From positions 50,224 through 114,223 of the forward strand of contig JBDGRK010000018.1 of the NCBI GenBank assembly GCA_042218075.1: a DNA stretch of 64,000 nucleotides. Direction: 5' to 3'. Of this stretch, positions 1-64,000 are shown piece after piece. The notes under the pieces are model-generated. The model saw only the letters and a program-made list of their open reading frames with translations, searched no databases and was not told the origin of the DNA. Both the position numbers and the translations under genes were made by a program. The DNA comes from Candidatus Nanohaloarchaea archaeon (lineage in GTDB: Archaea; Nanohalarchaeota; Nanosalinia; Nanosalinales; Nanosalinaceae). Position 1 is the stretch's first letter. Every line of letters starts with the position of its first letter.

Positions 1-1
1 T

Positions 2-439
2 AATTTCATCGTCTTCTCTTTCAGGATGCGGGTAAAACTCGAAACAGTTGTCGGCGCACTGGACCATATCGGGATTCTGAGTCCTGTAACCTACCAATTC
101 CTCTCCATCAGCCAACTCCATTACTCCCCTACTCAGCAGTGTGCTTCCTACACATCTGCCCTGTAAATGATCACTTACGGCTAGTCCCTCCTCATAGATC
201 GCATCAGCCTTCTTGGAGACACCTGAAAAGGCCACATACTCGCCGCTCTCATCCTTCGCAGTGATTAAGAGAGGAACACGCAGATGAGCCTCGGCATCCT
301 CTTCAGTAGGAACACCTTCCTTGGAGAAAGCATCCTGCGCCACATCAACAAGCTGGGACTCAGCCTCAGGATTCTCATCCAGAAAACTTTCAGGATTTTG
401 ATAAACCTCTATCTCAAGGCTGTTTCCAAAAGCGTCCAC
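2..439 (-). CDS. GNAT-family acetyltransferase, partial (runs off window start)
   Basis: Manual translation from GTG at 439 is open to the window edge and contains the motif-A-like AVSDHLQGRCVGSTLL. An upstream ATG at 482 is out of frame by 1 nt. Confidence 0.55.
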   Translation of the reverse strand, partial: MDAFGNSLEIEVYQNPESFLDENPEAESQLVDVAQDAFSKEGVPTEEDAEAHLRVPLLITAKDESGEYVAFSGVSKKADAIYEEGLAVSDHLQGRCVGSTLLSRGVMELADGEELVGYRTQNPDMVQCADNCFEFYPHPEREDDEI

Positions 440-758
440 CCTTCGGGGCTTCCGCTGTACCGTAGTCTTCTTGTGCTTTCATAATCAAATCACGTAACCA
501 AACATAGTCACAAAAACCTTAAAAAGGTTCTCAGATGGTAAAAGAAAAATTGGTTATAGCTGAGTCTATTTCAGCGTAAATTAAAAGTTTAGATTCAGTC
601 TTGGATCCAGAAAAATCTTGAGAACTAAATACCATGAGAAATTCTTGATGGAAGAAATTCGGACGTAACTACGACTGATTAAATCAATAGATACAGCGGG
701 TCCAAAAACATCCACCTTTCAGCCGCATATTAAATATTCCAAGAGAAAGCTTAAAAAT

Positions 759-1520
759 TCACTCCCATTCCATCTTCTTGGCCTTGTGACCCAGCATGCC
801 ATCGTAGCCTGAAGTCGACATCAGGACAGGATAGAATTCCTTCTCAGCTCTCATCTCTTCACTCTCTCCTCTCGCGAAAACTTCTCCTTTATCGACCTTC
901 TCAAAGTTCTCCGCTACAAACTCCCAGTCGCCCATCACTGTTCCTATCCTCTTGAAATGTTCTGGAGAGGAAGTCTCGAACTCCTGTTCTATCACACCCT
1001 CGGATGCTAGAAAGTTCTTCATCACCCTATAGGCGTTCTCCGCAGCTTTTCCGGTTCCCTGCTCACCGGCTTCAAGAGTAACTCCATCTACTTGCTCATT
1101 CAAAGCTCCTACACTCACAGGAAAATGGCACGAATAATCAACCCCTGTCGATTCAATAAGCGATCTGACCTCAGTATTCTTCCTGCTGTGGTTTGCAAAC
1201 GGTCTATCAAACGATTTTGTCGAATGGACGTCGAGAACCTTCGTGCCTTTGACTTTTTCTAGTATTTTCGCCGCGAGCCTCTCCTCGTAATTTTCAGAAT
1301 CTAAATTGCCGGGAAAAGACCTGTTAAGATCCACTTCAGTGAACCTCTCTCCCTTTTCTAGAGCTCTTTGATTCGCTACCAGGAACTGGACGGGTTTCCT
1401 GAACTCCCACTCCTTGTCGAGGAATCTTTCAATCGCCTCCTTGCCGCAGGGCTCGTCACCATGTATGCATCCCGATACCGTGTACTCTGGATTTTCTTCT
1501 CCCCTTCTTTCTACTCTCAC
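759..1520 (-). CDS. Succinylglutamate desuccinylase/aspartoacylase family peptidase
   Basis: HGDE, DLNRSF and DVHST motifs. Confidence 0.85.
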   Translation of the reverse strand: MRVERRGEENPEYTVSGCIHGDEPCGKEAIERFLDKEWEFRKPVQFLVANQRALEKGERFTEVDLNRSFPGNLDSENYEERLAAKILEKVKGTKVLDVHSTKSFDRPFANHSRKNTEVRSLIESTGVDYSCHFPVSVGALNEQVDGVTLEAGEQGTGKAAENAYRVMKNFLASEGVIEQEFETSSPEHFKRIGTVMGDWEFVAENFEKVDKGEVFARGESEEMRAEKEFYPVLMSTSGYDGMLGHKAKKMEWE

Positions 1521-1544
1521 AGCTTAAGAATACTAAGACGGCAT

Positions 1545-2717
1545 TTAAGAATTCTTCTCGAGTGCCTGGATCGCTGGAAGATCCTCTCCGCTCATGAATC
1601 TCACGAAAGCTCCACCCGCAATCGAAACGTGTGAGAACTCGTCCAGTTCGTGATCGAAGCGGTGCACAAGCGAGGAAGTGTGGCCGCCTCCCAGCACGGT
1701 GAAGCAATCTGTCTCCGCTATGGCTTCAACTATTTTCCTCGTTCCTTCAGGGTGTTCCTCGAATGCTCCCATCGGACCCTTCATCAGGATATCATCCGCC
1801 TCTCTTATCTCTGATACAAATTTTTTTGTAGTTCCCTCGCCGATGTCCCAGGTCATCTCTCCCCCGGGCACTTCCCCAACCTCGTAATCGCCAGAATCAG
1901 TCCTTACATCTGCGGGAAGAACAATCTTCTCGCCATGTTTATCCAGTATCTGTCTCAACTCTTCCTCCCTTGAGGAAAAGCTCTGCTCCTCTATCCACTC
2001 GCTCTTCTCACCCAGATCGTGCCCCTTGATCTTCAGCGCCAGTTCTCCGGGGATCCCGCCCAGAAGCACCTTATCCACGTCTTCAATCATTTCGTTCATA
2101 ATCCCTATCAGATCTGAAGGTTTTTCTCCCCCTAAAACCATCAATCCGTCGTGGAATTCCTCACTGACTCTGGAGCAGTTCTCATACTCCTTCTGCATTA
2201 TGGGTCCGGCACAGGATTCCAGCCTTTCCGTAAACCCGACCATCGAGCCGTGGGATCTATGTGCGGCGGAGAAGGCATCATCGACATAGATATCGAAGTA
2301 CTGGGATATCTTCTCAACAAAAAAGTCGTGAGCGTGGACCTGTGCGGGAGCGTTCTGGAGCTCTTCGGACAGGAACCGTATGTTCTCCAGCATCGCCACC
2401 TCACCATTATCCATCCTCGCAACTTTCTCCCCGAGTTCGGGACCGAAGAAACTTGGTACGAACTCAACTTCTCTTTCCATGGATTCTTCGAGTATTTCCG
2501 AATGTTTCTCCAAGGACAGGAAATCCTTCCTTGCCGGCCTCCCCTGGTGCGCGACTATCACCACTTTCGCATCTTTTCCACTCAGTTCCTCGATAGTTTC
2601 CAGGTATCTCTCGAACCTCACAGTCTTCCTGGGTTCGCCATCCTCTATAGGAAGGTTCAGGTCCGTCCTGAGAAGTACTCTCCTTCCCTCTAACTCCACA
2701 TCTTCAAAAGTCCGCAT
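1545..2717 (-). CDS. pgk: Phosphoglycerate kinase
   Basis: RTDLNLP, AHQGRP, LENIRF, DAFSAAHRSH, GGGHT motifs. Confidence 0.95.
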   Translation of the reverse strand: MRTFEDVELEGRRVLLRTDLNLPIEDGEPRKTVRFERYLETIEELSGKDAKVVIVAHQGRPARKDFLSLEKHSEILEESMEREVEFVPSFFGPELGEKVARMDNGEVAMLENIRFLSEELQNAPAQVHAHDFFVEKISQYFDIYVDDAFSAAHRSHGSMVGFTERLESCAGPIMQKEYENCSRVSEEFHDGLMVLGGEKPSDLIGIMNEMIEDVDKVLLGGIPGELALKIKGHDLGEKSEWIEEQSFSSREEELRQILDKHGEKIVLPADVRTDSGDYEVGEVPGGEMTWDIGEGTTKKFVSEIREADDILMKGPMGAFEEHPEGTRKIVEAIAETDCFTVLGGGHTSSLVHRFDHELDEFSHVSIAGGAFVRFMSGEDLPAIQALEKNS

Positions 2718-2775
2718 CAGTATTACGTTGTATTACCTCGATCGTTTTTAAGGCTTAACCGGGAAAAAACCAGAT

Positions 2776-3231
2776 ATGACAGAAGAACTGAAAATCAGGG
2801 TAGAGGACGAAAGTCGGGCCAAAAACAGGATTAAAGAGGTTGGAGCCGATCTAGAGAAAAAAGTTTCGGTGAAAGACACTTACTTCCAGGGACAGGGAGA
2901 AGACGAACTCAAAATAACGGAAACTGGTGAAGGAGAGTTTCTAAGGAAGTATGAGAAAAAAGATTCCGGCTTTCAGCAGGTAAAAAATGATGAAGTTGAA
3001 AATCCTGATGAAAAGAAACAGCAACTGGAGCAGCAATTCGGCATAAAGACAGTACAGCAGAAAGAGATAAGCTACTATTCACTGGGAGACAAGACCATAA
3101 TTCTGAACAGGATACGGAATACAGGAGTCTTCCTAATTCAGGGAGAAAACGTTAGGAAAGAGTTTCTGGAAGAAGAACTTGGTTTTGAGAACTCTGAGTA
3201 TATTGAAGCACCGTTCAGCGATCTTGAATGA
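2776..3231 (+). CDS. CYTH-domain (adenylate cyclase/triphosphatase-like) protein
   Basis: N-terminal EELK(I)R and DTYF; degenerate. Confidence 0.6.
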   Translation: MTEELKIRVEDESRAKNRIKEVGADLEKKVSVKDTYFQGQGEDELKITETGEGEFLRKYEKKDSGFQQVKNDEVENPDEKKQQLEQQFGIKTVQQKEISYYSLGDKTIILNRIRNTGVFLIQGENVRKEFLEEELGFENSEYIEAPFSDLE

Positions 3232-3510
3232 CTATGCCTCAACTTTCCTAGAATTCTCAATCTCCTCATCCATAATTTTGCCAAGATAGTTCACGATCTC
3301 TGAATCCGGGTTCAGCCTGTAGAGGGTTGTTCCAACGTACTTCTTTTTCTCCATAACTATGCGGTTTTGTTCCAGTTTATCCCATATTTTGTAAAGTGTG
3401 GAGCGTGAAATCTCTGCTTTATCCGCCAGTTCTGTTTTGGAGTATCCTACGTTCGGATGATCGAGTAAAACATCCAAAACTTTTTCTATCCTGTCATCAA
3501 TCAGAGTCAT
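3232..3510 (-). CDS. Winged helix-turn-helix DNA-binding protein
   Basis: SKTELADKAEISRSTLYKIW HTH. Confidence 0.8.
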   Translation of the reverse strand: MTLIDDRIEKVLDVLLDHPNVGYSKTELADKAEISRSTLYKIWDKLEQNRIVMEKKKYVGTTLYRLNPDSEIVNYLGKIMDEEIENSRKVEA

Positions 3511-3591
3511 ATAAGGTAGGAAGAATCAAGATATATAATTGTTTTGATTTTCCAACACTGAACGTCCAGAAATATACACACAAGGGAAAAT

Positions 3592-3870
3592 ATGGACTCA
3601 GAGGAAAAGAAAATAGCCATTCTGGCGAAACTTGCGAGGAAGAAAAAGTTAGGCATGAACTACATCCCTAAAGAAAAGGCTTTCAGCAAGATTCCATCTC
3701 ACGACCGCGGAAATCTTGACAGTATTCTCAAAGAAATGCGTAGAAACGGACTGATCGAATTTCACAAGAACCGGAAATGTATTTCCATCAATCCCGGAGC
3801 AGTGCCTGAAGTTATCGAACCAATTGGCGAGGAAGTTCCTGATTATATCATCGAGAGACTGGAGAGCTAG
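3592..3870 (+). CDS. Small basic winged-helix-like hypothetical protein
   Basis: 92-aa ORF divergent from the HTH gene, wHTH-like pattern. Confidence 0.55.
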   Translation: MDSEEKKIAILAKLARKKKLGMNYIPKEKAFSKIPSHDRGNLDSILKEMRRNGLIEFHKNRKCISINPGAVPEVIEPIGEEVPDYIIERLES

Positions 3871-3931
3871 TCAAACCATATTTAACTTCTTCCTCGTAAA
3901 ACTTCAACACTAATGAAAGGTGAATATTTTG

Positions 3932-3996
3932 GATTGTCGCAGGTTCCATCTGGAAGCTGCGTTGAGAAGCAGAATTCCTGCTTCGAATCGGCGATC
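3932..3996. repeat. REP-like two-hairpin palindromic element
   Basis: GATTGTCG...CGGCGATC enclosing a GCAG-TTCC/GGAA-CTGC hairpin and GAGAAGCAG-AATTC-CTGCTTCGAAT. Confidence 0.6.
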
Positions 3997-4056
3997 AAGT
4001 AAAGTTTCTATAAAACCAGCTGTAGCTATAAAAACTTCTTCTCCGAGTGATTCTGC

Positions 4057-5766
4057 ATGAGGCTAGGCGAGAAAGTCACCGAGCTTTCGAAGAGAAGAGG
4101 CTTCTATTTCCATACCTCCGGGGCTTATGGTGGAGTCGGAGGCTTCCAGACTTTCGGTCCAGAGGGAGCAGAACTGAAGAGAAATATTGAAGACTCCTGG
4201 AGAGATAAGTTCTCGCGCGAGCTTGGAAACAGGGAGATTGAAGCTCCGACAATCATGCAGGAAGACGTTTTCCGGGCTTCTGGCCACCTGGAGACTTTCG
4301 ATGATATGATCATCGAGTGCCCGGAATGCGGAGAGTCCATCAGGGCAGACCACCTGGTCGAAGACAACACCGGTATAGAGGAAGCGGAGAGCCTTTCGAC
4401 GGAGAGAATAGAAGAGCTGATCTCCGGGCACGACATCAAGTGCGGCTCATGCGGCAATGAACTCTCGGAAATCGAGGTGGAAGACTTCAACCTGATGTTC
4501 GAGACTTCTATCGGTCCGGGAGATTCACAGCCCGGATACCTGAGGCCAGAGACAGCGCAGGGCATCTTCGTTGAGTTTCCGCAGCTGAAAGAATACGAGA
4601 GAAACCAGCTCCCGTTTGGTATAACCCAGATAGGTAAGGCGTACAGGAACGAGATATCTCCGAGGAAAGGGCTTGTCAGGGTCAGGGAGCTGACTCAGGC
4701 AGAACTGGAAAAGTTCATCGATCCGGTGGAGGATGAACCGCCGCTTGAGGAGGTAGATGACGTGGAGCTTAAGCTCTATCCGCGTGAAAGACAGGGAGAA
4801 GGAGAACAGGATTACCTCAGGCTCACCGTTAGAGAGGCAGTCGAAGAGGAAGTTGTTGAGTCTGAGTGGATAGCCTACTACCTCGCTCACGCCAAGCTCT
4901 GGTTCGAGTCGATTGGAGTCGACATGGAAAGGTTCAGGTTCCGCCAGCACCTGGAGGACGAGCTCTCCCACTACTCGACGGACTGCTGGGACGCTGAATC
5001 ACAGGTGGATGGAGACTGGATAGAGATCGCGGGATTCTCATACAGGGGGTGCTACGACCTTTCAAAGCACGAAAAGTATTCCCAAGATGACTTCAAAGTC
5101 TTCAAAGAATATGAAGAGCCGAGGGTCGAGAAAAGAGCGAAGGTGGATCCCGACATGGGCTGGCTTGGTCCAACTTACGGAGACCACGCTTCAGAGATAA
5201 GTGAAGAGCTAGAGAGGATGGTGGAGGAAGAGCCAGAAGTCTTCGAGAGGAATGAAGAGCTGAGGCTGGAGATTGACGGAAAGATGTTTGAAGTTCCGGT
5301 TGAGAAGACAGGCTTCAAGATAGAAGAAGTTAAGAAGAACGGCGAGCACATTCTGCCACACGTCGCGGAGCCTTCCTTCGGCATCGACAGGGCAGTCTAC
5401 ACTGTGCTTGGCCACGCCTACGACGAGGACGAGGTTGATGGAGAAGAACGGAAGGTGCTCAGGATGTCGAATGATGTTGTGCCGACGCAAGTAGCTGTCT
5501 TTCCACTAATGGACAAGCCGGAGCTGAGTGAAAAAGCCAGAGAGGTCGAGCAAAAGCTGAGGAATGCTGGATTCTCTGTGAAGTACGATGAGTCGGGAAG
5601 CATCGGAAAGCGCTACAGGAGGCAGGACGAGATCGGGACTCCTTTCTGCATCACCGTTGACTACGAAACCCTTGAAGAGGAGCCGGAGACAGTCACTGTA
5701 AGGTACAGGGATTCGACAGAGCAGGAAAGAATAGACATCAGTAAACTCAAAGAATACCTGGAGTAA
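4057..5766 (+). CDS. glyS: Glycine--tRNA ligase (archaeal/eukaryote-type)
   Basis: ASGH, YLRPETAQGIF, RNEISPR, EPSFGIDR, SIGKRYRRQDEIG motifs. Confidence 0.97.
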   Translation: MRLGEKVTELSKRRGFYFHTSGAYGGVGGFQTFGPEGAELKRNIEDSWRDKFSRELGNREIEAPTIMQEDVFRASGHLETFDDMIIECPECGESIRADHLVEDNTGIEEAESLSTERIEELISGHDIKCGSCGNELSEIEVEDFNLMFETSIGPGDSQPGYLRPETAQGIFVEFPQLKEYERNQLPFGITQIGKAYRNEISPRKGLVRVRELTQAELEKFIDPVEDEPPLEEVDDVELKLYPRERQGEGEQDYLRLTVREAVEEEVVESEWIAYYLAHAKLWFESIGVDMERFRFRQHLEDELSHYSTDCWDAESQVDGDWIEIAGFSYRGCYDLSKHEKYSQDDFKVFKEYEEPRVEKRAKVDPDMGWLGPTYGDHASEISEELERMVEEEPEVFERNEELRLEIDGKMFEVPVEKTGFKIEEVKKNGEHILPHVAEPSFGIDRAVYTVLGHAYDEDEVDGEERKVLRMSNDVVPTQVAVFPLMDKPELSEKAREVEQKLRNAGFSVKYDESGSIGKRYRRQDEIGTPFCITVDYETLEEEPETVTVRYRDSTEQERIDISKLKEYLE

Positions 5767-5793
5767 AGGCTCTGAATACTTTTTCCCTTTCTT

Positions 5794-6552
5794 ATGAAGC
5801 CAGAAAACATCGCTCCCTTCTTGAAGGAAATCCTGAGATCGGGACGTGAACTTGAAGGAGGCCTGTATTCGAACCCAGAACTCTACGATGCAGTATATAC
5901 TCTGGATGCGGATTACCCGATCCTGGAAAGTAAAGTCAGGCAGAATATTGAGAAGGGTTCTTCTATTCTTTACATCGGCTGTGGTACGGGAAACCTGATA
6001 AGGAGGCTGGAGAACGACTACGAGATATTAGGAATTGACAGGAGCAGTCAGATGACAGATTACGCTTCAGAGAAAGTTGACTCTGAGATCAGAAATAAGA
6101 GTTCTTTCGAGATGGATTTTCATGAAGAATTCGACGCTGTGATACAGTTCGGTCTTTCTCTCAACTATATACTTTCGGAAAGAGAGATGGAGAGTCACTT
6201 CAGAAAGATAGGGGAGGCACTGAAGGAAGGAGGAGTATATCTGGCGGATTTCTGGACTTTGCTTGATAAGGGATCAGGATGGAAGACAGAATACGAGCTG
6301 GAAGGAGTTGATCTAGTTGTAGGATACAGCTTTGAAGAACTTGAGCATTGCATGGAGATGGAGATCAAGTTCAGGATTTCCTCCGATTTAGGTTCAGAGA
6401 AATTTAACAACACCCACAGGATAAGGAGCTGGGAGGTCGCGGAAATCAAGCAAATTCTGGAGCTTGGTGGGCTTGAGGCCGTTGGTTCCGAAAAACTGTA
6501 CGATCACCATAACTTCAGACTCGTAGAGGCAACCAGAGATAAAACAGGTTGA
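5794..6552 (+). CDS. Class I SAM-dependent methyltransferase
   Basis: ILYIGCGTG motif I; LKEGG. Confidence 0.85.
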   Translation: MKPENIAPFLKEILRSGRELEGGLYSNPELYDAVYTLDADYPILESKVRQNIEKGSSILYIGCGTGNLIRRLENDYEILGIDRSSQMTDYASEKVDSEIRNKSSFEMDFHEEFDAVIQFGLSLNYILSEREMESHFRKIGEALKEGGVYLADFWTLLDKGSGWKTEYELEGVDLVVGYSFEELEHCMEMEIKFRISSDLGSEKFNNTHRIRSWEVAEIKQILELGGLEAVGSEKLYDHHNFRLVEATRDKTG

Positions 6553-6578
6553 TAAAGAAGGGAGTCGTAGATTCTGGT

Positions 6579-7538
6579 ATGGCTGAATGCTCAAAATGCG
6601 GGAAGGAATCGATGAGCTTCACCTGCAAGTACTGCGGTGAAAAATACTGCTCGGAGCACCGTCTTCCCGAGAAGCATGATTGCGATGGGCTGGAGGAAAA
6701 GCTGGAGGAGGAAAAAGAAAAAGAGGAAGACCAGTGGTTCCAGGAGAATAAGGTGAAGAATCCCGCTCCCTCCCGGACGGAAAGAGAGTTCAGGAAGCCC
6801 TCTATCAAGCGTGATCTCAAGGAAATAATCACGAGTAATGTAACACTGTCTATAATCGGCTTCACTACTCTTGTTTTCGCGGTCCAGTCGATAATAAGCT
6901 CTTCACCGGGTTCACAGGCCTACAGTGCATTCTACAGTCTGCTGATTCTTGACCCGGCACTTTCGAGTGTCCTCGCGAAACCATGGACGCTTCTGACTGT
7001 AATGATACTCCACGGAGGGCTCTTCCACCTCTTCGCCAACATGGTAACATTCTACTTCTTCGGTTCGCCGATTGAAAGACTGGTGGGAGGTAAAAAGCTG
7101 CTGAAGTTTTACGCCGGAGCTGGACTTGCAGCCAGCCTTGGATTCGTGTTTTTCAGAAACCTGCTTTTCCTTCTACACGGTGAGGCACTGAGATGTATTG
7201 TACCGGGAGCCTGCGGAGGCATGGGCGTTCTGGGTCCGGCAGTAGGAGCTTCAGGTGCGGTGGTCGCGTGCTTTGCAGCGGTCTCAAGGCTTTATCCGGA
7301 CGCAGAGGTGCTGCTCTACTTCATCATTCCACTGAAGATCAGGACAGCTTTCCTGCTTTTCGCCGGTTTCGAGGGAATAAACATGCTTGTGATGCTTCTC
7401 GGTTACACTGTTCCGATTGTAGGCGGTCTTGCTTTCTCAGCACATTTCACTGGTCTGATAGTCGGACTCTGGTTCGGAGAGAGGATAAAGAAGAAGGTGA
7501 ATACAAGGAGTTCAAGGTTCGAGCTACTGGCGAGATAA
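6579..7538 (+). CDS. AN1 zinc-finger + rhomboid intramembrane serine protease
   Basis: CKYCGEKYCSEHRLPEKHDC; HLFANM, GASG, AHFTG. Confidence 0.92.
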   Translation: MAECSKCGKESMSFTCKYCGEKYCSEHRLPEKHDCDGLEEKLEEEKEKEEDQWFQENKVKNPAPSRTEREFRKPSIKRDLKEIITSNVTLSIIGFTTLVFAVQSIISSSPGSQAYSAFYSLLILDPALSSVLAKPWTLLTVMILHGGLFHLFANMVTFYFFGSPIERLVGGKKLLKFYAGAGLAASLGFVFFRNLLFLLHGEALRCIVPGACGGMGVLGPAVGASGAVVACFAAVSRLYPDAEVLLYFIIPLKIRTAFLLFAGFEGINMLVMLLGYTVPIVGGLAFSAHFTGLIVGLWFGERIKKKVNTRSSRFELLAR

Positions 7539-7568
7539 ACTTAATAGATTTCATGTCACTGAATATCT

Positions 7569-8015
7569 GTGGGAAAAAGATTCGAAAATGCCGCTGCCGA
7601 TGGCATCGAGAGTGTCGAAAACCCGGAGATAGAAGGAGTAAACGCAAATATAAGCTCTGGTTATAATATTCTGGATGCTTATATTTCGATCTCCACTTTA
7701 CTCAATGAGTTTAATTCTCCGACAATGGTAGTTGAGGCTAAAAATAATACATGCTACGAAGCGGGAGATAGAGCAATCGCAGAAATAAAGGGATATGAAG
7801 ATTGTGGATTGTTCAATCTTATTTTCAAAAATTCAGAGGAACTTCCAGGTCTTTACAGTGGTGAAGAGCCTGAAGCAGTGGTTGAAGATCGAGATGGAGA
7901 TATACAAAGCGGCCAGGTAGTATATTACCAGATTTTACCATATGAAATGGTTGAAAATGATCCAGTTCAAATCACAGGCGAAAATCCAATAGTCCAGAGA
8001 TTTTTCTCGGATTAG
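7569..8015 (+). CDS. Hypothetical acidic protein (start uncertain)
   Basis: Acidic ORF filling the gap; no recognisable motif. Confidence 0.5.
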   Translation: MGKRFENAAADGIESVENPEIEGVNANISSGYNILDAYISISTLLNEFNSPTMVVEAKNNTCYEAGDRAIAEIKGYEDCGLFNLIFKNSEELPGLYSGEEPEAVVEDRDGDIQSGQVVYYQILPYEMVENDPVQITGENPIVQRFFSD

Positions 8016-8557
8016 GGAGTTACCCTTTCCACCTCGTAATAAGTCACCTGCCTCTCCGCGTCGACCACCGCCCAGAGCATCGTTGCTCGAATATTGTGTG
8101 CGAGCCTCACCGCCCTTGACATCTCTTGGAAGCTGGTGTTGTAATCCTCAGGTACTGCATGCACAATCCACTTGGTATGCTCGTGGTCTTCCTTCGGCCC
8201 GTCCTTGTAAGGATTGACTCCCCTTGGATAGACCCTGAAGTGGGCTCCGAACTTGAAACCTGTCTTCACAATAAAACCTCTCTCCCTGAGATCAGAGTAG
8301 GCAGCGTACTTGTGGTCGAACTCGTCATCCTCGCTCGAAAAACGGTGGTAAATCTCCTCCCTCTCCAGTTTTTCACCATCCTCAACTATCTCAAGCTCCT
8401 CCCTATCGACGAGGTGGAGCGCTTCAACGAACGAAAGCTCCAGGTATTCCTCATCGTCAATAAACTTCCCGTAGTAAACCTCATCGTGTATCTTCTCCGC
8501 TTCTTCCTCGTCCCAGACCTTGACCTTGGTGTCAGAAATTTTGCCTTCTGCAGTCAT
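8012..8557 (-). CDS. endA: tRNA splicing endonuclease (tRNA-intron lyase), single-unit type, 181 aa
   Basis: LELSFVEALHL, AYSDLRERGFIVKTGFKFGAHFRVY, EH, VRLAH; start taken at MTAEGK. Confidence 0.95.
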   Translation of the reverse strand: MTAEGKISDTKVKVWDEEEAEKIHDEVYYGKFIDDEEYLELSFVEALHLVDREELEIVEDGEKLEREEIYHRFSSEDDEFDHKYAAYSDLRERGFIVKTGFKFGAHFRVYPRGVNPYKDGPKEDHEHTKWIVHAVPEDYNTSFQEMSRAVRLAHNIRATMLWAVVDAERQVTYYEVERVTP

Positions 8558-8588
8558 AGCAGAAAAAACACAGTGAACTTTTAAATTG

Positions 8589-9286
8589 TCAGAACTCTCC
8601 GAGCCCGCTCTGCTCAGACTCATCGATCAGGTCCTGTGAGGTACTCCAGCTCAACCTTGCCTCCGGCGGGAGTTCGCCTTTCTCTTTCAGGTATTTCTTC
8701 AGGAATTCTCTCGTCGGCTTGTCATGCGGGTAGCCCGACTTGAAGTCGTAGCCGTACTTTTTCTGAAGTTTTTCTACATGCTCCTCCCTTGCCGACTTTG
8801 CCACTATGGAAGCTGCTGATACTATATCATATTCTTCATCTGCCCCGTGCTCCGCCACAAACTTCATATCCTTGAACTTAACCGGCAACTGGTCTTTCAG
8901 CTTCCGGATGAATCGGTCTCCATCCGGCTCCGGCAGATCCACAAATACTTCATCCGCATCCGACCTCCTTATGACGTCAACAAAACCTTTAACCTCGATC
9001 TCGTTCAGGTTCATCACCTGGCTGAGCTCATCTATCTCCGAGGCCTCTATCTCTTTCAGGAAAGTCCTTCCAAGACCATCAAGCTGCTCTCTCAGTCTTT
9101 CCCTTTTCGAATCAGAAAGCTTCTTCGAATCTTTAACTCCAAGTTCGTCCAGTTCGTCCATTCGGGCCTCATCAACCATGAAGCCTCCAATAAACATCGA
9201 GCCGATGACGGGGCCTTTAGGCCAAACAAGACCGGAGATCCCGTTTATCTGCCTGCCTCGTCAACGCCCATGATCTTTTTAGTCAC
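8589..9286 (-). CDS. rnhB: Ribonuclease HII, spliced: complement(join(8589..9216,9249..9286)), 221 aa
   Basis: GTG-TKKIMGVDEAGR | GPVIGSMFIGG; also KDSKKL, VSAASIVAK, SGYPHD. Removing the 32-nt insert gives 666 nt in frame. Confidence 0.9.
9217..9248 (-). other. Putative 32-nt BHB-type mRNA intron in rnhB
   Basis: AGGC-AGA-[UAAACGGGA..UCUUGUUUG]-GCCU-AAA; cutting after nt 2 of each bulge regenerates GGC AGA GGC CCC (GRGP). Confidence 0.8.
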
Positions 9287-10338
9287 AAAACGATCACCCT
9301 TTTATCAGTCTCAACAGTTTCCCATTCGTGATTCTGTTTTTTTATAAGCCCTAGTTCCTCCAGACGATATAGGTTTTTGTACGCAGATTTCTTTCTGACA
9401 GAGAAATATTCAGCTATTTCACTCACTTTAAGCGGATTATCTCTAAGGAGATCGAGGTAATCTGACTTAACTTCAGAAATGATTATCGCATTTTGATCTT
9501 CTCTTATCCAGTATGTAGATCCCTCAGTTTTGTAGTTCATCGCTTTTCCTTCTTCCTTTAGAAGCATTAAGACATCGCATAACCGGGCCTGAGATCTATC
9601 AAATTTTTCAGCCAACTCTCTGGTTTGCCATGGCGTATCCAGAAGTTCGAGGACTTCTTCCTTTAATTGACCTTTCTGATAGTGTGTCTCCTGAAAGCTC
9701 TCATAAATTCTCCAAAACTTATTTCTCTTTCTTAGATGTAGTTTAACAAGATCTAAATCAGCAAATATGTCCCAGTTTCTCTTCCTAGTTATTACGTAGG
9801 ATCTGCTCTCGGCTTTGAAATTATAGTCCAATTCAAAATGATCTAACATAGTTTCTAAGAACTGGTTCTGCGCTCCTTGAGATATCCTTAATCTCCGACT
9901 ATTTCTGGCTCCTTCATAGATGCTTCCCTCACCAGCAAAGAAACCCTGAAGAATATATTGATACAGTTCAGAATCAGATTTTCCCTTTTCAACCGTATTC
10001 TTCCACTTTTTAACAAAATCAGTTGAAGCAAGCCGCAGCAGATAATATGTCTGAGTAGCTCTCTCATCAAAGTAAAATTTAGTTTTAGCTTTTTCCAGAG
10101 AGTTGTAATCAGATCCTTCATTAGGTCTATAGACATACAGTCTGAATCTATCAAGACCGGAAAAATCCCGAATAGTTCTATAGAATAGCTCAACTAGTTC
10201 AAAGCAATTATTTGTGAAAGTAACCTCTCTTTCAGTTTTTGTATCTCCTTCAGCTAACCGAAGTCCTATACATCTAGCTGAATCTTTTTTCATGCCTGAA
10301 AATTCTTTAAACAGCTTAAAAAGACTATTTAATATCAT
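9283..10338 (-). CDS. Free-standing LAGLIDADG endonuclease-like protein with two C-terminal winged HTH domains
   Basis: IGLRLAEGD and ILQGFFAGEGSI motifs; TRELAEKFDRSQ and VSEIAEYFSVRKK HTHs; AT-rich. Confidence 0.8.
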   Translation of the reverse strand: MILNSLFKLFKEFSGMKKDSARCIGLRLAEGDTKTEREVTFTNNCFELVELFYRTIRDFSGLDRFRLYVYRPNEGSDYNSLEKAKTKFYFDERATQTYYLLRLASTDFVKKWKNTVEKGKSDSELYQYILQGFFAGEGSIYEGARNSRRLRISQGAQNQFLETMLDHFELDYNFKAESRSYVITRKRNWDIFADLDLVKLHLRKRNKFWRIYESFQETHYQKGQLKEEVLELLDTPWQTRELAEKFDRSQARLCDVLMLLKEEGKAMNYKTEGSTYWIREDQNAIIISEVKSDYLDLLRDNPLKVSEIAEYFSVRKKSAYKNLYRLEELGLIKKQNHEWETVETDKRVIVL

Positions 10339-10479
10339 TCCACTAGTTCCGTGAGAAAAACTACTGTCTCAGAATAATGGCCTAACAAGTTCGAAAATGA
10401 TAGGAAGATGTCTTAGCTTTTAGTTCGGCCAAGTGATAGTTTAAAAGAATAAACACCGACTCTATTTTTTACACTCTAA

Positions 10480-10554
10480 AGCGGGGTGGAGCAGCCAGGA
10501 GTGCTCGTCGGGCTCATAACCCGGAGGTCCCAGGTTCAAATCCTGGCCCCGCTA
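10480..10554 (+). tRNA. tRNA-Met(CAU), initiator
   Basis: A1-U72, three G-C pairs at the base of the anticodon stem, CAT anticodon. Confidence 0.95.
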
Positions 10555-10565
10555 TTTCAATATAT

Positions 10566-11105
10566 TCATTTTACTTTAGGCTTGTTGCGGGCAATCTCGT
10601 AGAGTTTTGAATACCTGTCAATTAAAGAAACATTCAAATAATAAGATTCATCACAGTTCGGCCCTGTAATATTTGTATTAATATTTAGAGATTCCATCAT
10701 AAGTTTAACATCCTTTAAACCGAGTTTATTAACAGATTTAATCCTCATTCTATTGTATTTCTGTTCGAAATGTCCTTCATCTCTAATAAAGGCTCTTAAC
10801 CATTAGTATTTCTTTTCTTCAGGTAAATCTAGAATTTGCTCCGATATTCTCCAACAATTCGACAAAAATCTTTCAAATTTCTCCTGAATCTGTTTAACTA
10901 TTCCTACAGATTTCACCTTTACTTCATTCCGGTGTCGATACATATCAACACCGTACATTTCCTTCATATCTTTCCTGAACTCTCTCAGATTTGTCTCATC
11001 TTTATTTGTATATATTACAATTGCTCTTCTTTTTCTATCATCTTCATTAGTTTTGTAGAATGAAATATAACCGTCTCCACAAAGCCTTGCGTGTATTCCT
11101 ACCAT
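10566..11105 (-). pseudogene. LAGLIDADG endonuclease pseudogene (in-frame TAA at 10803-10805)
   Basis: HARLCGDG ... KKY*WLRAFIRDEG continues in frame into ORF 10566..10748. Confidence 0.75.
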
Positions 11106-11409
11106 TTATTCTTTCGTAAAGTAGAAAATGTAGATAAATTTTATAACTTGATTTTGCGGCTTTCCACTTGTTCCGGTAACTTTAAGCTATCTTCCAGGTA
11201 AAATAATCTATGAAACTTATATTTAGAACGAATTAAGAATGAAAATCATCTTTTCAATTGAAATAGCATTTTTAAGCATATTATAATGGCTATGAAATTG
11301 ATCTGAACATTCGAAGGATTGAGCGCTTGTATCCGTTAGTTTAAATAAAGGTTGTGATCGAGTATAATGTTGTAGGGGAATGATTCTTGAGGGGAGTGAA
11401 AAATGAAAA

Positions 11410-11776
11410 ATGATCGATCATGAAGAAGCTAGGAAACATCTTAATTGAGGTAATGCAGGATCTCTCCAGGATTTCTACAAACGGTTCAGCCTATGTTAAA
11501 GTCAACAATCACATATGCGACCCCGAGAGATTTGAGCAGCTATTCAATTATTTTTCCAGAGGGACGATACTGGAAAGACTTGAGATTGAAGTAGATTCTC
11601 TCGAAACCAAGATGGAGTGTGCGTGCGGTTTCGAAGAGAAAGTGGAGGAAGCCGACCACAACGGATACGATCGATGTCCTTCATGCGGAAGGTTCGCGGA
11701 CATCAAGCAGGAAAACTATCGGCTGGAGAAACCCAACCCGGAAAGAGCGGGGAGAAGGGATAGCATCCGTTTCTAG
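11410..11776 (+). CDS. HypA-like Zn-binding metallochaperone-family protein, apparent 1-nt frameshift near the 5' end
   Basis: CACG...CPSCG; MIDHEEAR from ATG 11410 joins NILIEV if one A of AGGAAAC is removed. Confidence 0.6.
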
Positions 11777-11811
11777 GGATTAAAGATTTCGGAAACCTGA
11801 TAGTAATTAAA

Positions 11812-12108
11812 ATGGTTCAGGCCTGGAGTCAGCAGGATCAAGATTCTGGAGGAATGACCGGTTCTAGATGGGAGGATTATGATGTTATTCTGGTGAAACT
11901 GGAAAACGGAAGCAACTTGGAAATAATAGAAGCTCTGGAACAGACTAGTATGCCTGAATACTTTATAGGGGAAGCGGAAACAGATGATTATGACAGCAGG
12001 GTGGCCCTGAAGGGAAGATACACGGATGATTTAATCGATGAACTTGCTGCCAGGGAAGAAGTTCTGGATGCGAGGGAATTCTCCCTGCTCGAGGGAAATA
12101 CTGTTTAA
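11812..12108 (+). CDS. Hypothetical protein
   Basis: Acidic 98-aa ORF. Confidence 0.6.
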   Translation: MVQAWSQQDQDSGGMTGSRWEDYDVILVKLENGSNLEIIEALEQTSMPEYFIGEAETDDYDSRVALKGRYTDDLIDELAAREEVLDAREFSLLEGNTV

Positions 12109-12149
12109 AAGAGTTGGAAAGCCCAATTTATTTATCCTGATGAAACTTT

Positions 12150-12330
12150 GGGCCGGTAGCTCAGCCTGGCAGAGCACTAGGCTCTTACGCCTCATAGTGC
12201 GGATGAGCATCGCATTCGATTATTCTGGGACTCGAGCCGAAGGGCGAGAGTGGACCGCAGTTGACCCAGAAGTCGAAGCGAACTGGCTTAGGATACCTAG
12301 CCGTCGCGGGTTCAAATCCCGTCCGGCCCA
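12150..12330 (+). tRNA. tRNA-Lys(CUU) with 107-nt intron at 37/38 (12188-12294)
   Basis: GGGCCGG/CCGGCCC acceptor, CTAGG/CCTAG anticodon stem, T-arm GCGGG-TTCAAAT-CCCGT; BHB central helix weak. Confidence 0.85.
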
Positions 12331-12418
12331 ACTCCAGTTGAATCGGCGCCCAAACCATGCTCCGCATCGCTTCCAGTTACTTCCAACTTGAAAAGTCAAG
12401 AGTTCCAATTTTTATCTC

Positions 12419-13288
12419 ATGAAAATTTACGTTACCGGAGGTACTGGCTTCGTAGGTTCACACTTAACCCGGAAACTTCTCGAACAGGATCATGAAGTGA
12501 CCGTTGGAGGATTGAATCCTGAAAATTCCGTACTGGAACTACCTGAAGAAATTGGAAGAGAAGGGATTGATGTTACTGATCCCGCCAGTCTTGACTTTGA
12601 GGGATACGACTGCGTAATTCATCTAGTGGCGCTCTCCCCGCTGAGGAAACCTCCTGCATCCTACAGAGAGGTTCACGTCGAGGGAACCAGAAATGTCGTG
12701 GAGGAGGCCGAGAGATCAGGAGTCGACAAATTGGTTCACGTGAGTGCTATAGGTGCGGATCCTGAAGCAGAAACAGAGTACCTCAGGACGAAAGGAAAGG
12801 CGCAGGAAATTGTCGAGGAATCTGAACTTTCTTGGAGGATTTTCAGGCCCTCTATAATGTTTGGGGAAGGCGGAGAATTCATGGAATTCGTATCTAAGCT
12901 TGCGACCCCTTTCTTCACTGTACAGCCAGGCAGAGACACCCTATTCCAGCCTCTCTACGTGGAAGATATGGTCGAAATGGTTGAAGGGTCTCTACAAGAT
13001 AAATACAATGGGAAGGTATTCGAGGTCGGAGGACCCGAGAAGCTTTCGCTTGGAAATATTGTAAGTATGGTTAAGAGGTCAGAGGGAAAGCCTGTGATGG
13101 TAGCGAAGCTTCCGGACACTTTCTTCAGGTTGGGAATGGAAGTCTCCGAGAGAATCCCGGTCTCACCTTTCGGAATGGACCAGTACAGGTCTCTCCAGTC
13201 TCAAAACATAGTGGAGAACAACGACGCAGAAAGACTCGGGAAGAAAGAATCCGAGTTAAAAACACTCCGAGAATATCTCGAAGTTTAA
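12419..13288 (+). CDS. NAD-dependent epimerase/dehydratase (NDUFA9-like SDR)
   Basis: VTGGTGFVG; YLRTK. Confidence 0.9.
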   Translation: MKIYVTGGTGFVGSHLTRKLLEQDHEVTVGGLNPENSVLELPEEIGREGIDVTDPASLDFEGYDCVIHLVALSPLRKPPASYREVHVEGTRNVVEEAERSGVDKLVHVSAIGADPEAETEYLRTKGKAQEIVEESELSWRIFRPSIMFGEGGEFMEFVSKLATPFFTVQPGRDTLFQPLYVEDMVEMVEGSLQDKYNGKVFEVGGPEKLSLGNIVSMVKRSEGKPVMVAKLPDTFFRLGMEVSERIPVSPFGMDQYRSLQSQNIVENNDAERLGKKESELKTLREYLEV

Positions 13289-15231
13289 AACCTTTTCCAC
13301 GGGAAACCGACAACCCTGGTCTCGTATTCTCCTCCCTCTCCAGCAGGATTAAAGCCGTATTCCCGCGACAATTCGATCAGTTCCTCGACAGATTCTTCAT
13401 CAAGCTTTCTGCCCACCCAGCTTTCATTTAGACCCCTCGCCGTTACATCAGTGATCTCTATCTTGAAGCCCTCATTCACAAGCCACTTCATGTAGTTCTC
13501 CTGGTCCTCGCTCCAGAGAGGCGTGAAAACTTTAAGCCCGAGTTCATCGGCTACTCTGTCAACCCTGTCTCTCTGGTAGGTAGAGGCCAGCGCTCCCGCG
13601 ACAACTCCCTCAACACTGTATTCTTCAACAGCTCTCCTGAGACCCTCTCTCAGATCTTCCAGCTCCTCCTCCTTGACTCCTTCAGTCTCCCGAACTATGA
13701 GAGGCAACCCCAGCTTATCTGCCTGGTTTTCTATCGCTGATTTGCTCTTCTTCGAATCAAACATGTAGCTGTCCTCATTTTCAGATCTCAGGGTCAGGAG
13801 GCAGGATATCTGATTGTTCCTCCTCCACATCCTGTAGAGAGCTGCGTTGGAATCCTTCCCGCCTGATGTCAGCGCAACCAACCGCTTGTTCGGTTCTTCT
13901 CTCATCGAGTTTAAGTATTCCTGCTTGTGTTCAAACCCTGCATTTTTTGCTAGCCTGGATATCGCCTTGTCGAAGTTGGAGCCGTACTGGGCCGCGGTCT
14001 TCTCCCTCCAGGCCACCTTCTCCGGAACACCAAGTTTCTCCGCTGCTTTCCTCAGCACGTACTTCCTGTACTCATTCTCGACCTTCATATCTTCAGGTAG
14101 ATTGAGTGCGTGCTCCACCAGATCATGGTCCAGGAAGGGAACTCTCAGCTCATAGCCGTTCCTGAAGCTGATCACGTTATCCCTGTAGAGATCCCTCTCG
14201 AACAATGATCGTAGACCAGAGAGACATTCCCTGTTCAGGTAACCCTGGTGTCGATGATAACCCGCGTATAACTGCTCAGAGCCTAAACCGCTGATCACCA
14301 CTTTCTCACTTCCATTCAGCGCAAGATGGAAAGGTAGGGCGACACCGTTCTTAACCACTGAAGTGGAGGAAATCCAGTCAGAGATTTGTGGAAGAGTATC
14401 CTCGACTTCCTCGAGATCTGACTCGTGAACCTCAAGATTGATATCCATTTCTTCCGCAACTTCTCTCGCCCACTCCACATCTCTAGGAGCATTGACGTTT
14501 CCATGCTGGATTCCCGAGGTGTAGGCTGTGAAATCTTTACCGAGTTCATGGAGCGATGCAGCTATCATGGTGGAGTCAAGTCCGCCAGAGAAAAGAAGAG
14601 CAAGATCCTGATCCGGAATTCTCTTTTCCACCGCTTCAAGAAATCTCTGCTTTACTTCTTCCGCTGCCTCTTCTAGCTGCTTATCCTCATCTACATCAAT
14701 TTCTAAAAACTCCCTATTCTCCAAACTGATCTCGCCTTCCTCAATATCATACTTCAGTACCTGCCTCGGATGAAGTTCTCTTATATCCTCAAAACCGGCC
14801 TTCTCAAGCGCCTTTTTCTCAGAGGCAAAGGCGAAAGGATTCTCAGAATACCAGACAGGGTTAACACCCAGGATATCCCGGGCAAGTACCAATTCTCCCT
14901 TTCTTAGATATGTAAAGGCGTAGATTCCGTCCAGTTCCTCAAGAGCATCTAGGCCTTTCCTTTCAAGTAACTTCAGGAGTAGTTCAGCATCGTTCGCCAC
15001 TTCCCATCCATACTTATTCGCCAGCTCTCTCCAGTTGTATATCTCGCAGTTGGCTGTTAGAGCACCATCCTCCTCCACAGGCTGTTCAACATGACCGACT
15101 ATAGAGTGTAGAACGTTTCCGAGCGTGAAGTCTTCTTTCTCCCTGAAATTAGAACTCTCTCCACGATGATCCAGGTAGTCAAGCAACTCCTCAACTACTT
15201 CCCTTTCATGACTTCCCGCTATCCCGCACAT
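13285..15231 (-). CDS. Asparagine synthase (glutamine-hydrolysing)-like / diphthine--ammonia ligase fusion
   Basis: MCGIAG Ntn start, FSGGLDS, RVPFLD; C-terminal SGGKDS, SYMF, PAGEGGEYET (Dph6). Confidence 0.9.
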   Translation of the reverse strand: MCGIAGSHEREVVEELLDYLDHRGESSNFREKEDFTLGNVLHSIVGHVEQPVEEDGALTANCEIYNWRELANKYGWEVANDAELLLKLLERKGLDALEELDGIYAFTYLRKGELVLARDILGVNPVWYSENPFAFASEKKALEKAGFEDIRELHPRQVLKYDIEEGEISLENREFLEIDVDEDKQLEEAAEEVKQRFLEAVEKRIPDQDLALLFSGGLDSTMIAASLHELGKDFTAYTSGIQHGNVNAPRDVEWAREVAEEMDINLEVHESDLEEVEDTLPQISDWISSTSVVKNGVALPFHLALNGSEKVVISGLGSEQLYAGYHRHQGYLNRECLSGLRSLFERDLYRDNVISFRNGYELRVPFLDHDLVEHALNLPEDMKVENEYRKYVLRKAAEKLGVPEKVAWREKTAAQYGSNFDKAISRLAKNAGFEHKQEYLNSMREEPNKRLVALTSGGKDSNAALYRMWRRNNQISCLLTLRSENEDSYMFDSKKSKSAIENQADKLGLPLIVRETEGVKEEELEDLREGLRRAVEEYSVEGVVAGALASTYQRDRVDRVADELGLKVFTPLWSEDQENYMKWLVNEGFKIEITDVTARGLNESWVGRKLDEESVEELIELSREYGFNPAGEGGEYETRVVGFPWKRF

Positions 15232-15404
15232 GGAAAAACAGTCTTTTCTGAAGTTTTTTGACTCTATTAAAAACTGGCTCTCCTTCCGATTCAGTACATC
15301 TTATTACCGGGATGAAGTGAGAGGTGAGTACCAGGATACATTATTGAGGTTTTCATAGAGAACGTAGAGATAAGTGAAACACTGGATTACAGCGATATCT
15401 ACAA

Positions 15405-16184
15405 TCAGACTGTGTAATCTGCTCCAAAGTCACTCAGTCCTTTCTGCGAATTGTCTACAGCTTCATAGGATGCGATAACGTCCTCCATCTCTACTTCCAC
15501 GAATTCGAGGTTCCGCTCCTCCAGGTAATCCAGGATGCTGTCCGTCATCTTGGGAGCCACGAGTATGCCTCGAACTTCTCCCTTGAACTCTTCCTCTATC
15601 TCCTCCACGTAGCGCTGCAACTGCAAAACAGTGTTGTAATCAGGATTCCTCTTCACCTCCACAACCACATATCTATTGTCTGAATCCCTTGCAAATACAT
15701 CGATGAAACCTGCTGGAGTCTCCCTTTCCCTCTCAATTACCTTCAGCTCTTCCTCGACTATCTCGGGATTATCTTCTATCGAATCGTGGATATCCACCTC
15801 GTGTCCAGCCACCTTGAGATCGGACTTGTCAACCAGCTGGGAGACAGTTACCAGTTCAATTTCTTCAAAGAATATCTCCACCAGCTCATCCGGATTTTTT
15901 CTCGAGGCCTCCATCAGCAGTCCTTCAGCTGTAACCTCCAGGTTCCAGGAATCAACCTCCGGCTGCCAGTTCTTGGGCTGGTAGTTTTCTGGGCCATGGA
16001 CAAGCAGAGCGGAATCCTGCTTCTTGATCACCAGTCTCTCGCCCCTGTCCAGCTTCGACTTCGCCCTTCCCTGGTAATTCACTGAGCAGAGACCATTCAC
16101 CTGGACAGTAAAATTGCGGTGTAGATACTCAGACAATACTGATTCCGCATCAGAAATACTAGGTTTCTCCACCAGTTCCTCCAT
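15405..16184 (-). CDS. nucS: Endonuclease NucS/EndoMS
   Basis: YQGRAKS, KQDSALLVH, PKNWQP, IDV..VEVKR, QLQRY. Confidence 0.93.
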   Translation of the reverse strand: MEELVEKPSISDAESVLSEYLHRNFTVQVNGLCSVNYQGRAKSKLDRGERLVIKKQDSALLVHGPENYQPKNWQPEVDSWNLEVTAEGLLMEASRKNPDELVEIFFEEIELVTVSQLVDKSDLKVAGHEVDIHDSIEDNPEIVEEELKVIERERETPAGFIDVFARDSDNRYVVVEVKRNPDYNTVLQLQRYVEEIEEEFKGEVRGILVAPKMTDSILDYLEERNLEFVEVEMEDVIASYEAVDNSQKGLSDFGADYTV

Positions 16185-16198
16185 GCACGAGCTTTAAA

Positions 16199-16654
16199 CT
16201 AAATTTTCAAGTAAACTTCTGCTCCAGCCTCATATTCTTCGGTATCTGACCGGATATATTTTCCCTCCATTCTCTCCAGTAATTCTTCTGCCCCCGGATT
16301 TAGCCTATCCATTATATCTTCATCCAGTTCAATCCTGGGAAAGAGGTCACTTTCTGAGATAATTACTTCTCCTTCTTCCTTGAGCACTTTATATGCTTCG
16401 CTCGCTGTTAAAATATAATCATCTACTTCTATTTCCTCTGAACTAGAATCACTATCTGAAATGCTAGTCGTTATATCTTTCAATAGAGCCTTTGTGGCCG
16501 CCTCATGTGATGCCGCTGACTTATGGATTGAAGTTGGATAGACCTCTAGGCGTTCATAATTTTCAAACTCTATCCCGTCCTCCTCGAATTTGTTTATAAA
16601 TTCAGATATATTCCAAAATAATCCATGAAGATGTAATAACTTCTGTTTCTTCAT
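16199..16654 (-). CDS. UPF0058-like protein with C-terminal extension
   Basis: MKKQKLLHLH...Y..LEVYPTSIHKS...H. Confidence 0.7.
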   Translation of the reverse strand: MKKQKLLHLHGLFWNISEFINKFEEDGIEFENYERLEVYPTSIHKSAASHEAATKALLKDITTSISDSDSSSEEIEVDDYILTASEAYKVLKEEGEVIISESDLFPRIELDEDIMDRLNPGAEELLERMEGKYIRSDTEEYEAGAEVYLKI

Positions 16655-16735
16655 GTATCGAGGCGGTAGCGTAAATTTCAAATATTTCACGGTAACTGGA
16701 AAGTTTTTAATTCCATAATATTGCAAGATAAATTT

Positions 16736-17410
16736 ATGGATTACAGCATAAAAGACCTGCCTCAGAGCGAGCGTCCAAGAGAGAAACTTGAGGAAAACGG
16801 AGTTTCCTCTCTCACAGAGGTTGAGCTTCTTTCACTTATACTTAGAACCGGAAGTTCAGGAAAGAATGTGAATGAACTGAGCGGAGAGATACTGAACTCA
16901 TACTCACTTTCCAGCATAGCTGATAGACCTGTTGAAGAACTTCAGAACTTTCATGGGGTTTCAGATGTGAAGGCCGGGCAGCTGAAGGCCCTAAGCGAGC
17001 TCGGACGGAGGATGCAGAAGGAAGAAAGGGAAGAGATAGAAAGCTTCTCAGATGTGAAACATAGGGTTGAAGATATGAAATTTTTGGATGAAGAAGTTCT
17101 CAGGGTTATCGTACTTAACTCTGGCAATCAACTTTTAAGGGAGGAACAGATCCAGGGGGATGTAGACTCACTCAGTTTTTCTCCCAGAAAAATACTGCGT
17201 CCAGCAGTCAAGGAAAACGGATCTGCGATAATTATCGCCCACAACCATCCCTCCGGAAGACCTGAACCGACAGAAAAGGATATCCAGACAACTCAAGAGT
17301 TGGTGAATGCGGCGGATTCTCTCGGGATCGATCTTCTGGACCACGTCATAGTCGGAGATAAGATACTGAGCATGAAGGCAGATTCGGATAGAGGGCTTTT
17401 CGAGCCCTGA
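16736..17410 (+). CDS. radC: RadC/JAB-domain protein
   Basis: ERPREKL, AHNHPSG...D, LLDHVIVG. Confidence 0.92.
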   Translation: MDYSIKDLPQSERPREKLEENGVSSLTEVELLSLILRTGSSGKNVNELSGEILNSYSLSSIADRPVEELQNFHGVSDVKAGQLKALSELGRRMQKEEREEIESFSDVKHRVEDMKFLDEEVLRVIVLNSGNQLLREEQIQGDVDSLSFSPRKILRPAVKENGSAIIIAHNHPSGRPEPTEKDIQTTQELVNAADSLGIDLLDHVIVGDKILSMKADSDRGLFEP

Positions 17411-17536
17411 AAACCAATCAATAGAACCCCATTAAATACGTTTCGGTTGATCCGGACCACCTATTTAAAATTTACCTGAACCCTTCATGATTGTAGCTTC
17501 TCGAAAATAGACTTCACCCGCGAGGATCATCAAAAC

Positions 17537-17773
17537 ATGGCAATGGACATAACCGACCACGAGGCAGTTCCCGAACACAGGAGACTGGAAGAAGACGAAG
17601 TTGAAGAAGTTCTGGAGCAGTACGATGCTGAAAAGGGAGACCTGCCGAAGATAGAGAGGACAGACGCGGCCCTGAAGCAGATGGAAGCTGAAGTCGGGGA
17701 CGTGATCGAAATCAGGAGGCATTCGCCGACCGCGGGGAAGACAACCTACTACAGGACGGTAATAGAGGCATAG
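17537..17773 (+). CDS. rpoH: RNA polymerase subunit H (Rpo5)
   Basis: VPEH, LPKI..D, GDVIEIRR.SPTAG...YYR. Confidence 0.95.
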   Translation: MAMDITDHEAVPEHRRLEEDEVEEVLEQYDAEKGDLPKIERTDAALKQMEAEVGDVIEIRRHSPTAGKTTYYRTVIEA

Positions 17774-17774
17774 T

Positions 17775-17876
17775 ATGAAAATCAGAGATTTTCTGGAACT
17801 CGAAAAACGCAGTTTTTCTGCGTTCACAAAGACGCGGAGCGTCTTTGAATCGAACAACCAAGAGGTAGTTCGATAA
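17775..17876 (+). repeat. Cluster of four REP-like hairpins between rpoH and rpoB'' forming a 33-aa bridging ORF
   Basis: GAAAATC-AGA-GATTTTC, CGAAAAAC-GCA-GTTTTTCT, CAAAGACGC-GGA-GCGTCTTTG, ATCGAAC..GTTCGAT. Confidence 0.7.
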
Positions 17877-19334
17877 ATGCAGAGAGAGTTTCTGGACCAG
17901 CTGATAGAGCGCAACCTGGTAAAGCACCAGATCGACTCTTACAACCGATTTGTCGAGGAGAGAGTACAGGCGATTCTCAATGAAGTAGGAGAAATTGAGC
18001 CAGAATTACCGGATGGAGAAGAACTTGTTATCAAGATAGTGGACGTTGACATCGAGAGGCCCAAGCTTAACGAGGCAGATGGCTCCGTCAGGCAGATAAC
18101 TCCCAAGGAGGCCAGAATGAGAGACCTGACATACTCCTCCGAGATCAGGGTCACGATGACACCTATATTCGAGGGCGTGCAGCAGGAGAGCGAAGAGGTT
18201 ACAATCGGGGAAATACCCGTTATGGTGGGATCTGATCTCTGCTGGAGCTCCGAATGGGACGAGGAGGAAAGAAGAGAAAATGGAGAAGACCCCAAAGATC
18301 CGGGAGGATACTTCATAGTCAACGGATCTGAAAAGATAATAATCGCGATGGAGGAGATGGCGAACAACAAGCCTGTATACCAGGACGATGACGGAGAACA
18401 GGTCTGCAGAATCAACTCCGAAAGCCAGGGATACGTCCAGAGACATGTTCTCAGGAGAGACGATGATATTGTCAACATCAGCTTTGCGAACGTGAAGAAG
18501 ACTCCAGCGGTTTCCCTGATTCGGGCACTAGGACTTGAAACGGATAAGGAGATAGTTGAAGCGATCGGAGAAGACTACGCATCCGATGTCTACCTGAATA
18601 TATACGAGACAGGCGCCTCAAACCAGGAAGAAGCCTACGAGTACGTTGCGAACCAGGCAGGGATAACAAACGATATCCAGGAAAGAGTTGACTCGATACT
18701 CGACGAATATTTACTACCGCATTTAGGGCAGGAACCAGACGCCAGGGATGACAAGGCAGAGTTCCTGGCCAACCTCATCAGAAATACAATAGCGCTCGGG
18801 AAGGGAGATATCAAGGAGGACGACATGGACCACTACGCCAACAAGAGGATCAACCTTGCGGGAGAGCTGCTTGAGATGCAGTTCAGGAGCGTTTTCCTAG
18901 GAAAATGGGGTCTTCTTGCGAGAATGAAATACAACTTCAGGAAGAGCGCGAAGAGAGGAAGGCTTCCCTCACTTCAGTCAACGATCGTCGCTGACACCCT
19001 GACAAAACAGATAATGGGGGCTATGGCAACAGGCAACTGGGTGGGCGGAAGGACTGGAATCTGCCAGAGAATGAACAGAGGAAACAGGATAAAGACCCTG
19101 GCCCACCTGAGACAGGTTAACTCTCCGCTCAGCTCGGAGAGACAGCACTTCGAGGCACGTGATCTGCACCCGACCCAGTGGGGCAGGATAGGACCTATCA
19201 AAACTCCTGAAGGAATGAACATCGGACTCAGAACTCACCTGGCTATGGCAGCCAACGTATCAACAGGGATGAATGATATGCAGAGAAACTCACTAAAGGC
19301 CAAGCTGGAAGAAGAGGGGATTGACGCAAGATGA
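17877..19334 (+). CDS. rpoB2: RNA polymerase subunit B''
   Basis: HQIDSYN, EARMRDLTY, DPGGYFIVNG, RDLHPTQWG, TPEG. Confidence 0.96.
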   Translation: MQREFLDQLIERNLVKHQIDSYNRFVEERVQAILNEVGEIEPELPDGEELVIKIVDVDIERPKLNEADGSVRQITPKEARMRDLTYSSEIRVTMTPIFEGVQQESEEVTIGEIPVMVGSDLCWSSEWDEEERRENGEDPKDPGGYFIVNGSEKIIIAMEEMANNKPVYQDDDGEQVCRINSESQGYVQRHVLRRDDDIVNISFANVKKTPAVSLIRALGLETDKEIVEAIGEDYASDVYLNIYETGASNQEEAYEYVANQAGITNDIQERVDSILDEYLLPHLGQEPDARDDKAEFLANLIRNTIALGKGDIKEDDMDHYANKRINLAGELLEMQFRSVFLGKWGLLARMKYNFRKSAKRGRLPSLQSTIVADTLTKQIMGAMATGNWVGGRTGICQRMNRGNRIKTLAHLRQVNSPLSSERQHFEARDLHPTQWGRIGPIKTPEGMNIGLRTHLAMAANVSTGMNDMQRNSLKAKLEEEGIDAR

Positions 19335-19455
19335 TGAAAGGCAACATTAACTTGAAGGAAGACCGGGGAGAAAAATCTCTAAAGAAAAAAGCGAGAGCTA
19401 TTGAGAGCGAAGCTCGAATGCAGCTCAGGATGCTGAAACTCTCGAGGTGAGTTTC

Positions 19456-21249
19456 ATGACGAAGGTATTTCTTGATGGAGAACTGGTGGACGAGATAGAA
19501 GAGCCTGAAGAGATAAAAGATTCTGTTATGGAAAGAAGAAGGAGCGGTGAACTGGATAAAGAAGTCTCAGTATACTATGCTGAAGACAAGGACGAGCTGA
19601 GGATAAACTCCGATGCGGGAAGGGTCCAGAGACCTGTAATTATAGTTGAAGATGGAGAGCCGCAGCTGACGGACGACCAGAGAGAAAAGCTCTCCGAGGG
19701 GAAAATTACACTAGAAGACCTGGAAGAGAAGGGAGTTATAGAGTATATTGACGCGGAGGAAGAGGAGAACGCGTATGTGGCTATGGATGAGGAAGAAGTG
19801 ACCGAGGAGCACACTCACATGGAGATCGACCCGGCGATCACCCACGGCCTATCCGCCTCACTCGTGGTCTTTCCCGAACACAACAGGGGAGACAGGGTCA
19901 ACTTCGGAGCAAAAATGTCGGGACAGGGAATTGGAATGTATTCGCGCGAATATCCGCAGAGGTTCGACACCAACGCTAACGTACTGACATACGCGCAGCA
20001 GCCTGTAGTCGAGACGCAGACGTACGATACGCTTCTACACGACCACCCGATAGGCCAGAACATGATAATCGCACTTGGTTCTTTCGACGGCTACAATATT
20101 GAGGACGCTGTTATAATGAACAAGGCGAGTATTGAGAGAGGGCTCGCGAGATCAGCCTACATGAGAACCTACAAGACAGAGGCACAGAGGTTCTGGGGCG
20201 GACAGCAGGATGAAATTGGAGTACCGGACAAGGATGTAAGAGGATACAGGAGCGAGGAAGCATACGCTCACCTGGATGAGGATGGAATAGTCAACCCCGA
20301 GACAGAGGTCGATTCAGATGACGTACTGGTCGGGAAGACCTCGCCTCCGAAGTTCTTGGGATCCGGAGGAGAAGACGTCAAGATGGGGCTTGCAGACAGG
20401 AGGGAGACCAGTCTCACGGTCAGACACGGAGAGCAGGGCAAGATCGATACTGTGATGGTCTCCGAGACAGGAGAAGGAGACAAACTCATCAAGATGAAAC
20501 TTCGCGAGTACAGAATTCCGGAGCTCGGCGACAAGTTCGCGACCAGACATGGCCAGAAGGGAGTCATAGGGATGATTGCATCCGAGGAAGACATGCCTTT
20601 CACCAGGCAGGGAATCACACCGGACATGATCCTTTCAACCCACGCCATCCCCAGCCGCATGACAGTGTCACAGATAATCGAACTGATCGGCGGAAAGGTA
20701 GGTGCGATGAGAGGAGAGCCTGTAGACGGTACCGCCTTCCACTCCGAAGACAAGGACGAACTCAAGGAGGAGCTGGAAGAACTTGGATTCAGGTCCTCAG
20801 GAAAGGAAGTGATGTACGACGGAGTAACGGGAGAGGAAATGGAGGCGGAGATACTGATTGGGCCAGGATACTACCTGAAACTGGATCATCAGGTCGGCGA
20901 CAAGATTCACGCAAGAGCCAGAGGACCGGTCACCCTCCTGACAAAACAGCCTACCGAGGGAAGATCCCAGGAGGGAGGTCTAAGGCTGGGAGAGATGGAA
21001 AAAGATGTCTTCGTAGGACACGGAGCTTCCCTGCTACTCAAGGAGAGATTCGGGGCTGACGCCACCGAGATCAAGGTATGTGAGAAGTGTGGAGAAGTAG
21101 GTATGCTTGACCGCGAGGAAAACGCTGAATACTGTCCAAACTGCGAATCAGGCGACCTCGAAGAGACAGAAGTACCTCATGCATTCCTGCTGCTCCTGAA
21201 CGAGCTAAAATCACTTATGATCGACTCCGAGATAGAACTCGAAAGCTGA
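19456..21249 (+). CDS. rpoB1: RNA polymerase subunit B'
   Basis: GYNIEDA, GDKFATRHGQKG, GGLRLGEME. Confidence 0.97.
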   Translation: MTKVFLDGELVDEIEEPEEIKDSVMERRRSGELDKEVSVYYAEDKDELRINSDAGRVQRPVIIVEDGEPQLTDDQREKLSEGKITLEDLEEKGVIEYIDAEEEENAYVAMDEEEVTEEHTHMEIDPAITHGLSASLVVFPEHNRGDRVNFGAKMSGQGIGMYSREYPQRFDTNANVLTYAQQPVVETQTYDTLLHDHPIGQNMIIALGSFDGYNIEDAVIMNKASIERGLARSAYMRTYKTEAQRFWGGQQDEIGVPDKDVRGYRSEEAYAHLDEDGIVNPETEVDSDDVLVGKTSPPKFLGSGGEDVKMGLADRRETSLTVRHGEQGKIDTVMVSETGEGDKLIKMKLREYRIPELGDKFATRHGQKGVIGMIASEEDMPFTRQGITPDMILSTHAIPSRMTVSQIIELIGGKVGAMRGEPVDGTAFHSEDKDELKEELEELGFRSSGKEVMYDGVTGEEMEAEILIGPGYYLKLDHQVGDKIHARARGPVTLLTKQPTEGRSQEGGLRLGEMEKDVFVGHGASLLLKERFGADATEIKVCEKCGEVGMLDREENAEYCPNCESGDLEETEVPHAFLLLLNELKSLMIDSEIELES

Positions 21250-21254
21250 TAATC

Positions 21255-23720
21255 ATGAAAGAGATAGAAAAGATAGAATTCGGAATTGTTGACGCGGAGA
21301 AAATCCAGAATATTGCGGTAAAGGAGATTGATAAAGCAGAAGTCTACGATGCGGACGGATTTCCCGTTGAAGACGGTGTCATGGATCCAGCGCTGGGAGT
21401 GATCGATCCGGGTATGACATGCCAGACCTGCGGCGGAAAGATTCGGGAGTGCAAGGGCCACTTCGGAAAGATTACTTTAAGCCGCCCGGTTGTACATGTA
21501 CTACACAACAAGAAGGTGAGAAACCTTCTGAGGTTCACCTGCCACGAATGCCATACGCTGTGCATAAAGAATGAGGATAAATCGCTCAGGAAGTCCAACA
21601 TGATGAACGAGTGCCCGGAATGCGGGGAAGAAGTTATGGACGTGAGACTTGACAAACCGTATTCATACTACGAGGATGGCGAAGAGCTAAAGCCACAGGA
21701 CATACAGGAAAGATTTGAAGAGGTAAGCGACGAGACCGCTGCAACTCTGGGAGTCGAAGGCGGGAGGCCTGAAGATCTTATCATAACTCACGTTCCGGTG
21801 CCCCCTGTGACAATGAGACCGAGCATCACGCTGGAGACAGGGGAGAGGTCCGAGGACGATATCACTCACAAGCTTGTAGATGTTATCAGGATAAACAAGA
21901 GGCTTCAAAACAATATAGAAATCGAGGCTCCCGACTTTATTATCGACGATCTTCACGAACTGCTGCAGTACCACGTTTCAACGCTGTTCTACAACGACAT
22001 GAGTAATGTTCCGCCTGCAAGACACAGATCCGGAAGATCGCTCAAGTCGCTGATTGAGAGAGTTCAGGGTAAAGAGGGGCGTTTCAGGCAGAACCTGATC
22101 GGCAAGAGGGTCAACTTTTCCTCTAGAACAGTCATATCCCCCGATCCAAACATCGGCATCAACGAGGTAGGAGTACCGAAGCAGGTGGCCAGAAAGCTTA
22201 CTATCAAGGTGAAGATAGATGAAGAGAATATGGATCGGGTGAAGAAATGGATTGAGAATGGAAGAGAGGAACACCCCGGGGCGAACTACGTTTTCCAGCC
22301 TGACGGAAGAAGGAGAAGAATCACTGAAGAGAACAAGGAAGATATGATCGAAGCCGTGGAGCCTGGAGAGGGATGGGAAATCGAGAGACATCTCCAGGAC
22401 GGCGACATCTCACTGTTCAACAGGCAACCCTCACTACACAGGATGTCGATCATGGCACACCACGTGAGAGTTCTTCCATACCGAACATTCCGCATCAACC
22501 CGAACGTCTGCGCTCCCTACAACGCCGACTTCGACGGTGACGAGATGAACCTGCATATCCCACAGACAGAGGAAGCAAGGGCGGAGGCAGAGGAACTGCT
22601 CAAGGTGCAGGAGCACGCCAAGTCTCCAAAGATGGGAGGACCGATCCTCGGCATGCTACAGGACTACGTGTCCGGACTATACCTTCTTACGCAGGAGGAC
22701 ATGGAACTCTCCAGGGAGAAAGCTTTCAACCTTCTCGCAGAGGCGGGAGAGCACGAGAAAAGTCTACCTGACAAGGATACCATAACCGGCAAGGAAATGG
22801 TTTCGATGTTCATACCGGACGACATCTCTCTTACCATAAACGAGGGAGAGGAAAACGAGGTAGTTATTGAAGACGGAGAACTGGCTGAAGGAGTGCTGGA
22901 CGAGGACGCACTCGGGGACTACGGGGGCGAGATCATCCAGCAGCTAAATATTGAATACGGGAGCGAAAAGGTAGCGGAGTTCCTGAACAGGGTTTCCAGA
23001 ATCGGCGCCGTCTACCTGACAAGGAGAGGTTTCTCCATCAGTCTGGACGACCTTGAAGTACCTGAGGAAGCCACGGATGAAATCCACGAACTAATAGAAC
23101 AAACTATTAACGACGCTGAAGAAGTCATCGAAGGGTACAGGTCGGGAGAGATGGAACCGATTACAGGCAAGACACTGGACGAGACACGCGAGATAAGGAT
23201 CACACAGACCCTGAACAACGTGTTTACCGATATTGGAGAAATAATAAGAGAAAACGTTGAAGATGATAGCTCAGCATACATCATGGCCGACTCCGGTGCG
23301 AGAGGCTCCATGGAGAACGTTACAACCATGGCAGGACTGATGGGGCAGAACTCGGTCCGAGACCAGAGGATAAACAGGGGATACAAGGACAGGACCACAT
23401 CCCACTTCAAGCCCGGAGAACTGTCTCCGAAGGCTAAAGGATTCGTATCCTCATCGATCCTGGAAGGACTTGACGCACAGGAAATGTTCTTCCACCAGAT
23501 GTCGCAGAGAAAGGCTCTGATGGACAAGTCGTTGAGAACCAAGACATCCGGATACATGTACCGTCGACTGTCCAACTCCCTCCAGGACCTTACTGTGAGA
23601 GAAGACCAGACGGTGAGGAACGCGCAGGACGATATAATCCAGTTCAGAGCTGGAGAAGACGGAGTTGACCCACAAAAATCCGACAGAGGAATAATATCCA
23701 CGGAAATAGAGACCAGCTAG
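21255..23720 (+). CDS. rpoA1: RNA polymerase subunit A'
   Basis: YNADFDGDEMN catalytic motif. Confidence 0.97.
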   Translation: MKEIEKIEFGIVDAEKIQNIAVKEIDKAEVYDADGFPVEDGVMDPALGVIDPGMTCQTCGGKIRECKGHFGKITLSRPVVHVLHNKKVRNLLRFTCHECHTLCIKNEDKSLRKSNMMNECPECGEEVMDVRLDKPYSYYEDGEELKPQDIQERFEEVSDETAATLGVEGGRPEDLIITHVPVPPVTMRPSITLETGERSEDDITHKLVDVIRINKRLQNNIEIEAPDFIIDDLHELLQYHVSTLFYNDMSNVPPARHRSGRSLKSLIERVQGKEGRFRQNLIGKRVNFSSRTVISPDPNIGINEVGVPKQVARKLTIKVKIDEENMDRVKKWIENGREEHPGANYVFQPDGRRRRITEENKEDMIEAVEPGEGWEIERHLQDGDISLFNRQPSLHRMSIMAHHVRVLPYRTFRINPNVCAPYNADFDGDEMNLHIPQTEEARAEAEELLKVQEHAKSPKMGGPILGMLQDYVSGLYLLTQEDMELSREKAFNLLAEAGEHEKSLPDKDTITGKEMVSMFIPDDISLTINEGEENEVVIEDGELAEGVLDEDALGDYGGEIIQQLNIEYGSEKVAEFLNRVSRIGAVYLTRRGFSISLDDLEVPEEATDEIHELIEQTINDAEEVIEGYRSGEMEPITGKTLDETREIRITQTLNNVFTDIGEIIRENVEDDSSAYIMADSGARGSMENVTTMAGLMGQNSVRDQRINRGYKDRTTSHFKPGELSPKAKGFVSSSILEGLDAQEMFFHQMSQRKALMDKSLRTKTSGYMYRRLSNSLQDLTVREDQTVRNAQDDIIQFRAGEDGVDPQKSDRGIISTEIETS

Positions 23721-23730
23721 GTGATCAGGC

Positions 23731-24840
23731 ATGAATGACATACTTGAATGGCGTGAAAGGGCTGAACGGCTTCCTGAAAAGTACGATAACCTAGATCTTA
23801 CTGAGGAACAGAAGGAAACTCTTAAAGAGCGCTACCAGAAGATGCAGTACGAGCCCGGAGAATCGATCGGTCTGGTCGCCGCTCAGTCTTTGGGAGAACC
23901 GGCGACACAGCTGACGATGGAAACATACCACGCAGCAGGAGCCGCCCAGGTGAGTCTTACCGCGGGGCTTCCGAGGCTGGAGGAAATAGTTGACGCGAGG
24001 AGAAACCCTGATACGCCTTCAATGGATGTATACCTGCATGAAGACTACGATAATGAGGAAGACGCGAAGCAGGTGGCTAGAAAGCTCCGGGAGGTAACTT
24101 TCGGGGACCTGATCCGGAAGGATACTCTCGATATAATGCAACTTGAGGTCGAATACGAACTTAATGAAGACCTGATGGAAGACTATGATGTTGACGCGGA
24201 GGACATAAAGTCAAGGATCAAGGACTCCGTGAAGAAAGTTAAGGTGGAGATCGACGGGAATACCCTTACACTGACTTCTTCTGAAGACGACTACGATCTA
24301 AGAGATCTGAAGGACCTGAAGAATGATGCGGAAGAGGCAAGGATCAAGGGCATAAAGGGAATAGAACAGGTTGTTGTCAACCAGCAGAACGGTGAGTGGA
24401 GGCTCCAGACCGCGGGCACCTCTCTGAGAAAAACACTGAAAATTGAAGAGGTTGACGAGACACGCACCATCTCAAATGATCTCTACGAAGTTAAGAAAGT
24501 GGTTGGGGTGGAAGCACTGAGGCAGAGGATCGTGGAGGAGATCAACGACACGCTGGACGCGCAGGGAATCGGAGTCGACGACAGGCACATCATGTTACTC
24601 GCAGATATGATGACAAAGGAAGGAGAACTCAACGGAACCACAAGGTACGGTATAGTCGGAAACAAGGAATCGGTACTGGCAAGATCAGCATACGAGGAGA
24701 CCAAGAAACATCTCACGAACGCCTCACTCTGGGGAGAGAGCGACGAGCTTGAAGGTATCGTCGAGAACCTGATGGTTGGCCAGGCAGTACCCACAGGAAC
24801 AGGAGTTGTAGAGCTCAAACCGGGATTCGGCGATGACTAG
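23731..24840 (+). CDS. rpoA2: RNA polymerase subunit A''
   Basis: AAQSLGEPATQLTM, GLPRLEEI. Confidence 0.97.
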   Translation: MNDILEWRERAERLPEKYDNLDLTEEQKETLKERYQKMQYEPGESIGLVAAQSLGEPATQLTMETYHAAGAAQVSLTAGLPRLEEIVDARRNPDTPSMDVYLHEDYDNEEDAKQVARKLREVTFGDLIRKDTLDIMQLEVEYELNEDLMEDYDVDAEDIKSRIKDSVKKVKVEIDGNTLTLTSSEDDYDLRDLKDLKNDAEEARIKGIKGIEQVVVNQQNGEWRLQTAGTSLRKTLKIEEVDETRTISNDLYEVKKVVGVEALRQRIVEEINDTLDAQGIGVDDRHIMLLADMMTKEGELNGTTRYGIVGNKESVLARSAYEETKKHLTNASLWGESDELEGIVENLMVGQAVPTGTGVVELKPGFGDD

Positions 24841-24921
24841 AGAACAGAGGTTTATAAAATATGGGTCTAAATTTGATGGTACAGAAGCTGTAAACAGAAT
24901 ATTGTTCTCAGAGGATAATAC

Positions 24922-25344
24922 ATGTCAACAGTAACCTACGACACGGAAAACATCCGCGCGATGAACATGTTTGAATCGGTGAGCGGTGTAGAAGCTATCG
25001 ACGTTATTCTGAAGGACAGTGAGGCCTACTTCGTTGTTCCCGAGGGAAAGGCAGGCATGGCGATTGGAAAGGGAGGAAAGGTTGTCAACAAGATACAGGA
25101 CAAGCTGGACAAGGATGTGAAGATCTACGAGTACAGCGACAACCTCGGCAAGTTCCTGAACAACCTTGTGCCCACAGACCTGAGAGGAGTGGATATCGAG
25201 AATGGGGAAGAAGAGAAGAAGGTCGAAATTTCTGTCGCCCCGGACAACAAGGGAAGGGTTGTCGGAAAGAACGGAAACAAGATCGACTCAATCAGAAAGG
25301 TTTTACAGAGAACACACGGAGTCGACGAAGTAGTGGTGGATTAA
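24922..25344 (+). CDS. nusA: NusA-like KH-domain transcription factor
   Basis: AIGKGG and VVGKNG KH motifs; position after rpoA''. Confidence 0.92.
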   Translation: MSTVTYDTENIRAMNMFESVSGVEAIDVILKDSEAYFVVPEGKAGMAIGKGGKVVNKIQDKLDKDVKIYEYSDNLGKFLNNLVPTDLRGVDIENGEEEKKVEISVAPDNKGRVVGKNGNKIDSIRKVLQRTHGVDEVVVD

Positions 25345-25365
25345 AGCTTTGAAGCTTGAGTTCGA

Positions 25366-25686
25366 ATGAACTCTATGGCTGACGAAATCCATTTCTGTCC
25401 AAACTGCGGTTCGCTGAACGTGGAACCTGATACCTCTAACAGGGCCGAGATATACTTTTCAGGCGGTAACCCGAACAAGTGGATGTGTAATGAGTGCAAG
25501 TACAATGGCTTAATGCCGGAGGGAGACCCTGAAGAGGATTTCGGGGATGAAATGGATCAAGCGGAGTTTGATACCGACCAAGAATACGTGAGAATTGACA
25601 CAGGTTTTGGCGAAGGATACCTCAAATTTGTGATTTACATTATTATTCCGGCAACTTTTATCTACCTCGTTCTGCTCTACATCTGA
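25366..25686 (+). CDS. Zn-ribbon membrane-anchored hypothetical protein
   Basis: CPNC...CNEC, C-terminal TM helix. Confidence 0.7.
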   Translation: MNSMADEIHFCPNCGSLNVEPDTSNRAEIYFSGGNPNKWMCNECKYNGLMPEGDPEEDFGDEMDQAEFDTDQEYVRIDTGFGEGYLKFVIYIIIPATFIYLVLLYI

Positions 25687-25721
25687 GTAACCTTATTTTT
25701 AACCCTGCCAAATTCAGTTGT

Positions 25722-27287
25722 ATGAAGAATCCGAAAAAGGATCTGGAAGACTTTAACCGGTTCAGGAAAGTTCTCACAATTATAACTGAAGAAGGATTCA
25801 AGTACCTGCTTGACCGCATCAATCTCTCTGAACACGTCCCGCTCACGAAGAGAGTGGTGAACAGGAAGAGGGAGACCAGGCCGGAGAGGGTCAGGGAGAC
25901 GGTCGAAAAGCTCGGAACCACCTACATAAAGTTCGGCCAAATACTCGCGGAGAGGCCCGACATAGTATCAGAAAAGTACTGCGAGGAGCTGGAAAAGCTT
26001 GAGGACTCGGCACCTGAATTCCCGATTGAAAAAGCCAGGAATGTAGTGGATGAAGAAATAGGTCTTGATGAGATCGAGGAATTTGAGGAGGAAGCCATAG
26101 CGGCAGCCTCAATAGCCCAGGTCCACAGGGGAAAATTGAAGAATGGCGATGAAGTCATCTTCAAGATCAGGAGGCCTGGAGTGGTGGAACAGGTCGAGAA
26201 AGACCTTGACATACTTCTCTATATTGCGAGCAAGGTTGACGGGCACGTGGGGATTGGAAAAAACTTCATCTACAAGGAGGCGGAGGAATTCGCCAGGTGG
26301 ACCAGAAACGAGCTTGATTTCGAGAAAGAGGCCAGGAACGCAAGGGTTTTCAGGGAAAACATGGAAGACGAGGAAAATGTCAGGGTGCCGAAAATATACC
26401 CTGAACTCAGTTCCGAAAGGCTGCTGGTGATGGAGTACATCGATGCATTCAAGTGTGACAACGTTGAAAAAATCCGTGAGGCAGGCGTTGATGAGAAAGA
26501 GATAGCGCGCTCCGGTATAAGAGCGGTCCTGAAACAGATTCTCAGGGATGGACTTCTCCACGCGGACCCTCATCCATCCAACTTCATGGTGGATAAAGAC
26601 GGTAATCTTGTTTTCCTGGATTTCGGGATGATGACAAGGATCTCAGAGGAAACTCAGAGGGAACTAGGGATGATGATGCTCCAGATTGGAAACCAGGATG
26701 TGGAAGGCCTCCTCGAAACGATCAGGCGTATAGCAGAAGTAAAAGAAGACGCTGATATAGAGAGCTTCAAGAAAGAGCTCGAGAGAGAAACACTCAAACT
26801 CCGGGACACTTCGATAGAAGAGCAGAGCGTTAGCAGGGTTCTGATAAGGCTCTCCCAGCAGGCCGCTACTCACAGAATATACCTTCCAACAAAGATCACG
26901 CTGATAGGGAAGGGGATACTGACAATAGAAGGCATAGGCCTCAAAATATACCCGGAATTCGAGGTTGGAGACGAGTTCCAGGATCAGGTTGAAAAACTTC
27001 TGCTCAAGCAGAACAGCCCGGACGATATGGCGAAGGATTTCCTGTTCAACATGATACAGAACAGGGAGCTGATCACGAAGATGCCGGAGAAATTGAACAA
27101 GAAGATCGACGAGGTAGAAAGGAAGCAGAAGATAGAGATCAGACAGAAGAAGAGACAAAAGTTTCTGCCAATCATTCTGATCATCAGTTCAACCATTCTG
27201 GTGGCTGCCTCACTTTACGACCGCATGTTCCTCTACATAGGTTTGCTGGAGCTTCTGTATGGTCTGCATCTTTTCGAGAAAAACTGA
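25722..27287 (+). CDS. AarF/UbiB (ABC1) family kinase
   Basis: [26 protein letters not shown]. Confidence 0.93.
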
Positions 27288-27328
27288 TCATCTCATATAA
27301 AAAACTTCACTCCGTTTTTCAGGTTACG

Positions 27329-27751
27329 ATGGGGCTCTACAACGCTCGAAAAATGAGGAAGAAGCGCCAGCAGTACCGCTGGAGCGACATCGATTACAAG
27401 CGGAGGATGAAGAACCTGAAGGAGAAGGCCGATCCCCTGGAAGGATCACCTCAGGGAAGAGGCATTGTCCTGGAGAAAAGGATTATCGAGGCAAAGCAGC
27501 CGAACTCCGCGCTGAGAAAATGCGTTCGAGTCCAGCTAATCAAAAACGGGAAACAGCTGACAGCCTTCGTTCCCGGAGACGGAGCCATCGATCACATAGA
27601 CGAGCACGACGAGGTACTGATCGAGGGAATCGGAGGGGCAGACGCCGGACCGAAGGGAGACATCCCGACAGTAAGGTACCAGGTTGTGAAGGTCAACGGA
27701 GTATCGCTGATCGAACTGGTCAGAGGCAACCAGCAGAAACCGACGAGGTAA
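27329..27751 (+). CDS. rps12: 30S ribosomal protein S12 (uS12)
   Basis: [17 protein letters not shown]. Confidence 0.97.
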
Positions 27752-27764
27752 GGTGAATAATAAA

Positions 27765-28391
27765 ATGACGAGTGCAACCAAGATTGAAGTCGAGGACGAA
27801 CTCCTCACGATGGGAAGATGGGACGCGGGAGAAGCGGATATAGATGACGATGGACTCGTGAGATACATCAACCTGGAGAATATTCTGGCTCCCAGATCAA
27901 GGGGAAGGCACAGCGAAAAGCAGTTCTACAAAGCTGATGTCCCAATCGTTGAGAGGCTTTTGAACCGGCTTTACGTAGCCGGGCACCGCGGATCGAAGCA
28001 TTACATCGACTCGGGACACAACACGGGAAAGAGCCAGAAGCTCTGGAAGATGATCGAGGAAACCTTCGAGATAATCGAAGAAGAAACTGGAGAGAATCCC
28101 GTGCAGGTTCTTGTTGATGCGATTGAAAACTCTTCACCAGCTGAAGAGGTAGTCACATACCAGAGAGGAGGAGTCAGGGCAAGAAAAGCAGTTATCGTTT
28201 CCCCGCAGAGGAGAGTCGATCTCGCACTCAGACTACTGATCCAGGGCTCCTACGAGAAAAGGAGAAACGACCCGGATACAGCTGCGGAGACGCTCGCCAA
28301 CGAACTGATCATCGCCGCCAACGGGAACGACGATGCGAGAGCAGTGAGAGAGAAAGAGAGGAGAGAGAAGGAAGCAGAAGGTGCGAGGTAG
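27765..28391 (+). CDS. rps7: 30S ribosomal protein S7 (uS7)
   Basis: VPIVERL, NPVQVLVDAIEN, SPQRRVDLAL. Confidence 0.96.
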   Translation: MTSATKIEVEDELLTMGRWDAGEADIDDDGLVRYINLENILAPRSRGRHSEKQFYKADVPIVERLLNRLYVAGHRGSKHYIDSGHNTGKSQKLWKMIEETFEIIEEETGENPVQVLVDAIENSSPAEEVVTYQRGGVRARKAVIVSPQRRVDLALRLLIQGSYEKRRNDPDTAAETLANELIIAANGNDDARAVREKERREKEAEGAR

Positions 28392-28441
28392 GCAGATTGC
28401 CTTTTAGAGAATCAGCAAGATTTTCGCGAATGTGAGATTTT

Positions 28442-28846
28442 ATGGCTATCCTGAAAAAATGGGTAAGAAAGAAATATTTCGAAGACATTCTAGAAGGAGA
28501 TAAGACAGTTGAAGTGAGATCGCCGGACTCAAGAGATAATGATTACAGGAATTTTGCGGAAGGAGATATTCTGAAGCTGAAGAACGAGGAAAGAGGAACT
28601 GCCTGCTTTGAGTTAACAGGTGTTGCCAATTATAATTCTGCACAAGAACTTCTATATGAAGAAGGAGTAGAGAGTGTTCTACCTGAAGCAGATCGTATTG
28701 AGGAAGCAGAAGAGGAAATCCATGGAGTATATGAACCTGATAGAATTAATAAAAATGGAATCTACGCTATCAGGCTTGGAGACCTTCTGCGTTCAAATCC
28801 TTGGCCTTTCCTATCAGAGTACGAAGAAGCCGCAATGCCCTTTTAA
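28442..28846 (+). CDS. ASCH-domain protein
   Basis: YFEDILEGDKTVEVR...GD. Confidence 0.85.
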   Translation: MAILKKWVRKKYFEDILEGDKTVEVRSPDSRDNDYRNFAEGDILKLKNEERGTACFELTGVANYNSAQELLYEEGVESVLPEADRIEEAEEEIHGVYEPDRINKNGIYAIRLGDLLRSNPWPFLSEYEEAAMPF

Positions 28847-28891
28847 ATCTTGCAACTGCTTCTTACTACATAATTCGAGGTATAACTGAAA

Positions 28892-28949
28892 ATGAACGAA
28901 ATTCAAAGAATTTCTGGGCATCCAGAAAATAACCTACGGTGATTTTCGA
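28892..28949 (+). repeat. Inverted pair of REP-like hairpins in the EF-2 leader (near-identical to 34586-34640)
   Basis: ATGAACGAAATTCAAAGAATTTCTGGGCA.CCAGAAAAT...GGTGATTTTCG. Confidence 0.85.
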
Positions 28950-31900
28950 ATGTCAGACGAGCTTGACGCCATTAAAGAGGTAATCAACGATCCCGAACAC
29001 ATCCGAAATATTGCTATCGCCGCTCATATAGACCACGGCAAATGCGTATCTCCGGACCAGCGGATCGCGCTTTCCGGCGGAAAACAGGTAAAAGCGGAAG
29101 AACTTTTTGAAGAATTCAGCGATAAAGGTGAAATTGTATCGAAAGGAGAAGAGACACAGATAAAGGTAGATTCTGGAGATGTTAGGGTCAAATCTCTCGA
29201 TAAGAGAACGGGAGAAGTTGTAGACGGCGAAGTAACTGATCTGTGGAAGATGGAGAATAAAGACTCGATCTATAGAGTAGAACTTGAAGATGGAAAAAAA
29301 GTTGAGACAACTCCGGAACACGAATTTCTAACTCTAAGGCAGAATGGAAGCTTTGACTTCGTGGAGGCGAGAAACCTATCTGAAAACCACACAGTAGTGG
29401 GTTCAAGGCTTCTGGAGGCCGATTCGCTAAGCGAGTCTGAACTGAAAGTGGAAATACTTGAAAGACTTTCAGAGGACGCCAATTACTATATCAGGCTTGA
29501 AGAAGAGTTTGCGGAAAAGCTACAGTCTGATATGAAGGAATTAGGGATGGAAAAAACATATGAACAGATTAGACCTGTTCTCGAGTTCGAATCTTTCAGG
29601 CATTGCAGCTGGAGGGGAGAGTACAGGCTGAAGACAGTTCTACAACTTGCGGAAAAGTTCTCCAGTAAAGCAGAACTCTACGATAGTATTGAAACAGTTA
29701 ATAGGAGAGGAACAGATAGCAAGGGAGTTCAGTCTTCGATCGAGGTAGAACTTCCAGACGATCTCTCCGGACTTTTCTACCTTGCAGGCATGTTCTTCGG
29801 AGACGGAGACCTTGAAGGGAACATTACTAATGACAACGAAGAGATCCAAAAGATTGTAGGGCGGAAGGCAGCAGATCTTGGGCTTGAACCTATTGCAAGA
29901 GAGTTTGAAGAAAGAGCTACAAGAATTGAGATAGGAGGAAAGACTCTCAGGAGAATTCTTGAAGATCTATTTGACTATCCTGAAGAAGATAAATCAGCGA
30001 GCATCAAAATTTCAGATCTTGTATTCCGGTCGCCTGAAAGATACATTAGCGAGTTCATCAGGGGCTACATGGACGCGGACGGGACTGTAGAAGATTCCAG
30101 ATCAGCGGTATCCGTAGGTTCAAAGAGCCTTAAAATGCTGGAAGACCTGCAGTTATTGCTCCAGAGGTTCGATATCGCTTCAAAGCTTAACAGGGAGAAT
30201 AAAACCCTATACATCTCGGGAAGTCTATCTCTTGAGAACTACCTTGAGATCGGTTTCGAGCACCCGGTTAAACAGCAGAAGCTGGAGGAACTGGTTAAAG
30301 AAGCGGAAAGCTCAAAGGCTGATAGAGTTCCTATTGATGGAGAAGAGGTCAGAGAAGTAAGGAAGAAAGCCGAACTAACGCAGAGCGATATGATCACCTC
30401 TTACACTAATTATGAGAACAATCATGTAGGTCTTACCAAGAAATCACTCAGAAAAATAACGGAGAGATTCGAGGAAGAAGGATTTGAAGGGCAGAAACTC
30501 AGAAGGCTGGAAAGACTCGCAGTCGCAGATACAACCTTCTCAAAGGTCAAAAATATAGAGAAGATGGAGAATACAGAGACTGTCTACGACTTCACGGTAG
30601 AGGATCACCACAACTTCATATCGGAGGGAATAGTTGTACATAACACTACTCTCACAGATAATTTACTGGCCAGAGCAGGCATGATTTCGGACAAGCTGGC
30701 AGGAGATCAAAGATTCATGGACTTCGACGACCAGGAGGCTGAGAGAGGGATCACGATCTACTCCGCCAACATCTCGATGGTCCACGAGTTTGACGGCGAC
30801 GATTACCTGATCAACCTTATCGACACTCCAGGCCACGTCGACTTCGGGGGAGACGTTACAAGAGCGATGAGGGCTGTCGACGGCGTTGTTGTCCTGGTTG
30901 ACGCGGTTGATGGTGTCATGCCCCAGACCGAGACAGTCATGAAGCAGGCGCTGCAGGAAGGCGTCAAGCCTGTACTGTTCATCAACAAGGTAGACCGCCT
31001 GATAGAAGAGATGCAGCTGACTCCGGAGGAGATGCAGGAGCGGTTCAAGAAGATAATCAGAGAGGTCAACACCGCTCTTAGAAAGTATGCGGACGACGAG
31101 ACCGCGGAGAACTGGAAGATGAAGGTGGATGATGGAACTGTAGCGTTTGGATCAGCGCTGATGAACTGGGCGATCTCGGTTCCATTTATGAAGGAGACCG
31201 GCATCTCGTTCGGGGAAATAATCGAAAGAGTAAACGAAGACGATCACGAAGGACTCGCGGAGGATGCACCGATCGAGGAAGTGGTGCTGGACATGGTTGT
31301 AAAGCACCTTATAGATCCCCATACCTCCGCGGAGTGGAGGATTCCAGCTGTATGGCCCGGCGACGTTGACTCGGAAGTAGGAAAGGACATGATGCAGCAC
31401 GACCAGGATGGAAGACTGGTAGGTGTCGTAACGAATGTTGAAGACGATGAGCACGCGGGAACTATAGCCACCGCGAGACTCTTTTCAGGAACAGTGAACG
31501 AGGGAGACGAGCTCTACGGTATAGGATCGCAGAAGACAGAGCGCGCCCAGCAGGTTGGAATTTACTCAGGACCCAGAAAGCTCACAGTTGACTCCGTTCC
31601 ATGCGGAAATATCGCCGCGATCACCGGTCCTGACTTCTCAACGGGAGAGACTTTCATTCTGGATGGAGAGGAGGAGATCCAGCCGTTCGAGCAGATCGAG
31701 CACGTCTTCGAGCCTGTTGTTACCAAGTCGATCGAGCCGAAGAGAACCTCCGATCTCCCCAAGCTTATCGAGGCGCTGAGGAAGCGCTCAAAGGAAGACA
31801 ATACTATCGAAGTCGATATTGACGAGGAGACCGGCGAGACACTGGTCTCGGGACTCGGAGAACTCCACATAGAAGCCAAAGTTGAAAGACACCTGGAAGA

Positions 31901-32735
31901 GAAGGGAATCGATATTGAGGTTTCTGAACCCATCGTGGTATTCAGGGAAGGCATCGATGACTCCTCACCAGAGATGATGGGCAAGTCGCCCAATCGCCAC
32001 AACAAGCTGGAAATCTCGGTCGAGCCTCTGGATGAATCTGTAAGGAAGTTTTTGAAGGAGGATTTGCAGGAAGTTAAAATGGAGGCGGATGAAGACAGGG
32101 AGATTACGGATGCGATGATCGAGGCAGGGCTCGATAAGGAAGACGCGGAGAACGTGATGGATGTGTTTGAGGAGAACCTGTTTATCAACGCCTCAAGAGG
32201 TATCAAGAACCTAAGAGAGATCAAAGAGTATCTTGTGGATGCGTTCCACGAGTTCTGCGAGGAAGGACCTCTCGCGGGAGAACCTGTGATTGGTCTAAAG
32301 GTAAAGCTTCACGACGCACAGCTCCACGAGGACGCAATTCATAGAGGTCCCGCACAGATGATACCCGCTACCAAAGATGCGATGAAGAGAGGATTCCTAG
32401 AGGCGACTCCAAGACTGATCGAGCCTAAACAGGTGCTCAGGATCGACACACCTAGCGATACAATGGGAGATGCGATGACCGAAGTCTCCAACAGAAGAGG
32501 AGACGTAATAAACATGGAGGAAGAGGGCGACTCATCTGTGATCAAATGCAAATTACCCGTAGAAGAGCTTTTCGGGTTTGAAGCAGATCTAAAGGGAGCC
32601 ACGAATGGAAAGGGGTTCTTCTCGCTGATCGACCTGATCTTCGAGCCGCTGCCTAGAAACCTCCAGGAGGAGAAGATCATGGATATTAGAGAGCGGAAGG
32701 GAATGAAGCAAGAGATGCCAAGCGTGGAGGAGTAG
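28950..32735 (+). CDS. fusA: Translation elongation factor 2, intein-containing
   Basis: AHIDHGK|TTLTD, DTPGHVDF, NKVD, diphthamide loop HEDAIHRGPAQ. Confidence 0.97.
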   Translation: MSDELDAIKEVINDPEHIRNIAIAAHIDHGKCVSPDQRIALSGGKQVKAEELFEEFSDKGEIVSKGEETQIKVDSGDVRVKSLDKRTGEVVDGEVTDLWKMENKDSIYRVELEDGKKVETTPEHEFLTLRQNGSFDFVEARNLSENHTVVGSRLLEADSLSESELKVEILERLSEDANYYIRLEEEFAEKLQSDMKELGMEKTYEQIRPVLEFESFRHCSWRGEYRLKTVLQLAEKFSSKAELYDSIETVNRRGTDSKGVQSSIEVELPDDLSGLFYLAGMFFGDGDLEGNITNDNEEIQKIVGRKAADLGLEPIAREFEERATRIEIGGKTLRRILEDLFDYPEEDKSASIKISDLVFRSPERYISEFIRGYMDADGTVEDSRSAVSVGSKSLKMLEDLQLLLQRFDIASKLNRENKTLYISGSLSLENYLEIGFEHPVKQQKLEELVKEAESSKADRVPIDGEEVREVRKKAELTQSDMITSYTNYENNHVGLTKKSLRKITERFEEEGFEGQKLRRLERLAVADTTFSKVKNIEKMENTETVYDFTVEDHHNFISEGIVVHNTTLTDNLLARAGMISDKLAGDQRFMDFDDQEAERGITIYSANISMVHEFDGDDYLINLIDTPGHVDFGGDVTRAMRAVDGVVVLVDAVDGVMPQTETVMKQALQEGVKPVLFINKVDRLIEEMQLTPEEMQERFKKIIREVNTALRKYADDETAENWKMKVDDGTVAFGSALMNWAISVPFMKETGISFGEIIERVNEDDHEGLAEDAPIEEVVLDMVVKHLIDPHTSAEWRIPAVWPGDVDSEVGKDMMQHDQDGRLVGVVTNVEDDEHAGTIATARLFSGTVNEGDELYGIGSQKTERAQQVGIYSGPRKLTVDSVPCGNIAAITGPDFSTGETFILDGEEEIQPFEQIEHVFEPVVTKSIEPKRTSDLPKLIEALRKRSKEDNTIEVDIDEETGETLVSGLGELHIEAKVERHLEEKGIDIEVSEPIVVFREGIDDSSPEMMGKSPNRHNKLEISVEPLDESVRKFLKEDLQEVKMEADEDREITDAMIEAGLDKEDAENVMDVFEENLFINASRGIKNLREIKEYLVDAFHEFCEEGPLAGEPVIGLKVKLHDAQLHEDAIHRGPAQMIPATKDAMKRGFLEATPRLIEPKQVLRIDTPSDTMGDAMTEVSNRRGDVINMEEEGDSSVIKCKLPVEELFGFEADLKGATNGKGFFSLIDLIFEPLPRNLQEEKIMDIRERKGMKQEMPSVEE
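29043..30644 (+). mobile_element. 534-aa intein with LAGLIDADG homing endonuclease in the EF-2 P-loop
   Basis: Starts CVSPD, TPEH block B, LAGMFFGDG and IRGYMDADG, ends VYDFTV..HHNF...VVHN; +1 residue Thr. Confidence 0.95.
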
Positions 32736-32743
32736 AACTTTCT

Positions 32744-33067
32744 CTATCCCTGCTTCCCTTCCGCTATCCTATCCAGAAGGTTGTATAACTCTTCTTCCTC
32801 GTAGTCGAGTTCTTCTCTGTGGAATATGTCCAGAATGTAAACTTTTGACTCAATTTTAGCGAAGAAAACTCTATAGTTAAGCTCGCCTTCTTTAAAATCC
32901 AGTTTGTCCCAAGGATTGCCGTGATGATCATAAACATAGCTGTAAGATTCATGGTTAAAGAACTCTTCAGCGGATGCTTCCTCTATCTTATCTCTAATCT
33001 TTTCCCTTGTTTCTATTGAAAAATTGGATAGAGATTCAAACGCCTTCTCTGTATACTCATATTTCAT
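32744..33067 (-). CDS. RelE/ParE-family toxin
   Basis: YTEKAFESL...YRVFF...ILDIFHRE; overlaps the antitoxin. Confidence 0.8.
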   Translation of the reverse strand: MKYEYTEKAFESLSNFSIETREKIRDKIEEASAEEFFNHESYSYVYDHHGNPWDKLDFKEGELNYRVFFAKIESKVYILDIFHREELDYEEEELYNLLDRIAEGKQG

Positions 33068-33309
33068 CCCGAAAGCCTTCGCTCAACTTCTTCAGGCGTT
33101 AGAGTATTGCCTCTCTCAACATCTCTCAGTGCCTTTTCCAGTCTTTCAACTGTGCTACCCTTAATTACATCTGTATCAAGCTTTCTATTCTCCATCTTCA
33201 TTCTCAATGCATCTCTAATAAGCTCTGACTTCGAATTGTACCTGCCTCTCTCAACTTCTTCCTCTACAAAGCGTTCAAGTTCATCCGGCAGATCCGTGCT
33301 TACAGCCAT
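33064..33309 (-). CDS. Ribbon-helix-helix (CopG/ParD-like) antitoxin
   Basis: DLPDEL..VERGRYNSKSELIRDALR. Confidence 0.85.
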   Translation of the reverse strand: MAVSTDLPDELERFVEEEVERGRYNSKSELIRDALRMKMENRKLDTDVIKGSTVERLEKALRDVERGNTLTPEEVERRLSG

Positions 33310-33394
33310 AACCAATAATAGTTATTGTTAAATTTTTATTTCTTCCTCCGGGAGATGAAACCAACTAAAAAGAGTTTTAATCAGAATAATCGCC

Positions 33395-34513
33395 ATGAAG
33401 ATAGCCATCTACCAGCCCTACCTGAAGGAGAGAGGAGGTATGGAGAAAGTTGTCCTGGAGTACGCGAAGAATTCAGAACACAAGATAGAAATTCTTACCA
33501 TGAATTACGACAGGGAGGGTACTTTCGACGAATTTGAAGAAGCTGAAGTGAGAGAGATAGGAAATTATGGTTCACCGGGTTCTTTCCTTGAACAGGCAAT
33601 AAACTTCGGCATTAGACCGCTCTTCAGGAAAGTGGGCCTAGAAGATTATGACGTTCTGGTTGTATCTGAAGCAGGTTTCGGATCTCCGATCACTGTTAGG
33701 AACGATGAATTACCAATTATAGCTTATGTACATACTCCTCTCAGAGCCGCCTTACCCAAATTCAGGCAGAGATACAGGCAGGAGTTTGCACTACCTCTTC
33801 GGCCTTTCTTCCCGATGTTCATTCTTGGATACAATATTCTGGAGAGGCTGGGCTGGAGCAACTTTGAGAAGGTGATCGCGAACAGCGAACTGACCAAAAA
33901 TAGGATGGATTCTAAAGGTCTAAGAAGAAAGGAGGAAGTCGAAGTAATTAACCCGGGAGTTGAAGTTGAAGGAAAATCATCCTCTAATTATGAGAAATAC
34001 TTTTTCTACCCGAGCAGGTTCGAGCCCTACAAGAGGCAGGAAATGGCAATAGAGGCGTTTAAACAGGCGGAGCTAGAGGATTTCGAGCTAGTACTGGCAG
34101 GAGCCTCGGCCGACGAGAATTACGTTGAAGAGCTGAGAGTTATGGCTGGAGAAAACGTCAGGATTGAGGTAGATGTGCCGGGAGATAAATGGGAGGAACT
34201 GTATTCAGACTCCTACTCTGTACTGTTCTGCGCAGAGAAGGAGGACTGGGGCATAATTCCGCTTGAAGCAGGAAGTTTCGGGAAACCGGTTGTAGCGGTT
34301 GATGAGGGGAGTACAAGCGAGACAGTAGAGGATAACGAGACAGGTTTTCTTGTGGAGGCGAATGCTTCTGAAATAGCTGAGAAAATGGAGCGCCTGGCGA
34401 AAAATCCGGAACAGGTCAGAGAGATTGGAGAGAAAGGGAGGGAACACTCGCAAGAATACAGCTGGGAAAAGTTTGCAGCAAGGCTGGATGAAGAGATTGA
34501 GGATATGAAGTAA
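33395..34513 (+). CDS. Glycosyltransferase family 4
   Basis: GGMEKVV, EDWGIIPLEA...GKPVVA. Confidence 0.9.
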   Translation: MKIAIYQPYLKERGGMEKVVLEYAKNSEHKIEILTMNYDREGTFDEFEEAEVREIGNYGSPGSFLEQAINFGIRPLFRKVGLEDYDVLVVSEAGFGSPITVRNDELPIIAYVHTPLRAALPKFRQRYRQEFALPLRPFFPMFILGYNILERLGWSNFEKVIANSELTKNRMDSKGLRRKEEVEVINPGVEVEGKSSSNYEKYFFYPSRFEPYKRQEMAIEAFKQAELEDFELVLAGASADENYVEELRVMAGENVRIEVDVPGDKWEELYSDSYSVLFCAEKEDWGIIPLEAGSFGKPVVAVDEGSTSETVEDNETGFLVEANASEIAEKMERLAKNPEQVREIGEKGREHSQEYSWEKFAARLDEEIEDMK

Positions 34514-34585
34514 TCTGGCTGTTTCAATTCCTTTTTAAAGTTTAACCGGTCAATTCCAGAATATACGCAAAAGGTGAAATCTAAA

Positions 34586-34640
34586 ATGAACGAAATTCAA
34601 AGAATTTCTGGGCAACCAGAAAATCACGGGTGATTTTCGG
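34586..34640 (+). repeat. Inverted pair of REP-like hairpins in the EF-1alpha leader
   Basis: Near-identical to 28892-28949. Confidence 0.85.
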
Positions 34641-35924
34641 ATGGCAGATAAACCACACGTTAACCTGGTGTTCATAGGACACGTTGACCACGGGAAGTCC
34701 ACCACTATCGGCAGGCTTCTCTGGGACACTGAAAACCTACCGGAAGAAGAGATGCGAAAGCTTGAAGATGCGGCAGAAGAGAAAGGGAAGGAAACGTTCG
34801 GATTCGCTTTCGCAATGGACACTATCGAAGAGGAGAGGGAGAGAGGTGTAACAATCGACCTCGCCCACAAGGATTTTGACTCTGATAATTACTTCTTCAC
34901 GATTATCGACGCTCCCGGCCACCGGGACTTCATTAAAAACATGATCACAGGAGCCTCGCAGGCAGACGCAGGAGTTCTGACGGTCGCGGCTGACGACGGA
35001 ATCCAGCCACAGACCAAGGAACATGCGTACCTGGCGAAGACACTCGGAATCGACCAGCTGATCGTTTCAGTCAACAAGATGGACGTGGAAGACTACGACG
35101 AGAGCAGGTTTGAAGAGCTTAAAGACGAAGTATCCGACCTGCTACAGGGAGTCGGTTACGATCCAAGCGAGATCGACTTCGTCCCGATCTCCGCATTCGA
35201 GGGAGACAACGTAGTTGAAGAGTCAGACGAAATGGGATGGTACGATGGACCTACACTGCTCGACGCCCTAGACGACCTTGAAGAGCCGGAGAAGCCGGAA
35301 GACCTTCCAACCAGAATCCCGGTACAGGACGTATACTCGATCTCAGGGATCGGAGCTGTGACAGTTGGAAGAGTTGAGACAGGAGATATATCCGGAGGAG
35401 ACGACATCGTCTTCCAGCCAGCTTCCGAGAGACTCAACCAGAACATAGGTGGAGAAGTGAAGACCATCGAGATGCATCACGAGGAAGTTGACGAAGCCAA
35501 TCCGGGAGACAACATCGGATGGAACACCAGAGGAGTAGGAGAAGACGACGTCAAGAAGGGAGATGTCGCAGGACCTGCCGACAATCCTCCGACAGTTGTC
35601 GATTCGTTCGAGGCACAGGTAATCGTCCTCAACCACCCCAACGTGGTTTCCGAAGGATACACCCCGGTATTCCACGTAAACACTGCACAGGTCTCATGCA
35701 CATTCACAGACCTGAAGAAGACGATGGATCCGAAGACAGGAGAGACACTGGAAGAAGATCCAGACTACATCAAGCAGGGACAGGCAGCAATCGTGGAGAT
35801 CACACCCCAGCAGCCTCTTGTCATTGAGGAGAACGACGACATTCCCCAGCTTGCGAGGTTTGCTGTCAGGGATATGGGGCAGACAGTCGGCGCAGGACAG
35901 TGCCTCGAAGTCAACGAGAAGTAG
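34641..35924 (+). CDS. tuf: Translation elongation factor 1-alpha
   Basis: [29 protein letters not shown]. Confidence 0.98.
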
Positions 35925-35929
35925 AGTTA

Positions 35930-36006
35930 CGCTCAGGTCGAAACTCCACTTCGGAGTTTCTGGCTATACACAAACTCGCTGTGAAGCGAGTTTGGAATAC
36001 TGAGCG
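35930..36006. repeat. REP-like two-hairpin element downstream of tuf
   Basis: CGCTCAG/CTGAGCG enclosing TCGAAACTCC..GGAGTTTCTG and CAAACTCGC..GCGAGTTTG. Confidence 0.7.
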
Positions 36007-36079
36007 ACAGCGCATTCAGCCTGACGGCTCAATCCACTTTTCTCCTTTCTAATTTCTATTATTTATAAAAACTAACAGC

Positions 36080-36520
36080 TTACCTGAAATCCCAGAATGT
36101 ATGCAACTCAAAATCATGTTTTTCCCTAAGATATCTCTTAGAAGGTTTTCCAAAAGCTGCAGTCCCCGGCTGAATATCTTCATCAGAGATATTATCGATC
36201 TCTTCCAAGCCATCCTCACTCATTTTGTAAAGATAGACATTTGACACGACATCAGATGTATCATCTGAGTGCGATAAAGCTACTCTCTTCCCATTTAAAA
36301 TATCCAAATTTGATAAAAATTCTAGAAATCCGGGTCTAGTTTGTATAGGCCCTTGACCATCATGAAACCTGTCCAGCATCTCATTGGAATCTAGAAGAAT
36401 TGAGAAGTAACTACTCGATTTAATACTCTCTCTTACGAGATTACCGAAAAGATGAATAATTTGCTCTTCAGAGCTATAATCTTCGATCGTAAGTATATCG
36501 TAGCCTGCCATGAAGAACAA
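36080..36520 (-). CDS. Hypothetical protein inserted between tuf and rps10
   Basis: AT-rich 146-aa ORF. Confidence 0.55.
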   Translation of the reverse strand: MFFMAGYDILTIEDYSSEEQIIHLFGNLVRESIKSSSYFSILLDSNEMLDRFHDGQGPIQTRPGFLEFLSNLDILNGKRVALSHSDDTSDVVSNVYLYKMSEDGLEEIDNISDEDIQPGTAAFGKPSKRYLREKHDFELHTFWDFR

Positions 36521-36580
36521 TTACTAAGGGTTACTTGAAAGTATTTGCCATTTATAAGAATTAAGTTAGTAGCTGATAGT

Positions 36581-36889
36581 ATGCAAAAGGCACGTGTAAA
36601 GCTGAAGTCGACGAGCCAGGAGAAGATTGACGAGCTGGCGGAAGAAGTCATCGAGATCGGAGAAGAGTACAACGCGGAGATCTCAGGACCTGTACCTCTA
36701 CCGACGGAGACACTGACGATCCCGACCAGAAAGGCTCCGGACGGGGAGGGAAGCGAGACCATCGAACGCTACGAGATGCACATCCACAAGAGACTCATCG
36801 ACCTGAAAGACTCGGAGAGAGCACTGAGACAGGTCATGAGAGTTCACGTCCCGGAAGGAGTCGACATCGAGATCGAGCTCGAGGAGTAA
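36581..36889 (+). CDS. rps10: 30S ribosomal protein S10 (uS10)
   Basis: GPVPLPT, RKAPDGEG, HKRLID. Confidence 0.96.
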   Translation: MQKARVKLKSTSQEKIDELAEEVIEIGEEYNAEISGPVPLPTETLTIPTRKAPDGEGSETIERYEMHIHKRLIDLKDSERALRQVMRVHVPEGVDIEIELEE

Positions 36890-36920
36890 GAACTTAATTT
36901 TTGGATTTCCAAAAGGTTTC

Positions 36921-37397
36921 ATGGAAAACTGTTTTTTCTGTAAAGAGGCGCTTGAAAGAGGAATCGTGATAACCGAAACAGATAATTTCTATGCTAGGCT
37001 CTCGGATGTTCCACTGAATCCCGGATCATTTCATATCATAACAAAAGAGCACAAGGAATCATTCTTTGAACTAGATTCTAAGGAATGGAGCGAACTCAGA
37101 GATATAATCGAGAAGGGAATAGAGGAAATTAAAAGTATGGATCTGGAGAGGAAATATCAAAAGCTAAGAGATGACGTACCTAAACAGAAGTTTGTTAATT
37201 TTATAGAAGACGCTCTTGAAAGCGAATTTCTGGATAGCGACCCGGACGGATATAACCTAGGAATAAATGAGGGAAGAGCTGCAGGAAGAAGCATAGATCA
37301 CTTCCACTTGCATGTAATCCCTAGATTCGAAGGAGACGTGGATGAAAAGAGATACGGCATAAGAAACATATTTCCGGAAAAAGCAGATTACGAATAG
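36921..37397 (+). CDS. HIT-family hydrolase
   Basis: CFFC; HFHLHVIPR. Confidence 0.9.
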   Translation: MENCFFCKEALERGIVITETDNFYARLSDVPLNPGSFHIITKEHKESFFELDSKEWSELRDIIEKGIEEIKSMDLERKYQKLRDDVPKQKFVNFIEDALESEFLDSDPDGYNLGINEGRAAGRSIDHFHLHVIPRFEGDVDEKRYGIRNIFPEKADYE

Positions 37398-37561
37398 AAA
37401 ATTCCGATCTAATTTAAAGATTCTACGATCAACTTCCTCTACAGAGACTTCCGAAAGCCATTCACAGAATGGCTTCTTGCGATGTAAGAGCGTAACCTTA
37501 CTGCCGGAGGTCGAAAACTCCGATGGAGTTTTCTCGGCCCCGGTCAAATCCAAAAGGATTT

Positions 37562-37786
37562 GCCGGAGTGACTGAGTGGCTAACGCGGGCGAAAACCCTT
37601 AACGGGTTTTCTAAAGCGAGGCTTCCTTCGCCGACTGCTCGTAAGGCTCGCTGGCTAAAGGTGCCACCTTGGAGACAACAGCTTCTCATCTCGTTGAGAA
37701 GCCGGTTTGAGAAAATCTCTGATTTTCGAATCCTGATAGGTGGTGGGCCATCTGCGCCCTCCTGGGTTCAAATCCCAGCTCCGGCG
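37562..37786 (+). tRNA. tRNA-Ser(GGA) with two introns: D-loop (~37584-37658) and 37/38 (37675-37737)
   Basis: GCCGGAG/CTCCGGC acceptor, CCACC-TTGGAG|A-GGTGG, long variable arm, T-arm. Confidence 0.85.
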
Positions 37787-38164
37787 ATATCATCGCCTAT
37801 GCTGGCATTTGATAAGAGAAGCTCCAACTTCTGCGAGCTTCGGATTCAAATCCCAGCTCCGGCGCTATGCTTTTTGCCAAACGATGCAAAAAGTAGAAGG
37901 TTTACAAAAAGATCTGCCAAACTGCTCCAAAATCCCAGAGGAGTTTGTGCGAACACAGAAACCGCAAAACGGTTTCGACTGGATCGCCTGCCAGTTGCGG
38001 TACAAATCCCAGCTTTGGCGCAACTCCTATCACAGAGTTGGCATGCGACAAGCCATGCAACAGGCATGGCTCTCAGAAGATTAAGTTTCCCAAAAAAATC
38101 AAGTTCATTGAAAGGATGAACGAGGAAAGAGAAAATACCTGATTTTCGACTCCAGCTCCGGCGC
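37767..38164 (+). repeat. Array of tRNA-Ser 3'-end copies separated by palindrome-rich spacers
   Basis: TTCAAATCCCAGCTCCGGCG at 37767 (tRNA) and 37845; degenerate copies at ~38001 and ~38145. Confidence 0.8.
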
Positions 38165-38205
38165 TTACTTTATATTTTATTAACAGAGTAAGGCAAAGAT
38201 TCTTC

Positions 38206-38619
38206 ATGACCAAAACCGCCGGGGAATTAATGGATGATCCTGTATTCGTGGATGTAGATGCTCCTGTTGAAGAGGTAAAGGACATAGTTAAGGGATCGGA
38301 GAACACCGTGATAGTGAGGAAGGAAGGAGAGGTTGTGGGAGAGATACATGAAAACTCCCTCCTCAAACTTCTGATACCTCAGGAAAGGATAGATGAGGAG
38401 AAAGTGATTGGAATACTCGGCCTTTCCTTCGACAGGAGCTACGTCGCTGAGAAGGCGGAGGACCTGATGAATCACCATGAAATTACCGTCGAACCGGGAG
38501 AGGAAATAGGTGAGATAGCTTTTCTTATGGAGAGGGAAGATGTTAGGGCTATCCCGGTGGAAGATAATGGAGAAATAGTCGGCGTGGTACACGAAAACAG
38601 TCTAGTGGAGGAGATCTGA
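38206..38619 (+). CDS. CBS-domain protein
   Basis: Two CBS repeats (AGELM..., AEDLM..., IPVEDNGEIVG). Confidence 0.88.
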   Translation: MTKTAGELMDDPVFVDVDAPVEEVKDIVKGSENTVIVRKEGEVVGEIHENSLLKLLIPQERIDEEKVIGILGLSFDRSYVAEKAEDLMNHHEITVEPGEEIGEIAFLMEREDVRAIPVEDNGEIVGVVHENSLVEEI

Positions 38620-39788
38620 TGGCAGGAATAAGCGGCGAAGTGCTTTTCAACGTTTCAGTGCTTCTTGCATCTTCCTTTCTAGTTGGTGAAGTCTTCGAAA
38701 GGATCGGGCTGGAATCTATAATAGGCTACATTGTAACAGGCCTGATACTGGGTCCTGCGCTGCTGAACGTGATGACTCCTAAATCAGTTGCGGCATTCGG
38801 CTCCATCGGAGCGACATTGATACTTTTCCAGGCAGGACTTAGAGAGGAAAACGCTATCGACATTTTCAGGCACGAGGAAGGACTCGATCTCGGATTGAGC
38901 GTTCTTATAGGATCATTCACGTTCATACTTGCATTCCTCGTATTTTTCGGACCCTCTGTTCTTCCATACACCGAAATACAGGCCTTCGTGCTGATTGCTC
39001 TCTCCTACGCTATCGTGGATATAGGAGTACCATCTAAACTGATGCTTTCCAGAAATATGCTTAGAGATGAAGTCGGTACGTACACGATTAAATCATGCGT
39101 AATAAATGTTACCGCAGGACTGGCAGTTCTGACAGTTATCGCGCTTATGGCATCTGCCGGGGCGAAAGACCTTGTACTGAAAGTCGGCAGCATACTGGGT
39201 TTTACAGCTGTGTTCTTTCTTCTCCACGAATTCATACATCGTCTGGACGACTATATAGTGATGTTCGAAGAGACTGAGGCACAGTTCGCGATAACTTTCG
39301 CGCTACTTCTCTTCATGGCCTACCTGACAGAAGCTATAGGGTTATCTAGCGTACTAGGTGCGTTCTTTGCAGGCATCATAGTTTCAAGAAGCGAATTCTC
39401 CGAATCAAGGGCTTTCAGAGAAAAGATCAGCGCTATAGGAGAGGGACTTTTCATACCGATCTTCTTCGCATGGTTCGGTCTTACACTCAAAATATTTGGT
39501 CCTGCAGGTATGCTGGCAAACCTTGAAGCTGCTGTATTCCTATTTGCTCTCTCAACAGTATCAAAGTTCGGTATTGGCTATTTCATGAGCAGAAGACATG
39601 ATATGGAACCTTTTACGGTAGCTTCATCGCTTCTCAGCCTGGACATCGAATCTCTAGTTGTACTTCTTATCGGAATAGATCTAGGTCTCCTATCAGAACA
39701 GATTTTACAGATATTCGCTCCATCCGTGCTTTTCACTACGACAACGATAGTGGTACTTTTCTCAGTGAAGCAGAGAATGGATCTTTGA
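38619..39788 (+). CDS. Cation:proton antiporter (CPA2)
   Basis: Multi-TM; GYIVTGLILGP, LFQAGL, LGAFFAG, FIPIFF. Confidence 0.9.
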   Translation: MAGISGEVLFNVSVLLASSFLVGEVFERIGLESIIGYIVTGLILGPALLNVMTPKSVAAFGSIGATLILFQAGLREENAIDIFRHEEGLDLGLSVLIGSFTFILAFLVFFGPSVLPYTEIQAFVLIALSYAIVDIGVPSKLMLSRNMLRDEVGTYTIKSCVINVTAGLAVLTVIALMASAGAKDLVLKVGSILGFTAVFFLLHEFIHRLDDYIVMFEETEAQFAITFALLLFMAYLTEAIGLSSVLGAFFAGIIVSRSEFSESRAFREKISAIGEGLFIPIFFAWFGLTLKIFGPAGMLANLEAAVFLFALSTVSKFGIGYFMSRRHDMEPFTVASSLLSLDIESLVVLLIGIDLGLLSEQILQIFAPSVLFTTTTIVVLFSVKQRMDL

Positions 39789-39831
39789 ACACTGTTTATA
39801 AATTTCGGAGTGAGAACCTTAATCATCTCTC

Positions 39832-39973
39832 AGCCCCCTGGTGTAGCGGTCAAACCGTTTCACGGTTTTCCCACCGACCAACTCTATCGAGTAAGTCGGA
39901 GGGTCAAAGCCCGCGGGACAATTCATGAGAGGCCCTGGCCCTCTCGACGCAGGTTCGAATCCTGCGGGGGCTA
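39832..39973 (+). tRNA. tRNA-Gln(CUG) with 69-nt D-loop intron (39854-39922)
   Basis: AGCCCCC/GGGGGCT; relaxed BHB GGTC-AAA..GACA-ATT; anticodon arm GAGAGG-CCCTGGC-CCTCTC. Confidence 0.85.
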
Positions 39974-40023
39974 ACTCTACTCTTTTTTAAGAATTCGATC
40001 CTTTTTTAGACGTGTAAGGCGTC

Positions 40024-40148
40024 AGCCCCCTGGTGTAGCGGTCAAAGTCGAAAATGTAATTTCTCGACATTTATTTAATGTCGAGGACGGCGATCATACA
40101 TAGTGGCCTTTGGAGCCGCTGACCCAGGTTCGAATCCTGGGGGGGCTA
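40024..40148 (+). tRNA. tRNA-Gln(UUG) with 52-nt D-loop intron (40046-40097)
   Basis: BHB GGTC-AAA-GTCG..CGGC-GATC-ATA; anticodon TTG. Confidence 0.88.
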
Positions 40149-40150
40149 TT

Positions 40151-40432
40151 ATGACGGAAGTCAGAGCATCACACATACTTGTTGAAAACGAGGAACACGC
40201 AAAACAGATCAAGCTCGAGCTGGAGAGAAGTGACAAGACTTTCTCAGACCTGGCGGAAGAGAAGTCCGAAGGTCCTTCAGCGGATAACGGCGGAGACCTC
40301 GGATGGTTCGGCAGAGGAGATATGGTGAAGCCGTTCGAGAAAAAAGCTTTCGAACTGGATGAGGGCGAGGTCAGTGATCCTGTGGAGACCAGGTTCGGAT
40401 GGCACCTGATCAAGAAAGAAGACGAAAAATAG
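40151..40432 (+). CDS. Parvulin-type peptidyl-prolyl isomerase
   Basis: ASHILV, GGDLGWF, FGWHLI. Confidence 0.93.
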   Translation: MTEVRASHILVENEEHAKQIKLELERSDKTFSDLAEEKSEGPSADNGGDLGWFGRGDMVKPFEKKAFELDEGEVSDPVETRFGWHLIKKEDEK

Positions 40433-40495
40433 AGCCAGAAGCATCTTCTCACCTTTATAAAATTTAATCGAACTCTGGTTGGATACGGGTATAAA

Positions 40496-40987
40496 ATGGC
40501 CGAGACAGAGCAGATAATAAGGATTGCGAGAACCGGGGTGGATGGAACCCAGCCTATCTCCAAGGCTCTCACGGGATTGAAGGGGGTTGGAGATATGTAC
40601 GCCAACGCAGTTGCGAAGGAACTGGAGGTAGACAAGGATAAAACTCTCGGCGACCTTGAAGAGGACAGGATCGATGAGATCGAGGAGATAGTCAAGAACC
40701 CTGACATGATCGATCTCCCGGAATGGCTGAGGAACAGGAGAAAGGATCGCGATACTGGAGAAGACCAGCATCTGATAGAATCGGATCTTGAACTACAGGA
40801 AGAATTCGATATCAGGAGACTGAAAGAGATTGAATCCTACAAGGGATGGAGGCACGAGATTGGCCTGCCTGTTAGAGGTCAAAAGACAAAATCCTCATTC
40901 AGGTCGGGCGCCAAGATAGGAGTATCCAGGGCGAGACTCCGTGAGGAAGCCGCGGAGGATACGGGAGAGGATGAAACTGAAGAATGA
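40496..40987 (+). CDS. rps13: 30S ribosomal protein S13 (uS13)
   Basis: ALTGLKGVG, GLPVRGQKT. Confidence 0.96.
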   Translation: MAETEQIIRIARTGVDGTQPISKALTGLKGVGDMYANAVAKELEVDKDKTLGDLEEDRIDEIEEIVKNPDMIDLPEWLRNRRKDRDTGEDQHLIESDLELQEEFDIRRLKEIESYKGWRHEIGLPVRGQKTKSSFRSGAKIGVSRARLREEAAEDTGEDETEE

Positions 40988-41008
40988 TTTTAAACAAAGG
41001 TGATCTTG

Positions 41009-41596
41009 ATGGTTAAGAAGCTGAAGCAGCAGTTCGAAACCCCGAATGAGGCATGGAGCGAGGACAGGATGCAGAGAGAGGAGGAACTGATAGAGGAATT
41101 CGGGCTGAAAAACAAGGAAGAAGTCTACAAGGCTGAGAGCACCCTCAGAGGGCTCAGGAGAGAGGCCAGGAAACTGGTGGCGGAAGAGGACGAGTCTCAG
41201 AAAGAAGCCCTGATCAACAAAGCCCACGAGACGGGACTTGTGAGGGAAGACGCAGAACTCGAGGATATCCTGACCCTGAACACGACCGACATACTTGAAA
41301 GAAGGCTCCAGACAGTTGTCAACAGGAGAGGTTACTCGGACACTGTTAGGCAGGCGAGACAGATGGTAACGCACGGACACGTCTACATTGATGGAGAGAG
41401 AGTAACGATTCCCGGCTACCTTCTGACGCAGGAGGAGGAAAAACAGATCGGGGTTAGAATGCCGGAGCCGGACGAAGAGGCCTCCGGAACTGAAAGCGAG
41501 GAAGAAAATGAAGAAGGGAATGAGGAGATTGAGGAAACAGAAGAAGGAGAAGAATCCGAAACTCAGGAGAACGATGAAGAAGGTGAACAAGAATGA
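41009..41596 (+). CDS. rps4: 30S ribosomal protein S4 (uS4)
   Basis: [25 protein letters not shown]. Confidence 0.96.
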
Positions 41597-41973
41597 AAAA
41601 GGGTATCGTGAATATCTACTCCAGCTTTAACAACACAATAATTCACATAACCGATGCCACGGGAGCAGAGACCATCTCCAGGATTTCTGCAGGTATGGTA
41701 ACCGACAAGGGAAGGCTACAGGGTTCTCCGTTCCCGGCGATGAAGGCGGCGAAGAAGGCTGTGGATGAAGCCCAGGAAAAAGGTATTGAGAAGGTAGATA
41801 TTCAGGTAAGGGCTCCAGGAGGACAGGGGCAGAAGATGCCGGGAAAAGGAGCTCAGCCCGCTATCAGGGCGATCTCAAGATCAGACCTGGAGGTCGGAAA
41901 TATTGAAGACGTCACTCCCGTACCGCACGACGGTTGCAGGGAGAAAGGAGGAAAGAGAGGTAGAAGAGTATGA
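41593..41973 (+). CDS. rps11: 30S ribosomal protein S11 (uS11)
   Basis: [22 protein letters not shown]. Confidence 0.96.
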
Positions 41974-42542
41974 AGCTTGAAACTGTAGAAGAAAGGGAAG
42001 ATGTTCTGAAGCTCAAAATTGAAGGTATCAATGAAGTCATTTCAAACTCTCTCAGGAGGGCGATGATGACAAAGGTACCGACACTGGCTGTAAAGAATCT
42101 CGAGATCAGGAAGAACGAGTCCGCGCTGTTCGACGAAGTGCTCGCAAACAGGATAGGTCAGGTTCCACTGAGTGTGCCTGATAACGTGGATAAAGAAGAT
42201 ACAGTTCACGTTGCACTGAAGCAGGAAGGTCCGGGAGAAGTTCTAGCGGAAGACCTCCAGATGGATAATGAGGAAGCAGAGCCTGTCAACCCGGAAGCGA
42301 TACTTGTTACCCTGAAAGAAGATCAGGAAGTTGACCTGGAGGCTGAAGCAGTTCTTGATAGAGGAGAGACTCACGCAAAGCATCAGGGAGGAACGATAGG
42401 GTACGAAAAAGCAGATGAAGGAGAGTTCGTCTTCAGGATAGAGTCGACATCCGGCTACGGGAACGAGGAGCTCCTGGAGGAAGCAGTTGAGCAGATAAAG
42501 ATGGAGCTTGACGAGTTTGAGGAAGCGGTCGAGGACTTATAG
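41970..42542 (+). CDS. rpoD: RNA polymerase subunit D (Rpo3), short form with no Fe-S Cys cluster
   Basis: [25 protein letters not shown]. Confidence 0.92.
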
Positions 42543-42590
42543 AACACGTTTCTACTTTAAACAGATTTCTACAATTCTATCTTAACTTAT

Positions 42591-42673
<83 letters not shown>

Positions 42674-42931
42674 ATATATTTTCTCAATCGGTCAAATCTC
42701 TGATCCAATAAGCGGAAAAGATAGGCCCGACCAGAAAATCTGACAGATCAGCGTATTGGCGAAAATATCGGATGAAGAGTGATATCGAATTCGAGAGGAA
42801 GTCATCTGGAACGAAAACTTGAGTAAGAGTGTAATCTGTTCTTGAAAGTAAAAGTAGCTCCCCCTTTATAAAATTCAGCTTAATTCTTTACTATACGCCA
42901 TCAGTGGCGAGAGCCGCGAGGTAGATTAATT

Positions 42932-43282
42932 ATGGACGCTAAAGCAGACCCTACCAATCCGGTACTACTGGAAACTATCGAGCAACTTCAGGAAAAGGAT
43001 GCAGGGATATGGAACCAAGTAGCTGAAAATCTTGGAAAGGTAAACAGGAGAAGACCTGAAGTGAATATTTCTGATATTGAGAGAAATTCGGAAGAAGGGG
43101 ATACGGTCGTGGTTCCGGGAAAGGTGTTGGGAGCAGGAAGACTGACCAAGGAAGTTAAAGTTGCGGCTTTCAAGGCCTCTGGATCTGCAAAACAGCATAT
43201 AGATGAGAAGGGGGAATTCATGTTGATCGAGGAACTTGTCGAGGAAAACCCGGAGGGAAGCGAGGTGAAGCTAATCAAATGA
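42932..43282 (+). CDS. rpl18e: 50S ribosomal protein L18e
   Basis: TNP, VVVPGKVLGAG. Confidence 0.94.
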   Translation: MDAKADPTNPVLLETIEQLQEKDAGIWNQVAENLGKVNRRRPEVNISDIERNSEEGDTVVVPGKVLGAGRLTKEVKVAAFKASGSAKQHIDEKGEFMLIEELVEENPEGSEVKLIK

Positions 43283-43331
43283 TGAAAATCGGATATTCTG
43301 GTGAAGCAGAAAGTAACAGAGGTGTTTTAGA

Positions 43332-43739
43332 ATGACGGTTCTCGACGCAGGGAACAAGATAGTTGGAAGACTTGCCACGGAAGTGGCCAGAAGAGTGAAA
43401 GAAGGAGAGCAGATAGATATAGTCAACTCGGAGAAAGCGGTGATTTCGGGCGAACGGGAAGAAGTGGTCGCCGACTACAGGCAGAAGTACGAGAGAGGAT
43501 CGAAGTACACCGGACCCCATTACCCGAAAAGGCCCGACAGAATACTGAAGAGGATTGTAAAAGGAATGCTTCCGGACGACCAGGAGTTAAAATCAAATGT
43601 AAAGACTTACCTCGGGAATCCTGAAGGAGAGGCTGAAAATCCTGGAACGAAAGAGGGCAGTGATCTCAGGACCAAGAACTATGTAAAACTTGGCGAAGTT
43701 TCCAAATCATTGGGCTGGAGCCCGGAGATCGAGGTGTAA
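43332..43739 (+). CDS. rpl13: 50S ribosomal protein L13 (uL13)
   Basis: VGRLATEVA, GPHYPKRPD, VKGMLP. Confidence 0.95.
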   Translation: MTVLDAGNKIVGRLATEVARRVKEGEQIDIVNSEKAVISGEREEVVADYRQKYERGSKYTGPHYPKRPDRILKRIVKGMLPDDQELKSNVKTYLGNPEGEAENPGTKEGSDLRTKNYVKLGEVSKSLGWSPEIEV

Positions 43740-43742
43740 AAC

Positions 43743-44144
43743 ATGGCTACACACAGGGAAGGAAAGAGAAAGACGGCGAAGGCAAGAGCAACGGTCAGAG
43801 AGGGAGAGGGAACGCTGAGGATAAATTCACGACCTCTGAACACGTGGCAGGAGACAGCCGCGAAGAGGATTAAAGAACCTCTGGTGATCGCGGGAGAAGA
43901 TATAATCGGAGACCTCGAGATCGAGGTCAATACTGAAGGCGGAGGTATCCAGGGACAGGCAGAGGCAATAAGGATGGCGATTGCCAGAGCGCTTGTAGAC
44001 CATACTGGAAGCGACGATCTAGAGAGAGATTTCCGCGACTACGACAGGAGCATGATGGTTGAAGACCCAAGGAGAACTGAGACAAGAAAACCCTCACAGT
44101 CTAGCAAGGGAGCTAGACACAAACAGCAGAAATCCTACCGTTAG
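43743..44144 (+). CDS. rps9: 30S ribosomal protein S9 (uS9)
   Basis: GKRKTAKARA, GGGIQGQAEA, QKSYR. Confidence 0.96.
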   Translation: MATHREGKRKTAKARATVREGEGTLRINSRPLNTWQETAAKRIKEPLVIAGEDIIGDLEIEVNTEGGGIQGQAEAIRMAIARALVDHTGSDDLERDFRDYDRSMMVEDPRRTETRKPSQSSKGARHKQQKSYR

Positions 44145-44158
44145 GAGGTATTCAAATA

Positions 44159-44356
44159 ATGCAAGTACCAGTCAGATGTATGTCTTGTGGAAAAGTCATC
44201 AGCGATAAATGGAACGAGTTCAACGAAAGAGTTGAAAATGGAGAGGAGAAGGGAGAAGTTCTCGACGATCTCGGGCTCGAAAAGTACTGCTGCAGGACAA
44301 TCTTCCTGACCCACGTCGATACAGTGGAAGAAGTCGCAGAGCACGAGATTACCTGA
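44159..44356 (+). CDS. rpoN: RNA polymerase subunit N (Rpo10)
   Basis: PVRCMSCGK, YCCR. Confidence 0.96.
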   Translation: MQVPVRCMSCGKVISDKWNEFNERVENGEEKGEVLDDLGLEKYCCRTIFLTHVDTVEEVAEHEIT

Positions 44357-44359
44357 TTA

Positions 44360-44737
44360 TTAGTTCAGGTTTCTCAGAGCAGGAAGTATCAACTCGATGT
44401 TAGGAGCTAACTCAATACTATCAAGTTCATCAGGACTTAACCATTCCATTCTCTCAAACTTATCCTCCTGCAGTTGGGGTTCACCTTCTATAATTTGAGC
44501 GAGGTATCCGTTCCAGAGAAATATATCTCCGTCATGCTGGAACTCGCCCGTGTAAAAGGGCTTCTCCAGCTCTACTTCGACCCCTATCTCCTCTTTGGCT
44601 TCCCTCCTTGCGGCCTCTGTAGGAGATTCATCTTCCTCCACCTTCCCACCGGGCACTTCCCAGTGCCCCTCATCTTTACTGTAGAGAAGCAGTATTTTCC
44701 CGTCCTCAACTATCAGGTTTCCGGCGAGTTCTATCAT
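44360..44737 (-). CDS. NUDIX hydrolase
   Basis: PGGKVEEDESPTEAARREAKEEIG. Confidence 0.92.
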   Translation of the reverse strand: MIELAGNLIVEDGKILLLYSKDEGHWEVPGGKVEEDESPTEAARREAKEEIGVEVELEKPFYTGEFQHDGDIFLWNGYLAQIIEGEPQLQEDKFERMEWLSPDELDSIELAPNIELILPALRNLN

Positions 44738-44773
44738 AAAATATCTTAAGATCTGAAGCCTTTTAGCTTAAAG

Positions 44774-45571
44774 CTAGAGGAACACGAAAAGGGGCAACAT
44801 AATTCCGAGTCCCGCCAAAATGCCTAAGGTGAATGCCTTTCTCCAGTCATCTAGCTCCTCACCCTGCTCCCTTGCCTCCTCTATGAATTCCGTAATAACT
44901 AGATAGATCATTGCTCCCGCCGCAAAGCCGAAGCCTATAGGCATGAACTGCTTCGCCTGGCGAACAAAGATGAAGGCTATCACCGCTCCTATAGGCTGGG
45001 GAACACTCGAGAATATCGTGGCTCCCAGCATCTTCCACCTGTTCATTCCCATCGCCCGGAAAGGAATCGATATGGCGATTCCCTCCGGTATGTTGTGGAT
45101 GGAGATAGCGACTGTCATCAGTATGGCGAGCGGAGGTATCACGAATCCAAGCAATGGAACTCCTCCCTCGAAGCCAAGCTCCGCAAATGCAACACCTATC
45201 GCAACTCCCTCCGGGAACGAATGAACTGTAAGGACGCCGAGGATCAATACCATCTTCCGGAAGGTGGCTTGCTCGAAAGTTCCAGGATCCAGCTCGTGCT
45301 CGTCAAGGAGTCGTGAAGCACCTTCGACAAGGACAACCCCTACGAGAAGACCGATCGAAACCTCCAGAATAGTTCCCGACGCCAGACCCTCGGGAATCAA
45401 TCCGAATACCGAGGCGAAAAACATGATACCTGAGGCTAGACCCCACAGAGCGACGAGCCAGCTGTCGCTGAAGTCTTGCTTGAAGAAGAAAGGTAAAGCT
45501 CCTATCCCGGTCGCAAGATCGGTAATCAGCCCAGCTACAAGTACCAGCAGAAGGTTTTCGAGTAGAGCCAT
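44774..45571 (-). CDS. ZIP-family metal transporter
   Basis: HSFPEG and HNIPEG. Confidence 0.92.
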   Translation of the reverse strand: MALLENLLLVLVAGLITDLATGIGALPFFFKQDFSDSWLVALWGLASGIMFFASVFGLIPEGLASGTILEVSIGLLVGVVLVEGASRLLDEHELDPGTFEQATFRKMVLILGVLTVHSFPEGVAIGVAFAELGFEGGVPLLGFVIPPLAILMTVAISIHNIPEGIAISIPFRAMGMNRWKMLGATIFSSVPQPIGAVIAFIFVRQAKQFMPIGFGFAAGAMIYLVITEFIEEAREQGEELDDWRKAFTLGILAGLGIMLPLFVFL

Positions 45572-45593
45572 ACCAGGAAATACTCTGCTAGGC

Positions 45594-45998
45594 TTAAGTC
45601 ATCTGCGATCCGATCCTCTCCGCTATTTCATCTCCATCCTCAAGCTCCGATCTATCGTAATCTATCTCAAGCTCGTCGCCAGTGTACCTTGGAGTCACAT
45701 GGAAATGGAGATGTTTCACCTCCTGTCCCGCTACTTCACCATTATTCTGATCTACATTGATTCCTCCAGGTTCAAAAGCATCCCTCACAGCATTTGCAGT
45801 TTTAACAACTGCATTCCACATAAAATCCATTTCTCCCGCATCATGGATCGTCTCAACATGTTTCTTCGGCACTACAAGCGTATGGCCCCTGGAAACAGGC
45901 TCTGCGTCCAGGAAAGCTATCCATTCACCAGTCTCATGCACCGTGTGGGATGGGATTTCCCCTTCTAAAATGCGGCAGAAAACGCATTCCTTATCCAT
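45594..45998 (-). CDS. HIT-family hydrolase
   Basis: CVFC, GHTLVVPK, HLHFH. Confidence 0.92.
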   Translation of the reverse strand: MDKECVFCRILEGEIPSHTVHETGEWIAFLDAEPVSRGHTLVVPKKHVETIHDAGEMDFMWNAVVKTANAVRDAFEPGGINVDQNNGEVAGQEVKHLHFHVTPRYTGDELEIDYDRSELEDGDEIAERIGSQMT

Positions 45999-46192
45999 AA
46001 TTTTAAATTTACGCCAACTCTTTAACTTATTTCCAAAATTTGTGAAAACGAGCGGATGATTTCAATCCCCTGAAGGAAGAAATCAAGAAAATTGACTCTA
46101 AAGCCGTGAAGCAAATTGACAACAATTTATGGGGGTCAGGTAAAGTCCACCCTTAAAAGTCTTGGCTGGACAGATTTTTCTACATAACCTGC

Positions 46193-46330
46193 GCGGCTGT
46201 GGTGTAGTCCGGTCAATCATCTCGGCCTTTCGATCCCTCAAGTCCTCTCGGGGACGAGGACAAAGAAGCGCACTTTCGTGTGCTTCGATAAAGAAAGCCG
46301 ATCACCCGGGTTCAAATCCCGGCAGCCGCA
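46193..46330 (+). tRNA. tRNA-Glu(UUC) with 63-nt intron at 37/38 (46233-46295)
   Basis: GCGGCTG/CAGCCGC; TCGGC-CTTTCG|A-GCCGA; BHB helix CTTT/AAAG. Confidence 0.9.
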
Positions 46331-46371
46331 CTTCCGGATTTTTATTAATGTTGATACCGCGTTTTGAATTC

Positions 46372-46800
46372 ATGGAAGAATTTGACTGGCTTTCCCTCGA
46401 TGAAGATGAAGAATTTTTATGGTCAGGCAATCCCAAAATCCAGAGGATTATCGGCTTTGAGATAACTGATTATGTGGTAACCAACCAGGGAATATACCGG
46501 AAGTCGGGAATCTTCTCTAGAAGTGTAAAGAAGATAGGTTTCGAGAAGGTGCAGAACATATCATTCTCGCAGGGAATACTGGGTAAAGCGTTCGGCTATG
46601 GAACGATCAATATATCCACGGCAGGAAGCTCAGGTACAGAAATGAGGTTTGCCAGCGTCGAGGATCCGAAAAAAGTCCAGGAGATGATCAATAAGCGGAT
46701 TAAGGATCAGAAAGATGATGAAGGCGAAGGAGATTCACAGAGAGAAATCTTGGAACAGATTCTTGAACAGCTGGAGCAGATCAACCAGAAGCTGGACTAA
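46372..46800 (+). CDS. Bacterial PH-domain (bPH_2) protein
   Basis: YVVTNQ..SGIFSR..VQNI...FGYGTINISTAG. Confidence 0.8.
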   Translation: MEEFDWLSLDEDEEFLWSGNPKIQRIIGFEITDYVVTNQGIYRKSGIFSRSVKKIGFEKVQNISFSQGILGKAFGYGTINISTAGSSGTEMRFASVEDPKKVQEMINKRIKDQKDDEGEGDSQREILEQILEQLEQINQKLD

Positions 46801-47501
46801 TCACCCTTATAACTGCCCTGCTGCCTCCTGAAATCTTCTTCATCCATCTCCTCTCTCACATGTGCAACCAGTCCAGGCGTCCTGGCTATTATGAAGAGCC
46901 CTTTGCCCAACCTGTGATCCCATCCCAGATCGCTCATGATTCCGGCTATGGCTCCGTCAACGTTCAATACTAGCGGAACCTTCTTCTCCGCAAATACTTT
47001 CTGGATCTCCAGCATTTTTTCCGTGTAGCCTGCTTTAATATCGAGTTCTTCCGCCTTCTCCAGCATTTTTTGGCTCCTAGGGTCTTCTTCATCGTAAATC
47101 TTGTGGCCGAGTCCGGGAATCTTTTTTCCGGCCTCAAGACGTTTTTCAACTATCTTTTTCGCTTCTTCTTCTTCATTCTGGAGCATTTCCATGCATGCTT
47201 TTATGGCTCCCCCGTGCAGGTCTCCAAGAGCCAGAACCCCTCCAGCTACGGCAGTGTTCATCTCATTACCGCCGCTCTGGACCGTTTTCGCGGCGACAGT
47301 CGAAGGATTCCCCACTCCATGATCTATCGAAGACGACAGAATACAGTTAAACATATCGGATTCACCTTCGGTCGGCTTTTCTCCGGACAACAGAAGCCAG
47401 ATCGCGTCTGAGAAATCCATATCCATAACTTCCTCCAGCTTCTCTCCACGTATGACAGCTCCTTCACCATAGCTTGAAATCTCAGTCTCCCATTCACTCA
47501 T
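46797..47501 (-). CDS. Citryl-CoA lyase (citrate synthase-like)
   Basis: IDHG, HGGA, IPGLGH, DPR, NVDG. Confidence 0.88.
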   Translation of the reverse strand: MSEWETEISSYGEGAVIRGEKLEEVMDMDFSDAIWLLLSGEKPTEGESDMFNCILSSSIDHGVGNPSTVAAKTVQSGGNEMNTAVAGGVLALGDLHGGAIKACMEMLQNEEEEAKKIVEKRLEAGKKIPGLGHKIYDEEDPRSQKMLEKAEELDIKAGYTEKMLEIQKVFAEKKVPLVLNVDGAIAGIMSDLGWDHRLGKGLFIIARTPGLVAHVREEMDEEDFRRQQGSYKGD

Positions 47502-48388
47502 AGTATCTCCTCCAGCTTATCTCCAATCCCGTGATGCACATCTACCACATGTGCACCTGCGTCTCTCAGCTTTTTCTGTTTTCCGCTTGGCGTGCCTCTT
47601 TCACCCCTGATTATGGCTCCTGCGTGACCGTACTTCTTCGAAGGCATCCTCTCCGTAAACTTCCCGGCTATGAATGAAACCAGGGGTTTGGAAAACTCGC
47701 CTGATTCCACCATCTCGGCGGCTTTCTCCTCGTAGGTTCCGCCCAGTTCACCGTACATCACGACAGCTTCGGTTTCATCATCCTCCTCAAACATCTCCAG
47801 AACGTCAGCAAAGCTGCTTCCGGCTATAACGTCGCCTCCTATATCAACAGCTGTTGAGACCCCGAAACCTGCCTGCCTCACAACCCAGGCAGTCTCAGTC
47901 GTCATACCGCCCGATTTGGAAACTATACCAACTTTTCCCCTTGAATATACTTCCTCAGGATCGCTTCCACCTATCGGGCCAAGCTTGCATTCTCCCGGAG
48001 TAATTATACCCACGGATGTAGGTCCGATAACAGTCACATTGTTCTCAACTGCTTTCTCCCTTATCTTCCAGCCGTCTTTAGCCGGAATCCTTTCAGTAAC
48101 TATATTTACCAGCTCAATACCGTTTTCTATTGCCTCGAAGACTGCATCCTTTGCCGCAAACGGAGGAACGTAGATCAGAGAGGTGTTTATCCCCGGGTGT
48201 CGCTCTCTAGCCTCGTTCACTGTATCGTAGACCGGTACTCTTTCCACTTCCTGTCCTCCCTTTCCTGGTGTGACTCCCGCCACCACTTCCGTACCGTATT
48301 TGATCATTTCCGGCACTTTCTCCGATGCCTCTCTACCGGTTATTCCCTGCACAAGAACACTGGAATCTTCACCCACCAGTATGCTCAT
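47498..48388 (-). CDS. Citryl-CoA synthetase/ATP-citrate lyase CoA-binding subunit (SCS-alpha-like)
   Basis: VQGITG, SKSGG, GHAGA phospho-His. Confidence 0.88.
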   Translation of the reverse strand: MSILVGEDSSVLVQGITGREASEKVPEMIKYGTEVVAGVTPGKGGQEVERVPVYDTVNEARERHPGINTSLIYVPPFAAKDAVFEAIENGIELVNIVTERIPAKDGWKIREKAVENNVTVIGPTSVGIITPGECKLGPIGGSDPEEVYSRGKVGIVSKSGGMTTETAWVVRQAGFGVSTAVDIGGDVIAGSSFADVLEMFEEDDETEAVVMYGELGGTYEEKAAEMVESGEFSKPLVSFIAGKFTERMPSKKYGHAGAIIRGERGTPSGKQKKLRDAGAHVVDVHHGIGDKLEEIL

Positions 48389-49017
48389 CTGACCGCCCTC
48401 CTGACCGAGTCCAGGTCAAGTCTATCGATTTTGGCGTGATGGCCGGAATCCTGTCCGAAACTGTGGTACCGGTCCACGAATACAAAATCTATACCGACTT
48501 TCTCACATGCCGGATCCCTGTTAAGATTGTTTCCAAAGTAGACGAACCTTTCCGCTGGCTCCTCCCTCCTTCTCAGAAACTCCTTGAATATCTCGGGATC
48601 CGGCTTCTCGGCTCCAACCTCCTCCGAAACCACCAATCCTTCGAAAGGCACCTTTTGGGCTTTCAGCTGCTGCTCAAGCCACTCCCTTCCCTCGATGGTG
48701 TTGTCGCTGATTATCGCTGTCTTGCCGAACTCTGCTGAGCATTTTTTCAGCAGTTCGAAGACAGCATTCTGCTCCATGAATTTACGCTCTCGCTCTTTGT
48801 ACTTCTCTATTAATCTCAGTGGATCCGCGTGTTCAAGCCCGTTCAGCTCCAGGTACTCTTTCACCTCACTGGGAGTGTAGATCCTGAAATTGTTGACATC
48901 GAACTCCGGAACCTCCTCGCCGTGCTCATCAAACTCGTCCTTCATCAGCTGGTTCTGGAGCCTGAAGCACGGCACCAGAGTATCGCCAAAGTCGAATATC
49001 GGTATCTTATTTGCCAT
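48385..49017 (-). CDS. HAD-superfamily hydrolase
   Basis: FDFGDTL, EKPDPEIF, GNN...D. Confidence 0.85.
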   Translation of the reverse strand: MANKIPIFDFGDTLVPCFRLQNQLMKDEFDEHGEEVPEFDVNNFRIYTPSEVKEYLELNGLEHADPLRLIEKYKERERKFMEQNAVFELLKKCSAEFGKTAIISDNTIEGREWLEQQLKAQKVPFEGLVVSEEVGAEKPDPEIFKEFLRRREEPAERFVYFGNNLNRDPACEKVGIDFVFVDRYHSFGQDSGHHAKIDRLDLDSVRRAVR

Positions 49018-50131
49018 CTTCCACCATCTCCATCAGTACTTCTGCGGTCTCCGTCATCGAGGTGTCATTCCTGTAAAGTTTCATCTGAAGACCAAGTTTT
49101 TCTCTCGTCTCCCTGAGGAGTTCGAAGGCTTTGTCAGCGTTCGGCCCATCCCTTCTCACCACGATAGGGTAATCAGGTTTTTCTTCCTCCAGCGCCTGGC
49201 AGAATCCCTTCATGGTTCTGTAGATGTCGGTATTGTTTGCTGTCCCCCCCACGTGCCAGAGGCCTCTCAGGCCTGGCTTCGACATAATCACCTTTGAAAG
49301 CCTGTAGACTTTCTCTGTAGGAGGGTTCCCCCCGTACTCGGTGTAGTTCGCTGGTTCTCCGCCGTAGGATATCAGGGCATCCATGTTTGTCAGGGAAGCG
49401 CCACCTCCTGCCAGCATCATTCCAATGTCTCCATCCAGCTCTGTATACTTTCCAGCGACCCCTCTATGATCTTCCTCGTCGATTTTTTCCGCTCTCTTCT
49501 CCCTCTCCGTCTTCTGCCTCTGCATTACCGATCTCTCCGGGTAATCCCGGTCGTGCCTGTAGGAAGCATCGTCATCCAGATCGATCATTGCATCGAGAAC
49601 CATGAACCCGTCTTCAGTCTCCACAAGCGGATTGACTTCCAGCAGCCTCATATCCTGCTCGAGAAACGCCCTGAACATCTTCTGGAGCGCAGAACCGAGA
49701 TAGACTATCTTTTTTCCCTCGATTCCCTGTTCTTTCAGGAACTGCCTGAAACGGAACTGGGAATCGTCCTCCAGTATTAGCCTCGAGGCTCCTCTATGCT
49801 CTATGCCTGTACCTCCCTGCTTTGAGAAAACCATTGCTGGCTTCCGGTAATCGGTATCGTAAAGGAACGAGACGTAGTACTCTTTTTCATAATCCACCCT
49901 TTCCTCGATCAGCACCTCGTTTACTTCATGGCCGTTTACCTCCGAACATTTCATCTCTTCGGCTATGCTCTCCGCCTCTTCCCTGCCCGATGCGAACCTT
50001 ACTCCTCCATGCTCCTTCCTGTCGTTGGCAAGTACTTGGGCCTTCACCATCAGCTCTTCGCCCTCCTTGCCGGGAACCTTCAGTCCTTTCTCTTCAAGCA
50101 GTTGCTTCGCCTCGCTCTCGTATAGCTCCAC
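49007..50131 (-). CDS. ATP-grasp subunit of ATP-citrate lyase/citryl-CoA synthetase
   Basis: LYESEAK, LEVNPL, AGGGAS, ANYTEYGGNP, GGTANNTD, RRDGPN. Confidence 0.88.
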   Translation of the reverse strand: MELYESEAKQLLEEKGLKVPGKEGEELMVKAQVLANDRKEHGGVRFASGREEAESIAEEMKCSEVNGHEVNEVLIEERVDYEKEYYVSFLYDTDYRKPAMVFSKQGGTGIEHRGASRLILEDDSQFRFRQFLKEQGIEGKKIVYLGSALQKMFRAFLEQDMRLLEVNPLVETEDGFMVLDAMIDLDDDASYRHDRDYPERSVMQRQKTEREKRAEKIDEEDHRGVAGKYTELDGDIGMMLAGGGASLTNMDALISYGGEPANYTEYGGNPPTEKVYRLSKVIMSKPGLRGLWHVGGTANNTDIYRTMKGFCQALEEEKPDYPIVVRRDGPNADKAFELLRETREKLGLQMKLYRNDTSMTETAEVLMEMVEDGK

Positions 50132-50209
50132 GCAAAGAATAATATGAAACAGCTTTAATTTGTACTGGTGCCACTAAATTCTTTAAGATTGAATCCATAA
50201 GTTTCCTGT

Positions 50210-50581
50210 ATGGAGAATCAGGAAACTCCTTTAGAAGATCCTGAAGAATCACTGAAGGATCTATACAGTTTTTTTGGAGATCTGGACGACGAAATCTCCG
50301 ACCTGGTCGAGAAAGGTGATGAAATAAGAATAGAGAAAGTCAATGCTGGAAGGGCGATAATGCAGTCTTTCAGGAACCTGGAGGAAATGATTGGAGAGGA
50401 AGAATATGATCCAGAATTCGTGGATAGAACGCGAAGAATGGCCGATAATGGTTTCTCAAACTACCATGAAGTGCTTGAAAATGTTGAAAACGGGCTGGAT
50501 AAAGGATACGGGGAAAGACTTGAACGGAGCTACAACCACTTCATGGGGTTGTTCCACAGGATCGTGGGAGGAGAAGCCTGA
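50210..50581 (+). CDS. Hypothetical protein
   Basis: Acidic 123-aa ORF coupled to the next gene. Confidence 0.6.
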   Translation: MENQETPLEDPEESLKDLYSFFGDLDDEISDLVEKGDEIRIEKVNAGRAIMQSFRNLEEMIGEEEYDPEFVDRTRRMADNGFSNYHEVLENVENGLDKGYGERLERSYNHFMGLFHRIVGGEA

Positions 50582-51099
50582 TGGTCTACACAGGAAGAGG
50601 TGACAGAGGGAGGACAGACCTGAGTTCGGGGGAGAGGGTTTCGAAGTCGAGCGAGAGGATCGCTGCCTACGGAACTGTAGACGAGCTCAACTCGCTGGTT
50701 GGAGTATGTAGAAACTATACTGAGGACAAGGAAGAAGATATGGAAAAGATACAGAACGAGCTACACATTCTACAGGCAGAGCTCGCGTGTCGAGAACCGG
50801 AGGAGAAAGTACAGGTTGAGAATATTGATCGACTGGAGATGCTGATCGATCGATACCAGAACGAGTGCCCGCCTCTTAAAGATTTCGTTCTCGCGGGAGG
50901 AACCGAGTCAGCCTCTCACCTACACCTTGCGAGATCTGTAACGAGGAGATGCGAGAGGAAGATTGTAGAGCTTGACGAGAAACAGGAGCTGAGACAGGAA
51001 GTCATGACCTACATCAACCGGTTGAGTGACCTCTTCTTCATGATGGCAAGGCATGAAAACTATCTGGAAAACGTGGAGGAGAAGAATCCCGAGTACTGA
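50581..51099 (+). CDS. Cob(I)alamin adenosyltransferase, PduO type
   Basis: VYTGRGDRGRT, YGTVDELNS, RRCER, INRLSD. Confidence 0.93.
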   Translation: MVYTGRGDRGRTDLSSGERVSKSSERIAAYGTVDELNSLVGVCRNYTEDKEEDMEKIQNELHILQAELACREPEEKVQVENIDRLEMLIDRYQNECPPLKDFVLAGGTESASHLHLARSVTRRCERKIVELDEKQELRQEVMTYINRLSDLFFMMARHENYLENVEEKNPEY

Positions 51100-51839
51100 T
51101 GAAATGGCGCTATATTCCTTACAGGAGGTATGATCCGTTCTTCAAGCTTGGACTGAACAAGGCGGCGATGGAATCCGTTTCTGGAGGAGCTAATCCTTTG
51201 GTGTGGCTTTCGGGCTGGGATCAGAAGACTGTAAATGTGGGCTACAGCCAGCAAATCGAGAAGAGAGTCAACCTGGAGAAGGCGGAGAAGAGAGGAGTCA
51301 AAGTTGTGAGGAGGCAGGGAGGCGGAGGCACGACTTTTCTGGATCCGGATGGAGAGATCACGTGGCACATGGTGGCGGAGCAAGATTATTTCCCGGATGA
51401 CGTGAACCGGATTTACAGCAGAGTCTGCGGGAAGATCGCGGAAAAGCTGGGAGAGCTGGGAATAGAGGCGGAGCACGAGCCCGTCAATGATATCGTGACC
51501 GAGAACGGCAAGATTTCCGGTGCCACGCTGAAGAGGGAGGAAGGGGTAATTTACGTAGCAGGAACTCTTCTTTTCGAAGTTGACGTGGAGGAGATGTTCG
51601 AGCTTATCAATCCAGAGGAGGGAAAGAAAAATGACAAGCAGATAGACGATTATAGACAGAGGGTTACCTCGATCAGTCAGGAGTCAGGTGCAAGCTTCCA
51701 GGAGGCGAGAGAAATCCTTAAAGATGCACTGCTGCAGGGCAAAGATTTTGAAGAGGAAGTGTGGAAAGAAGATGAAAAACAGAGAGCGAAGCACCTTGCT
51801 AATAAATATAGTAGTGAAGAATGGTTGTACAGGAAATGA
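51099..51839 (+). CDS. Lipoate--protein ligase family
   Basis: VVRRQGGGG, NDI...KISG, GTLL. Confidence 0.9.
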   Translation: MKWRYIPYRRYDPFFKLGLNKAAMESVSGGANPLVWLSGWDQKTVNVGYSQQIEKRVNLEKAEKRGVKVVRRQGGGGTTFLDPDGEITWHMVAEQDYFPDDVNRIYSRVCGKIAEKLGELGIEAEHEPVNDIVTENGKISGATLKREEGVIYVAGTLLFEVDVEEMFELINPEEGKKNDKQIDDYRQRVTSISQESGASFQEAREILKDALLQGKDFEEEVWKEDEKQRAKHLANKYSSEEWLYRK

Positions 51840-52282
51840 GTACGGTTCAAGGTGAATACGATATTCTGGAAGTCGAAGAACACGCGATAGCTGACGGAAA
51901 AATAAACGTGGATCAGTATTTCGACCTGATCGAAGTAGAGGAAGAAGCGTTGAGAGGAGAACTTGAAGAAGGATTTTACATTCTGGATGTATCAGACTTG
52001 GAAAATTGCATCGGTTCCTGCGAAAGATATGTCAACGGAAACAGGGCCGAAAGCTTTGAAGTTCCTCATGACGATGAGGAAATAACTTCCCTTCTGTATG
52101 TACAGGAGGATGGAAGATTTGGCGATGCAAGAAGTAAAATGGAGGAATTACTGGAAGAATACGAAGCCTCAAGAGAAAATGTGGAAGAAGATGACTGGTT
52201 ATATGGGCCGGAAGAAGAGGAAAGAATCGCCATGGCAAGATTCAAGGGAAATACCATCCTGAGGGCTTGTCACGTAGAATAG
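51836..52282 (+). CDS. Hypothetical acidic protein
   Basis: ORF coupled to lipoate ligase by an ATGA overlap. Confidence 0.6.
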   Translation: MSTVQGEYDILEVEEHAIADGKINVDQYFDLIEVEEEALRGELEEGFYILDVSDLENCIGSCERYVNGNRAESFEVPHDDEEITSLLYVQEDGRFGDARSKMEELLEEYEASRENVEEDDWLYGPEEEERIAMARFKGNTILRACHVE

Positions 52283-52378
52283 CTGTATTAAAAGTTTCAC
52301 AAATATACCTTATCATCGTGTGCGAGGGTAGCCAAGAGTTCTTGCCAACCTCGTCAAAAATAACAGGCAAGAAATAAT

Positions 52379-52534
52379 GCGAGGGTAGCCAAGTGGTCAA
52401 AGGCGCAGCGTTGAGGCTACCTCTTCCTCCTCTGGAGGTGGAGGTTAGAGAAAATCTCTGATTTTCGAATAGAGGTTTTCGATTCAGATGCGCTGTCCCG
52501 TAGGGGTTCCGGGGTTCAAATCCTCGCCCTCGCA
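52379..52534 (+). tRNA. tRNA-Leu(GAG) with 73-nt intron at 37/38 (52417-52489)
   Basis: GCGAGGG/CCCTCGC; CAGCG-TTGAGG|G-CGCTG; BHB helix TTGA/TCAG. Confidence 0.9.
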
Positions 52535-52625
52535 TACTGACAGACTGTTCGGTTTAAGGTAGGCAGAGCTTTTCCCTTTCTACATCAATTGAAAGGTTAT
52601 AAACCTGAAAGTTGCTTCTTAACTT

Positions 52626-53516
52626 ATGGAGTCTATAGAAAAGAGCACACAAATTACATATCCTCAAGGTAAAACTGAAGGAGAAGGTTCTGTTCTCCGC
52701 GCAGAAAGTCTACCCGAAGACAAAGATAAGATATACATAATTACAGATGAAACTCCTTTTCACCCTGTAGACCATTCATGGCCCGACCAGCCGGCCGACA
52801 AAGGAGAAATAATCATTAAAGGAGAAAAATTCGAAGTAGAAGATGTCATTACAGCTGCAAAGAAGAAAAATTCAGGGAAAATTTATTTAGGAGATGATAT
52901 ACCTGTTCGGCGAGGTAAAGATGGCTGGGCTTTCTTAGTAGCTCATGTGATACAGAAACCAGATGATCTAACCACCTCCGAACTTGTTGGCAAAAAAGCA
53001 AAACTTGAGGTTGATGAAGACTACAGGACGAAGTTAAATGCATCTCACACGTCTTGTCACTTGATGGCTTTAGCACTCAACAAGGCAACAGCCGACCTCT
53101 GGGATAAAAATGTAGATACAGATTCCCTAGGAAACCCTGATCTAGATAAAGTTGCGATAGAGGAATCCCGGATAACTTCTGAAAAAGCTGAAGATCGTTA
53201 CAAAATAGGGAAATCTGTGAGAAAGAAAGGTTTTGAAACTGAGAAATTTTTCGATAAAATCGATGAAATAGAATCAGAAATGAACAAACAAGTTTCAGAA
53301 AGGACCAGTTCAGAAGCTGAAGTTGAGATAGAAGTTCCTTCACATAACCTTGATTCATTTAGGAAATGGAAATGTAACTTAGCTGATGAAGAAGCAGTCA
53401 TACCGTGTGGCGGCACTCATCTAGACTTGCTGGAGCAGTTGAATGATGTCGAAATTTCAATTGAGGTTTCTGAGGAAAAGCCAGAGATTACTATATACAC
53501 AACACCTAGAATATAA
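52626..53516 (+). CDS. AlaX-like (alanyl-tRNA editing) domain protein
   Basis: TPFHP..DQPAD.G, HTSCH, PCGGTH. Confidence 0.8.
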   Translation: MESIEKSTQITYPQGKTEGEGSVLRAESLPEDKDKIYIITDETPFHPVDHSWPDQPADKGEIIIKGEKFEVEDVITAAKKKNSGKIYLGDDIPVRRGKDGWAFLVAHVIQKPDDLTTSELVGKKAKLEVDEDYRTKLNASHTSCHLMALALNKATADLWDKNVDTDSLGNPDLDKVAIEESRITSEKAEDRYKIGKSVRKKGFETEKFFDKIDEIESEMNKQVSERTSSEAEVEIEVPSHNLDSFRKWKCNLADEEAVIPCGGTHLDLLEQLNDVEISIEVSEEKPEITIYTTPRI

Positions 53517-53539
53517 ACCCGAAATTTGAGTGATAGATT

Positions 53540-54556
53540 ATGGAGAAAATTGTCCGGACAATCTGCTATTTCACCAAGAATCCTTCTGAAAACACAATTT
53601 TCAAACTGGAGGATATTGAAGAAAAACTTGAGAAAAAAGGATTCAAAGTCCAAGAAAAGAGAGTTTGCTGCCCGAACAAAGATTTTACCGAATTAAAAAA
53701 TACTTTTGACGATAATTCACTAATTCTAGGAAAAGGACAGCTTGACTGGAGCGAAGCAAAAGAGGAAATCGGCGATTTTATTGAAGCAGGTGATGTAAAC
53801 TTCAACCTAGACCTCACTGACGAAGATATAGGGGAAGAACATGTAGAACTGCTATTCAAGCTAATTGAAGATGCCCCATCATTAATGTTTTCATTTGCCT
53901 ACACATTTAACGATACTCCTTCCAGTCCATTCTTCCCTTCAGCCAAGTTCGAAAAAGAAGGATTCTCCATAGGTCTTCAGGCAACAAATATGGCGGAAGG
54001 ATGTGAAAATTTGCAGCAATGGCTTGACAGGATGAAGGATGCATGGGAAGAAATAGACGAGCTCTTTAGAGAAGAGGAGGACTACCTAGGAATAGATTCT
54101 TCAATTGCACCTCTACACTCCAAGGAGGGAAGCCTTGTTAACTTCATCAGAAGGATAGAGCCTTCATTCAACCGTTCTGTTCTGACAGATAACTACGTTA
54201 AAATTACGGAGTTTATCCAGAATGAAAACCCAAATCCTGTAGGGCTATGCGGTCTCATGCTTCCATGTCTTGAAGACTTCGAGCTGGCAGAGGAATATGA
54301 AAAGGGAAACTTCTCGATTGAGAGAAACCTCTTCCTCTCACTTCACTCAGGACTCGGAATTGACACATATCCGGTCGGGGTAGATGAAGACAAGCAGAAC
54401 GTAGTAGATATACTGAAGACTGTTCAGAGACTCTCCAACAAGCACGGTAAACCTCTTTCAATCCGATTTGTCTCGGACGGAGAAGCAAAAATCGGAGAAG
54501 AGACAGACTTCGGCAACAAATTCCTTAAAGACGTTGAAGTCAGAAGCTTGAAATAG
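53540..54556 (+). CDS. DUF711-like protein
   Basis: VRTICYF, PFFP, GIDSSIAP, GLCGLMLPCLED, GIDT. Confidence 0.7.
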   Translation: MEKIVRTICYFTKNPSENTIFKLEDIEEKLEKKGFKVQEKRVCCPNKDFTELKNTFDDNSLILGKGQLDWSEAKEEIGDFIEAGDVNFNLDLTDEDIGEEHVELLFKLIEDAPSLMFSFAYTFNDTPSSPFFPSAKFEKEGFSIGLQATNMAEGCENLQQWLDRMKDAWEEIDELFREEEDYLGIDSSIAPLHSKEGSLVNFIRRIEPSFNRSVLTDNYVKITEFIQNENPNPVGLCGLMLPCLEDFELAEEYEKGNFSIERNLFLSLHSGLGIDTYPVGVDEDKQNVVDILKTVQRLSNKHGKPLSIRFVSDGEAKIGEETDFGNKFLKDVEVRSLK

Positions 54557-54630
54557 ACGCAAAAGCTGTTGTTGCTGTTCGCAATCTCACAGATCACCAG
54601 GCTTTTGACTGCGGAAATCAAAATTTGTGC

Positions 54631-55380
54631 ATGAGGCAGCGAAAACGGTTCCTGCTTTTTGGGGTTTTTGTCGCATTTCTGATATCGCTGTCCGGTGCTC
54701 AGGGATCAAAGCCTGGAAAAATCTCTCCTTCCACCGAGATCACAGAGAATAGAGAAAAAACTGATCTTGGCCAGCAGGATTCATTAGAGATGGACTACAC
54801 GCTTCCAGAAAAGACAGATCCGCTGTGCAGGGAGAGAATCAAGAAAATGAGGCAGAGGTACATGGAAAGGATCAGAAAGAACCCGGAGAGTAAATCAGAG
54901 CTCAGGAAAGAGTTCTACAGCAGGGTCGAGAACAAGCTGACAAGCTGCAGGCCCGGGCCTCGACTCGCGAACGTTTCGGAAGCCCCGAAATCTATGACTG
55001 AAGGATGCAAGGACAGGGTAAGAGAGCTGAACCAAAAGATACAAGAGGAGACAAACGCCTCGATCGGGGACAGGGTGCCGGAGAAATACCAGGAAGAGTA
55101 CAGGAAAGCGTTGAAAGGCTGCGTGGTATCCACAGTTGTGCATAAGGTTGTGGATAAGATGATGAGGAAGATACTGGGAAGTAGATCAGACCTCTTTGAT
55201 CCCGGCTTGCTTATCGAGAGGATCGGAGATAAAGTGGGCTATCCTGAAATGATAGACAGCCGGGCTTCAGTGGAGGAAGGAAAAGTAAACGGTACAGCAG
55301 GGAGCAATCCTGAGAAAGGTAAAGGTGGTGGTCCACTGGCTTCGGGACTGGTTGGCGGGTTGTCAGGCTTCCTGGGTTGA
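54631..55380 (+). CDS. Secreted hypothetical protein
   Basis: Signal peptide, four Cys, Gly-rich C-terminus. Confidence 0.65.
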   Translation: MRQRKRFLLFGVFVAFLISLSGAQGSKPGKISPSTEITENREKTDLGQQDSLEMDYTLPEKTDPLCRERIKKMRQRYMERIRKNPESKSELRKEFYSRVENKLTSCRPGPRLANVSEAPKSMTEGCKDRVRELNQKIQEETNASIGDRVPEKYQEEYRKALKGCVVSTVVHKVVDKMMRKILGSRSDLFDPGLLIERIGDKVGYPEMIDSRASVEEGKVNGTAGSNPEKGKGGGPLASGLVGGLSGFLG

Positions 55381-55428
55381 AACCGTAAATTCACCCAAAA
55401 TATAAGATGAAGTTTGAAAACTTGGATT

Positions 55429-55833
55429 ATGGAGCGGGAAAACACTCCCTGGATCAGTCTGGGAGCCATAATTATATCCCTGGGTGCGGCGATAATAGGC
55501 TATTACTCCTTCCGTTCCAGGCTCCTGCCAGCGTTTTTCGGTGTACTGCTGGTTGATATAGGATACACGGTATCACAGCTGGAGAACAGGGAGGAAGTAT
55601 TGGGTTTACTTAGGATTTCAAGGGAACAAATTGACCTGGATAAAATCGTCTCCTGGTACGGATTGGTTTTAGGTTCACTACTGGTAGCACAGGGATTCAT
55701 AATTGGTGCGGGAGCGACCAGCAATCCAAAAATCTCAAGCATGATTGCCTCCGTGATCATGGTTTCGTCAGGTTACCTGATAGGTCATACAACTTACGTC
55801 AACAGGTACTACGGTGACTCAGATGAAGATTAA
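55429..55833 (+). CDS. 4-TM membrane protein (pair A, gene 1)
   Basis: Four hydrophobic segments; C-terminal GYLIGH. Confidence 0.7.
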   Translation: MERENTPWISLGAIIISLGAAIIGYYSFRSRLLPAFFGVLLVDIGYTVSQLENREEVLGLLRISREQIDLDKIVSWYGLVLGSLLVAQGFIIGAGATSNPKISSMIASVIMVSSGYLIGHTTYVNRYYGDSDED

Positions 55834-56197
55834 ACCTGTTCTCTCCCTGGGTGTCACAGCTTTTTTTGTTGCATTGGCAGTCTGGCACTCTATGCTGCAG
55901 GACTTCACTATGTTGCTTCTTTCAACCTTTCTGGGTTGGAACAGCTACCTCTACAGCCACTACCTGGTTACAGGAGAATGCGTGCATACGAGGAACGAGA
56001 ACATCGAGATAACTCTCCCGCACAGTATCCACAGGGAGATACTGGCGGTCGCGGGAACCGCGGCAATGATACTTTCCTTGCCTGTAGGAATCATCGGAGT
56101 CAACCAAATGAACTTCCTGATCCTGCTTTCAAGCACTCTTCTGTTCGTCTACGGTTTTGCGATCCTCCACGAGGGAATGACGGGAAGTCTGCTCTGA
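55823..56197 (+). CDS. 4-TM membrane protein (pair A, gene 2)
   Basis: WNSYLYSHYLVTG and YGFAILHEGMTG. Confidence 0.7.
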   Translation: MKIKPVLSLGVTAFFVALAVWHSMLQDFTMLLLSTFLGWNSYLYSHYLVTGECVHTRNENIEITLPHSIHREILAVAGTAAMILSLPVGIIGVNQMNFLILLSSTLLFVYGFAILHEGMTGSLL

Positions 56198-56324
56198 TCC
56201 TGATTTTTTGAAGCTTCCTGAGAAACTGAGTTCAGATGATGAGGCAATTAATCGTCTGATCTCGACAAGGGAGATGATGACGTGAACACCCACTGATTTA
56301 AACCGGTTTTCAGATATTCTGCCT

Positions 56325-57093
56325 ATGCATGTAACCACCTGGATGGAGCGGGTAGATCTCACCGAGGAAATCCAGGAGGTCTACCTGCATTCCTTCCTGT
56401 TCAAGCTGGGAGTAAAACTGGTAGCGATTTTCCTGCCCTTCTACATCCTCGAACTCGGCTGTGCTGGTCGGTGCATCTTTCCTGCCATTTCTGCTTACCA
56501 GCGAGCATTATTCTGGGCTTGATCTTGACCTCATAGAATTTCTGAAGGATGCGAGGCTTGCAGATTACCTGACATTCTACTTCAAGGGAATCAATTCCAT
56601 AGGCAAGAAAGCTGTCTGGCCCGCTTACCTGGCTCTAGTTATCGGTGGATCGCTGAATATTGGCGGGGCGGGAAGCTTCCAGGCTCTGGGAGCCGCCATA
56701 ACAAGCATATTCATAGGTAAAATCGTGGATAACCAGAACAGGAGCCGGGTGATCATAGGTAGTGTAATTATTGCCTCGGGCACCTATATCTTGATGTCGT
56801 TCGTCACAGTCCCTGTAACAGCTTTCATCGTTTCACTCCTGAACGGCCTGAGCTACACTGCGGCCTCGGTACCGATCTATAGCTCGGCGCTGGATCATGC
56901 GGAGCAGGAAGACCTGATAGAATACTTTGCAGTTAGGGAATTTGCGCTAGGTCTCGGCAGAGTCTCCATACTTTTACTGGCACTGGGATTCTTCACATTA
57001 CTGGAAGGAGAGATGAAGTTCCTTGCAAGCTTTTCATCTATCGCCCTGTCTGTGCTGGCGGCAGGATACTTTGGATCACAAATGCAGAAATGA
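56325..57093 (+). pseudogene. MFS transporter with internal deletion/frameshift near 56460
   Basis: N-terminal IFLPFYILELG jumps into a C-terminal half in another frame. Confidence 0.65.
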
Positions 57094-57198
57094 GATAGTT
57101 AAAACTTCAGGACAAACCGTTGATTACCAGATTCCCTCCAAAAGCCGCTGGAGCGATAGCGGAACGCGGCTTGGATTGATCAAACTTATCCTAAGTTT

Positions 57199-57273
57199 GG
57201 TGGGGGTAGGTTAGCTGGTCTATACTTCGACCTTGTGGCGGTCGAGACGCGGGTTCAAATCCCGCCCCCCGCC
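57199..57273 (+). tRNA. tRNA-His(GUG), encoded G-1
   Basis: CGACC-TTGTGGC-GGTCG; C73 discriminator. Confidence 0.9.
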
Positions 57274-57464
57274 CTATTAGAGACTGTTCGGATTAGCCCA
57301 AGTGATCCGACTTGGCAAATATGAAAGAAGACTTCCTAGAGATACGAGAAATATATGAAAGAGAAAAAGAGGAGAATGGAAAATCTGTCGGATAGAGAAC
57401 AACAGTAATAAGTTACTAAGATTTTGGAACAGATTAAAAAACTTATGTAATTTTTTACATTTAT

Positions 57465-58082
57465 ATGGCAGGGAAAACTCTAACAGAAGAATTGATGAAA
57501 GAGAAACGGTTAGAGGTTCTCCAGTATCTAGTCAACAACAAGGAGAGGAATTTTTCAATAAATGAGATAGCAGAGAATGTGGATACCTCCTACAAGACCG
57601 TTCAGGTATTTATAGACGTCTTAGAAGAGTTCGGCTTCATAGAATCCGAGAAACATGGTCGCACGAGGATAGTATCGGTAAATCAGAATTCTCCATTCTT
57701 AGAAGTGTTTGAGAGACTTGGAAAGATAGATTCTCAACCATTCAGAGAGGTAGCTGAAGACTTTGCAGAAGAAATAACCGGAAGGTACCCCAAAGAAATA
57801 GAATCAGTGATCTTATTCGGATCTGTAGCACGCGGATTACCTGTTTCCGGAAGCGACATAGACATACTAATACTTGTCAAGGACAAGGACGCCGTAGAAG
57901 AAGTAAATGACGAGGCCTGGAGCCTCAGAGACAAATATCTTGACAAAGAGGGATTACCAATCAATATAATAACCCAGACAGTAGAAGAATTCAAGAGAAA
58001 CTTGAGAAACGAACAACCGCTGGAAAGCAGGATAAAACAAGAAGGAGAAGCATTGAAAGGTGAAATACCAGATGGCAAATAG
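57465..58082 (+). CDS. HTH + minimal nucleotidyltransferase (MNT) antitoxin
   Basis: SINEIAENVDTSYKTV; LFGSVARG..SDIDILI. Confidence 0.88.
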   Translation: MAGKTLTEELMKEKRLEVLQYLVNNKERNFSINEIAENVDTSYKTVQVFIDVLEEFGFIESEKHGRTRIVSVNQNSPFLEVFERLGKIDSQPFREVAEDFAEEITGRYPKEIESVILFGSVARGLPVSGSDIDILILVKDKDAVEEVNDEAWSLRDKYLDKEGLPINIITQTVEEFKRNLRNEQPLESRIKQEGEALKGEIPDGK

Positions 58083-58516
58083 ACAAGTGCAGAAGAACAT
58101 CGAAACTTCATGGGCAGACGCACAATGGTACCTAAAAATGGGAATGAAAAGTATGGAGGAAGGAGCTCCAAACAGGATCACGATTAGCCTTTTCTGCCAA
58201 GCATTGATACGAGTCCGACTGCCTATGCTTCCTATACAACAAAGAAAACTGCCAATCAGGTAGAGGACACGGTTTACATAAACCATTCCAGAAACTCTAC
58301 ACCCGGAAAGGGATGCCCGAAAAATACTCTAGATATACAAGCAAGCTTAAAAAGTGGGTTGCACAGGAAAAAGACCTGGCCCAGTACAAGGGCGAAAACT
58401 ACAATACTACAGAACTCGGAAAAGCAGAGAAACAGACCAAGAGATTCCTGGAAAACTGCGTCAAAGAAGTACTAAAGGAAGAAGGAGTCTGGAACGAGTT
58501 AGAGATATCAATTTGA
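58072..58516 (+). pseudogene. HEPN-domain toxin, frameshifted at ~58216
   Basis: ALIRV|DCLCFLYNKE...GHG...EKDLAQY joins the two ORFs; directly after MNT. Confidence 0.7.
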
Positions 58517-58755
58517 TCCGGCTTCGTCACTATAACAGAGGTTTTTTAGTTGAGGCAATTCAATAGTTTAGATTAAAGCCACTTGTTTCGGAAACTTGTA
58601 ATCCGAACAGTTTCTTTGTAGGTAACCCCCGCACTAATCGTATGTTGAATAATTCCGAGTTGATAATTTGTTGCCACTTAATAAAAACAAATATAAGTAT
58701 TGAAATTCATATTTATTTTATAAGCGATAGAGTGCGTGATATCTCGAAATCCTCT

Positions 58756-59403
58756 ATGGATCCAGAGTTCGGATATCAACAGATAGTAGAAGAAGTAGAG
58801 GGAGAAGAAAGAGTCACTGGTATGGAAGATTCATATTTTGGCGAAGTCAGGCATGTTGTTATCCACGATGAGAAAGGCGAACCGCTTTACGATACCGTGG
58901 TCAGGAGGGAAGGACCGGTCTCAGAGGACGATATAGGCCCTTTCCCAGGACCGATAGTTATACCCTACAGAACAGGCGAAAACCTGGAAATTGGAATGGT
59001 GAACCACTAAAGGGAAGTTCCTTTAGATCCTGAAACGGGTGAAAGAGGGATATCCTCTACAGAAACCCCCAGAGGATTCAGGAATCCTGGAGAAAATCCC
59101 GAAGAAGCAGCATTAAGGGAACTGTACGAGGAAATGAGACTAGAGCCTATTTCCGTCGATCACCTGGGTTATGTCAACCCAAACACTGCTATCTCAGAAA
59201 CTAGCTTGCCGGTTTATGCAATAGAAGTCCCGGATCAAGAAGTTGCTGGAGGCGATAAAGGTTCGGAAGGCGAGTTTATAGAACGTGCTTTCTTCCAGGA
59301 CTACGGTGAAATTAGAGAAGATATAGCGAGGGGAGATATAAGCTGTGGTCTGACTCTGGCCTCTCTGATGTATTTCGAAACTAACAAAGACACTCTGATC
59401 TGA
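58756..59403 (+). pseudogene. NUDIX (ADP-ribose pyrophosphatase-like) with in-frame TAA at 59008-59010
   Basis: Read-through gives PRGFRNPGENPEEAALRELYEEM. Confidence 0.75.
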
Positions 59404-59468
59404 GCCCTCAGATTTACTGAACCTCGTCTTCAGATAAACCTTTAAACACTTGCCATCAATCAAGAGTT

Positions 59469-59939
59469 ATGAGAATAGAAACTCTCTTCCTGGCACTAGT
59501 TATTGTGGCTTCAGGATGTTTACATGCTGCTCCAGGCACAGCAGAGCCAGATCAAACATCCGATTCAGGGACTAAAAACCCACAGAACGGGAATACCCAG
59601 ACAGCTACCGGAAATAATTCAGGCAGTGGAACTAACACGGTATACTACACTTCTTCAGGCTTCCAGCCCTCAACCATCACAATCCAGCAGGGCGAGACGG
59701 TAACCTGGGTCAACAACGCTTCAGCCTCGATGTGGGTGGGATCGAACAGGCATCCTACACACACTCGGTACGCTGGAACATCCCTTAGAGAGCACTGCCA
59801 GAACGGAGACCAGATTTCAAGTGCGTTCGACCAGTGCTCCACGGGAGACAGGTTCAGCTTCACGTTCGAAAGAACGGGAGAGTGGGGATACCACAACCAC
59901 AAGAACTTTGTGCACAAAGGCACTGTAGTCGTCGAGTAA
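59469..59939 (+). CDS. Cupredoxin-fold (halocyanin-like) lipoprotein
   Basis: ASGC lipobox; FQPSTITIQQGETVTWVN; FTFERTGEWGYHNH. Confidence 0.8.
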   Translation: MRIETLFLALVIVASGCLHAAPGTAEPDQTSDSGTKNPQNGNTQTATGNNSGSGTNTVYYTSSGFQPSTITIQQGETVTWVNNASASMWVGSNRHPTHTRYAGTSLREHCQNGDQISSAFDQCSTGDRFSFTFERTGEWGYHNHKNFVHKGTVVVE

Positions 59940-60830
59940 CTATCTTACCAGTAAAACGCCAGCTATGATCATACTGGAGGCGATGAATTTCTGGAAAACT
60001 TTCCATTTTCCAGTGTCTTCCTCTATGAAGCCCGGCCGGAAAAGACCTATTAACGTCGCTCCCATGAAAACCAGCATGCCGTTAAGCTTCAAAATTGCGG
60101 AGGCCTTTGCCGCAGGACCAAGGGATATAGCCACTGTGTACGCAAGAAAGCCGAAAGACCTCAGGCTTCCGACTCCCAGCATGTGGGATTGACCTTTAAA
60201 CTCATTAAACGCAAACTTATTTCTCCGGGTTAAGAATATCACGGATAGGGAAAAAATTACGCCGCCCGCACCCATCCAGAGAAGAGCCGACCAGAGATCA
60301 TAGCTTTGAGTGGCAAACTCTATCATCGTGTCACGGAATGCAATCAGTAAGGCAATTCCCACCGCGAGAATCGTTCCTATTTCTGAATGTAACTCCAAAA
60401 GATCGTTTAGCGGATTCTCCAGCGATATAAGTATTGAGCCAGAGACAGCCAGAAACATTCCCAGGTACTCGATTATCGAGAACTTCTGTCCCAGTAAGAA
60501 AAACGACATGATCGCTAGAAAAATAGTGTTAAGTGCGATAGTTGGGATGAAACGTGAAGCTTCTTCCTCGCTCAATCCCCTGAGGTATAGGATCAGTATA
60601 ACGCTGTAAAGTGCGCCGGCGGAGAAAGATGCTACAGAGAAGAGCCCGGAGAAGATTATATTCCCACGATAAACACCCAGGGCAATAAATAGAAGAAAGA
60701 AAGGCAAACCGAAGACCGATCCCGCAAACAGGTGATCATCTATCTCTATATCCAGGTAATGCTTGGAGAGAAGACTGGCGGAGGCAAAAATAAGAGCTGC
60801 AAGCACAGCAAAGAAAAGGTAAACCTCCAT
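59940..60830 (-). CDS. EamA/DMT-family transporter
   Basis: About 10 TM segments in two repeats. Confidence 0.8.
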   Translation of the reverse strand: MEVYLFFAVLAALIFASASLLSKHYLDIEIDDHLFAGSVFGLPFFLLFIALGVYRGNIIFSGLFSVASFSAGALYSVILILYLRGLSEEEASRFIPTIALNTIFLAIMSFFLLGQKFSIIEYLGMFLAVSGSILISLENPLNDLLELHSEIGTILAVGIALLIAFRDTMIEFATQSYDLWSALLWMGAGGVIFSLSVIFLTRRNKFAFNEFKGQSHMLGVGSLRSFGFLAYTVAISLGPAAKASAILKLNGMLVFMGATLIGLFRPGFIEEDTGKWKVFQKFIASSMIIAGVLLVR

Positions 60831-60916
60831 ATTCGAAAAATCGCTGTTATAATTAATAAAACAGTCTTGTGAATTCTATCTTGAAAAACTTGAAAACGGA
60901 TCGAAAAGGTCATAAC

Positions 60917-61327
60917 ATGCTGAAGGAAAGGTTCAGAGCTGTCAGGGAAAACTTCAACAAGATGGCTTTTGGAAGCCTGATATTTTGTGCTGGATGGACC
61001 CTGGCATCGTTCCACGCACTCAAGGGAAACCTATGGGGAGTCTACATCTACATACTTGCGATGTTCGCTGGCTTCAAGATAGCGAGAGACGGAGATAACG
61101 GCATCAAGACACTGGACAGTGAGGATATCAGGAAACTGAAGAAGGGAGGAACGATCATAATTGATACAGTGCTGCTAGGTACAGGTTTCGTAATATTTTC
61201 GTACGGATACCTTACACAGTTCGAGGCGATCCTTAACTCCAGTCTCCTGATGAGTTTAAAATCTGCATTATACCTGATGATAGGATACGGTGTGGCACAC
61301 TATGGATTCACAAATGTTCCCTGGTAG
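60917..61327 (+). CDS. 4-TM membrane protein (pair B, gene 1)
   Basis: C-terminal GYGVAHYG, similar to 55429-55833. Confidence 0.7.
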   Translation: MLKERFRAVRENFNKMAFGSLIFCAGWTLASFHALKGNLWGVYIYILAMFAGFKIARDGDNGIKTLDSEDIRKLKKGGTIIIDTVLLGTGFVIFSYGYLTQFEAILNSSLLMSLKSALYLMIGYGVAHYGFTNVPW

Positions 61328-61714
61328 TTTAGACAAAGAATACCTGGAGGAATTTGCGGTCGGAGCAGGAAGCTTCGTTATATCAAGCACAGCGATGGTT
61401 ATCGGCTTTAACCTGCTGAGACAGGGACAGCTTTACGGAGCTTTTTTCGAGGCCTGTATAGCGTGGAGCGGATACATGCTGGGACATTACTCTCTTACAG
61501 GATCCTATATAGACGACAAGAGGAGTGAGATTGAGAAACCTGAGCTGAAAAGCATTCCCGGTCTTATCTCGGGAAGCTTGATATTCCTGACAGGTATAAT
61601 AGCTTCCATAATGACCCTGAGCCGTACCGGTTACCTCGCACCTTTCTTCTCTCTAATGATGTTTTCACGGGTTACATGATCATCCATTATGAAATGATGG
61701 GAGAGTTTCTGTGA
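61314..61714 (+). CDS. 4-TM membrane protein (pair B, gene 2), 1-nt frameshift at ~61663
   Basis: WSGYMLGHYSLTG; adding one T gives FFTGYMIIHYEMMGEFL*. Confidence 0.65.
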
Positions 61715-61774
61715 AATACCGGGTGAACTCGGGGTAAGTCAAAGAATAATAAACTCGACCACCGAGCAACAAGT

Positions 61775-62995
61775 ATGAGCGAACTTGAAGACGCCCAAGG
61801 CAACCTGGAGGAAGCACTGAAATCTATAGGTAAAGCAGAATACTACGAAAGATTGAAGGACCCCGAGAGGTTTGTAGAAGTCAACTTCCCCGTGGAGATG
61901 GATGGCGGTGAGAAGAAAATCTTCAAGGGTTTCCGGTCCCAGCACTCGACTGTAAGAGGCCCTGGAAAGGGAGGAATCCGATTCTCTACGGATGTGAACG
62001 AGGAAGAGGTCAAGGCTCTATCGCTCTGGATGAGCCTCAAGTGCGCTGTCGCAGATATTCCCTTTGGAGGGGCCAAGGGTGGAGTGGTAGTTGATCCCTC
62101 CGAGCTTTCTGAAGCGGAGGAGCAGAGGCTTTCAAGGCGCTATATTGACGCGATAGCGGAAATAATAGGCGAAAACAGGGATGTACCCGCGCCGGACATG
62201 AACACCTCGAGTGATCACATGGCCTGGATGATGGACGAGTACTCCGAGGACAACCGCGAACACGTACCTGGAGTGATAACCGGGAAACCGGTGGAAGCCT
62301 TCGGTAGTGAAGGTCGAGCTGAAGCGACCGGATACGGAGCAGTGTATGTGATTGAAAAACTGATCGAGGAAGAGGAACTTGACCCAGAAGAACTTACTGC
62401 AGCGGTACAGGGCTTTGGTAACGCCGCGGCTCCAGCGGTGGAAAAACTGGATGATATGGGAGTGAAGGTTGTAGCTGTCTCGGACTCTTCCGGCGCAACC
62501 TACAACGAGTACGGCTTCTCTTACCGCGAGCTAAAAGAATGCAGGAGCGAGCACGGAACAGTATGCAAGATAGGAGAAAACATAGAAAACTCAGAACTTC
62601 TGGAGCTTGATGTCGACTTCCTGATTCCTGCGGCGATAGAGGGCGTGATAACGGAAGAGAACGCTGATGAAATCAAGGCCGACTTCATTGTCGAGGTAGC
62701 GAATGGACCCACAACGAGGGAAGCAGATGAGATACTGGATGAGAAAGGAGTAAAGATGATACCCGATATTCTGGCAAACTCGGGCGGAGTCACCGTCAGC
62801 TACTACGAGTGGGTTCAGAACCGCTCCGGAGAGTACTGGGACAGAGAGAAAGTGCTGGAAAAGCTCAGGGAAAACATCCAGAAAGCCTACCTGAAGTTCC
62901 GCGAGAAGAGAGACGAGGAAGAAGTCTACGGTCGGAAGGCTGCTTACATGATCGGTGCGGAGAAGATCGTAGAAGCTATGGAGGTGAGGAGATGA
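61775..62995 (+). CDS. gdhA: Glutamate dehydrogenase
   Basis: GKGGIRF, GGAKGG, VPAPDM, QGFGN, NSGGVTVSYYEW. Confidence 0.95.
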   Translation: MSELEDAQGNLEEALKSIGKAEYYERLKDPERFVEVNFPVEMDGGEKKIFKGFRSQHSTVRGPGKGGIRFSTDVNEEEVKALSLWMSLKCAVADIPFGGAKGGVVVDPSELSEAEEQRLSRRYIDAIAEIIGENRDVPAPDMNTSSDHMAWMMDEYSEDNREHVPGVITGKPVEAFGSEGRAEATGYGAVYVIEKLIEEEELDPEELTAAVQGFGNAAAPAVEKLDDMGVKVVAVSDSSGATYNEYGFSYRELKECRSEHGTVCKIGENIENSELLELDVDFLIPAAIEGVITEENADEIKADFIVEVANGPTTREADEILDEKGVKMIPDILANSGGVTVSYYEWVQNRSGEYWDREKVLEKLRENIQKAYLKFREKRDEEEVYGRKAAYMIGAEKIVEAMEVRR

Positions 62996-63651
62996 ATGCA
63001 GCGGGTAAGTGTCCGCCTGAGAGAAGAGAATTCAGTCAACTGAAGCAGAGAAGTTTCGGGAGAGCCGAACTCTACCTTGAGAGGGAACACCTGGATAACT
63101 TCGAGAAATCCCTGAGAAACTGTGAAAGAGCTGAGGCAGAGATAGTATCCATCCATACCCCGCACGTGACTTCGAGGGAACTGGATTACTTCAGGAAGGC
63201 GGACGAAATGGCCTCAAGACTCAATGCAGAGCTAGTTGTCCACAGCCAGTACCTCCACCACGTCAATATTCCGTTTGTGGAGGAAAATATTGAATTTGAA
63301 TCTGACTACGGTTACGAGAACAACCCCGGTATTTCAGTGCGTGCAATCGAGAGCCTGATAGTTGAGAGAGGGTACAGCCTGGTGCTGGATACCGCCCACC
63401 TTTTTATGGCGGTGGAAGACTACCTGGAAAAAATGCGGTACATCCTCGATAGTTACGGTGAGAGGATTGAAGTTTTACACGTCAGCGATTCCACGAGGAG
63501 GAAGGATGGGAAAGCTTTCGGAGAGGGAGAGATGGATATGGAGAAGGTTTGTAGGATGGTGAAAGATTCAGGCTTTGAAGGCGAAATAGTGCTGGAGGTA
63601 ATGCCCGGACATCAGAAAGAGGCTCTGGAAAAGTGGAACAACTACACCTAG
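62992..63651 (+). CDS. Sugar phosphate isomerase/epimerase (xylose isomerase-like TIM barrel)
   Basis: SIH, VVH, YEN, LDTAH, HVSD, VLE metal ligands. Confidence 0.8.
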   Translation: MNAAGKCPPERREFSQLKQRSFGRAELYLEREHLDNFEKSLRNCERAEAEIVSIHTPHVTSRELDYFRKADEMASRLNAELVVHSQYLHHVNIPFVEENIEFESDYGYENNPGISVRAIESLIVERGYSLVLDTAHLFMAVEDYLEKMRYILDSYGERIEVLHVSDSTRRKDGKAFGEGEMDMEKVCRMVKDSGFEGEIVLEVMPGHQKEALEKWNNYT

Positions 63652-63665
63652 TGAGAATTTCTCAC

Positions 63666-63680
63666 CCTTTATAAGTTTTA
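63666..63680 (+). promoter_or_regulatory. Putative TATA box of the rRNA operon
   Basis: TTTTATAAG about 245 nt upstream of 16S. Confidence 0.4.
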
Positions 63681-63917
63681 ACTGTGATGTTTAGGATGCT
63701 CGCTACGCTGAGTATGCGGGCGTAAAGCCTGAGAGGGCGAGATGAGCGCATGTTTTATTTTTGCGTGATGCAGGAGAGACGGACCCGGAAACGTATTTAT
63801 TGCGTTTCCATTGCATGTAGCACAAGTTTTTGGCGGTTCGGCGATAGGGATATCGCCGTCCGAGAAGATCTTTGATCTTCGACTATCCCGTCCAACCCGA
63901 CTGAGAGATTGTCGGCA

Positions 63918-64000
63918 ATTCCGGTTGATCCTGCCGGAGGCTACTGCTATCGGAGTCCGATTTAGCCATGCTAGTCCACCGATTCGTTCGGGGCGGATAG
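63918..64000 (+). rRNA. rrs: 16S rRNA 5' end (partial)
   Basis: ATTCCGGTTGATCCTGCCGG, the archaeal 16S start. Confidence 0.97.

What the first reader, a model, noticed from the sequence alone, without database searches (positions are those of the whole stretch)
3932..63882. Dispersed REP-like palindrome family (AGAA-stem-TTCGA) colonising tRNA introns, tRNA flanks, operon junctions and the rRNA leader
Seen: hairpins with conserved asymmetric feet but variable stems. Forward orientation at 3964, 28922, 34616, 37709, 37816, 37957, 38129, 46264, 52448 and 63862; reverse ((T)CGAA..TTCT) at 17777, 17801, 28897, 34591, 35938, 37511, 37590 and 40048. They are often adjacent to a second hairpin (frequently CAAA-stem-TTTG: 17827, 35971, 37545, 37918; a lone one at 57181) and sometimes inside a closing stem. 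Established: bacterial REP/BIME elements have a conserved foot plus a variable palindrome and are spread by HUH (RAYT) transposases. Inference: this is an archaeal equivalent whose copies survive only where tolerated, such as spliced-out introns and spacers. The TTCGAAT foot resembles a tRNA T-loop.
Basis: partly seen in the sequence, partly recalled or inferred. Interest (0 to 1): 0.78.

Follow-up and report, generated by a model that had tools for sequence, protein, structure and literature searches.

The report
Mobile hairpin modules seeding archaeal introns
This tiny salt-loving archaeon carries many copies of a short hairpin module found in tRNA introns, tRNA flanks, the ribosomal RNA leader and small leader cassettes in front of translation genes; the copies come and go between close relatives, which may show how archaeal tRNA introns are gained.

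Summary
The strict form SAGAA-stem-TTCGA occurs 43 times in the 1.1-Mb genome, against a mean of 6.8 in shuffles. Outside long ORFs it occurs 33 times against 1.7.

The organism is a nanohaloarchaeon. The copies fall into four contexts:
- the second hairpin of long tRNA introns;
- insertions in tRNA leaders, and in trailers beside duplicated tRNA 3' ends;
- the 16S leader;
- start-codon leader-ORF cassettes before aEF-2, aEF-1alpha and RpoB'.

Copies are gained and lost between genomes of one genus with precise borders. The family is expanded here: 43 copies against 6 in a complete genome of the same genus. A 21-nt core variant occurs in 26 of 70 genomes of the phylum, in introns of at least 16 different tRNAs.

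No HUH/RAYT, TnpB or DDE transposase was found, so the REP/RAYT reading fails.

Best reading (0.5): non-autonomous mobile hairpin cassettes, including mobile BHB introns, that persist where RNA processing or translational relay bypasses them. Main rival (0.3): a functional RNA motif.

Earlier notes of this scan describe the same kind of element in other DPANN genomes.

The parts
3964..3986 (+). Single forward hairpin (G-type feet) in the spacer 71 nt upstream of a class-II aminoacyl-tRNA synthetase ORF (4057-5766).
8012..8623 (-). Context gene: tRNA-splicing endonuclease EndA (203 aa; tRNA_int_endo_N plus catalytic domain).
17775..17876 (+). Leader-ORF cassette before RpoB' (start 17877). It holds two reverse hairpins (about 17777-17793 and 17800-17820) and one CAAA-TTTG hairpin (17827-17847). 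Its 33-codon ORF stops at the TAA directly before the ATG.
28892..28949 (+). Leader-ORF cassette before aEF-2 (start 28950). It runs: duplicated ATG, reverse hairpin (28896-28916), linker, forward hairpin (28923-28949) carrying a second Shine-Dalgarno in its 3' arm. The 16-codon ORF ends 8 nt before the real start.
34586..34640 (+). Near-identical leader-ORF cassette before aEF-1alpha (start 34641). It is present only in this genome among those compared.
35938..35995 (+). Two-hairpin module (reverse hairpin plus CAAA-TTTG hairpin) directly after the aEF-1alpha stop codon.
37502..37560 (+). 59-nt insertion (reverse hairpin 37511-37535 plus CAAA-TTTG hairpin 37545-37561) in the leader of tRNA-Ser(GGA), bracketed by an 8-nt direct repeat of the tRNA 5' end. 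It is absent from the paralogous tRNA-Ser(TGA) locus on contig C20.
   Evidence: (joint 37501>37561, cut +8)
37561..37787 (+). tRNA-Ser(GGA) gene, exons assigned by eye. It has a D-loop intron (reverse hairpin 37589-37613, 7-nt direct repeat at its borders) and a canonical intron whose second hairpin is the forward copy at 37709-37729.
37788..38165 (+). Trailer with three further partial copies of the tRNA 3' end, each preceded by a hairpin (37816-37843; CAAA plus forward pair 37918-37978; 38129-38149).
40024..40148 (+). tRNA gene with an intervening sequence holding the weak reverse hairpin at about 40048. ARAGORN calls it Ile(tat) with a 31-nt intron; the exon assignment is uncertain.
46193..46331 (+). 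tRNA-Glu(TTC) with a 63-nt canonical intron of the 'class A' skeleton. Its second hairpin is the forward copy at 46263-46288, 9 nt from the 3' splice site.
52321..52535 (+). tRNA-Leu(GAG) (52378-52535) with a 73-nt intron; the forward hairpin at 52448-52468 sits in a three-way junction. A 16-nt duplicate of the tRNA 5' end lies 57 nt upstream.
57181..57199 (+). CAAA-TTTG hairpin abutting the 5' end of tRNA-His.
63862..63882 (+). G-type hairpin in the 16S rRNA leader, 36 nt before the 16S 5' end. It holds the same position in 6 genomes of three genera, with three compensatory stem variants.

Best explanation
The hairpins are copies of a short self-folding module found across the phylum Nanohaloarchaeota. 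One unit is 20-27 nt: unpaired 5' S-A, a stem that starts GAA and ends TTC, then unpaired G-A. Units occur singly or as cassettes of two or three hairpins (50-100 nt).

The cassettes behave as non-autonomous insertion DNA. They are gained and lost between genomes of one genus with precise borders, usually beside a duplicated piece of the target, and they have multiplied in this genome.

Copies persist where the cell removes or bypasses them:
(i) as the second hairpin of BHB introns cut out by EndA, and these introns themselves move between tRNA genes;
(ii) in tRNA leaders and trailers and in the pre-rRNA leader, which end-processing trims off;
(iii) exactly at start codons of translation genes. 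There the cassette brings its own start, stop and Shine-Dalgarno, so ribosomes translate a throw-away leader ORF and restart at the real start.

Shown: the family, its excess over chance, its contexts, gain and loss, and the absence of RAYT.
Inferred: DNA-level mobility as the cause, splicing and relay as the reasons for tolerance, and selection for self-contained folding as the reason stems covary.
The enzyme that moves the cassettes is unknown.
For: Excess over chance: 43 against 6.8, and 33 against 1.7 outside long ORFs.

Lineage-specific expansion. The complete genome G002 of the same genus has 6 strict hits, against 3-11 in 10 simulations. With relaxed stems the counts are 39 here and 5 in G002.

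Precise presence/absence:
- The aEF-1alpha cassette is in this genome only. It is absent from 19 of 19 other nanohaloarchaeal loci with upstream sequence and from 3 of 3 same-genus genomes.
- The aEF-2 cassette is present here, in G001 and in 1 of 12 other loci. It is absent from G002, G003 and G004. G001 and G004 have near-identical flanks around a 57-nt indel that includes one ATG.
- The two cassettes in the window share their first 30 nt, as expected for a recent copy.
- Related cassettes stand before other ribosomal-protein genes in G002 and G003. The eL21 gene of this genome has none.

tRNA introns:
- 9 tRNAs have an intron here but not in G002, and 1 the reverse. 5 of the 9 carry the hairpin.
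- Introns at the same site of orthologous tRNAs are often unrelated in sequence.
- One intron skeleton (class A) sits in 7 different tRNA identities in 6 genomes.
- The 21-nt core lies in ARAGORN-called introns in 14 of 32 loci from other genomes, covering 11 tRNA identities, plus more in this genome.

Target duplications flank the insertions: 3-4 nt (ATG), 7-8 nt, 16 nt and 22-27 nt.

Bypass devices are present: EndA, and leader ORFs that end 0-8 nt before the real start in 3 of 3 window cassettes.
Against: - No mobilising enzyme was found. Y1 HUH, TnpB and DDE_Tnp_1 are absent. The one integrase tested does not track hairpin counts.
- The duplicated target varies from 3 to 27 nt, unlike the fixed duplications of classical transposases.
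- Some copies look selected at the RNA level. G-type hairpins are in the sense orientation in 19 of 19 introns. They lie 9-10 nt from the 3' splice site in 9 of 10 class A/B introns (my count). The 16S-leader copy keeps its place and its GA..GA feet while the stem covaries.
- Copies cluster at tRNA, rRNA and translation genes rather than in any spacer.
- Gain has not been told apart from loss with a rooted tree.
- Intron calls rest on ARAGORN and inspection. No RNA data exist for this organism.
Confidence: 0.5

Rival explanations
1. Functional RNA motif. The G-type hairpin (GA-stem-GA, able to close with tandem G.A pairs) is a built-in structural or protein-binding module of precursor RNAs of the translation apparatus. 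One specific version: it acts as a local helix stacked beside the 4-bp central helix of a relaxed BHB, so that EndA sees a proper substrate. Copies would then be kept because they work, and spread only passively with their introns.
For: - Sense orientation in 19 of 19 introns.
- Fixed distance of 9-10 nt to the 3' splice site in 9 of 10 class A/B introns (my count).
- The 16S-leader copy is conserved in position in G000, G002, G003, G004, G017 and G019, with three compensatory stem variants and retained GA feet.
- 48 of 49 matches to the 21-nt pattern across 26 genomes pair A with T or G with C at the variable stem position.
- The hairpin also lies inside a group I intron loop and beside an RNase P RNA match in relatives.
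- In the tRNA-Trp and tRNA-Met introns it sits between box D'-like and box C'-like motifs. This is by eye, and the motifs are recalled.
Against: - Copies are dispensable. They differ between genomes of one genus, and the complete genome G002 has almost none outside a few introns.
- C-type units occur in both orientations within transcripts.
- There is no consistent closing helix, so neither K-turn nor strict BHB geometry fits.
- Covariation is also expected if selection merely keeps an insertion folded on itself.
Confidence: 0.3
2. Several unrelated hairpin classes are lumped together: intron hairpins, leader cassettes, and terminator-like or chance palindromes. They would share only an A/T-rich stem base favoured by this genome's composition.
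For: - The CAAA-TTTG class is barely enriched.
- About 7 strict hits are expected by chance. Five loci inside real ORFs, with long loops, look like such chance hits.
- G-type and C-type copies differ in context and polarity.
Against: - The same feet, the same loop bias and the same reverse-plus-forward pairing recur in introns, leaders and cassettes.
- Stems beginning exactly at GAA make up 66 of 564 hairpins.
- The strict pattern exceeds composition-matched simulations about 20-fold outside ORFs.
Confidence: 0.1
3. Remains of site-specific integration. The hairpins beside duplicated tRNA 3' ends would be arm sequences of small integrative elements inserted by tyrosine recombinases into tRNA genes, later cut down by deletion.
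For: - Duplicates of 14-24 nt of the tRNA 3' end behind intact tRNAs occur at 4 loci here and at least 5 loci in other genomes.
- A Phage_integrase gene lies next to tRNA-Pro with att-like repeats on contig C37.
- Segments behind the two tRNA-Ser paralogues are circularly permuted relative to each other.
Against: - It does not explain canonical introns, start-codon cassettes or the rRNA leader copy.
- The same module stands behind many different tRNAs, and once behind a protein gene's 3' end, which would need many different att sites.
- Integrase homologues do not track hairpin counts.
Confidence: 0.07
4. One reading: an archaeal REP/BIME family spread by a RAYT-type HUH transposase.
For: The shape is similar: conserved unpaired foot, variable palindrome, inverted pairs and clusters (for example three units on contig C14).
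Against: - PF01797 found nothing in this genome, while the same search found it in 6 of 14 control genomes.
- No TnpB.
- The feet differ from the GTAG/CGTC tags of REPs (abstract of PMC3733652, seen in the listing).
- Copy number is in the tens, not hundreds.
Confidence: 0.03

Closest known systems
Transposed BHB tRNA introns of Thermoproteales (Fujishima et al. 2010, known to me only through the review PMC4090602, passages read)
   Same: Near-identical introns sit in tRNAs of different identity, intron content turns over rapidly between relatives, and the mechanism is unknown and thought to act on DNA.
   Different: Here the shared part is a defined hairpin with conserved feet. It also occurs outside tRNA genes (mRNA leaders, rRNA leader, tRNA flanks, other RNAs). 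The lineage is DPANN, and the introns are long (60-226 nt) and mostly at the canonical site.
Bacterial REP/REPIN elements with RAYT
   Same: Short palindromes with a conserved unpaired foot and variable, covarying stems. They occur singly, in inverted pairs and in clusters, and are non-autonomous.
   Different: No RAYT/HUH gene, different foot sequence, tens rather than hundreds of copies. Many copies lie inside transcribed RNA genes and exactly at start codons, and target duplications are present.
MITEs, and Rickettsia palindromic elements (RPE; recalled, not read here)
   Same: Small non-coding insertions without their own transposase, tolerated inside genes and RNAs of a reduced genome.
   Different: No terminal inverted repeats matching a parent IS, no fixed target-site duplication, and no in-frame copies inside proteins seen here.
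Leader ORFs with termination-reinitiation coupling
   Same: The start-codon cassettes place a short ORF with its own Shine-Dalgarno so that it stops 0-8 nt before the main start, as in translationally coupled gene pairs.
   Different: The leader is a repeated hairpin cassette that is gained and lost. Its peptide is not conserved where the stems covary.
Integron attC sites (recalled)
   Same: Recombination hairpins recognised by structure, with conserved feet and free stems.
   Different: No integron integrase, array or attI was looked for or seen. This is purely a resemblance of shape.

Membership tests
REP/REPIN-RAYT | Short imperfect palindrome with a conserved foot, present in many extragenic copies | tested here: inconclusive
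   Hairpin plus conserved foot is met. However, the foot differs from GTAG/CGTC, there are only 43 copies, and many lie inside RNA genes.
REP/REPIN-RAYT | Cognate Y1 HUH transposase (RAYT) in the genome | tested here: not met
   PF01797 gave no match in G000 (92% complete); the same search found it in 6 of 14 control genomes.
IS200/IS605-derived palindromic elements (PATE-like) | TnpA or TnpB partner element | tested here: not met
   No match for PF01797 or PF07282.
MITE | Parent DDE transposon and a fixed-length target-site duplication | tested here: not met
   PF01609 gave no match (other DDE families were not searched). Flanking duplications range from 3 to 27 nt.
BHB (EndA-spliced) tRNA intron | 4-bp central helix flanked by two 3-nt bulges at the exon-intron borders | tested here: met
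   Geometry was calibrated on the 12-nt tRNA-Phe intron. By eye, the canonical introns of tRNA-Leu(GAG), Glu and Arg(TCG) have a central helix of 3-4 of 4 pairs. The hairpin itself is internal, not the BHB. A strict automatic scan missed the tRNA-Ser introns.
BHB (EndA-spliced) tRNA intron | Splicing endonuclease present | tested here: met
   EndA at window 8012-8623, minus strand.
BHB (EndA-spliced) tRNA intron | Actual removal from the RNA | not testable with these tools
   No RNA run holds this DNA.
Kink-turn (L7Ae site) | Canonical stem, 3-nt bulge, then tandem G.A/A.G pairs opening the second stem | tested here: not met
   Only G-type copies can form tandem G.A. About half the copies have C at that place. 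There is no consistent flanking helix or 3-nt asymmetry: 13 of 43 have no flanking helix and the rest have scattered offsets.
Integrative-element att remnant | Direct repeat of the tRNA 3' part bracketing the element, with a tyrosine recombinase | tested here: inconclusive
   Repeats are present at several tRNAs and one integrase gene is present. Its homologues do not follow hairpin counts, and this model covers only one context.

The most novel reading that the evidence does not exclude
The hairpin cassette is the vehicle by which archaeal BHB introns are born. A DNA-level process not yet described pastes a self-folding hairpin into highly transcribed genes, copying 3-27 nt of the target and often also an inverted piece of it. 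Examples of the inverted piece are the 'anti-T' segment that covaries with the T-loop, and the 4-nt intron segment complementary to the anticodon loop. That inverted copy supplies the helix of a BHB, so insertions in tRNA and rRNA precursors become spliceable introns at once. Insertions at start codons survive as leader ORFs. This would give a concrete, testable answer to how archaeal tRNA introns arrive.
Probability: 0.3. Interest if true: 0.85.

Novelty: new variant of a known kind. Interest (0 to 1): 0.66.

Why it matters
How archaeal tRNA introns are gained is an open question. [quoted passage not shown] A 2026 preprint on Asgard tRNA genes ends with 'how they arrive remains open' (abstract).

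In this genome one recognisable hairpin module links four things:
- mobile tRNA introns;
- insertions beside duplicated tRNA ends;
- a conserved rRNA-leader hairpin;
- start-codon leader cassettes.

Related genomes differ sharply in copy number. That makes the arrival route testable by comparing genomes and populations, and by EndA assays.

It also warns annotators. Rfam's tRNA model found only 16 tRNAs in this genome, against 37 ARAGORN calls, 28 of them with introns. Start codons of ribosomal-protein and elongation-factor genes can be mis-set by the duplicated start.

Tried and rejected
- K-turn reading: rejected, because there is no consistent flanking helix and half the copies have C at the G position.
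- The hairpin as the BHB itself: rejected. Flanks do not give the helix-bulge-helix geometry. Only an isolated CCGG/CCGG pairing of the 8-nt repeat at the tRNA-Ser leader was seen, without flanking helices.
- RNA evidence: no RNA holder is listed for this DNA.
- Strain-level indels from DNA contigs: uninformative. The joint skipping 59 nt at 37501>37561 matches the paralogous locus on contig C20. The joint removing the tRNA-Glu intron has short sides and probably comes from other organisms.
- Tyrosine recombinase of contig C37 as the mobiliser: homologues occur in 32 of 70 genomes with no visible relation to hairpin counts.
- Retron-type reverse transcriptase as the mobiliser: it is unique to this genome among 70. 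However, it sits on the contig with the most deviant composition, so it may be foreign or mis-binned, and the family exists in genomes without it.
- Viral origin: one match among IMG/VR contigs, in an AT-rich contig with no tRNA, about what chance would give by my rough estimate.
Absence is not shown.
- The 11-mer of the rRNA leader as a probe for more leaders: 19 of 20 further loci were not rRNA leaders.
The same question was answered by Pfam accession searches instead. The eS24 upstream region of G000 was not examined.
- Literature: nothing on such hairpins in Nanohaloarchaea or DPANN in the searches. These cover only the held library, and bioRxiv supplements were not open.


Full report
WHAT THE WINDOW IS

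The window is bases 50224-114223 of contig C10 of a 1.10-Mb assembly: 40 contigs, 46.9% G+C, 92% complete. Its aEF-1alpha is 81-88% identical to that of MAGs labelled Nanohaloarchaea and of Candidatus Nanosalina, so it is a DPANN nanohaloarchaeon.

The window ends in the first 83 nt of a 16S rRNA gene. ARAGORN in intron mode makes 37 tRNA calls in the genome, 28 of them with an intron of up to 226 nt; a few calls are dubious. Rfam's tRNA model finds only 16.

OBSERVATION

Every coordinate in the finding carries a hairpin: 10 of 10 forward, 8 of 8 reverse and 5 of 5 CAAA-TTTG.

A strict search (AGAA, perfect stem of at least 6 bp starting GAA, loop 3-14, then TTCGA) gives these counts:
- Whole genome: 43 hits, against a mean of 6.8 (range 3-14) in 20 third-order Markov simulations.
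- Outside ORFs of 150 aa or more: 33 hits, against a mean of 1.7 and a maximum of 5 in 60 simulations.

In a census of 564 perfect hairpins, 66 stems start exactly at GAA. Fully palindromic extensions are almost absent. The unpaired S-A .. G-A feet are therefore a real feature. The CAAA-TTTG class is only weakly enriched.

ANATOMY AND CONTEXTS

Two subtypes emerge.

G-type copies (GAGAA..TTCGA) are the last hairpin of long tRNA introns, for example tRNA-Ser(GGA), Glu(TTC) and Leu(GAG) in the window. One also sits in the 16S leader.

C-type copies (CAGAA..TTCGA, and its reverse complement TCGAA..TTCTG) occur mostly in pairs or with a CAAA-TTTG hairpin. In a reverse-plus-forward pair the unpaired dinucleotides of the feet are mutually complementary, so the pair can also fold as a small multi-arm junction (by inspection).

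The 'operon junction' copies are cassettes placed exactly at start codons. Before aEF-2 (which carries an intein), aEF-1alpha and RpoB' the order is:
1. the original Shine-Dalgarno and an ATG;
2. two or three hairpins;
3. a second Shine-Dalgarno inside the last 3' arm, or just after it;
4. the real start.

The first ATG opens an ORF of 15-33 codons that stops 0-8 nt before the real start. Elsewhere in the genome the same design precedes genes that I read by eye as uL16 and uL2 (named from the translation, not by a family search).

Behind tRNA-Ser in the window, and behind tRNA-Ala(CGC), tRNA-Trp and the paralogous tRNA-Ser(TGA), the order is: a spacer, a short segment complementary to the T-loop and T-stem, a linker, a hairpin, and then a second copy of the last 14-24 nt of the tRNA.

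The same layout recurs in other genomes. In one of them the T-loop reads TTCGAAT instead of TTCAAAT, and the complementary segment has changed with it. In another, the last 27 nt of a protein gene are duplicated around an inverted piece plus the hairpin (L202).

The tRNA-Ser leader has a 59-nt two-hairpin insertion bracketed by an 8-nt repeat and missing from the paralogue. tRNA-Leu(GAG) has a 16-nt duplicate of its 5' end 57 nt upstream.

COMPARATIVE EVIDENCE

1. Gain and loss of cassettes.
   - The aEF-1alpha cassette is found only here. It is absent from 19 of 19 other nanohaloarchaeal loci with upstream sequence and from G002, G003 and G004 of the same genus.
   - The aEF-2 cassette is present here, in G001 and in genome SG9 (1 of 12 loci). 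It is absent from G002, G003 and G004. G001 and G004 differ by a clean 57-nt indel that includes one ATG.
   - The two window cassettes share their first 30 nt, while G001's aEF-2 copy differs. The aEF-1alpha copy was therefore probably copied within this lineage (inference).
   - In G002 and G003 similar cassettes precede genes that I read as eS24, eL21 and uS3. In this genome eL21 has none, and uS3 has a different 85-nt insertion with a 7-nt repeat.
2. Expansion. The complete same-genus genome G002 has 6 strict hits, against 3-11 in simulations, and 16 of its 36 tRNAs have introns. With relaxed stems the counts are 39 here and 5 in G002.
3. Intron turnover. Nine tRNAs have an intron here but not in G002, and one the reverse; 5 of the 9 carry the hairpin. 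Where both genomes have an intron, the sequences are often unrelated. A 'class A' intron skeleton occupies 7 tRNA identities in 6 genomes (9 of 52 introns examined).
4. Spread across the phylum.
   - The 21-nt pattern GAGAARATCYYYGATYTTCGA matches 49 times in 26 of 70 genomes of the phylum. The reversed control matches 0 times. The maximum is in this genome, with 8.
   - 48 of the 49 matches pair A with T or G with C at the variable stem position.
   - Of 32 such loci from other genomes, 14 lie in ARAGORN-called introns of 11 tRNA identities. The rest lie behind tRNAs with duplicated ends, in a 16S leader, in mRNA leaders, at a gene's 3' end, inside a group I intron loop (Rfam 45 bits, below the 50-bit cut-off, E 4.5e-9), and next to a partial RNase P RNA match of 28 bits.

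MECHANISM TESTS

- No Y1 HUH (RAYT/TnpA), TnpB or DDE_Tnp_1 gene was found.
- A Phage_integrase gene lies beside tRNA-Pro with att-like repeats on contig C37, but its homologues do not follow hairpin counts.
- A retron-type reverse transcriptase is unique to this genome among 70. It lies on the contig with the most deviant composition.
- K-turn and strict BHB geometries do not fit the flanks.
- EndA is encoded in the window.

SIGNS OF RNA-LEVEL CONSTRAINT

- G-type hairpins are in the sense orientation in 19 of 19 cases among 56 introns examined. The single reverse case is a C-type. The loci were picked by the pattern without regard to strand.
- In 9 of 10 class A/B introns with credible borders the stem ends 9-10 nt before the 3' splice site. 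That leaves GA, 1-2 nt, the 4 nt that pair with anticodon-loop positions 32-35, and 2 bulge nt (my count; geometry calibrated).
- The 16S-leader hairpin keeps its position in G000, G003, G004, G017, G019 and G002. It shows three stem variants related by compensatory changes, with unchanged GA feet.

These facts fit two readings. Either the module has a role, for instance as a local helix beside the BHB, or selection merely keeps an insertion folded on itself and introns spread as whole sense-oriented units.

VERDICT

The REP/RAYT mechanism is not supported.

I commit to non-autonomous mobile hairpin cassettes, including mobile BHB introns, that are bypassed by splicing, end-trimming or translational relay (0.5). 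The main rival is a functional RNA module (0.3).

Gain against loss, the moving enzyme and actual RNA processing remain untested.

EARLIER NOTES AND LITERATURE

I looked up earlier AI notes of this scan after my reading was formed. They describe the same kinds of element in other DPANN genomes, including leader-ORF cassettes in Nanohaloarchaea. I count them as leads, not as support.

I found nothing in print on this family in the held library. What I read:
- passages of PMC5829648, which notes disrupted tRNA genes in DPANN;
- passages of PMC4090602;
- the abstracts of PMC3293823 and of the 2026 Asgard preprint.

Noticed in passing
G000 contig C29:4930-6099 (minus strand; locus L204): A 389-aa reverse transcriptase whose best match is retron-type RT models (PADLOC RT_II-A, E 1.6e-40). 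It stands beside an AAA_5 ATPase and two ORFs without family. It is found in 1 of 70 genomes of the phylum. The contig has the lowest tetranucleotide match to the rest of the assembly (0.70) and 41.8% G+C, so it may be a foreign island or mis-binned.
   Followed up: partly
window 28950-32735: aEF-2 is interrupted by an intein with a LAGLIDADG homing-endonuclease domain, giving a 1261-aa ORF.
   Followed up: no
G000 contig C37:2241-4423 (locus L174): tRNA-Pro(TGG) is followed by about 600 nt holding a 144-aa ORF without family, then a second copy of the tRNA 3' end and a Phage_integrase gene. Fragments of the same tRNA-Pro 3' end, each with a hairpin pair inserted, lie on C26 (about 3760-3870) and C23 (about 104880-104990).
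   Followed up: partly
G000 contig C14:46330-46620 (locus L180): A 290-nt divergent spacer between an adenylate-kinase-like ORF and a 1035-aa RFC-like ORF (read by eye) is filled with three C-type hairpins alternating with other hairpins. It looks like a BIME-like cluster.
   Followed up: no
G000 contig C26, upstream of the uS3 gene (5803-6852, minus strand): A different 85-nt insertion sits at the start codon, bracketed by a 7-nt repeat that includes the ATG. It opens a 27-codon leader ORF that ends 6 nt before the real start.
   Followed up: no
whole genome G000; loci L201 (G008) and G002:3488-3508: Rfam's archaeal RNase P model finds nothing in G000. In relatives a family hairpin lies beside or within an RNase P RNA-like region (partial match, 28 bits), so insertions may hide this RNA from the model.
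   Followed up: partly
locus L193 (G060): A group I intron-like RNA (45 bits, just under Rfam's cut-off) carries the 21-nt hairpin inside an insertion of about 80 nt in a peripheral loop.
   Followed up: no
G000 C23:110086-110328 (tRNA-Trp) and C15:38371-38520 (tRNA-Met): The introns hold box C/D-like motifs (motifs recalled, read by eye). In tRNA-Trp the hairpin sits between the D'-like and C'-like boxes.
   Followed up: no
window 39832-40148: Two adjacent tRNA-like genes share the same first 22 nt. ARAGORN calls them Cys(aca) and Ile(tat) with introns, and both assignments look doubtful.
   Followed up: no

What the first reader, a model, noticed from the sequence alone, without database searches (positions are those of the whole stretch)
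9206..9286. Candidate BHB mRNA intron splitting the active-site motif of RNase HII, next to the splicing endonuclease gene
Seen: on the minus strand, GTG ACT AAA AAG ATC ATG GGC GTT GAC GAG GCA GGC AG|A TAAACGGGATCTCCGGTCTTGTTTG GCCT AA|A GGC CCC GTC ATC. The 32-nt insert (9217-9248) carries an in-frame TAA and shifts the frame, so the ORF track loses the catalytic DEAGR. It folds as a BHB: 4-bp central helix AGGC/GCCU, 3-nt bulges AGA and AAA, inner stem UAAACGGGA/UCUUGUUUG, and an exon-exon outer helix UGACGAGGC/GCCCCGUCA (8 of 9 bp, one extra G). Established: EndA cuts after nt 2 of each bulge; applied here that gives exactly DEAGR-GPVIG. The well-established archaeal protein-gene intron is in crenarchaeal cbf5; I know of none in rnhB or in nanohaloarchaea. 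Inference: RNase HII synthesis depends on EndA, encoded by the next gene.
Basis: partly seen in the sequence, partly recalled or inferred. Interest (0 to 1): 0.93.

Follow-up and report, generated by a model that had tools for sequence, protein, structure and literature searches.

The report
Intron splitting an archaeal RNase gene
A 32-base intron of the kind normally found in archaeal tRNAs interrupts the active-site codons of the RNase HII gene here. It recurs at the same spot in dozens of other archaea and is often accompanied by a neighbouring "homing" DNA-cutting gene. It would be a second, far more widespread case of a protein-gene intron of this type.

Summary
On the minus strand rnhB is split after the AG of the Arg codon of DEAGR by a 32-nt insert (9217-9248). 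[quoted passage not shown]

It is not an accident of one assembly. The same site is interrupted in 6 of 67 readable genomes of the phylum and in one metagenome contig. It is also interrupted in 58 of 71 loci found through the upstream gene, and in 29 of 371 genomes of another phylum. Pairing is kept by compensatory changes: 53 of 58 loci have a full 4-bp central helix exactly at the frame-restoring boundary, against 0-7 of 58 when slid. EndA and RtcB are encoded in this genome. No RNA data exist, so splicing is inferred.

New here: a gene with two LAGLIDADG motifs and winged-helix domains sits directly upstream of rnhB, its stop overlapping the rnhB start. Relatives of it lie directly upstream of rnhB in 71 of 71 loci with room, across many archaeal lineages. 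None was found in the 61 intronless genomes of the phylum. The likely reading is a mobile homing-endonuclease plus intron cassette ("collaborative homing").

The endA adjacency is family-wide synteny and is not tied to the intron.

The parts
9249..9286 (-). rnhB exon 1: GTG start, VTKKIMGVDEAG plus the first two bases (AG) of the Arg codon
   Evidence: Aligns with the N-termini of intact orthologues. The GTG overlaps the TGA stop of the upstream gene.
9217..9248 (-). 32-nt BHB intron: third base of the 5' bulge, 11-bp inner stem with a 3-nt loop, 3' strand of the central helix, and the first two bases of the 3' bulge
   Evidence: Absent from 61 orthologous genes of the phylum. Fold; covariation. 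No second copy in the genome.
8589..9216 (-). rnhB exon 2: last base of the Arg codon, then GPVIG... to the stop
   Evidence: P0001, 208 aa open frame. Pfam RNase_HII E 1.4e-40. Only rnhB match in the 1.1-Mb genome.
9206..9263 (-). Whole BHB motif. Outer exon-exon helix 9263-9255 with 9214-9206 (one A.C mismatch; G9215 unpaired). Central helix 9254-9251 with 9222-9219. 5' bulge 9250-9248, 3' bulge 9218-9216. Inner stem 9247-9237 with 9233-9223.
   Evidence: MFE fold. RNAalifold consensus of 7 loci. Pair counts.
9283..10338 (-). Upstream gene: two LAGLIDADG motifs followed by two winged-helix domains. It is a candidate free-standing homing endonuclease. The likely start is the ATG at 10293, which gives 336 aa as in its relatives.
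   Evidence: Pfam TrmB E 6.3e-9 and LAGLIDADG_3 E 0.0078, below cut-off. Fold search hits I-DmoI and other LAGLIDADG enzymes. Acidic residues of both motifs are conserved. Relatives lie upstream of rnhB in 71 of 71 loci with room.
8012..8560 (-). endA, single alpha-type tRNA-intron endonuclease (182 aa)
   Evidence: Pfam N-terminal and catalytic domains. NCBIfam TIGR00324 at 106.8 bits against a cut-off of 59.6. Only match above cut-off in the genome.
10439..10446 (-). TATA-like box, the same motif that precedes rnhB in intronless relatives. Here it lies upstream of the LAGLIDADG gene, so that gene and rnhB probably share the native rnhB promoter.
   Evidence: Sequence compared with the upstream regions printed. 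The promoter role is inferred.
10480..10554 (+). tRNA-Met gene, divergent from rnhB as in intronless relatives. It marks the old upstream boundary of the rnhB locus.
   Evidence: ARAGORN. Rfam tRNA 59 bits. The same tRNA end is seen upstream of rnhB in relatives.

Best explanation
The insert is a genuine archaeal bulge-helix-bulge intron in the rnhB messenger.

Mechanism. The pre-mRNA folds so that exon bases (the wobble positions of the Ala and Gly codons of DEAG) pair with the 3' end of the intron in a 4-bp helix flanked by two 3-nt bulges. The splicing endonuclease EndA cuts after the second base of each bulge. RtcB joins the exons and recreates the Arg codon, so the DEAGR|GPVIG catalytic motif is restored, and the 32-nt intron is released. 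Without this step no active RNase HII can be made from the only rnhB gene.

Shown here: the structure, its exact register with the frame-restoring boundaries, its conservation by compensatory change in about 87 loci, and the presence of EndA and RtcB.
Inferred: that cleavage and ligation occur.

The confidence given (0.85) is for this intron claim.

Second layer, my odds about 0.55. The intron is half of a selfish cassette. The gene directly upstream is a two-motif LAGLIDADG homing endonuclease that cuts intronless rnhB at or near this very conserved site. The intron breaks that target in the carrier genome and costs nothing after splicing. Double-strand-break repair then copies endonuclease gene, exon 1 and intron together into naive alleles (collaborative homing). 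The endonuclease gene later decays and is lost, while the intron stays.
For: Register and restoration
- Joining AG to A gives DEAGR|GPVIG. Orthologues in 61 of 67 readable genomes of the phylum have exactly that sequence without the insert.

Recurrence
- Inserts of 29-33 nt sit at the same site in G058, G060, G028, G041 and G038, and in metagenome locus L035.
- 58 of 71 loci reached through the upstream gene carry inserts of 21-52 nt.
- 29 of 371 genomes of another phylum match an interrupted-gene pattern, against 0 for the reversed-pattern control.

Structure and covariation
- On 7 aligned loci, 91.0% of cells pair against 78.3% in shuffles (0 of 500 reach the observed value).
- 9 pairs change on both sides (3 of 500 shuffles reach this). 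The covariation score is 0.503 against 0.237 (0 of 500). Slid registers pair in 25-52% of cells.
- RNAalifold finds the same consensus.
- At the one deletion that restores the motif, the 4-bp central helix is complete in 53 of 58 loci and 3 of 4 in the other 5. It uses 26 different helix sequences.
- Sliding the 3' side by 1-4 nt leaves 0-7 of 58 complete.
- In the pattern-ascertained set the helix is complete in 25 of 27 loci.

The insert must be removed
- 40 of 58 inserts shift the frame, and all 18 that are multiples of three carry in-frame stops.

Machinery
- endA and RtcB at 535.6 bits are present. EndA was also found in 4 of 4 carrier genomes checked from other lineages.

Rule for the cut
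- Cleavage between the second and third bulge residues is stated for the cbf5 intron (PMC2738675, passage read).

Cassette
- Full-length relatives of the upstream gene occur in 5 of 70 genomes of the phylum, all directly upstream of an interrupted rnhB. None was found in the 61 intronless genomes.
- Across all species genomes 72 loci were found, and rnhB follows in 71 of the 71 with room.
- Eleven of the 12 such loci without an insert have an altered motif: DDSGR, DDAGR, DEAGK or DEARR.
- The fold resembles I-DmoI (prob 1.00, TM to target 0.54-0.62).
- Intron alleles are scattered on the rnhB tree. Six changes are needed, and well-supported branches force at least 4. G038 and G058 nest among intronless genus mates.
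- G058's first 60 nt of exon 2 match other intron alleles (67-70%) better than genus mates (48-55%). Further on they match mates at 80-90%.
- Exon 1 of G038 is two codons longer than in its mates and resembles that of other carriers.
- The upstream protein is on average more alike between loci (43.8%) than RNase HII exon 2 (40.0%), and up to 23 points more in single pairs.
Against: Against or limiting the intron claim
- No spliced RNA or circular intron has been seen.
- The 3' side is not strictly canonical. One G (two in G028) is unpaired between the bulge and the outer helix, and the outer helix has an A.C mismatch.
- The genome has a single alpha-type EndA, a type classically described as strict. 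A passage in PMC5829648 links DPANN alpha4 enzymes carrying an extra loop with more disrupted tRNAs.
- The MFE of L035 slips the register by one base.
- G041 and G038 have a mismatch in the first pair of the central helix.

Against the cassette layer
- No cleavage assay exists.
- Pfam LAGLIDADG_3 scores below its cut-off, 16.9 against 22.5 bits.
- A profile search of PDB sequences found only winged-helix proteins.
- The structure model is of low confidence, mean pLDDT 59.
- In the intron-ascertained sample only 6 of 29 loci have the gene upstream, plus 1 remnant. G041 has a Usp gene there instead. The intron therefore persists without the gene and may be older than it.
- Similar exon flanks among carriers could reflect the pairing constraint rather than co-conversion.
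- The scattered distribution could also come from many precise losses.
Confidence: 0.85

Rival explanations
1. The intron is real, but the upstream LAGLIDADG/winged-helix protein is not a mobile nuclease. It would be a domesticated DNA- or RNA-binding factor (WhiA-like regulator or maturase-like helper) co-expressed with rnhB. On this reading the scattered distribution reflects an ancient intron with many losses.
For: Two C-terminal winged-helix domains match transcription-factor families. The best fold hit is a maturase, bI3, and WhiA appears at rank 44. The intron exists without the gene in 22 of 29 loci of another phylum. The protein is well conserved, at 43.8% mean identity, which could reflect host-level selection.
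Against: BHB splicing needs no maturase. The acidic residue of both LAGLIDADG motifs is kept: it is invariant in the second motif and present in at least 90% of 18 diverse members in the first. That domesticated forms usually lose these residues is recalled and was not tested. The gene is rare and scattered, in 5 of 70 genomes of the phylum. It shows decay: an in-frame stop in G060, a deleted second domain in G028, and 14 of 72 frames shorter than 320 codons. It nests among genus mates that lack it. These are the marks of a selfish element, not of a needed factor.
Confidence: 0.3
2. The insert is not removed from the RNA. Ribosomes hop over it instead (programmed translational bypass, as over the 50-nt gap of phage T4 gene 60).
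For: A stop codon follows the last exon-1 codon directly in G000 and G058, and a hairpin lies in the gap. The T4 gap is likewise linked to a homing-endonuclease gene (recalled, not read here).
Against: There are no matched take-off and landing codons in G000: AGA before the gap, AAA before exon 2. The conserved feature is the 3-4-3 BHB geometry, with covariation between exon wobble bases and the 3' end of the insert. That geometry is what EndA reads, and bypassing has no use for it. The insert position moves by -1 or +2 nt between lineages, always with the helix.
Confidence: 0.03
3. rnhB is a pseudogene killed by a 32-nt insertion, and the fold is fortuitous.
For: The unspliced reading frame is broken. 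BHB-like shapes occur at the chance rate genome-wide.
Against: Exon 2 is open over 208 codons, scores as a full RNase HII and is the only copy. The same site is interrupted in about 87 loci, with different insert sequences that all keep the pairing. Every one of the 58 restores the motif on removal.
Confidence: 0.02
4. The insert is an assembly artefact.
For: One run's contigs break at 9193/9212, close to the insert.
Against: A 20.6-kb contig of one run spans the insert with no difference. A contig of a second run from another study covers 9212-9900 identically. A diverged contig of a third run carries it without gaps. Independent assemblies of other species have it too.
Confidence: 0.01

Closest known systems
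BHB intron in crenarchaeal cbf5 pre-mRNA (Watanabe 2002; Yokobori 2009, PMC2738675)
   Same: A short BHB intron inside a protein-coding gene. The predicted cuts lie between the second and third bulge residues. Distribution among related species is patchy.
   Different: A different gene (rnhB, inside the catalytic DEAGRG codons) and different lineages (Nanohaloarchaeota, other DPANN groups, and loci labelled Nitrososphaeria). The hosts have alpha4-, (alpha-beta)2- and epsilon2-like EndA sets. It is linked to a LAGLIDADG gene. The cbf5 paper argues for one gain and a few losses, and its splicing was shown by cDNA; splicing is not shown here.
Collaborative homing: cyanophage S-PM2 psbA group I intron plus the free-standing endonuclease F-CphI (Zeng, Bonocora, Shub 2009, as described in PMC6083498)
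   Same: The endonuclease gene lies outside but next to an intron-containing gene. The intron sits in a highly conserved coding site and would shield the carrier from its own nuclease. Both can move together.
   Different: The intron here is a protein-spliced BHB mini-intron, not a self-splicing ribozyme. The nuclease family is LAGLIDADG, not EndoVII-like. The hosts are cellular archaea, not phages. Cleavage and protection are untested here.
I-DmoI and other LAGLIDADG endonucleases encoded inside archaeal rRNA BHB introns
   Same: Two-motif monomeric LAGLIDADG fold and association with an archaeal BHB intron.
   Different: The gene here is outside the intron, which is far too small to hold it. 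It also carries two extra winged-helix domains, and the target is a protein gene.
BHB intron in the 5' UTR of Haloferax volcanii HVO_1309 (PMC7714728)
   Same: EndA acts on an mRNA.
   Different: That intron lies in the untranslated leader and does not interrupt a reading frame.
Phage T4 gene 60 coding gap with the mobA endonuclease gene
   Same: A short insert in a conserved gene, neutralised at the level of expression and linked to a homing-endonuclease gene.
   Different: The T4 gap is bypassed by the ribosome. Here the conserved features are those of an EndA substrate.

Membership tests
Archaeal BHB intron (EndA/RtcB-spliced) | Two 3-nt bulges on opposite strands separated by a 4-bp helix | tested here: met
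   AGGC/GCCU between the AGA and AAA bulges. The helix is complete in 53 of 58 and 25 of 27 other loci, against 0-7 of 58 when slid.
Archaeal BHB intron (EndA/RtcB-spliced) | Flanking helices on both sides (hBHBh') | tested here: met
   11-bp inner stem. The outer helix pairs at 8 of 9 positions, but with one unpaired G next to the 3' bulge. Helix 1 has 91.1% of cells paired and helix 3 has 90.3% across 7 loci.
Archaeal BHB intron (EndA/RtcB-spliced) | Cuts after the second base of each bulge give a functional junction | tested here: met
   The junction gives DEAGR|GPVIG in frame. The same rule restores the motif in 58 of 58 inserts resolved. The rule comes from PMC2738675.
Archaeal BHB intron (EndA/RtcB-spliced) | Host encodes the splicing endonuclease and RtcB ligase | tested here: met
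Archaeal BHB intron (EndA/RtcB-spliced) | Spliced RNA, circular intron or in vitro cleavage observed | not testable with these tools
   No RNA run was listed for this DNA.
LAGLIDADG homing endonuclease | Two LAGLIDADG motifs with conserved acidic residues | tested here: met
   The motifs end in AEGD and GEG. The Glu is invariant in the second motif and present in at least 90% in the first, over 18 diverse members. That these are the catalytic positions is recalled from I-DmoI.
LAGLIDADG homing endonuclease | Family profile match above the curated threshold | tested here: not met
   Pfam LAGLIDADG_3 scores 16.9 bits against a cut-off of 22.5. No LAGLIDADG chain was found by sequence in the PDB.
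LAGLIDADG homing endonuclease | Characteristic fold | tested here: inconclusive
   Foldseek finds I-DmoI, bI3 maturase, E-DreI and PI-SceI with prob 1.00 and TM to target up to 0.62. The model has mean pLDDT 59.
LAGLIDADG homing endonuclease | Site-specific cleavage of the allele that lacks it | not testable with these tools
   Needs a bench assay.
Collaborative-homing cassette (free-standing HEG plus intron) | Endonuclease gene outside the intron and adjacent to the intron-bearing gene; the two co-occur | tested here: met
   rnhB follows in 71 of 71 loci with room, and 58 of those (plus one probable) have the insert. In the phylum 5 of 6 intron genomes have the gene, and none of the 61 intronless genomes does. 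The reverse link is weaker: 6 of 29 intron loci of another phylum have it.
Collaborative-homing cassette (free-standing HEG plus intron) | The nuclease cuts at the intron insertion site and the intron blocks cutting | not testable with these tools
   Only indirect evidence: 11 of 12 carriers without the intron have an altered motif at the site.
Programmed translational bypass (T4 gene 60 type) | Matched take-off and landing codons flanking the gap | tested here: not met
   AGA before the gap and AAA at its end in G000. The 3' bulge varies widely across loci.

The most novel reading that the evidence does not exclude
A selfish two-part element spreads through archaeal genomes by homing into the RNase HII gene. 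One part is a free-standing LAGLIDADG endonuclease gene placed between the rnhB promoter and start codon. The other is a protein-spliced BHB mini-intron that splits the nuclease's own target in the catalytic codons. It would occur in DPANN lineages, Nitrososphaeria-labelled genomes and possibly others. If true, it is the first case of collaborative homing with a BHB intron. It would also give a concrete route by which tRNA-type introns colonise protein-coding genes, with the endonuclease gene later decaying to leave orphan introns.
Probability: 0.5. Interest if true: 0.92.

Novelty: new variant of a known kind. Interest (0 to 1): 0.88.

Why it matters
For more than twenty years the only coding-region BHB intron reported in archaea has been the one in crenarchaeal cbf5. 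A 2020 paper still says so (PMC7714728, passage read).

This finding adds a second gene. The insert sits in the middle of a catalytic motif and occurs in about 87 loci of several archaeal lineages.

Practical consequence: gene callers truncate or drop rnhB in these genomes. As a result, "missing RNase HII" or "pseudogene" calls in small archaeal genomes may be wrong.

Conceptual consequence: the link to a LAGLIDADG gene offers a testable mechanism for how such introns are gained and why they sit in the most conserved codons. It also makes RNase HII expression dependent on the tRNA-splicing machinery.

The short, well-defined substrates with three slightly shifted insertion positions are ready-made material for studying EndA specificity in alpha4-, (alpha-beta)2- and epsilon2-type hosts.

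Tried and rejected
RNA evidence: the look-up of sequencing runs listed no RNA holder, so nothing can be said about expression.

DNA contigs of four runs were laid. They show that the insert is present, not how it is used.

The intron has no second copy in the genome (blastn-short), so no donor tRNA intron was identified.

The metagenome pattern scan gave 3 loci. L033 and L034 are chance matches without rnhB, and only L035 is real.

Genome-wide scan of G000 for further coding-region BHB introns:
- It gave 188 candidates, about the shuffled rate.
- 17 rows (16 sites) passed an ORF-bridging filter, including rnhB.
- I read the top rows only. They contain a stop codon, a TATA-like stretch and an ATG inside the supposed intron, so they look like ordinary gene boundaries.
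- None was followed with homology searches, so further introns are neither found nor excluded. Short first exons like this one would escape the filter.

Sequence-level support for the LAGLIDADG assignment was weak. The assignment rests on motifs and a low-confidence fold.

The LAGLIDADG-like fragments at 10566-11105 show no significant similarity to the main upstream gene (E 0.14).

The idea that endA adjacency is functionally tied to the intron was rejected.

Whole-gene transfer of rnhB together with the intron was rejected. G000 exon 2 is 71% identical to a genus mate but only 67% and 60% identical to carriers G058 and G060, and carriers nest with intronless mates.

L130 could not be resolved by the script. 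By eye it has a longer insert.

Rows dropped:
- Tree: 68 rows. Loci whose match did not start within the first 3 residues, or that gave fewer than 150 residues, were left out.
- Identity comparison: 54 of 72 loci, those with an upstream-gene frame of at least 320 codons and an rnhB match of at least 190 residues.
- Census: G013 and G006 are cut by contig ends, and G037 has no match.

Literature searches for an rnhB or DPANN coding-region BHB intron, or a LAGLIDADG link, found none. Subscription journals and supplementary files were not searchable. The supplementary tRNA/EndA tables of PMC5829648 could bear on the EndA type of this lineage.

Complex prediction, the viral collections and the protein-atlas search were not used.
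Full report
THE OBSERVATION

A GTG at 9286 opens VTKKIMGVDEAG. An AGA codon follows, then at once TAA. Thirty-two bases later the frame GPVIGSMFIGG... opens and runs 208 codons to a stop at 8589.

That second piece matches Pfam RNase_HII at E 1.4e-40 from profile position 9 of 199, so only the N-terminal catalytic motif is missing.
- an exon-exon outer helix;
- a 4-bp helix, AGGC with GCCU;
- a 3-nt 5' bulge, AGA;
- an 11-bp inner stem with a 3-nt loop;
- a 3' bulge AAA followed by one unpaired G.

The energy is -31.1 kcal/mol, z -3.07, and 1 of 200 shuffles folds as well.

IS IT MORE THAN CHANCE?

The shape alone is not. A strict scan of the whole 1.1-Mb genome found 188 BHB-like sites, about the shuffled rate (25 real against 24 shuffled on the largest contig).

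The weight lies in the register. The two bulges sit exactly at the ends of an insert that orthologues lack. In the 70 genomes held for this phylum:
- rnhB was found in 69;
- its 5' end is readable in 67;
- 61 have DEAGR and GP(V/A)(I/L)G contiguous (one has DEAAR);
- 6 are interrupted at the same place: G000 32 nt, G058 33, G060 32, G028 33, G041 30, G038 29.

G013 and G006 are cut by contig ends, and G037 gave no match. G000 has only this one rnhB.

A scan of metagenome contigs with a degenerate pattern for an interrupted gene found one more case, L035. Its 32-nt insert has an unrelated sequence. The other two matches were chance.

CONSERVATION OF THE STRUCTURE

All seven regions fold on their own into the same architecture. 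On their alignment (A1), counts for the structure I specified were as follows:
- 91.0% of cells pair against 78.3% in shuffles (0 of 500 reach the observed value);
- 9 pairs change on both sides (3 of 500 shuffles reach this);
- the covariation score is 0.503 against 0.237 (0 of 500);
- slid registers pair in only 25-52% of cells.

RNAalifold predicts the same consensus unaided.

The most telling pairs are in the central helix. There the 5' strand is the wobble base of the Ala codon and the whole Gly codon of DEAG. The first pair is A-U in three loci, G-C in one, U-A in one and unpaired in two. The fourth is C-G in four, U-G in two and U-A in one. The intron's 3' end therefore tracks synonymous changes in the exon.

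The seven loci are related and few, so these figures alone would be modest. The larger sets below remove that doubt.

DNA SUPPORT

A 20.6-kb contig of run X1 spans the region without a difference. A contig of run X2, from another study, covers 9212-9900 identically. Both runs may be the source of the window, so they are not independent support.

A 118-nt contig of run X3 (same study as X2) is diverged by 14 differences and covers 9205-9320 without gaps. The two differences listed inside the intron turn a G-U pair into A-U and an A-U pair into G-U. Another X3 contig matches exon 2 up to 9216 and then runs straight into a relative's ...LGIDEAGR coding sequence. That is an intronless allele joined exactly at the predicted junction.

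No RNA run was listed.

MACHINERY AND THE ENDA NEIGHBOUR

The gene after rnhB is a 182-aa alpha-type EndA: Pfam N-terminal and catalytic domains, and TIGR00324 at 106.8 bits. It is the only match above cut-off in the genome. RtcB is present at 535.6 bits. ARAGORN predicts introns in 16 of 23 tRNA genes it found (unverified and incomplete). The organism therefore relies heavily on this pathway.

The adjacency itself means little. endA follows rnhB in all 22 intronless loci of family f1 that had 1500 nt of room. It does not follow it in the 7 loci of families f3 and f4 examined with that much room, nor in the intron-bearing loci of G028, G041 and L035.

THE UPSTREAM GENE

The ORF at 9283-10338 ends in a TGA that overlaps the GTG of rnhB. 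It has two LAGLIDADG-type motifs, ending in AEGD and GEGS, and two winged-helix domains. Pfam gives TrmB at E 6.3e-9 and LAGLIDADG_3 only at E 0.0078, below cut-off.

A profile search of PDB sequences found only winged-helix proteins. An AlphaFold model built from three sequences is of low confidence: mean pLDDT 59, better over residues 20-215. Foldseek nevertheless ranks LAGLIDADG enzymes first: bI3 maturase, many I-DmoI entries with TM to target 0.54-0.62, E-DreI and PI-SceI. WhiA appears at rank 44.

In G000 the gene lies between the TATA-like box and divergent tRNA-Met that precede rnhB in intronless relatives, and the rnhB start. It has been slotted in behind the native promoter.

ASSOCIATION WITHIN THE PHYLUM

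Full-length relatives of the gene exist in G000, G058 (63%), G038 (56%), G060 (56%, one in-frame TAG) and G028 (42%, lacking the second LAGLIDADG domain). Each lies directly upstream of an interrupted rnhB.

Four further weak hits (E about 1e-4) cover only a winged-helix stretch, on contigs other than the one with rnhB. G041 has the intron but a Usp-family gene upstream. So 5 of 6 intron genomes carry the gene, and it was not found in any of the 61 intronless ones.

On a maximum-likelihood tree of exon 2 (68 rows) the intron alleles are scattered. Six changes of state are needed, and well-supported branches force at least four. G038 sits inside its genus next to intronless G034 and G036. G058 groups with intronless G057 and G059 at 100/99 support.

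Along exon 2, G058's first 60 nt are 48-55% identical to those two mates but 67-70% to carriers G000, G060 and G041. From base 61 onward identity to G057 rises, reaching 80-90% over most of the next 400 nt. Exon 1 of G038 is two codons longer than in its mates and resembles that of G041 and G000.

These patterns fit insertion of a cassette (endonuclease gene, exon 1, intron) into resident genes by gene conversion. The shared exon flanks are also under pairing constraint, so this is suggestive only.

BEYOND THE PHYLUM

The protein has 47 relatives in the large protein collection. Some are named by their sources as from Nanoarchaeota, Diapherotrites and Micrarchaeota.

A scan of one genome per prokaryotic species with an 18-member alignment found 72 loci. 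By the submitters' titles they are:
- Woesearchaeota 19;
- Nitrososphaeria or Thaumarchaeota 7;
- Micrarchaeota 6;
- Nanoarchaeota 6;
- Pacearchaeota 5;
- Aenigmatarchaeota 5;
- "Methanosarcinales" 5;
- Thermoplasmata or Thermoplasmatales 4;
- Nanohaloarchaeota 3;
- one each of Iainarchaeum, Altiarchaeota and Norongarragalinales;
- 9 unlabelled.

Such titles of metagenome bins can be wrong.

In 71 of these loci RNase HII follows directly. The remaining locus ends 11 nt after the gene.

For each locus I asked which single deletion restores D(E/D)xG(R/K)G in frame with exon 2:
- 12 loci need none;
- 58 have one solution, of 21-52 nt;
- 1 (L130) was not resolved.

At that boundary, with cuts after the second bulge base, the central helix has 4 of 4 pairs in 53 loci and 3 of 4 in 5. 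It uses 26 different helix sequences. Sliding the 3' side by 1-4 nt leaves 0-7 of 58 complete. One to six equivalent boundaries existed per locus and the best was taken, which is a mild bias.

Forty inserts shift the frame, and all 18 that are multiples of three carry in-frame stops.

The cut falls after AG of the Arg codon in 47 loci, one base earlier in 6, and two bases later in 5. The last group is mostly Micrarchaeota-labelled loci.

Eleven of the 12 uninterrupted carriers have an altered motif (DDSGR, DDAGR, DEAGK, DEARR). The twelfth has the standard motif and a shortened endonuclease frame.

The endonuclease frame is open for at least 320 codons in 58 of 72 loci.

Between the 54 loci with both proteins, the endonuclease is on average more alike (43.8%) than RNase HII exon 2 (40.0%). 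Single pairs differ by up to 23 points. For a selfish gene this suggests transfer between lineages, though strong selection could do the same.

INTRON WITHOUT THE GENE

In a sample of 371 genomes of the phylum of G070, a strict pattern for an interrupted rnhB matched 29. The reversed-pattern control matched none.

Of the 27 loci newly fetched, 25 have a complete central helix at the restoring boundary and 2 have 3 of 4 pairs.

Only 6 of the 29 have the endonuclease gene upstream. One more has a remnant, and 22 have none within 1400 nt. The intron is thus commoner than the gene.

That fits the usual life cycle of homing elements: the nuclease gene decays, while the intron needs a precise deletion to go. 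It equally allows the intron to be older than the gene.

EndA genes were found in all four carrier genomes checked from other groups. The four genomes gave one, two, one and three matches, the last including a 383-codon frame. The substrate is therefore apparently handled by different EndA architectures.

WHAT IS KNOWN

Passages read in PMC7714728 (2020) state that besides tRNA and rRNA only the cbf5 mRNA intron had been reported. That paper adds a BHB intron in a 5' UTR of Haloferax.

PMC2738675 describes gain and loss of the cbf5 intron and the cut between the second and third bulge residues.

PMC5829648 notes alpha4 EndAs with an extra loop in DPANN lineages, together with more disrupted tRNAs.

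PMC12397907 (2025) cites only the cbf5 papers for mRNA.

Collaborative homing is described in a passage of PMC6083498.

Seven searches for an rnhB or DPANN coding-region BHB intron, or a LAGLIDADG link, found nothing. The library lacks most subscription journals.

The T4 gene 60/mobA parallel and the catalytic roles of the I-DmoI residues are recalled, not read here.

VERDICT

That it is spliced by EndA and RtcB is inferred from geometry, covariation and the presence of the enzymes.

The link with a LAGLIDADG gene is firm as an association. Its interpretation as a collaborative-homing cassette is my preferred mechanism, at about even odds, and needs a cleavage assay.

Noticed in passing
window 10566-11105 (-): A second LAGLIDADG-like gene just beyond the tRNA-Met gene, broken by one in-frame TAA. 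The 100-aa ORF at 10803-11105 carries a GDG-type motif and matches phrog_4645 'endonuclease' at E 1.1e-4. After the TAA the frame continues into the 60-aa ORF at 10566-10748 and shows a second motif by eye. It has no significant similarity to the main upstream gene (E 0.14). It may be the remnant of another homing element next to the tRNA gene.
   Followed up: partly
loci L090, L102, L109, L116, L118-L120, L123, L133, L134, L138, L147, L150-L152, L154, L155, L159: All 18 rnhB introns whose length is a multiple of three contain in-frame stop codons. No unspliced message can therefore yield an RNase HII with an insertion in its active site. This looks selected rather than accidental.
   Followed up: partly
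loci L092, L094, L098, L103, L105, L107, L108, L110, L111, L140, L148 (and L146): Loci that have the endonuclease gene but no intron carry a changed catalytic motif (DDSGR, DDAGR, DEAGK, DEARR) instead of DEAGR. This may be resistance of the target by substitution. L146 keeps DEAGR and has a shortened endonuclease frame.
   Followed up: partly
G000 whole genome: ARAGORN predicts introns in 16 of 23 tRNA genes it finds, several at unusual positions. The list is incomplete: the tRNA-Met at window 10480-10554 was missed in that run. The predictions were not verified.
   Followed up: no
window 9193-9212: The contigs of run X2 break here, 5-24 nt from the intron, while run X1 spans the region. This may reflect low depth or a mixture of strains with and without the insert.
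   Followed up: no
rnhB-endA loci of family f1 (L002-L023, L038, L039): rnhB and endA are neighbours throughout one family of the phylum but not in the sister families examined. The pairing is a conserved synteny of unknown meaning.
   Followed up: partly
G001 contigs C13 and C32 (L002, L085): This genus mate has two nearly identical, uninterrupted rnhB-endA loci on two contigs. This could be a duplication, strain mixture or a binning artefact.
   Followed up: no
loci L152, L154, L159, L132, L122, L184-L186 and L102, L114, L136, L143, L149, L150: The intron position is shifted by +2 nt (after the first base of the Gly codon) or by -1 nt (after the first base of the Arg codon) in some lineages, and the central helix moves with it. 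This could be intron sliding or independent insertions within the same few bases.
   Followed up: partly
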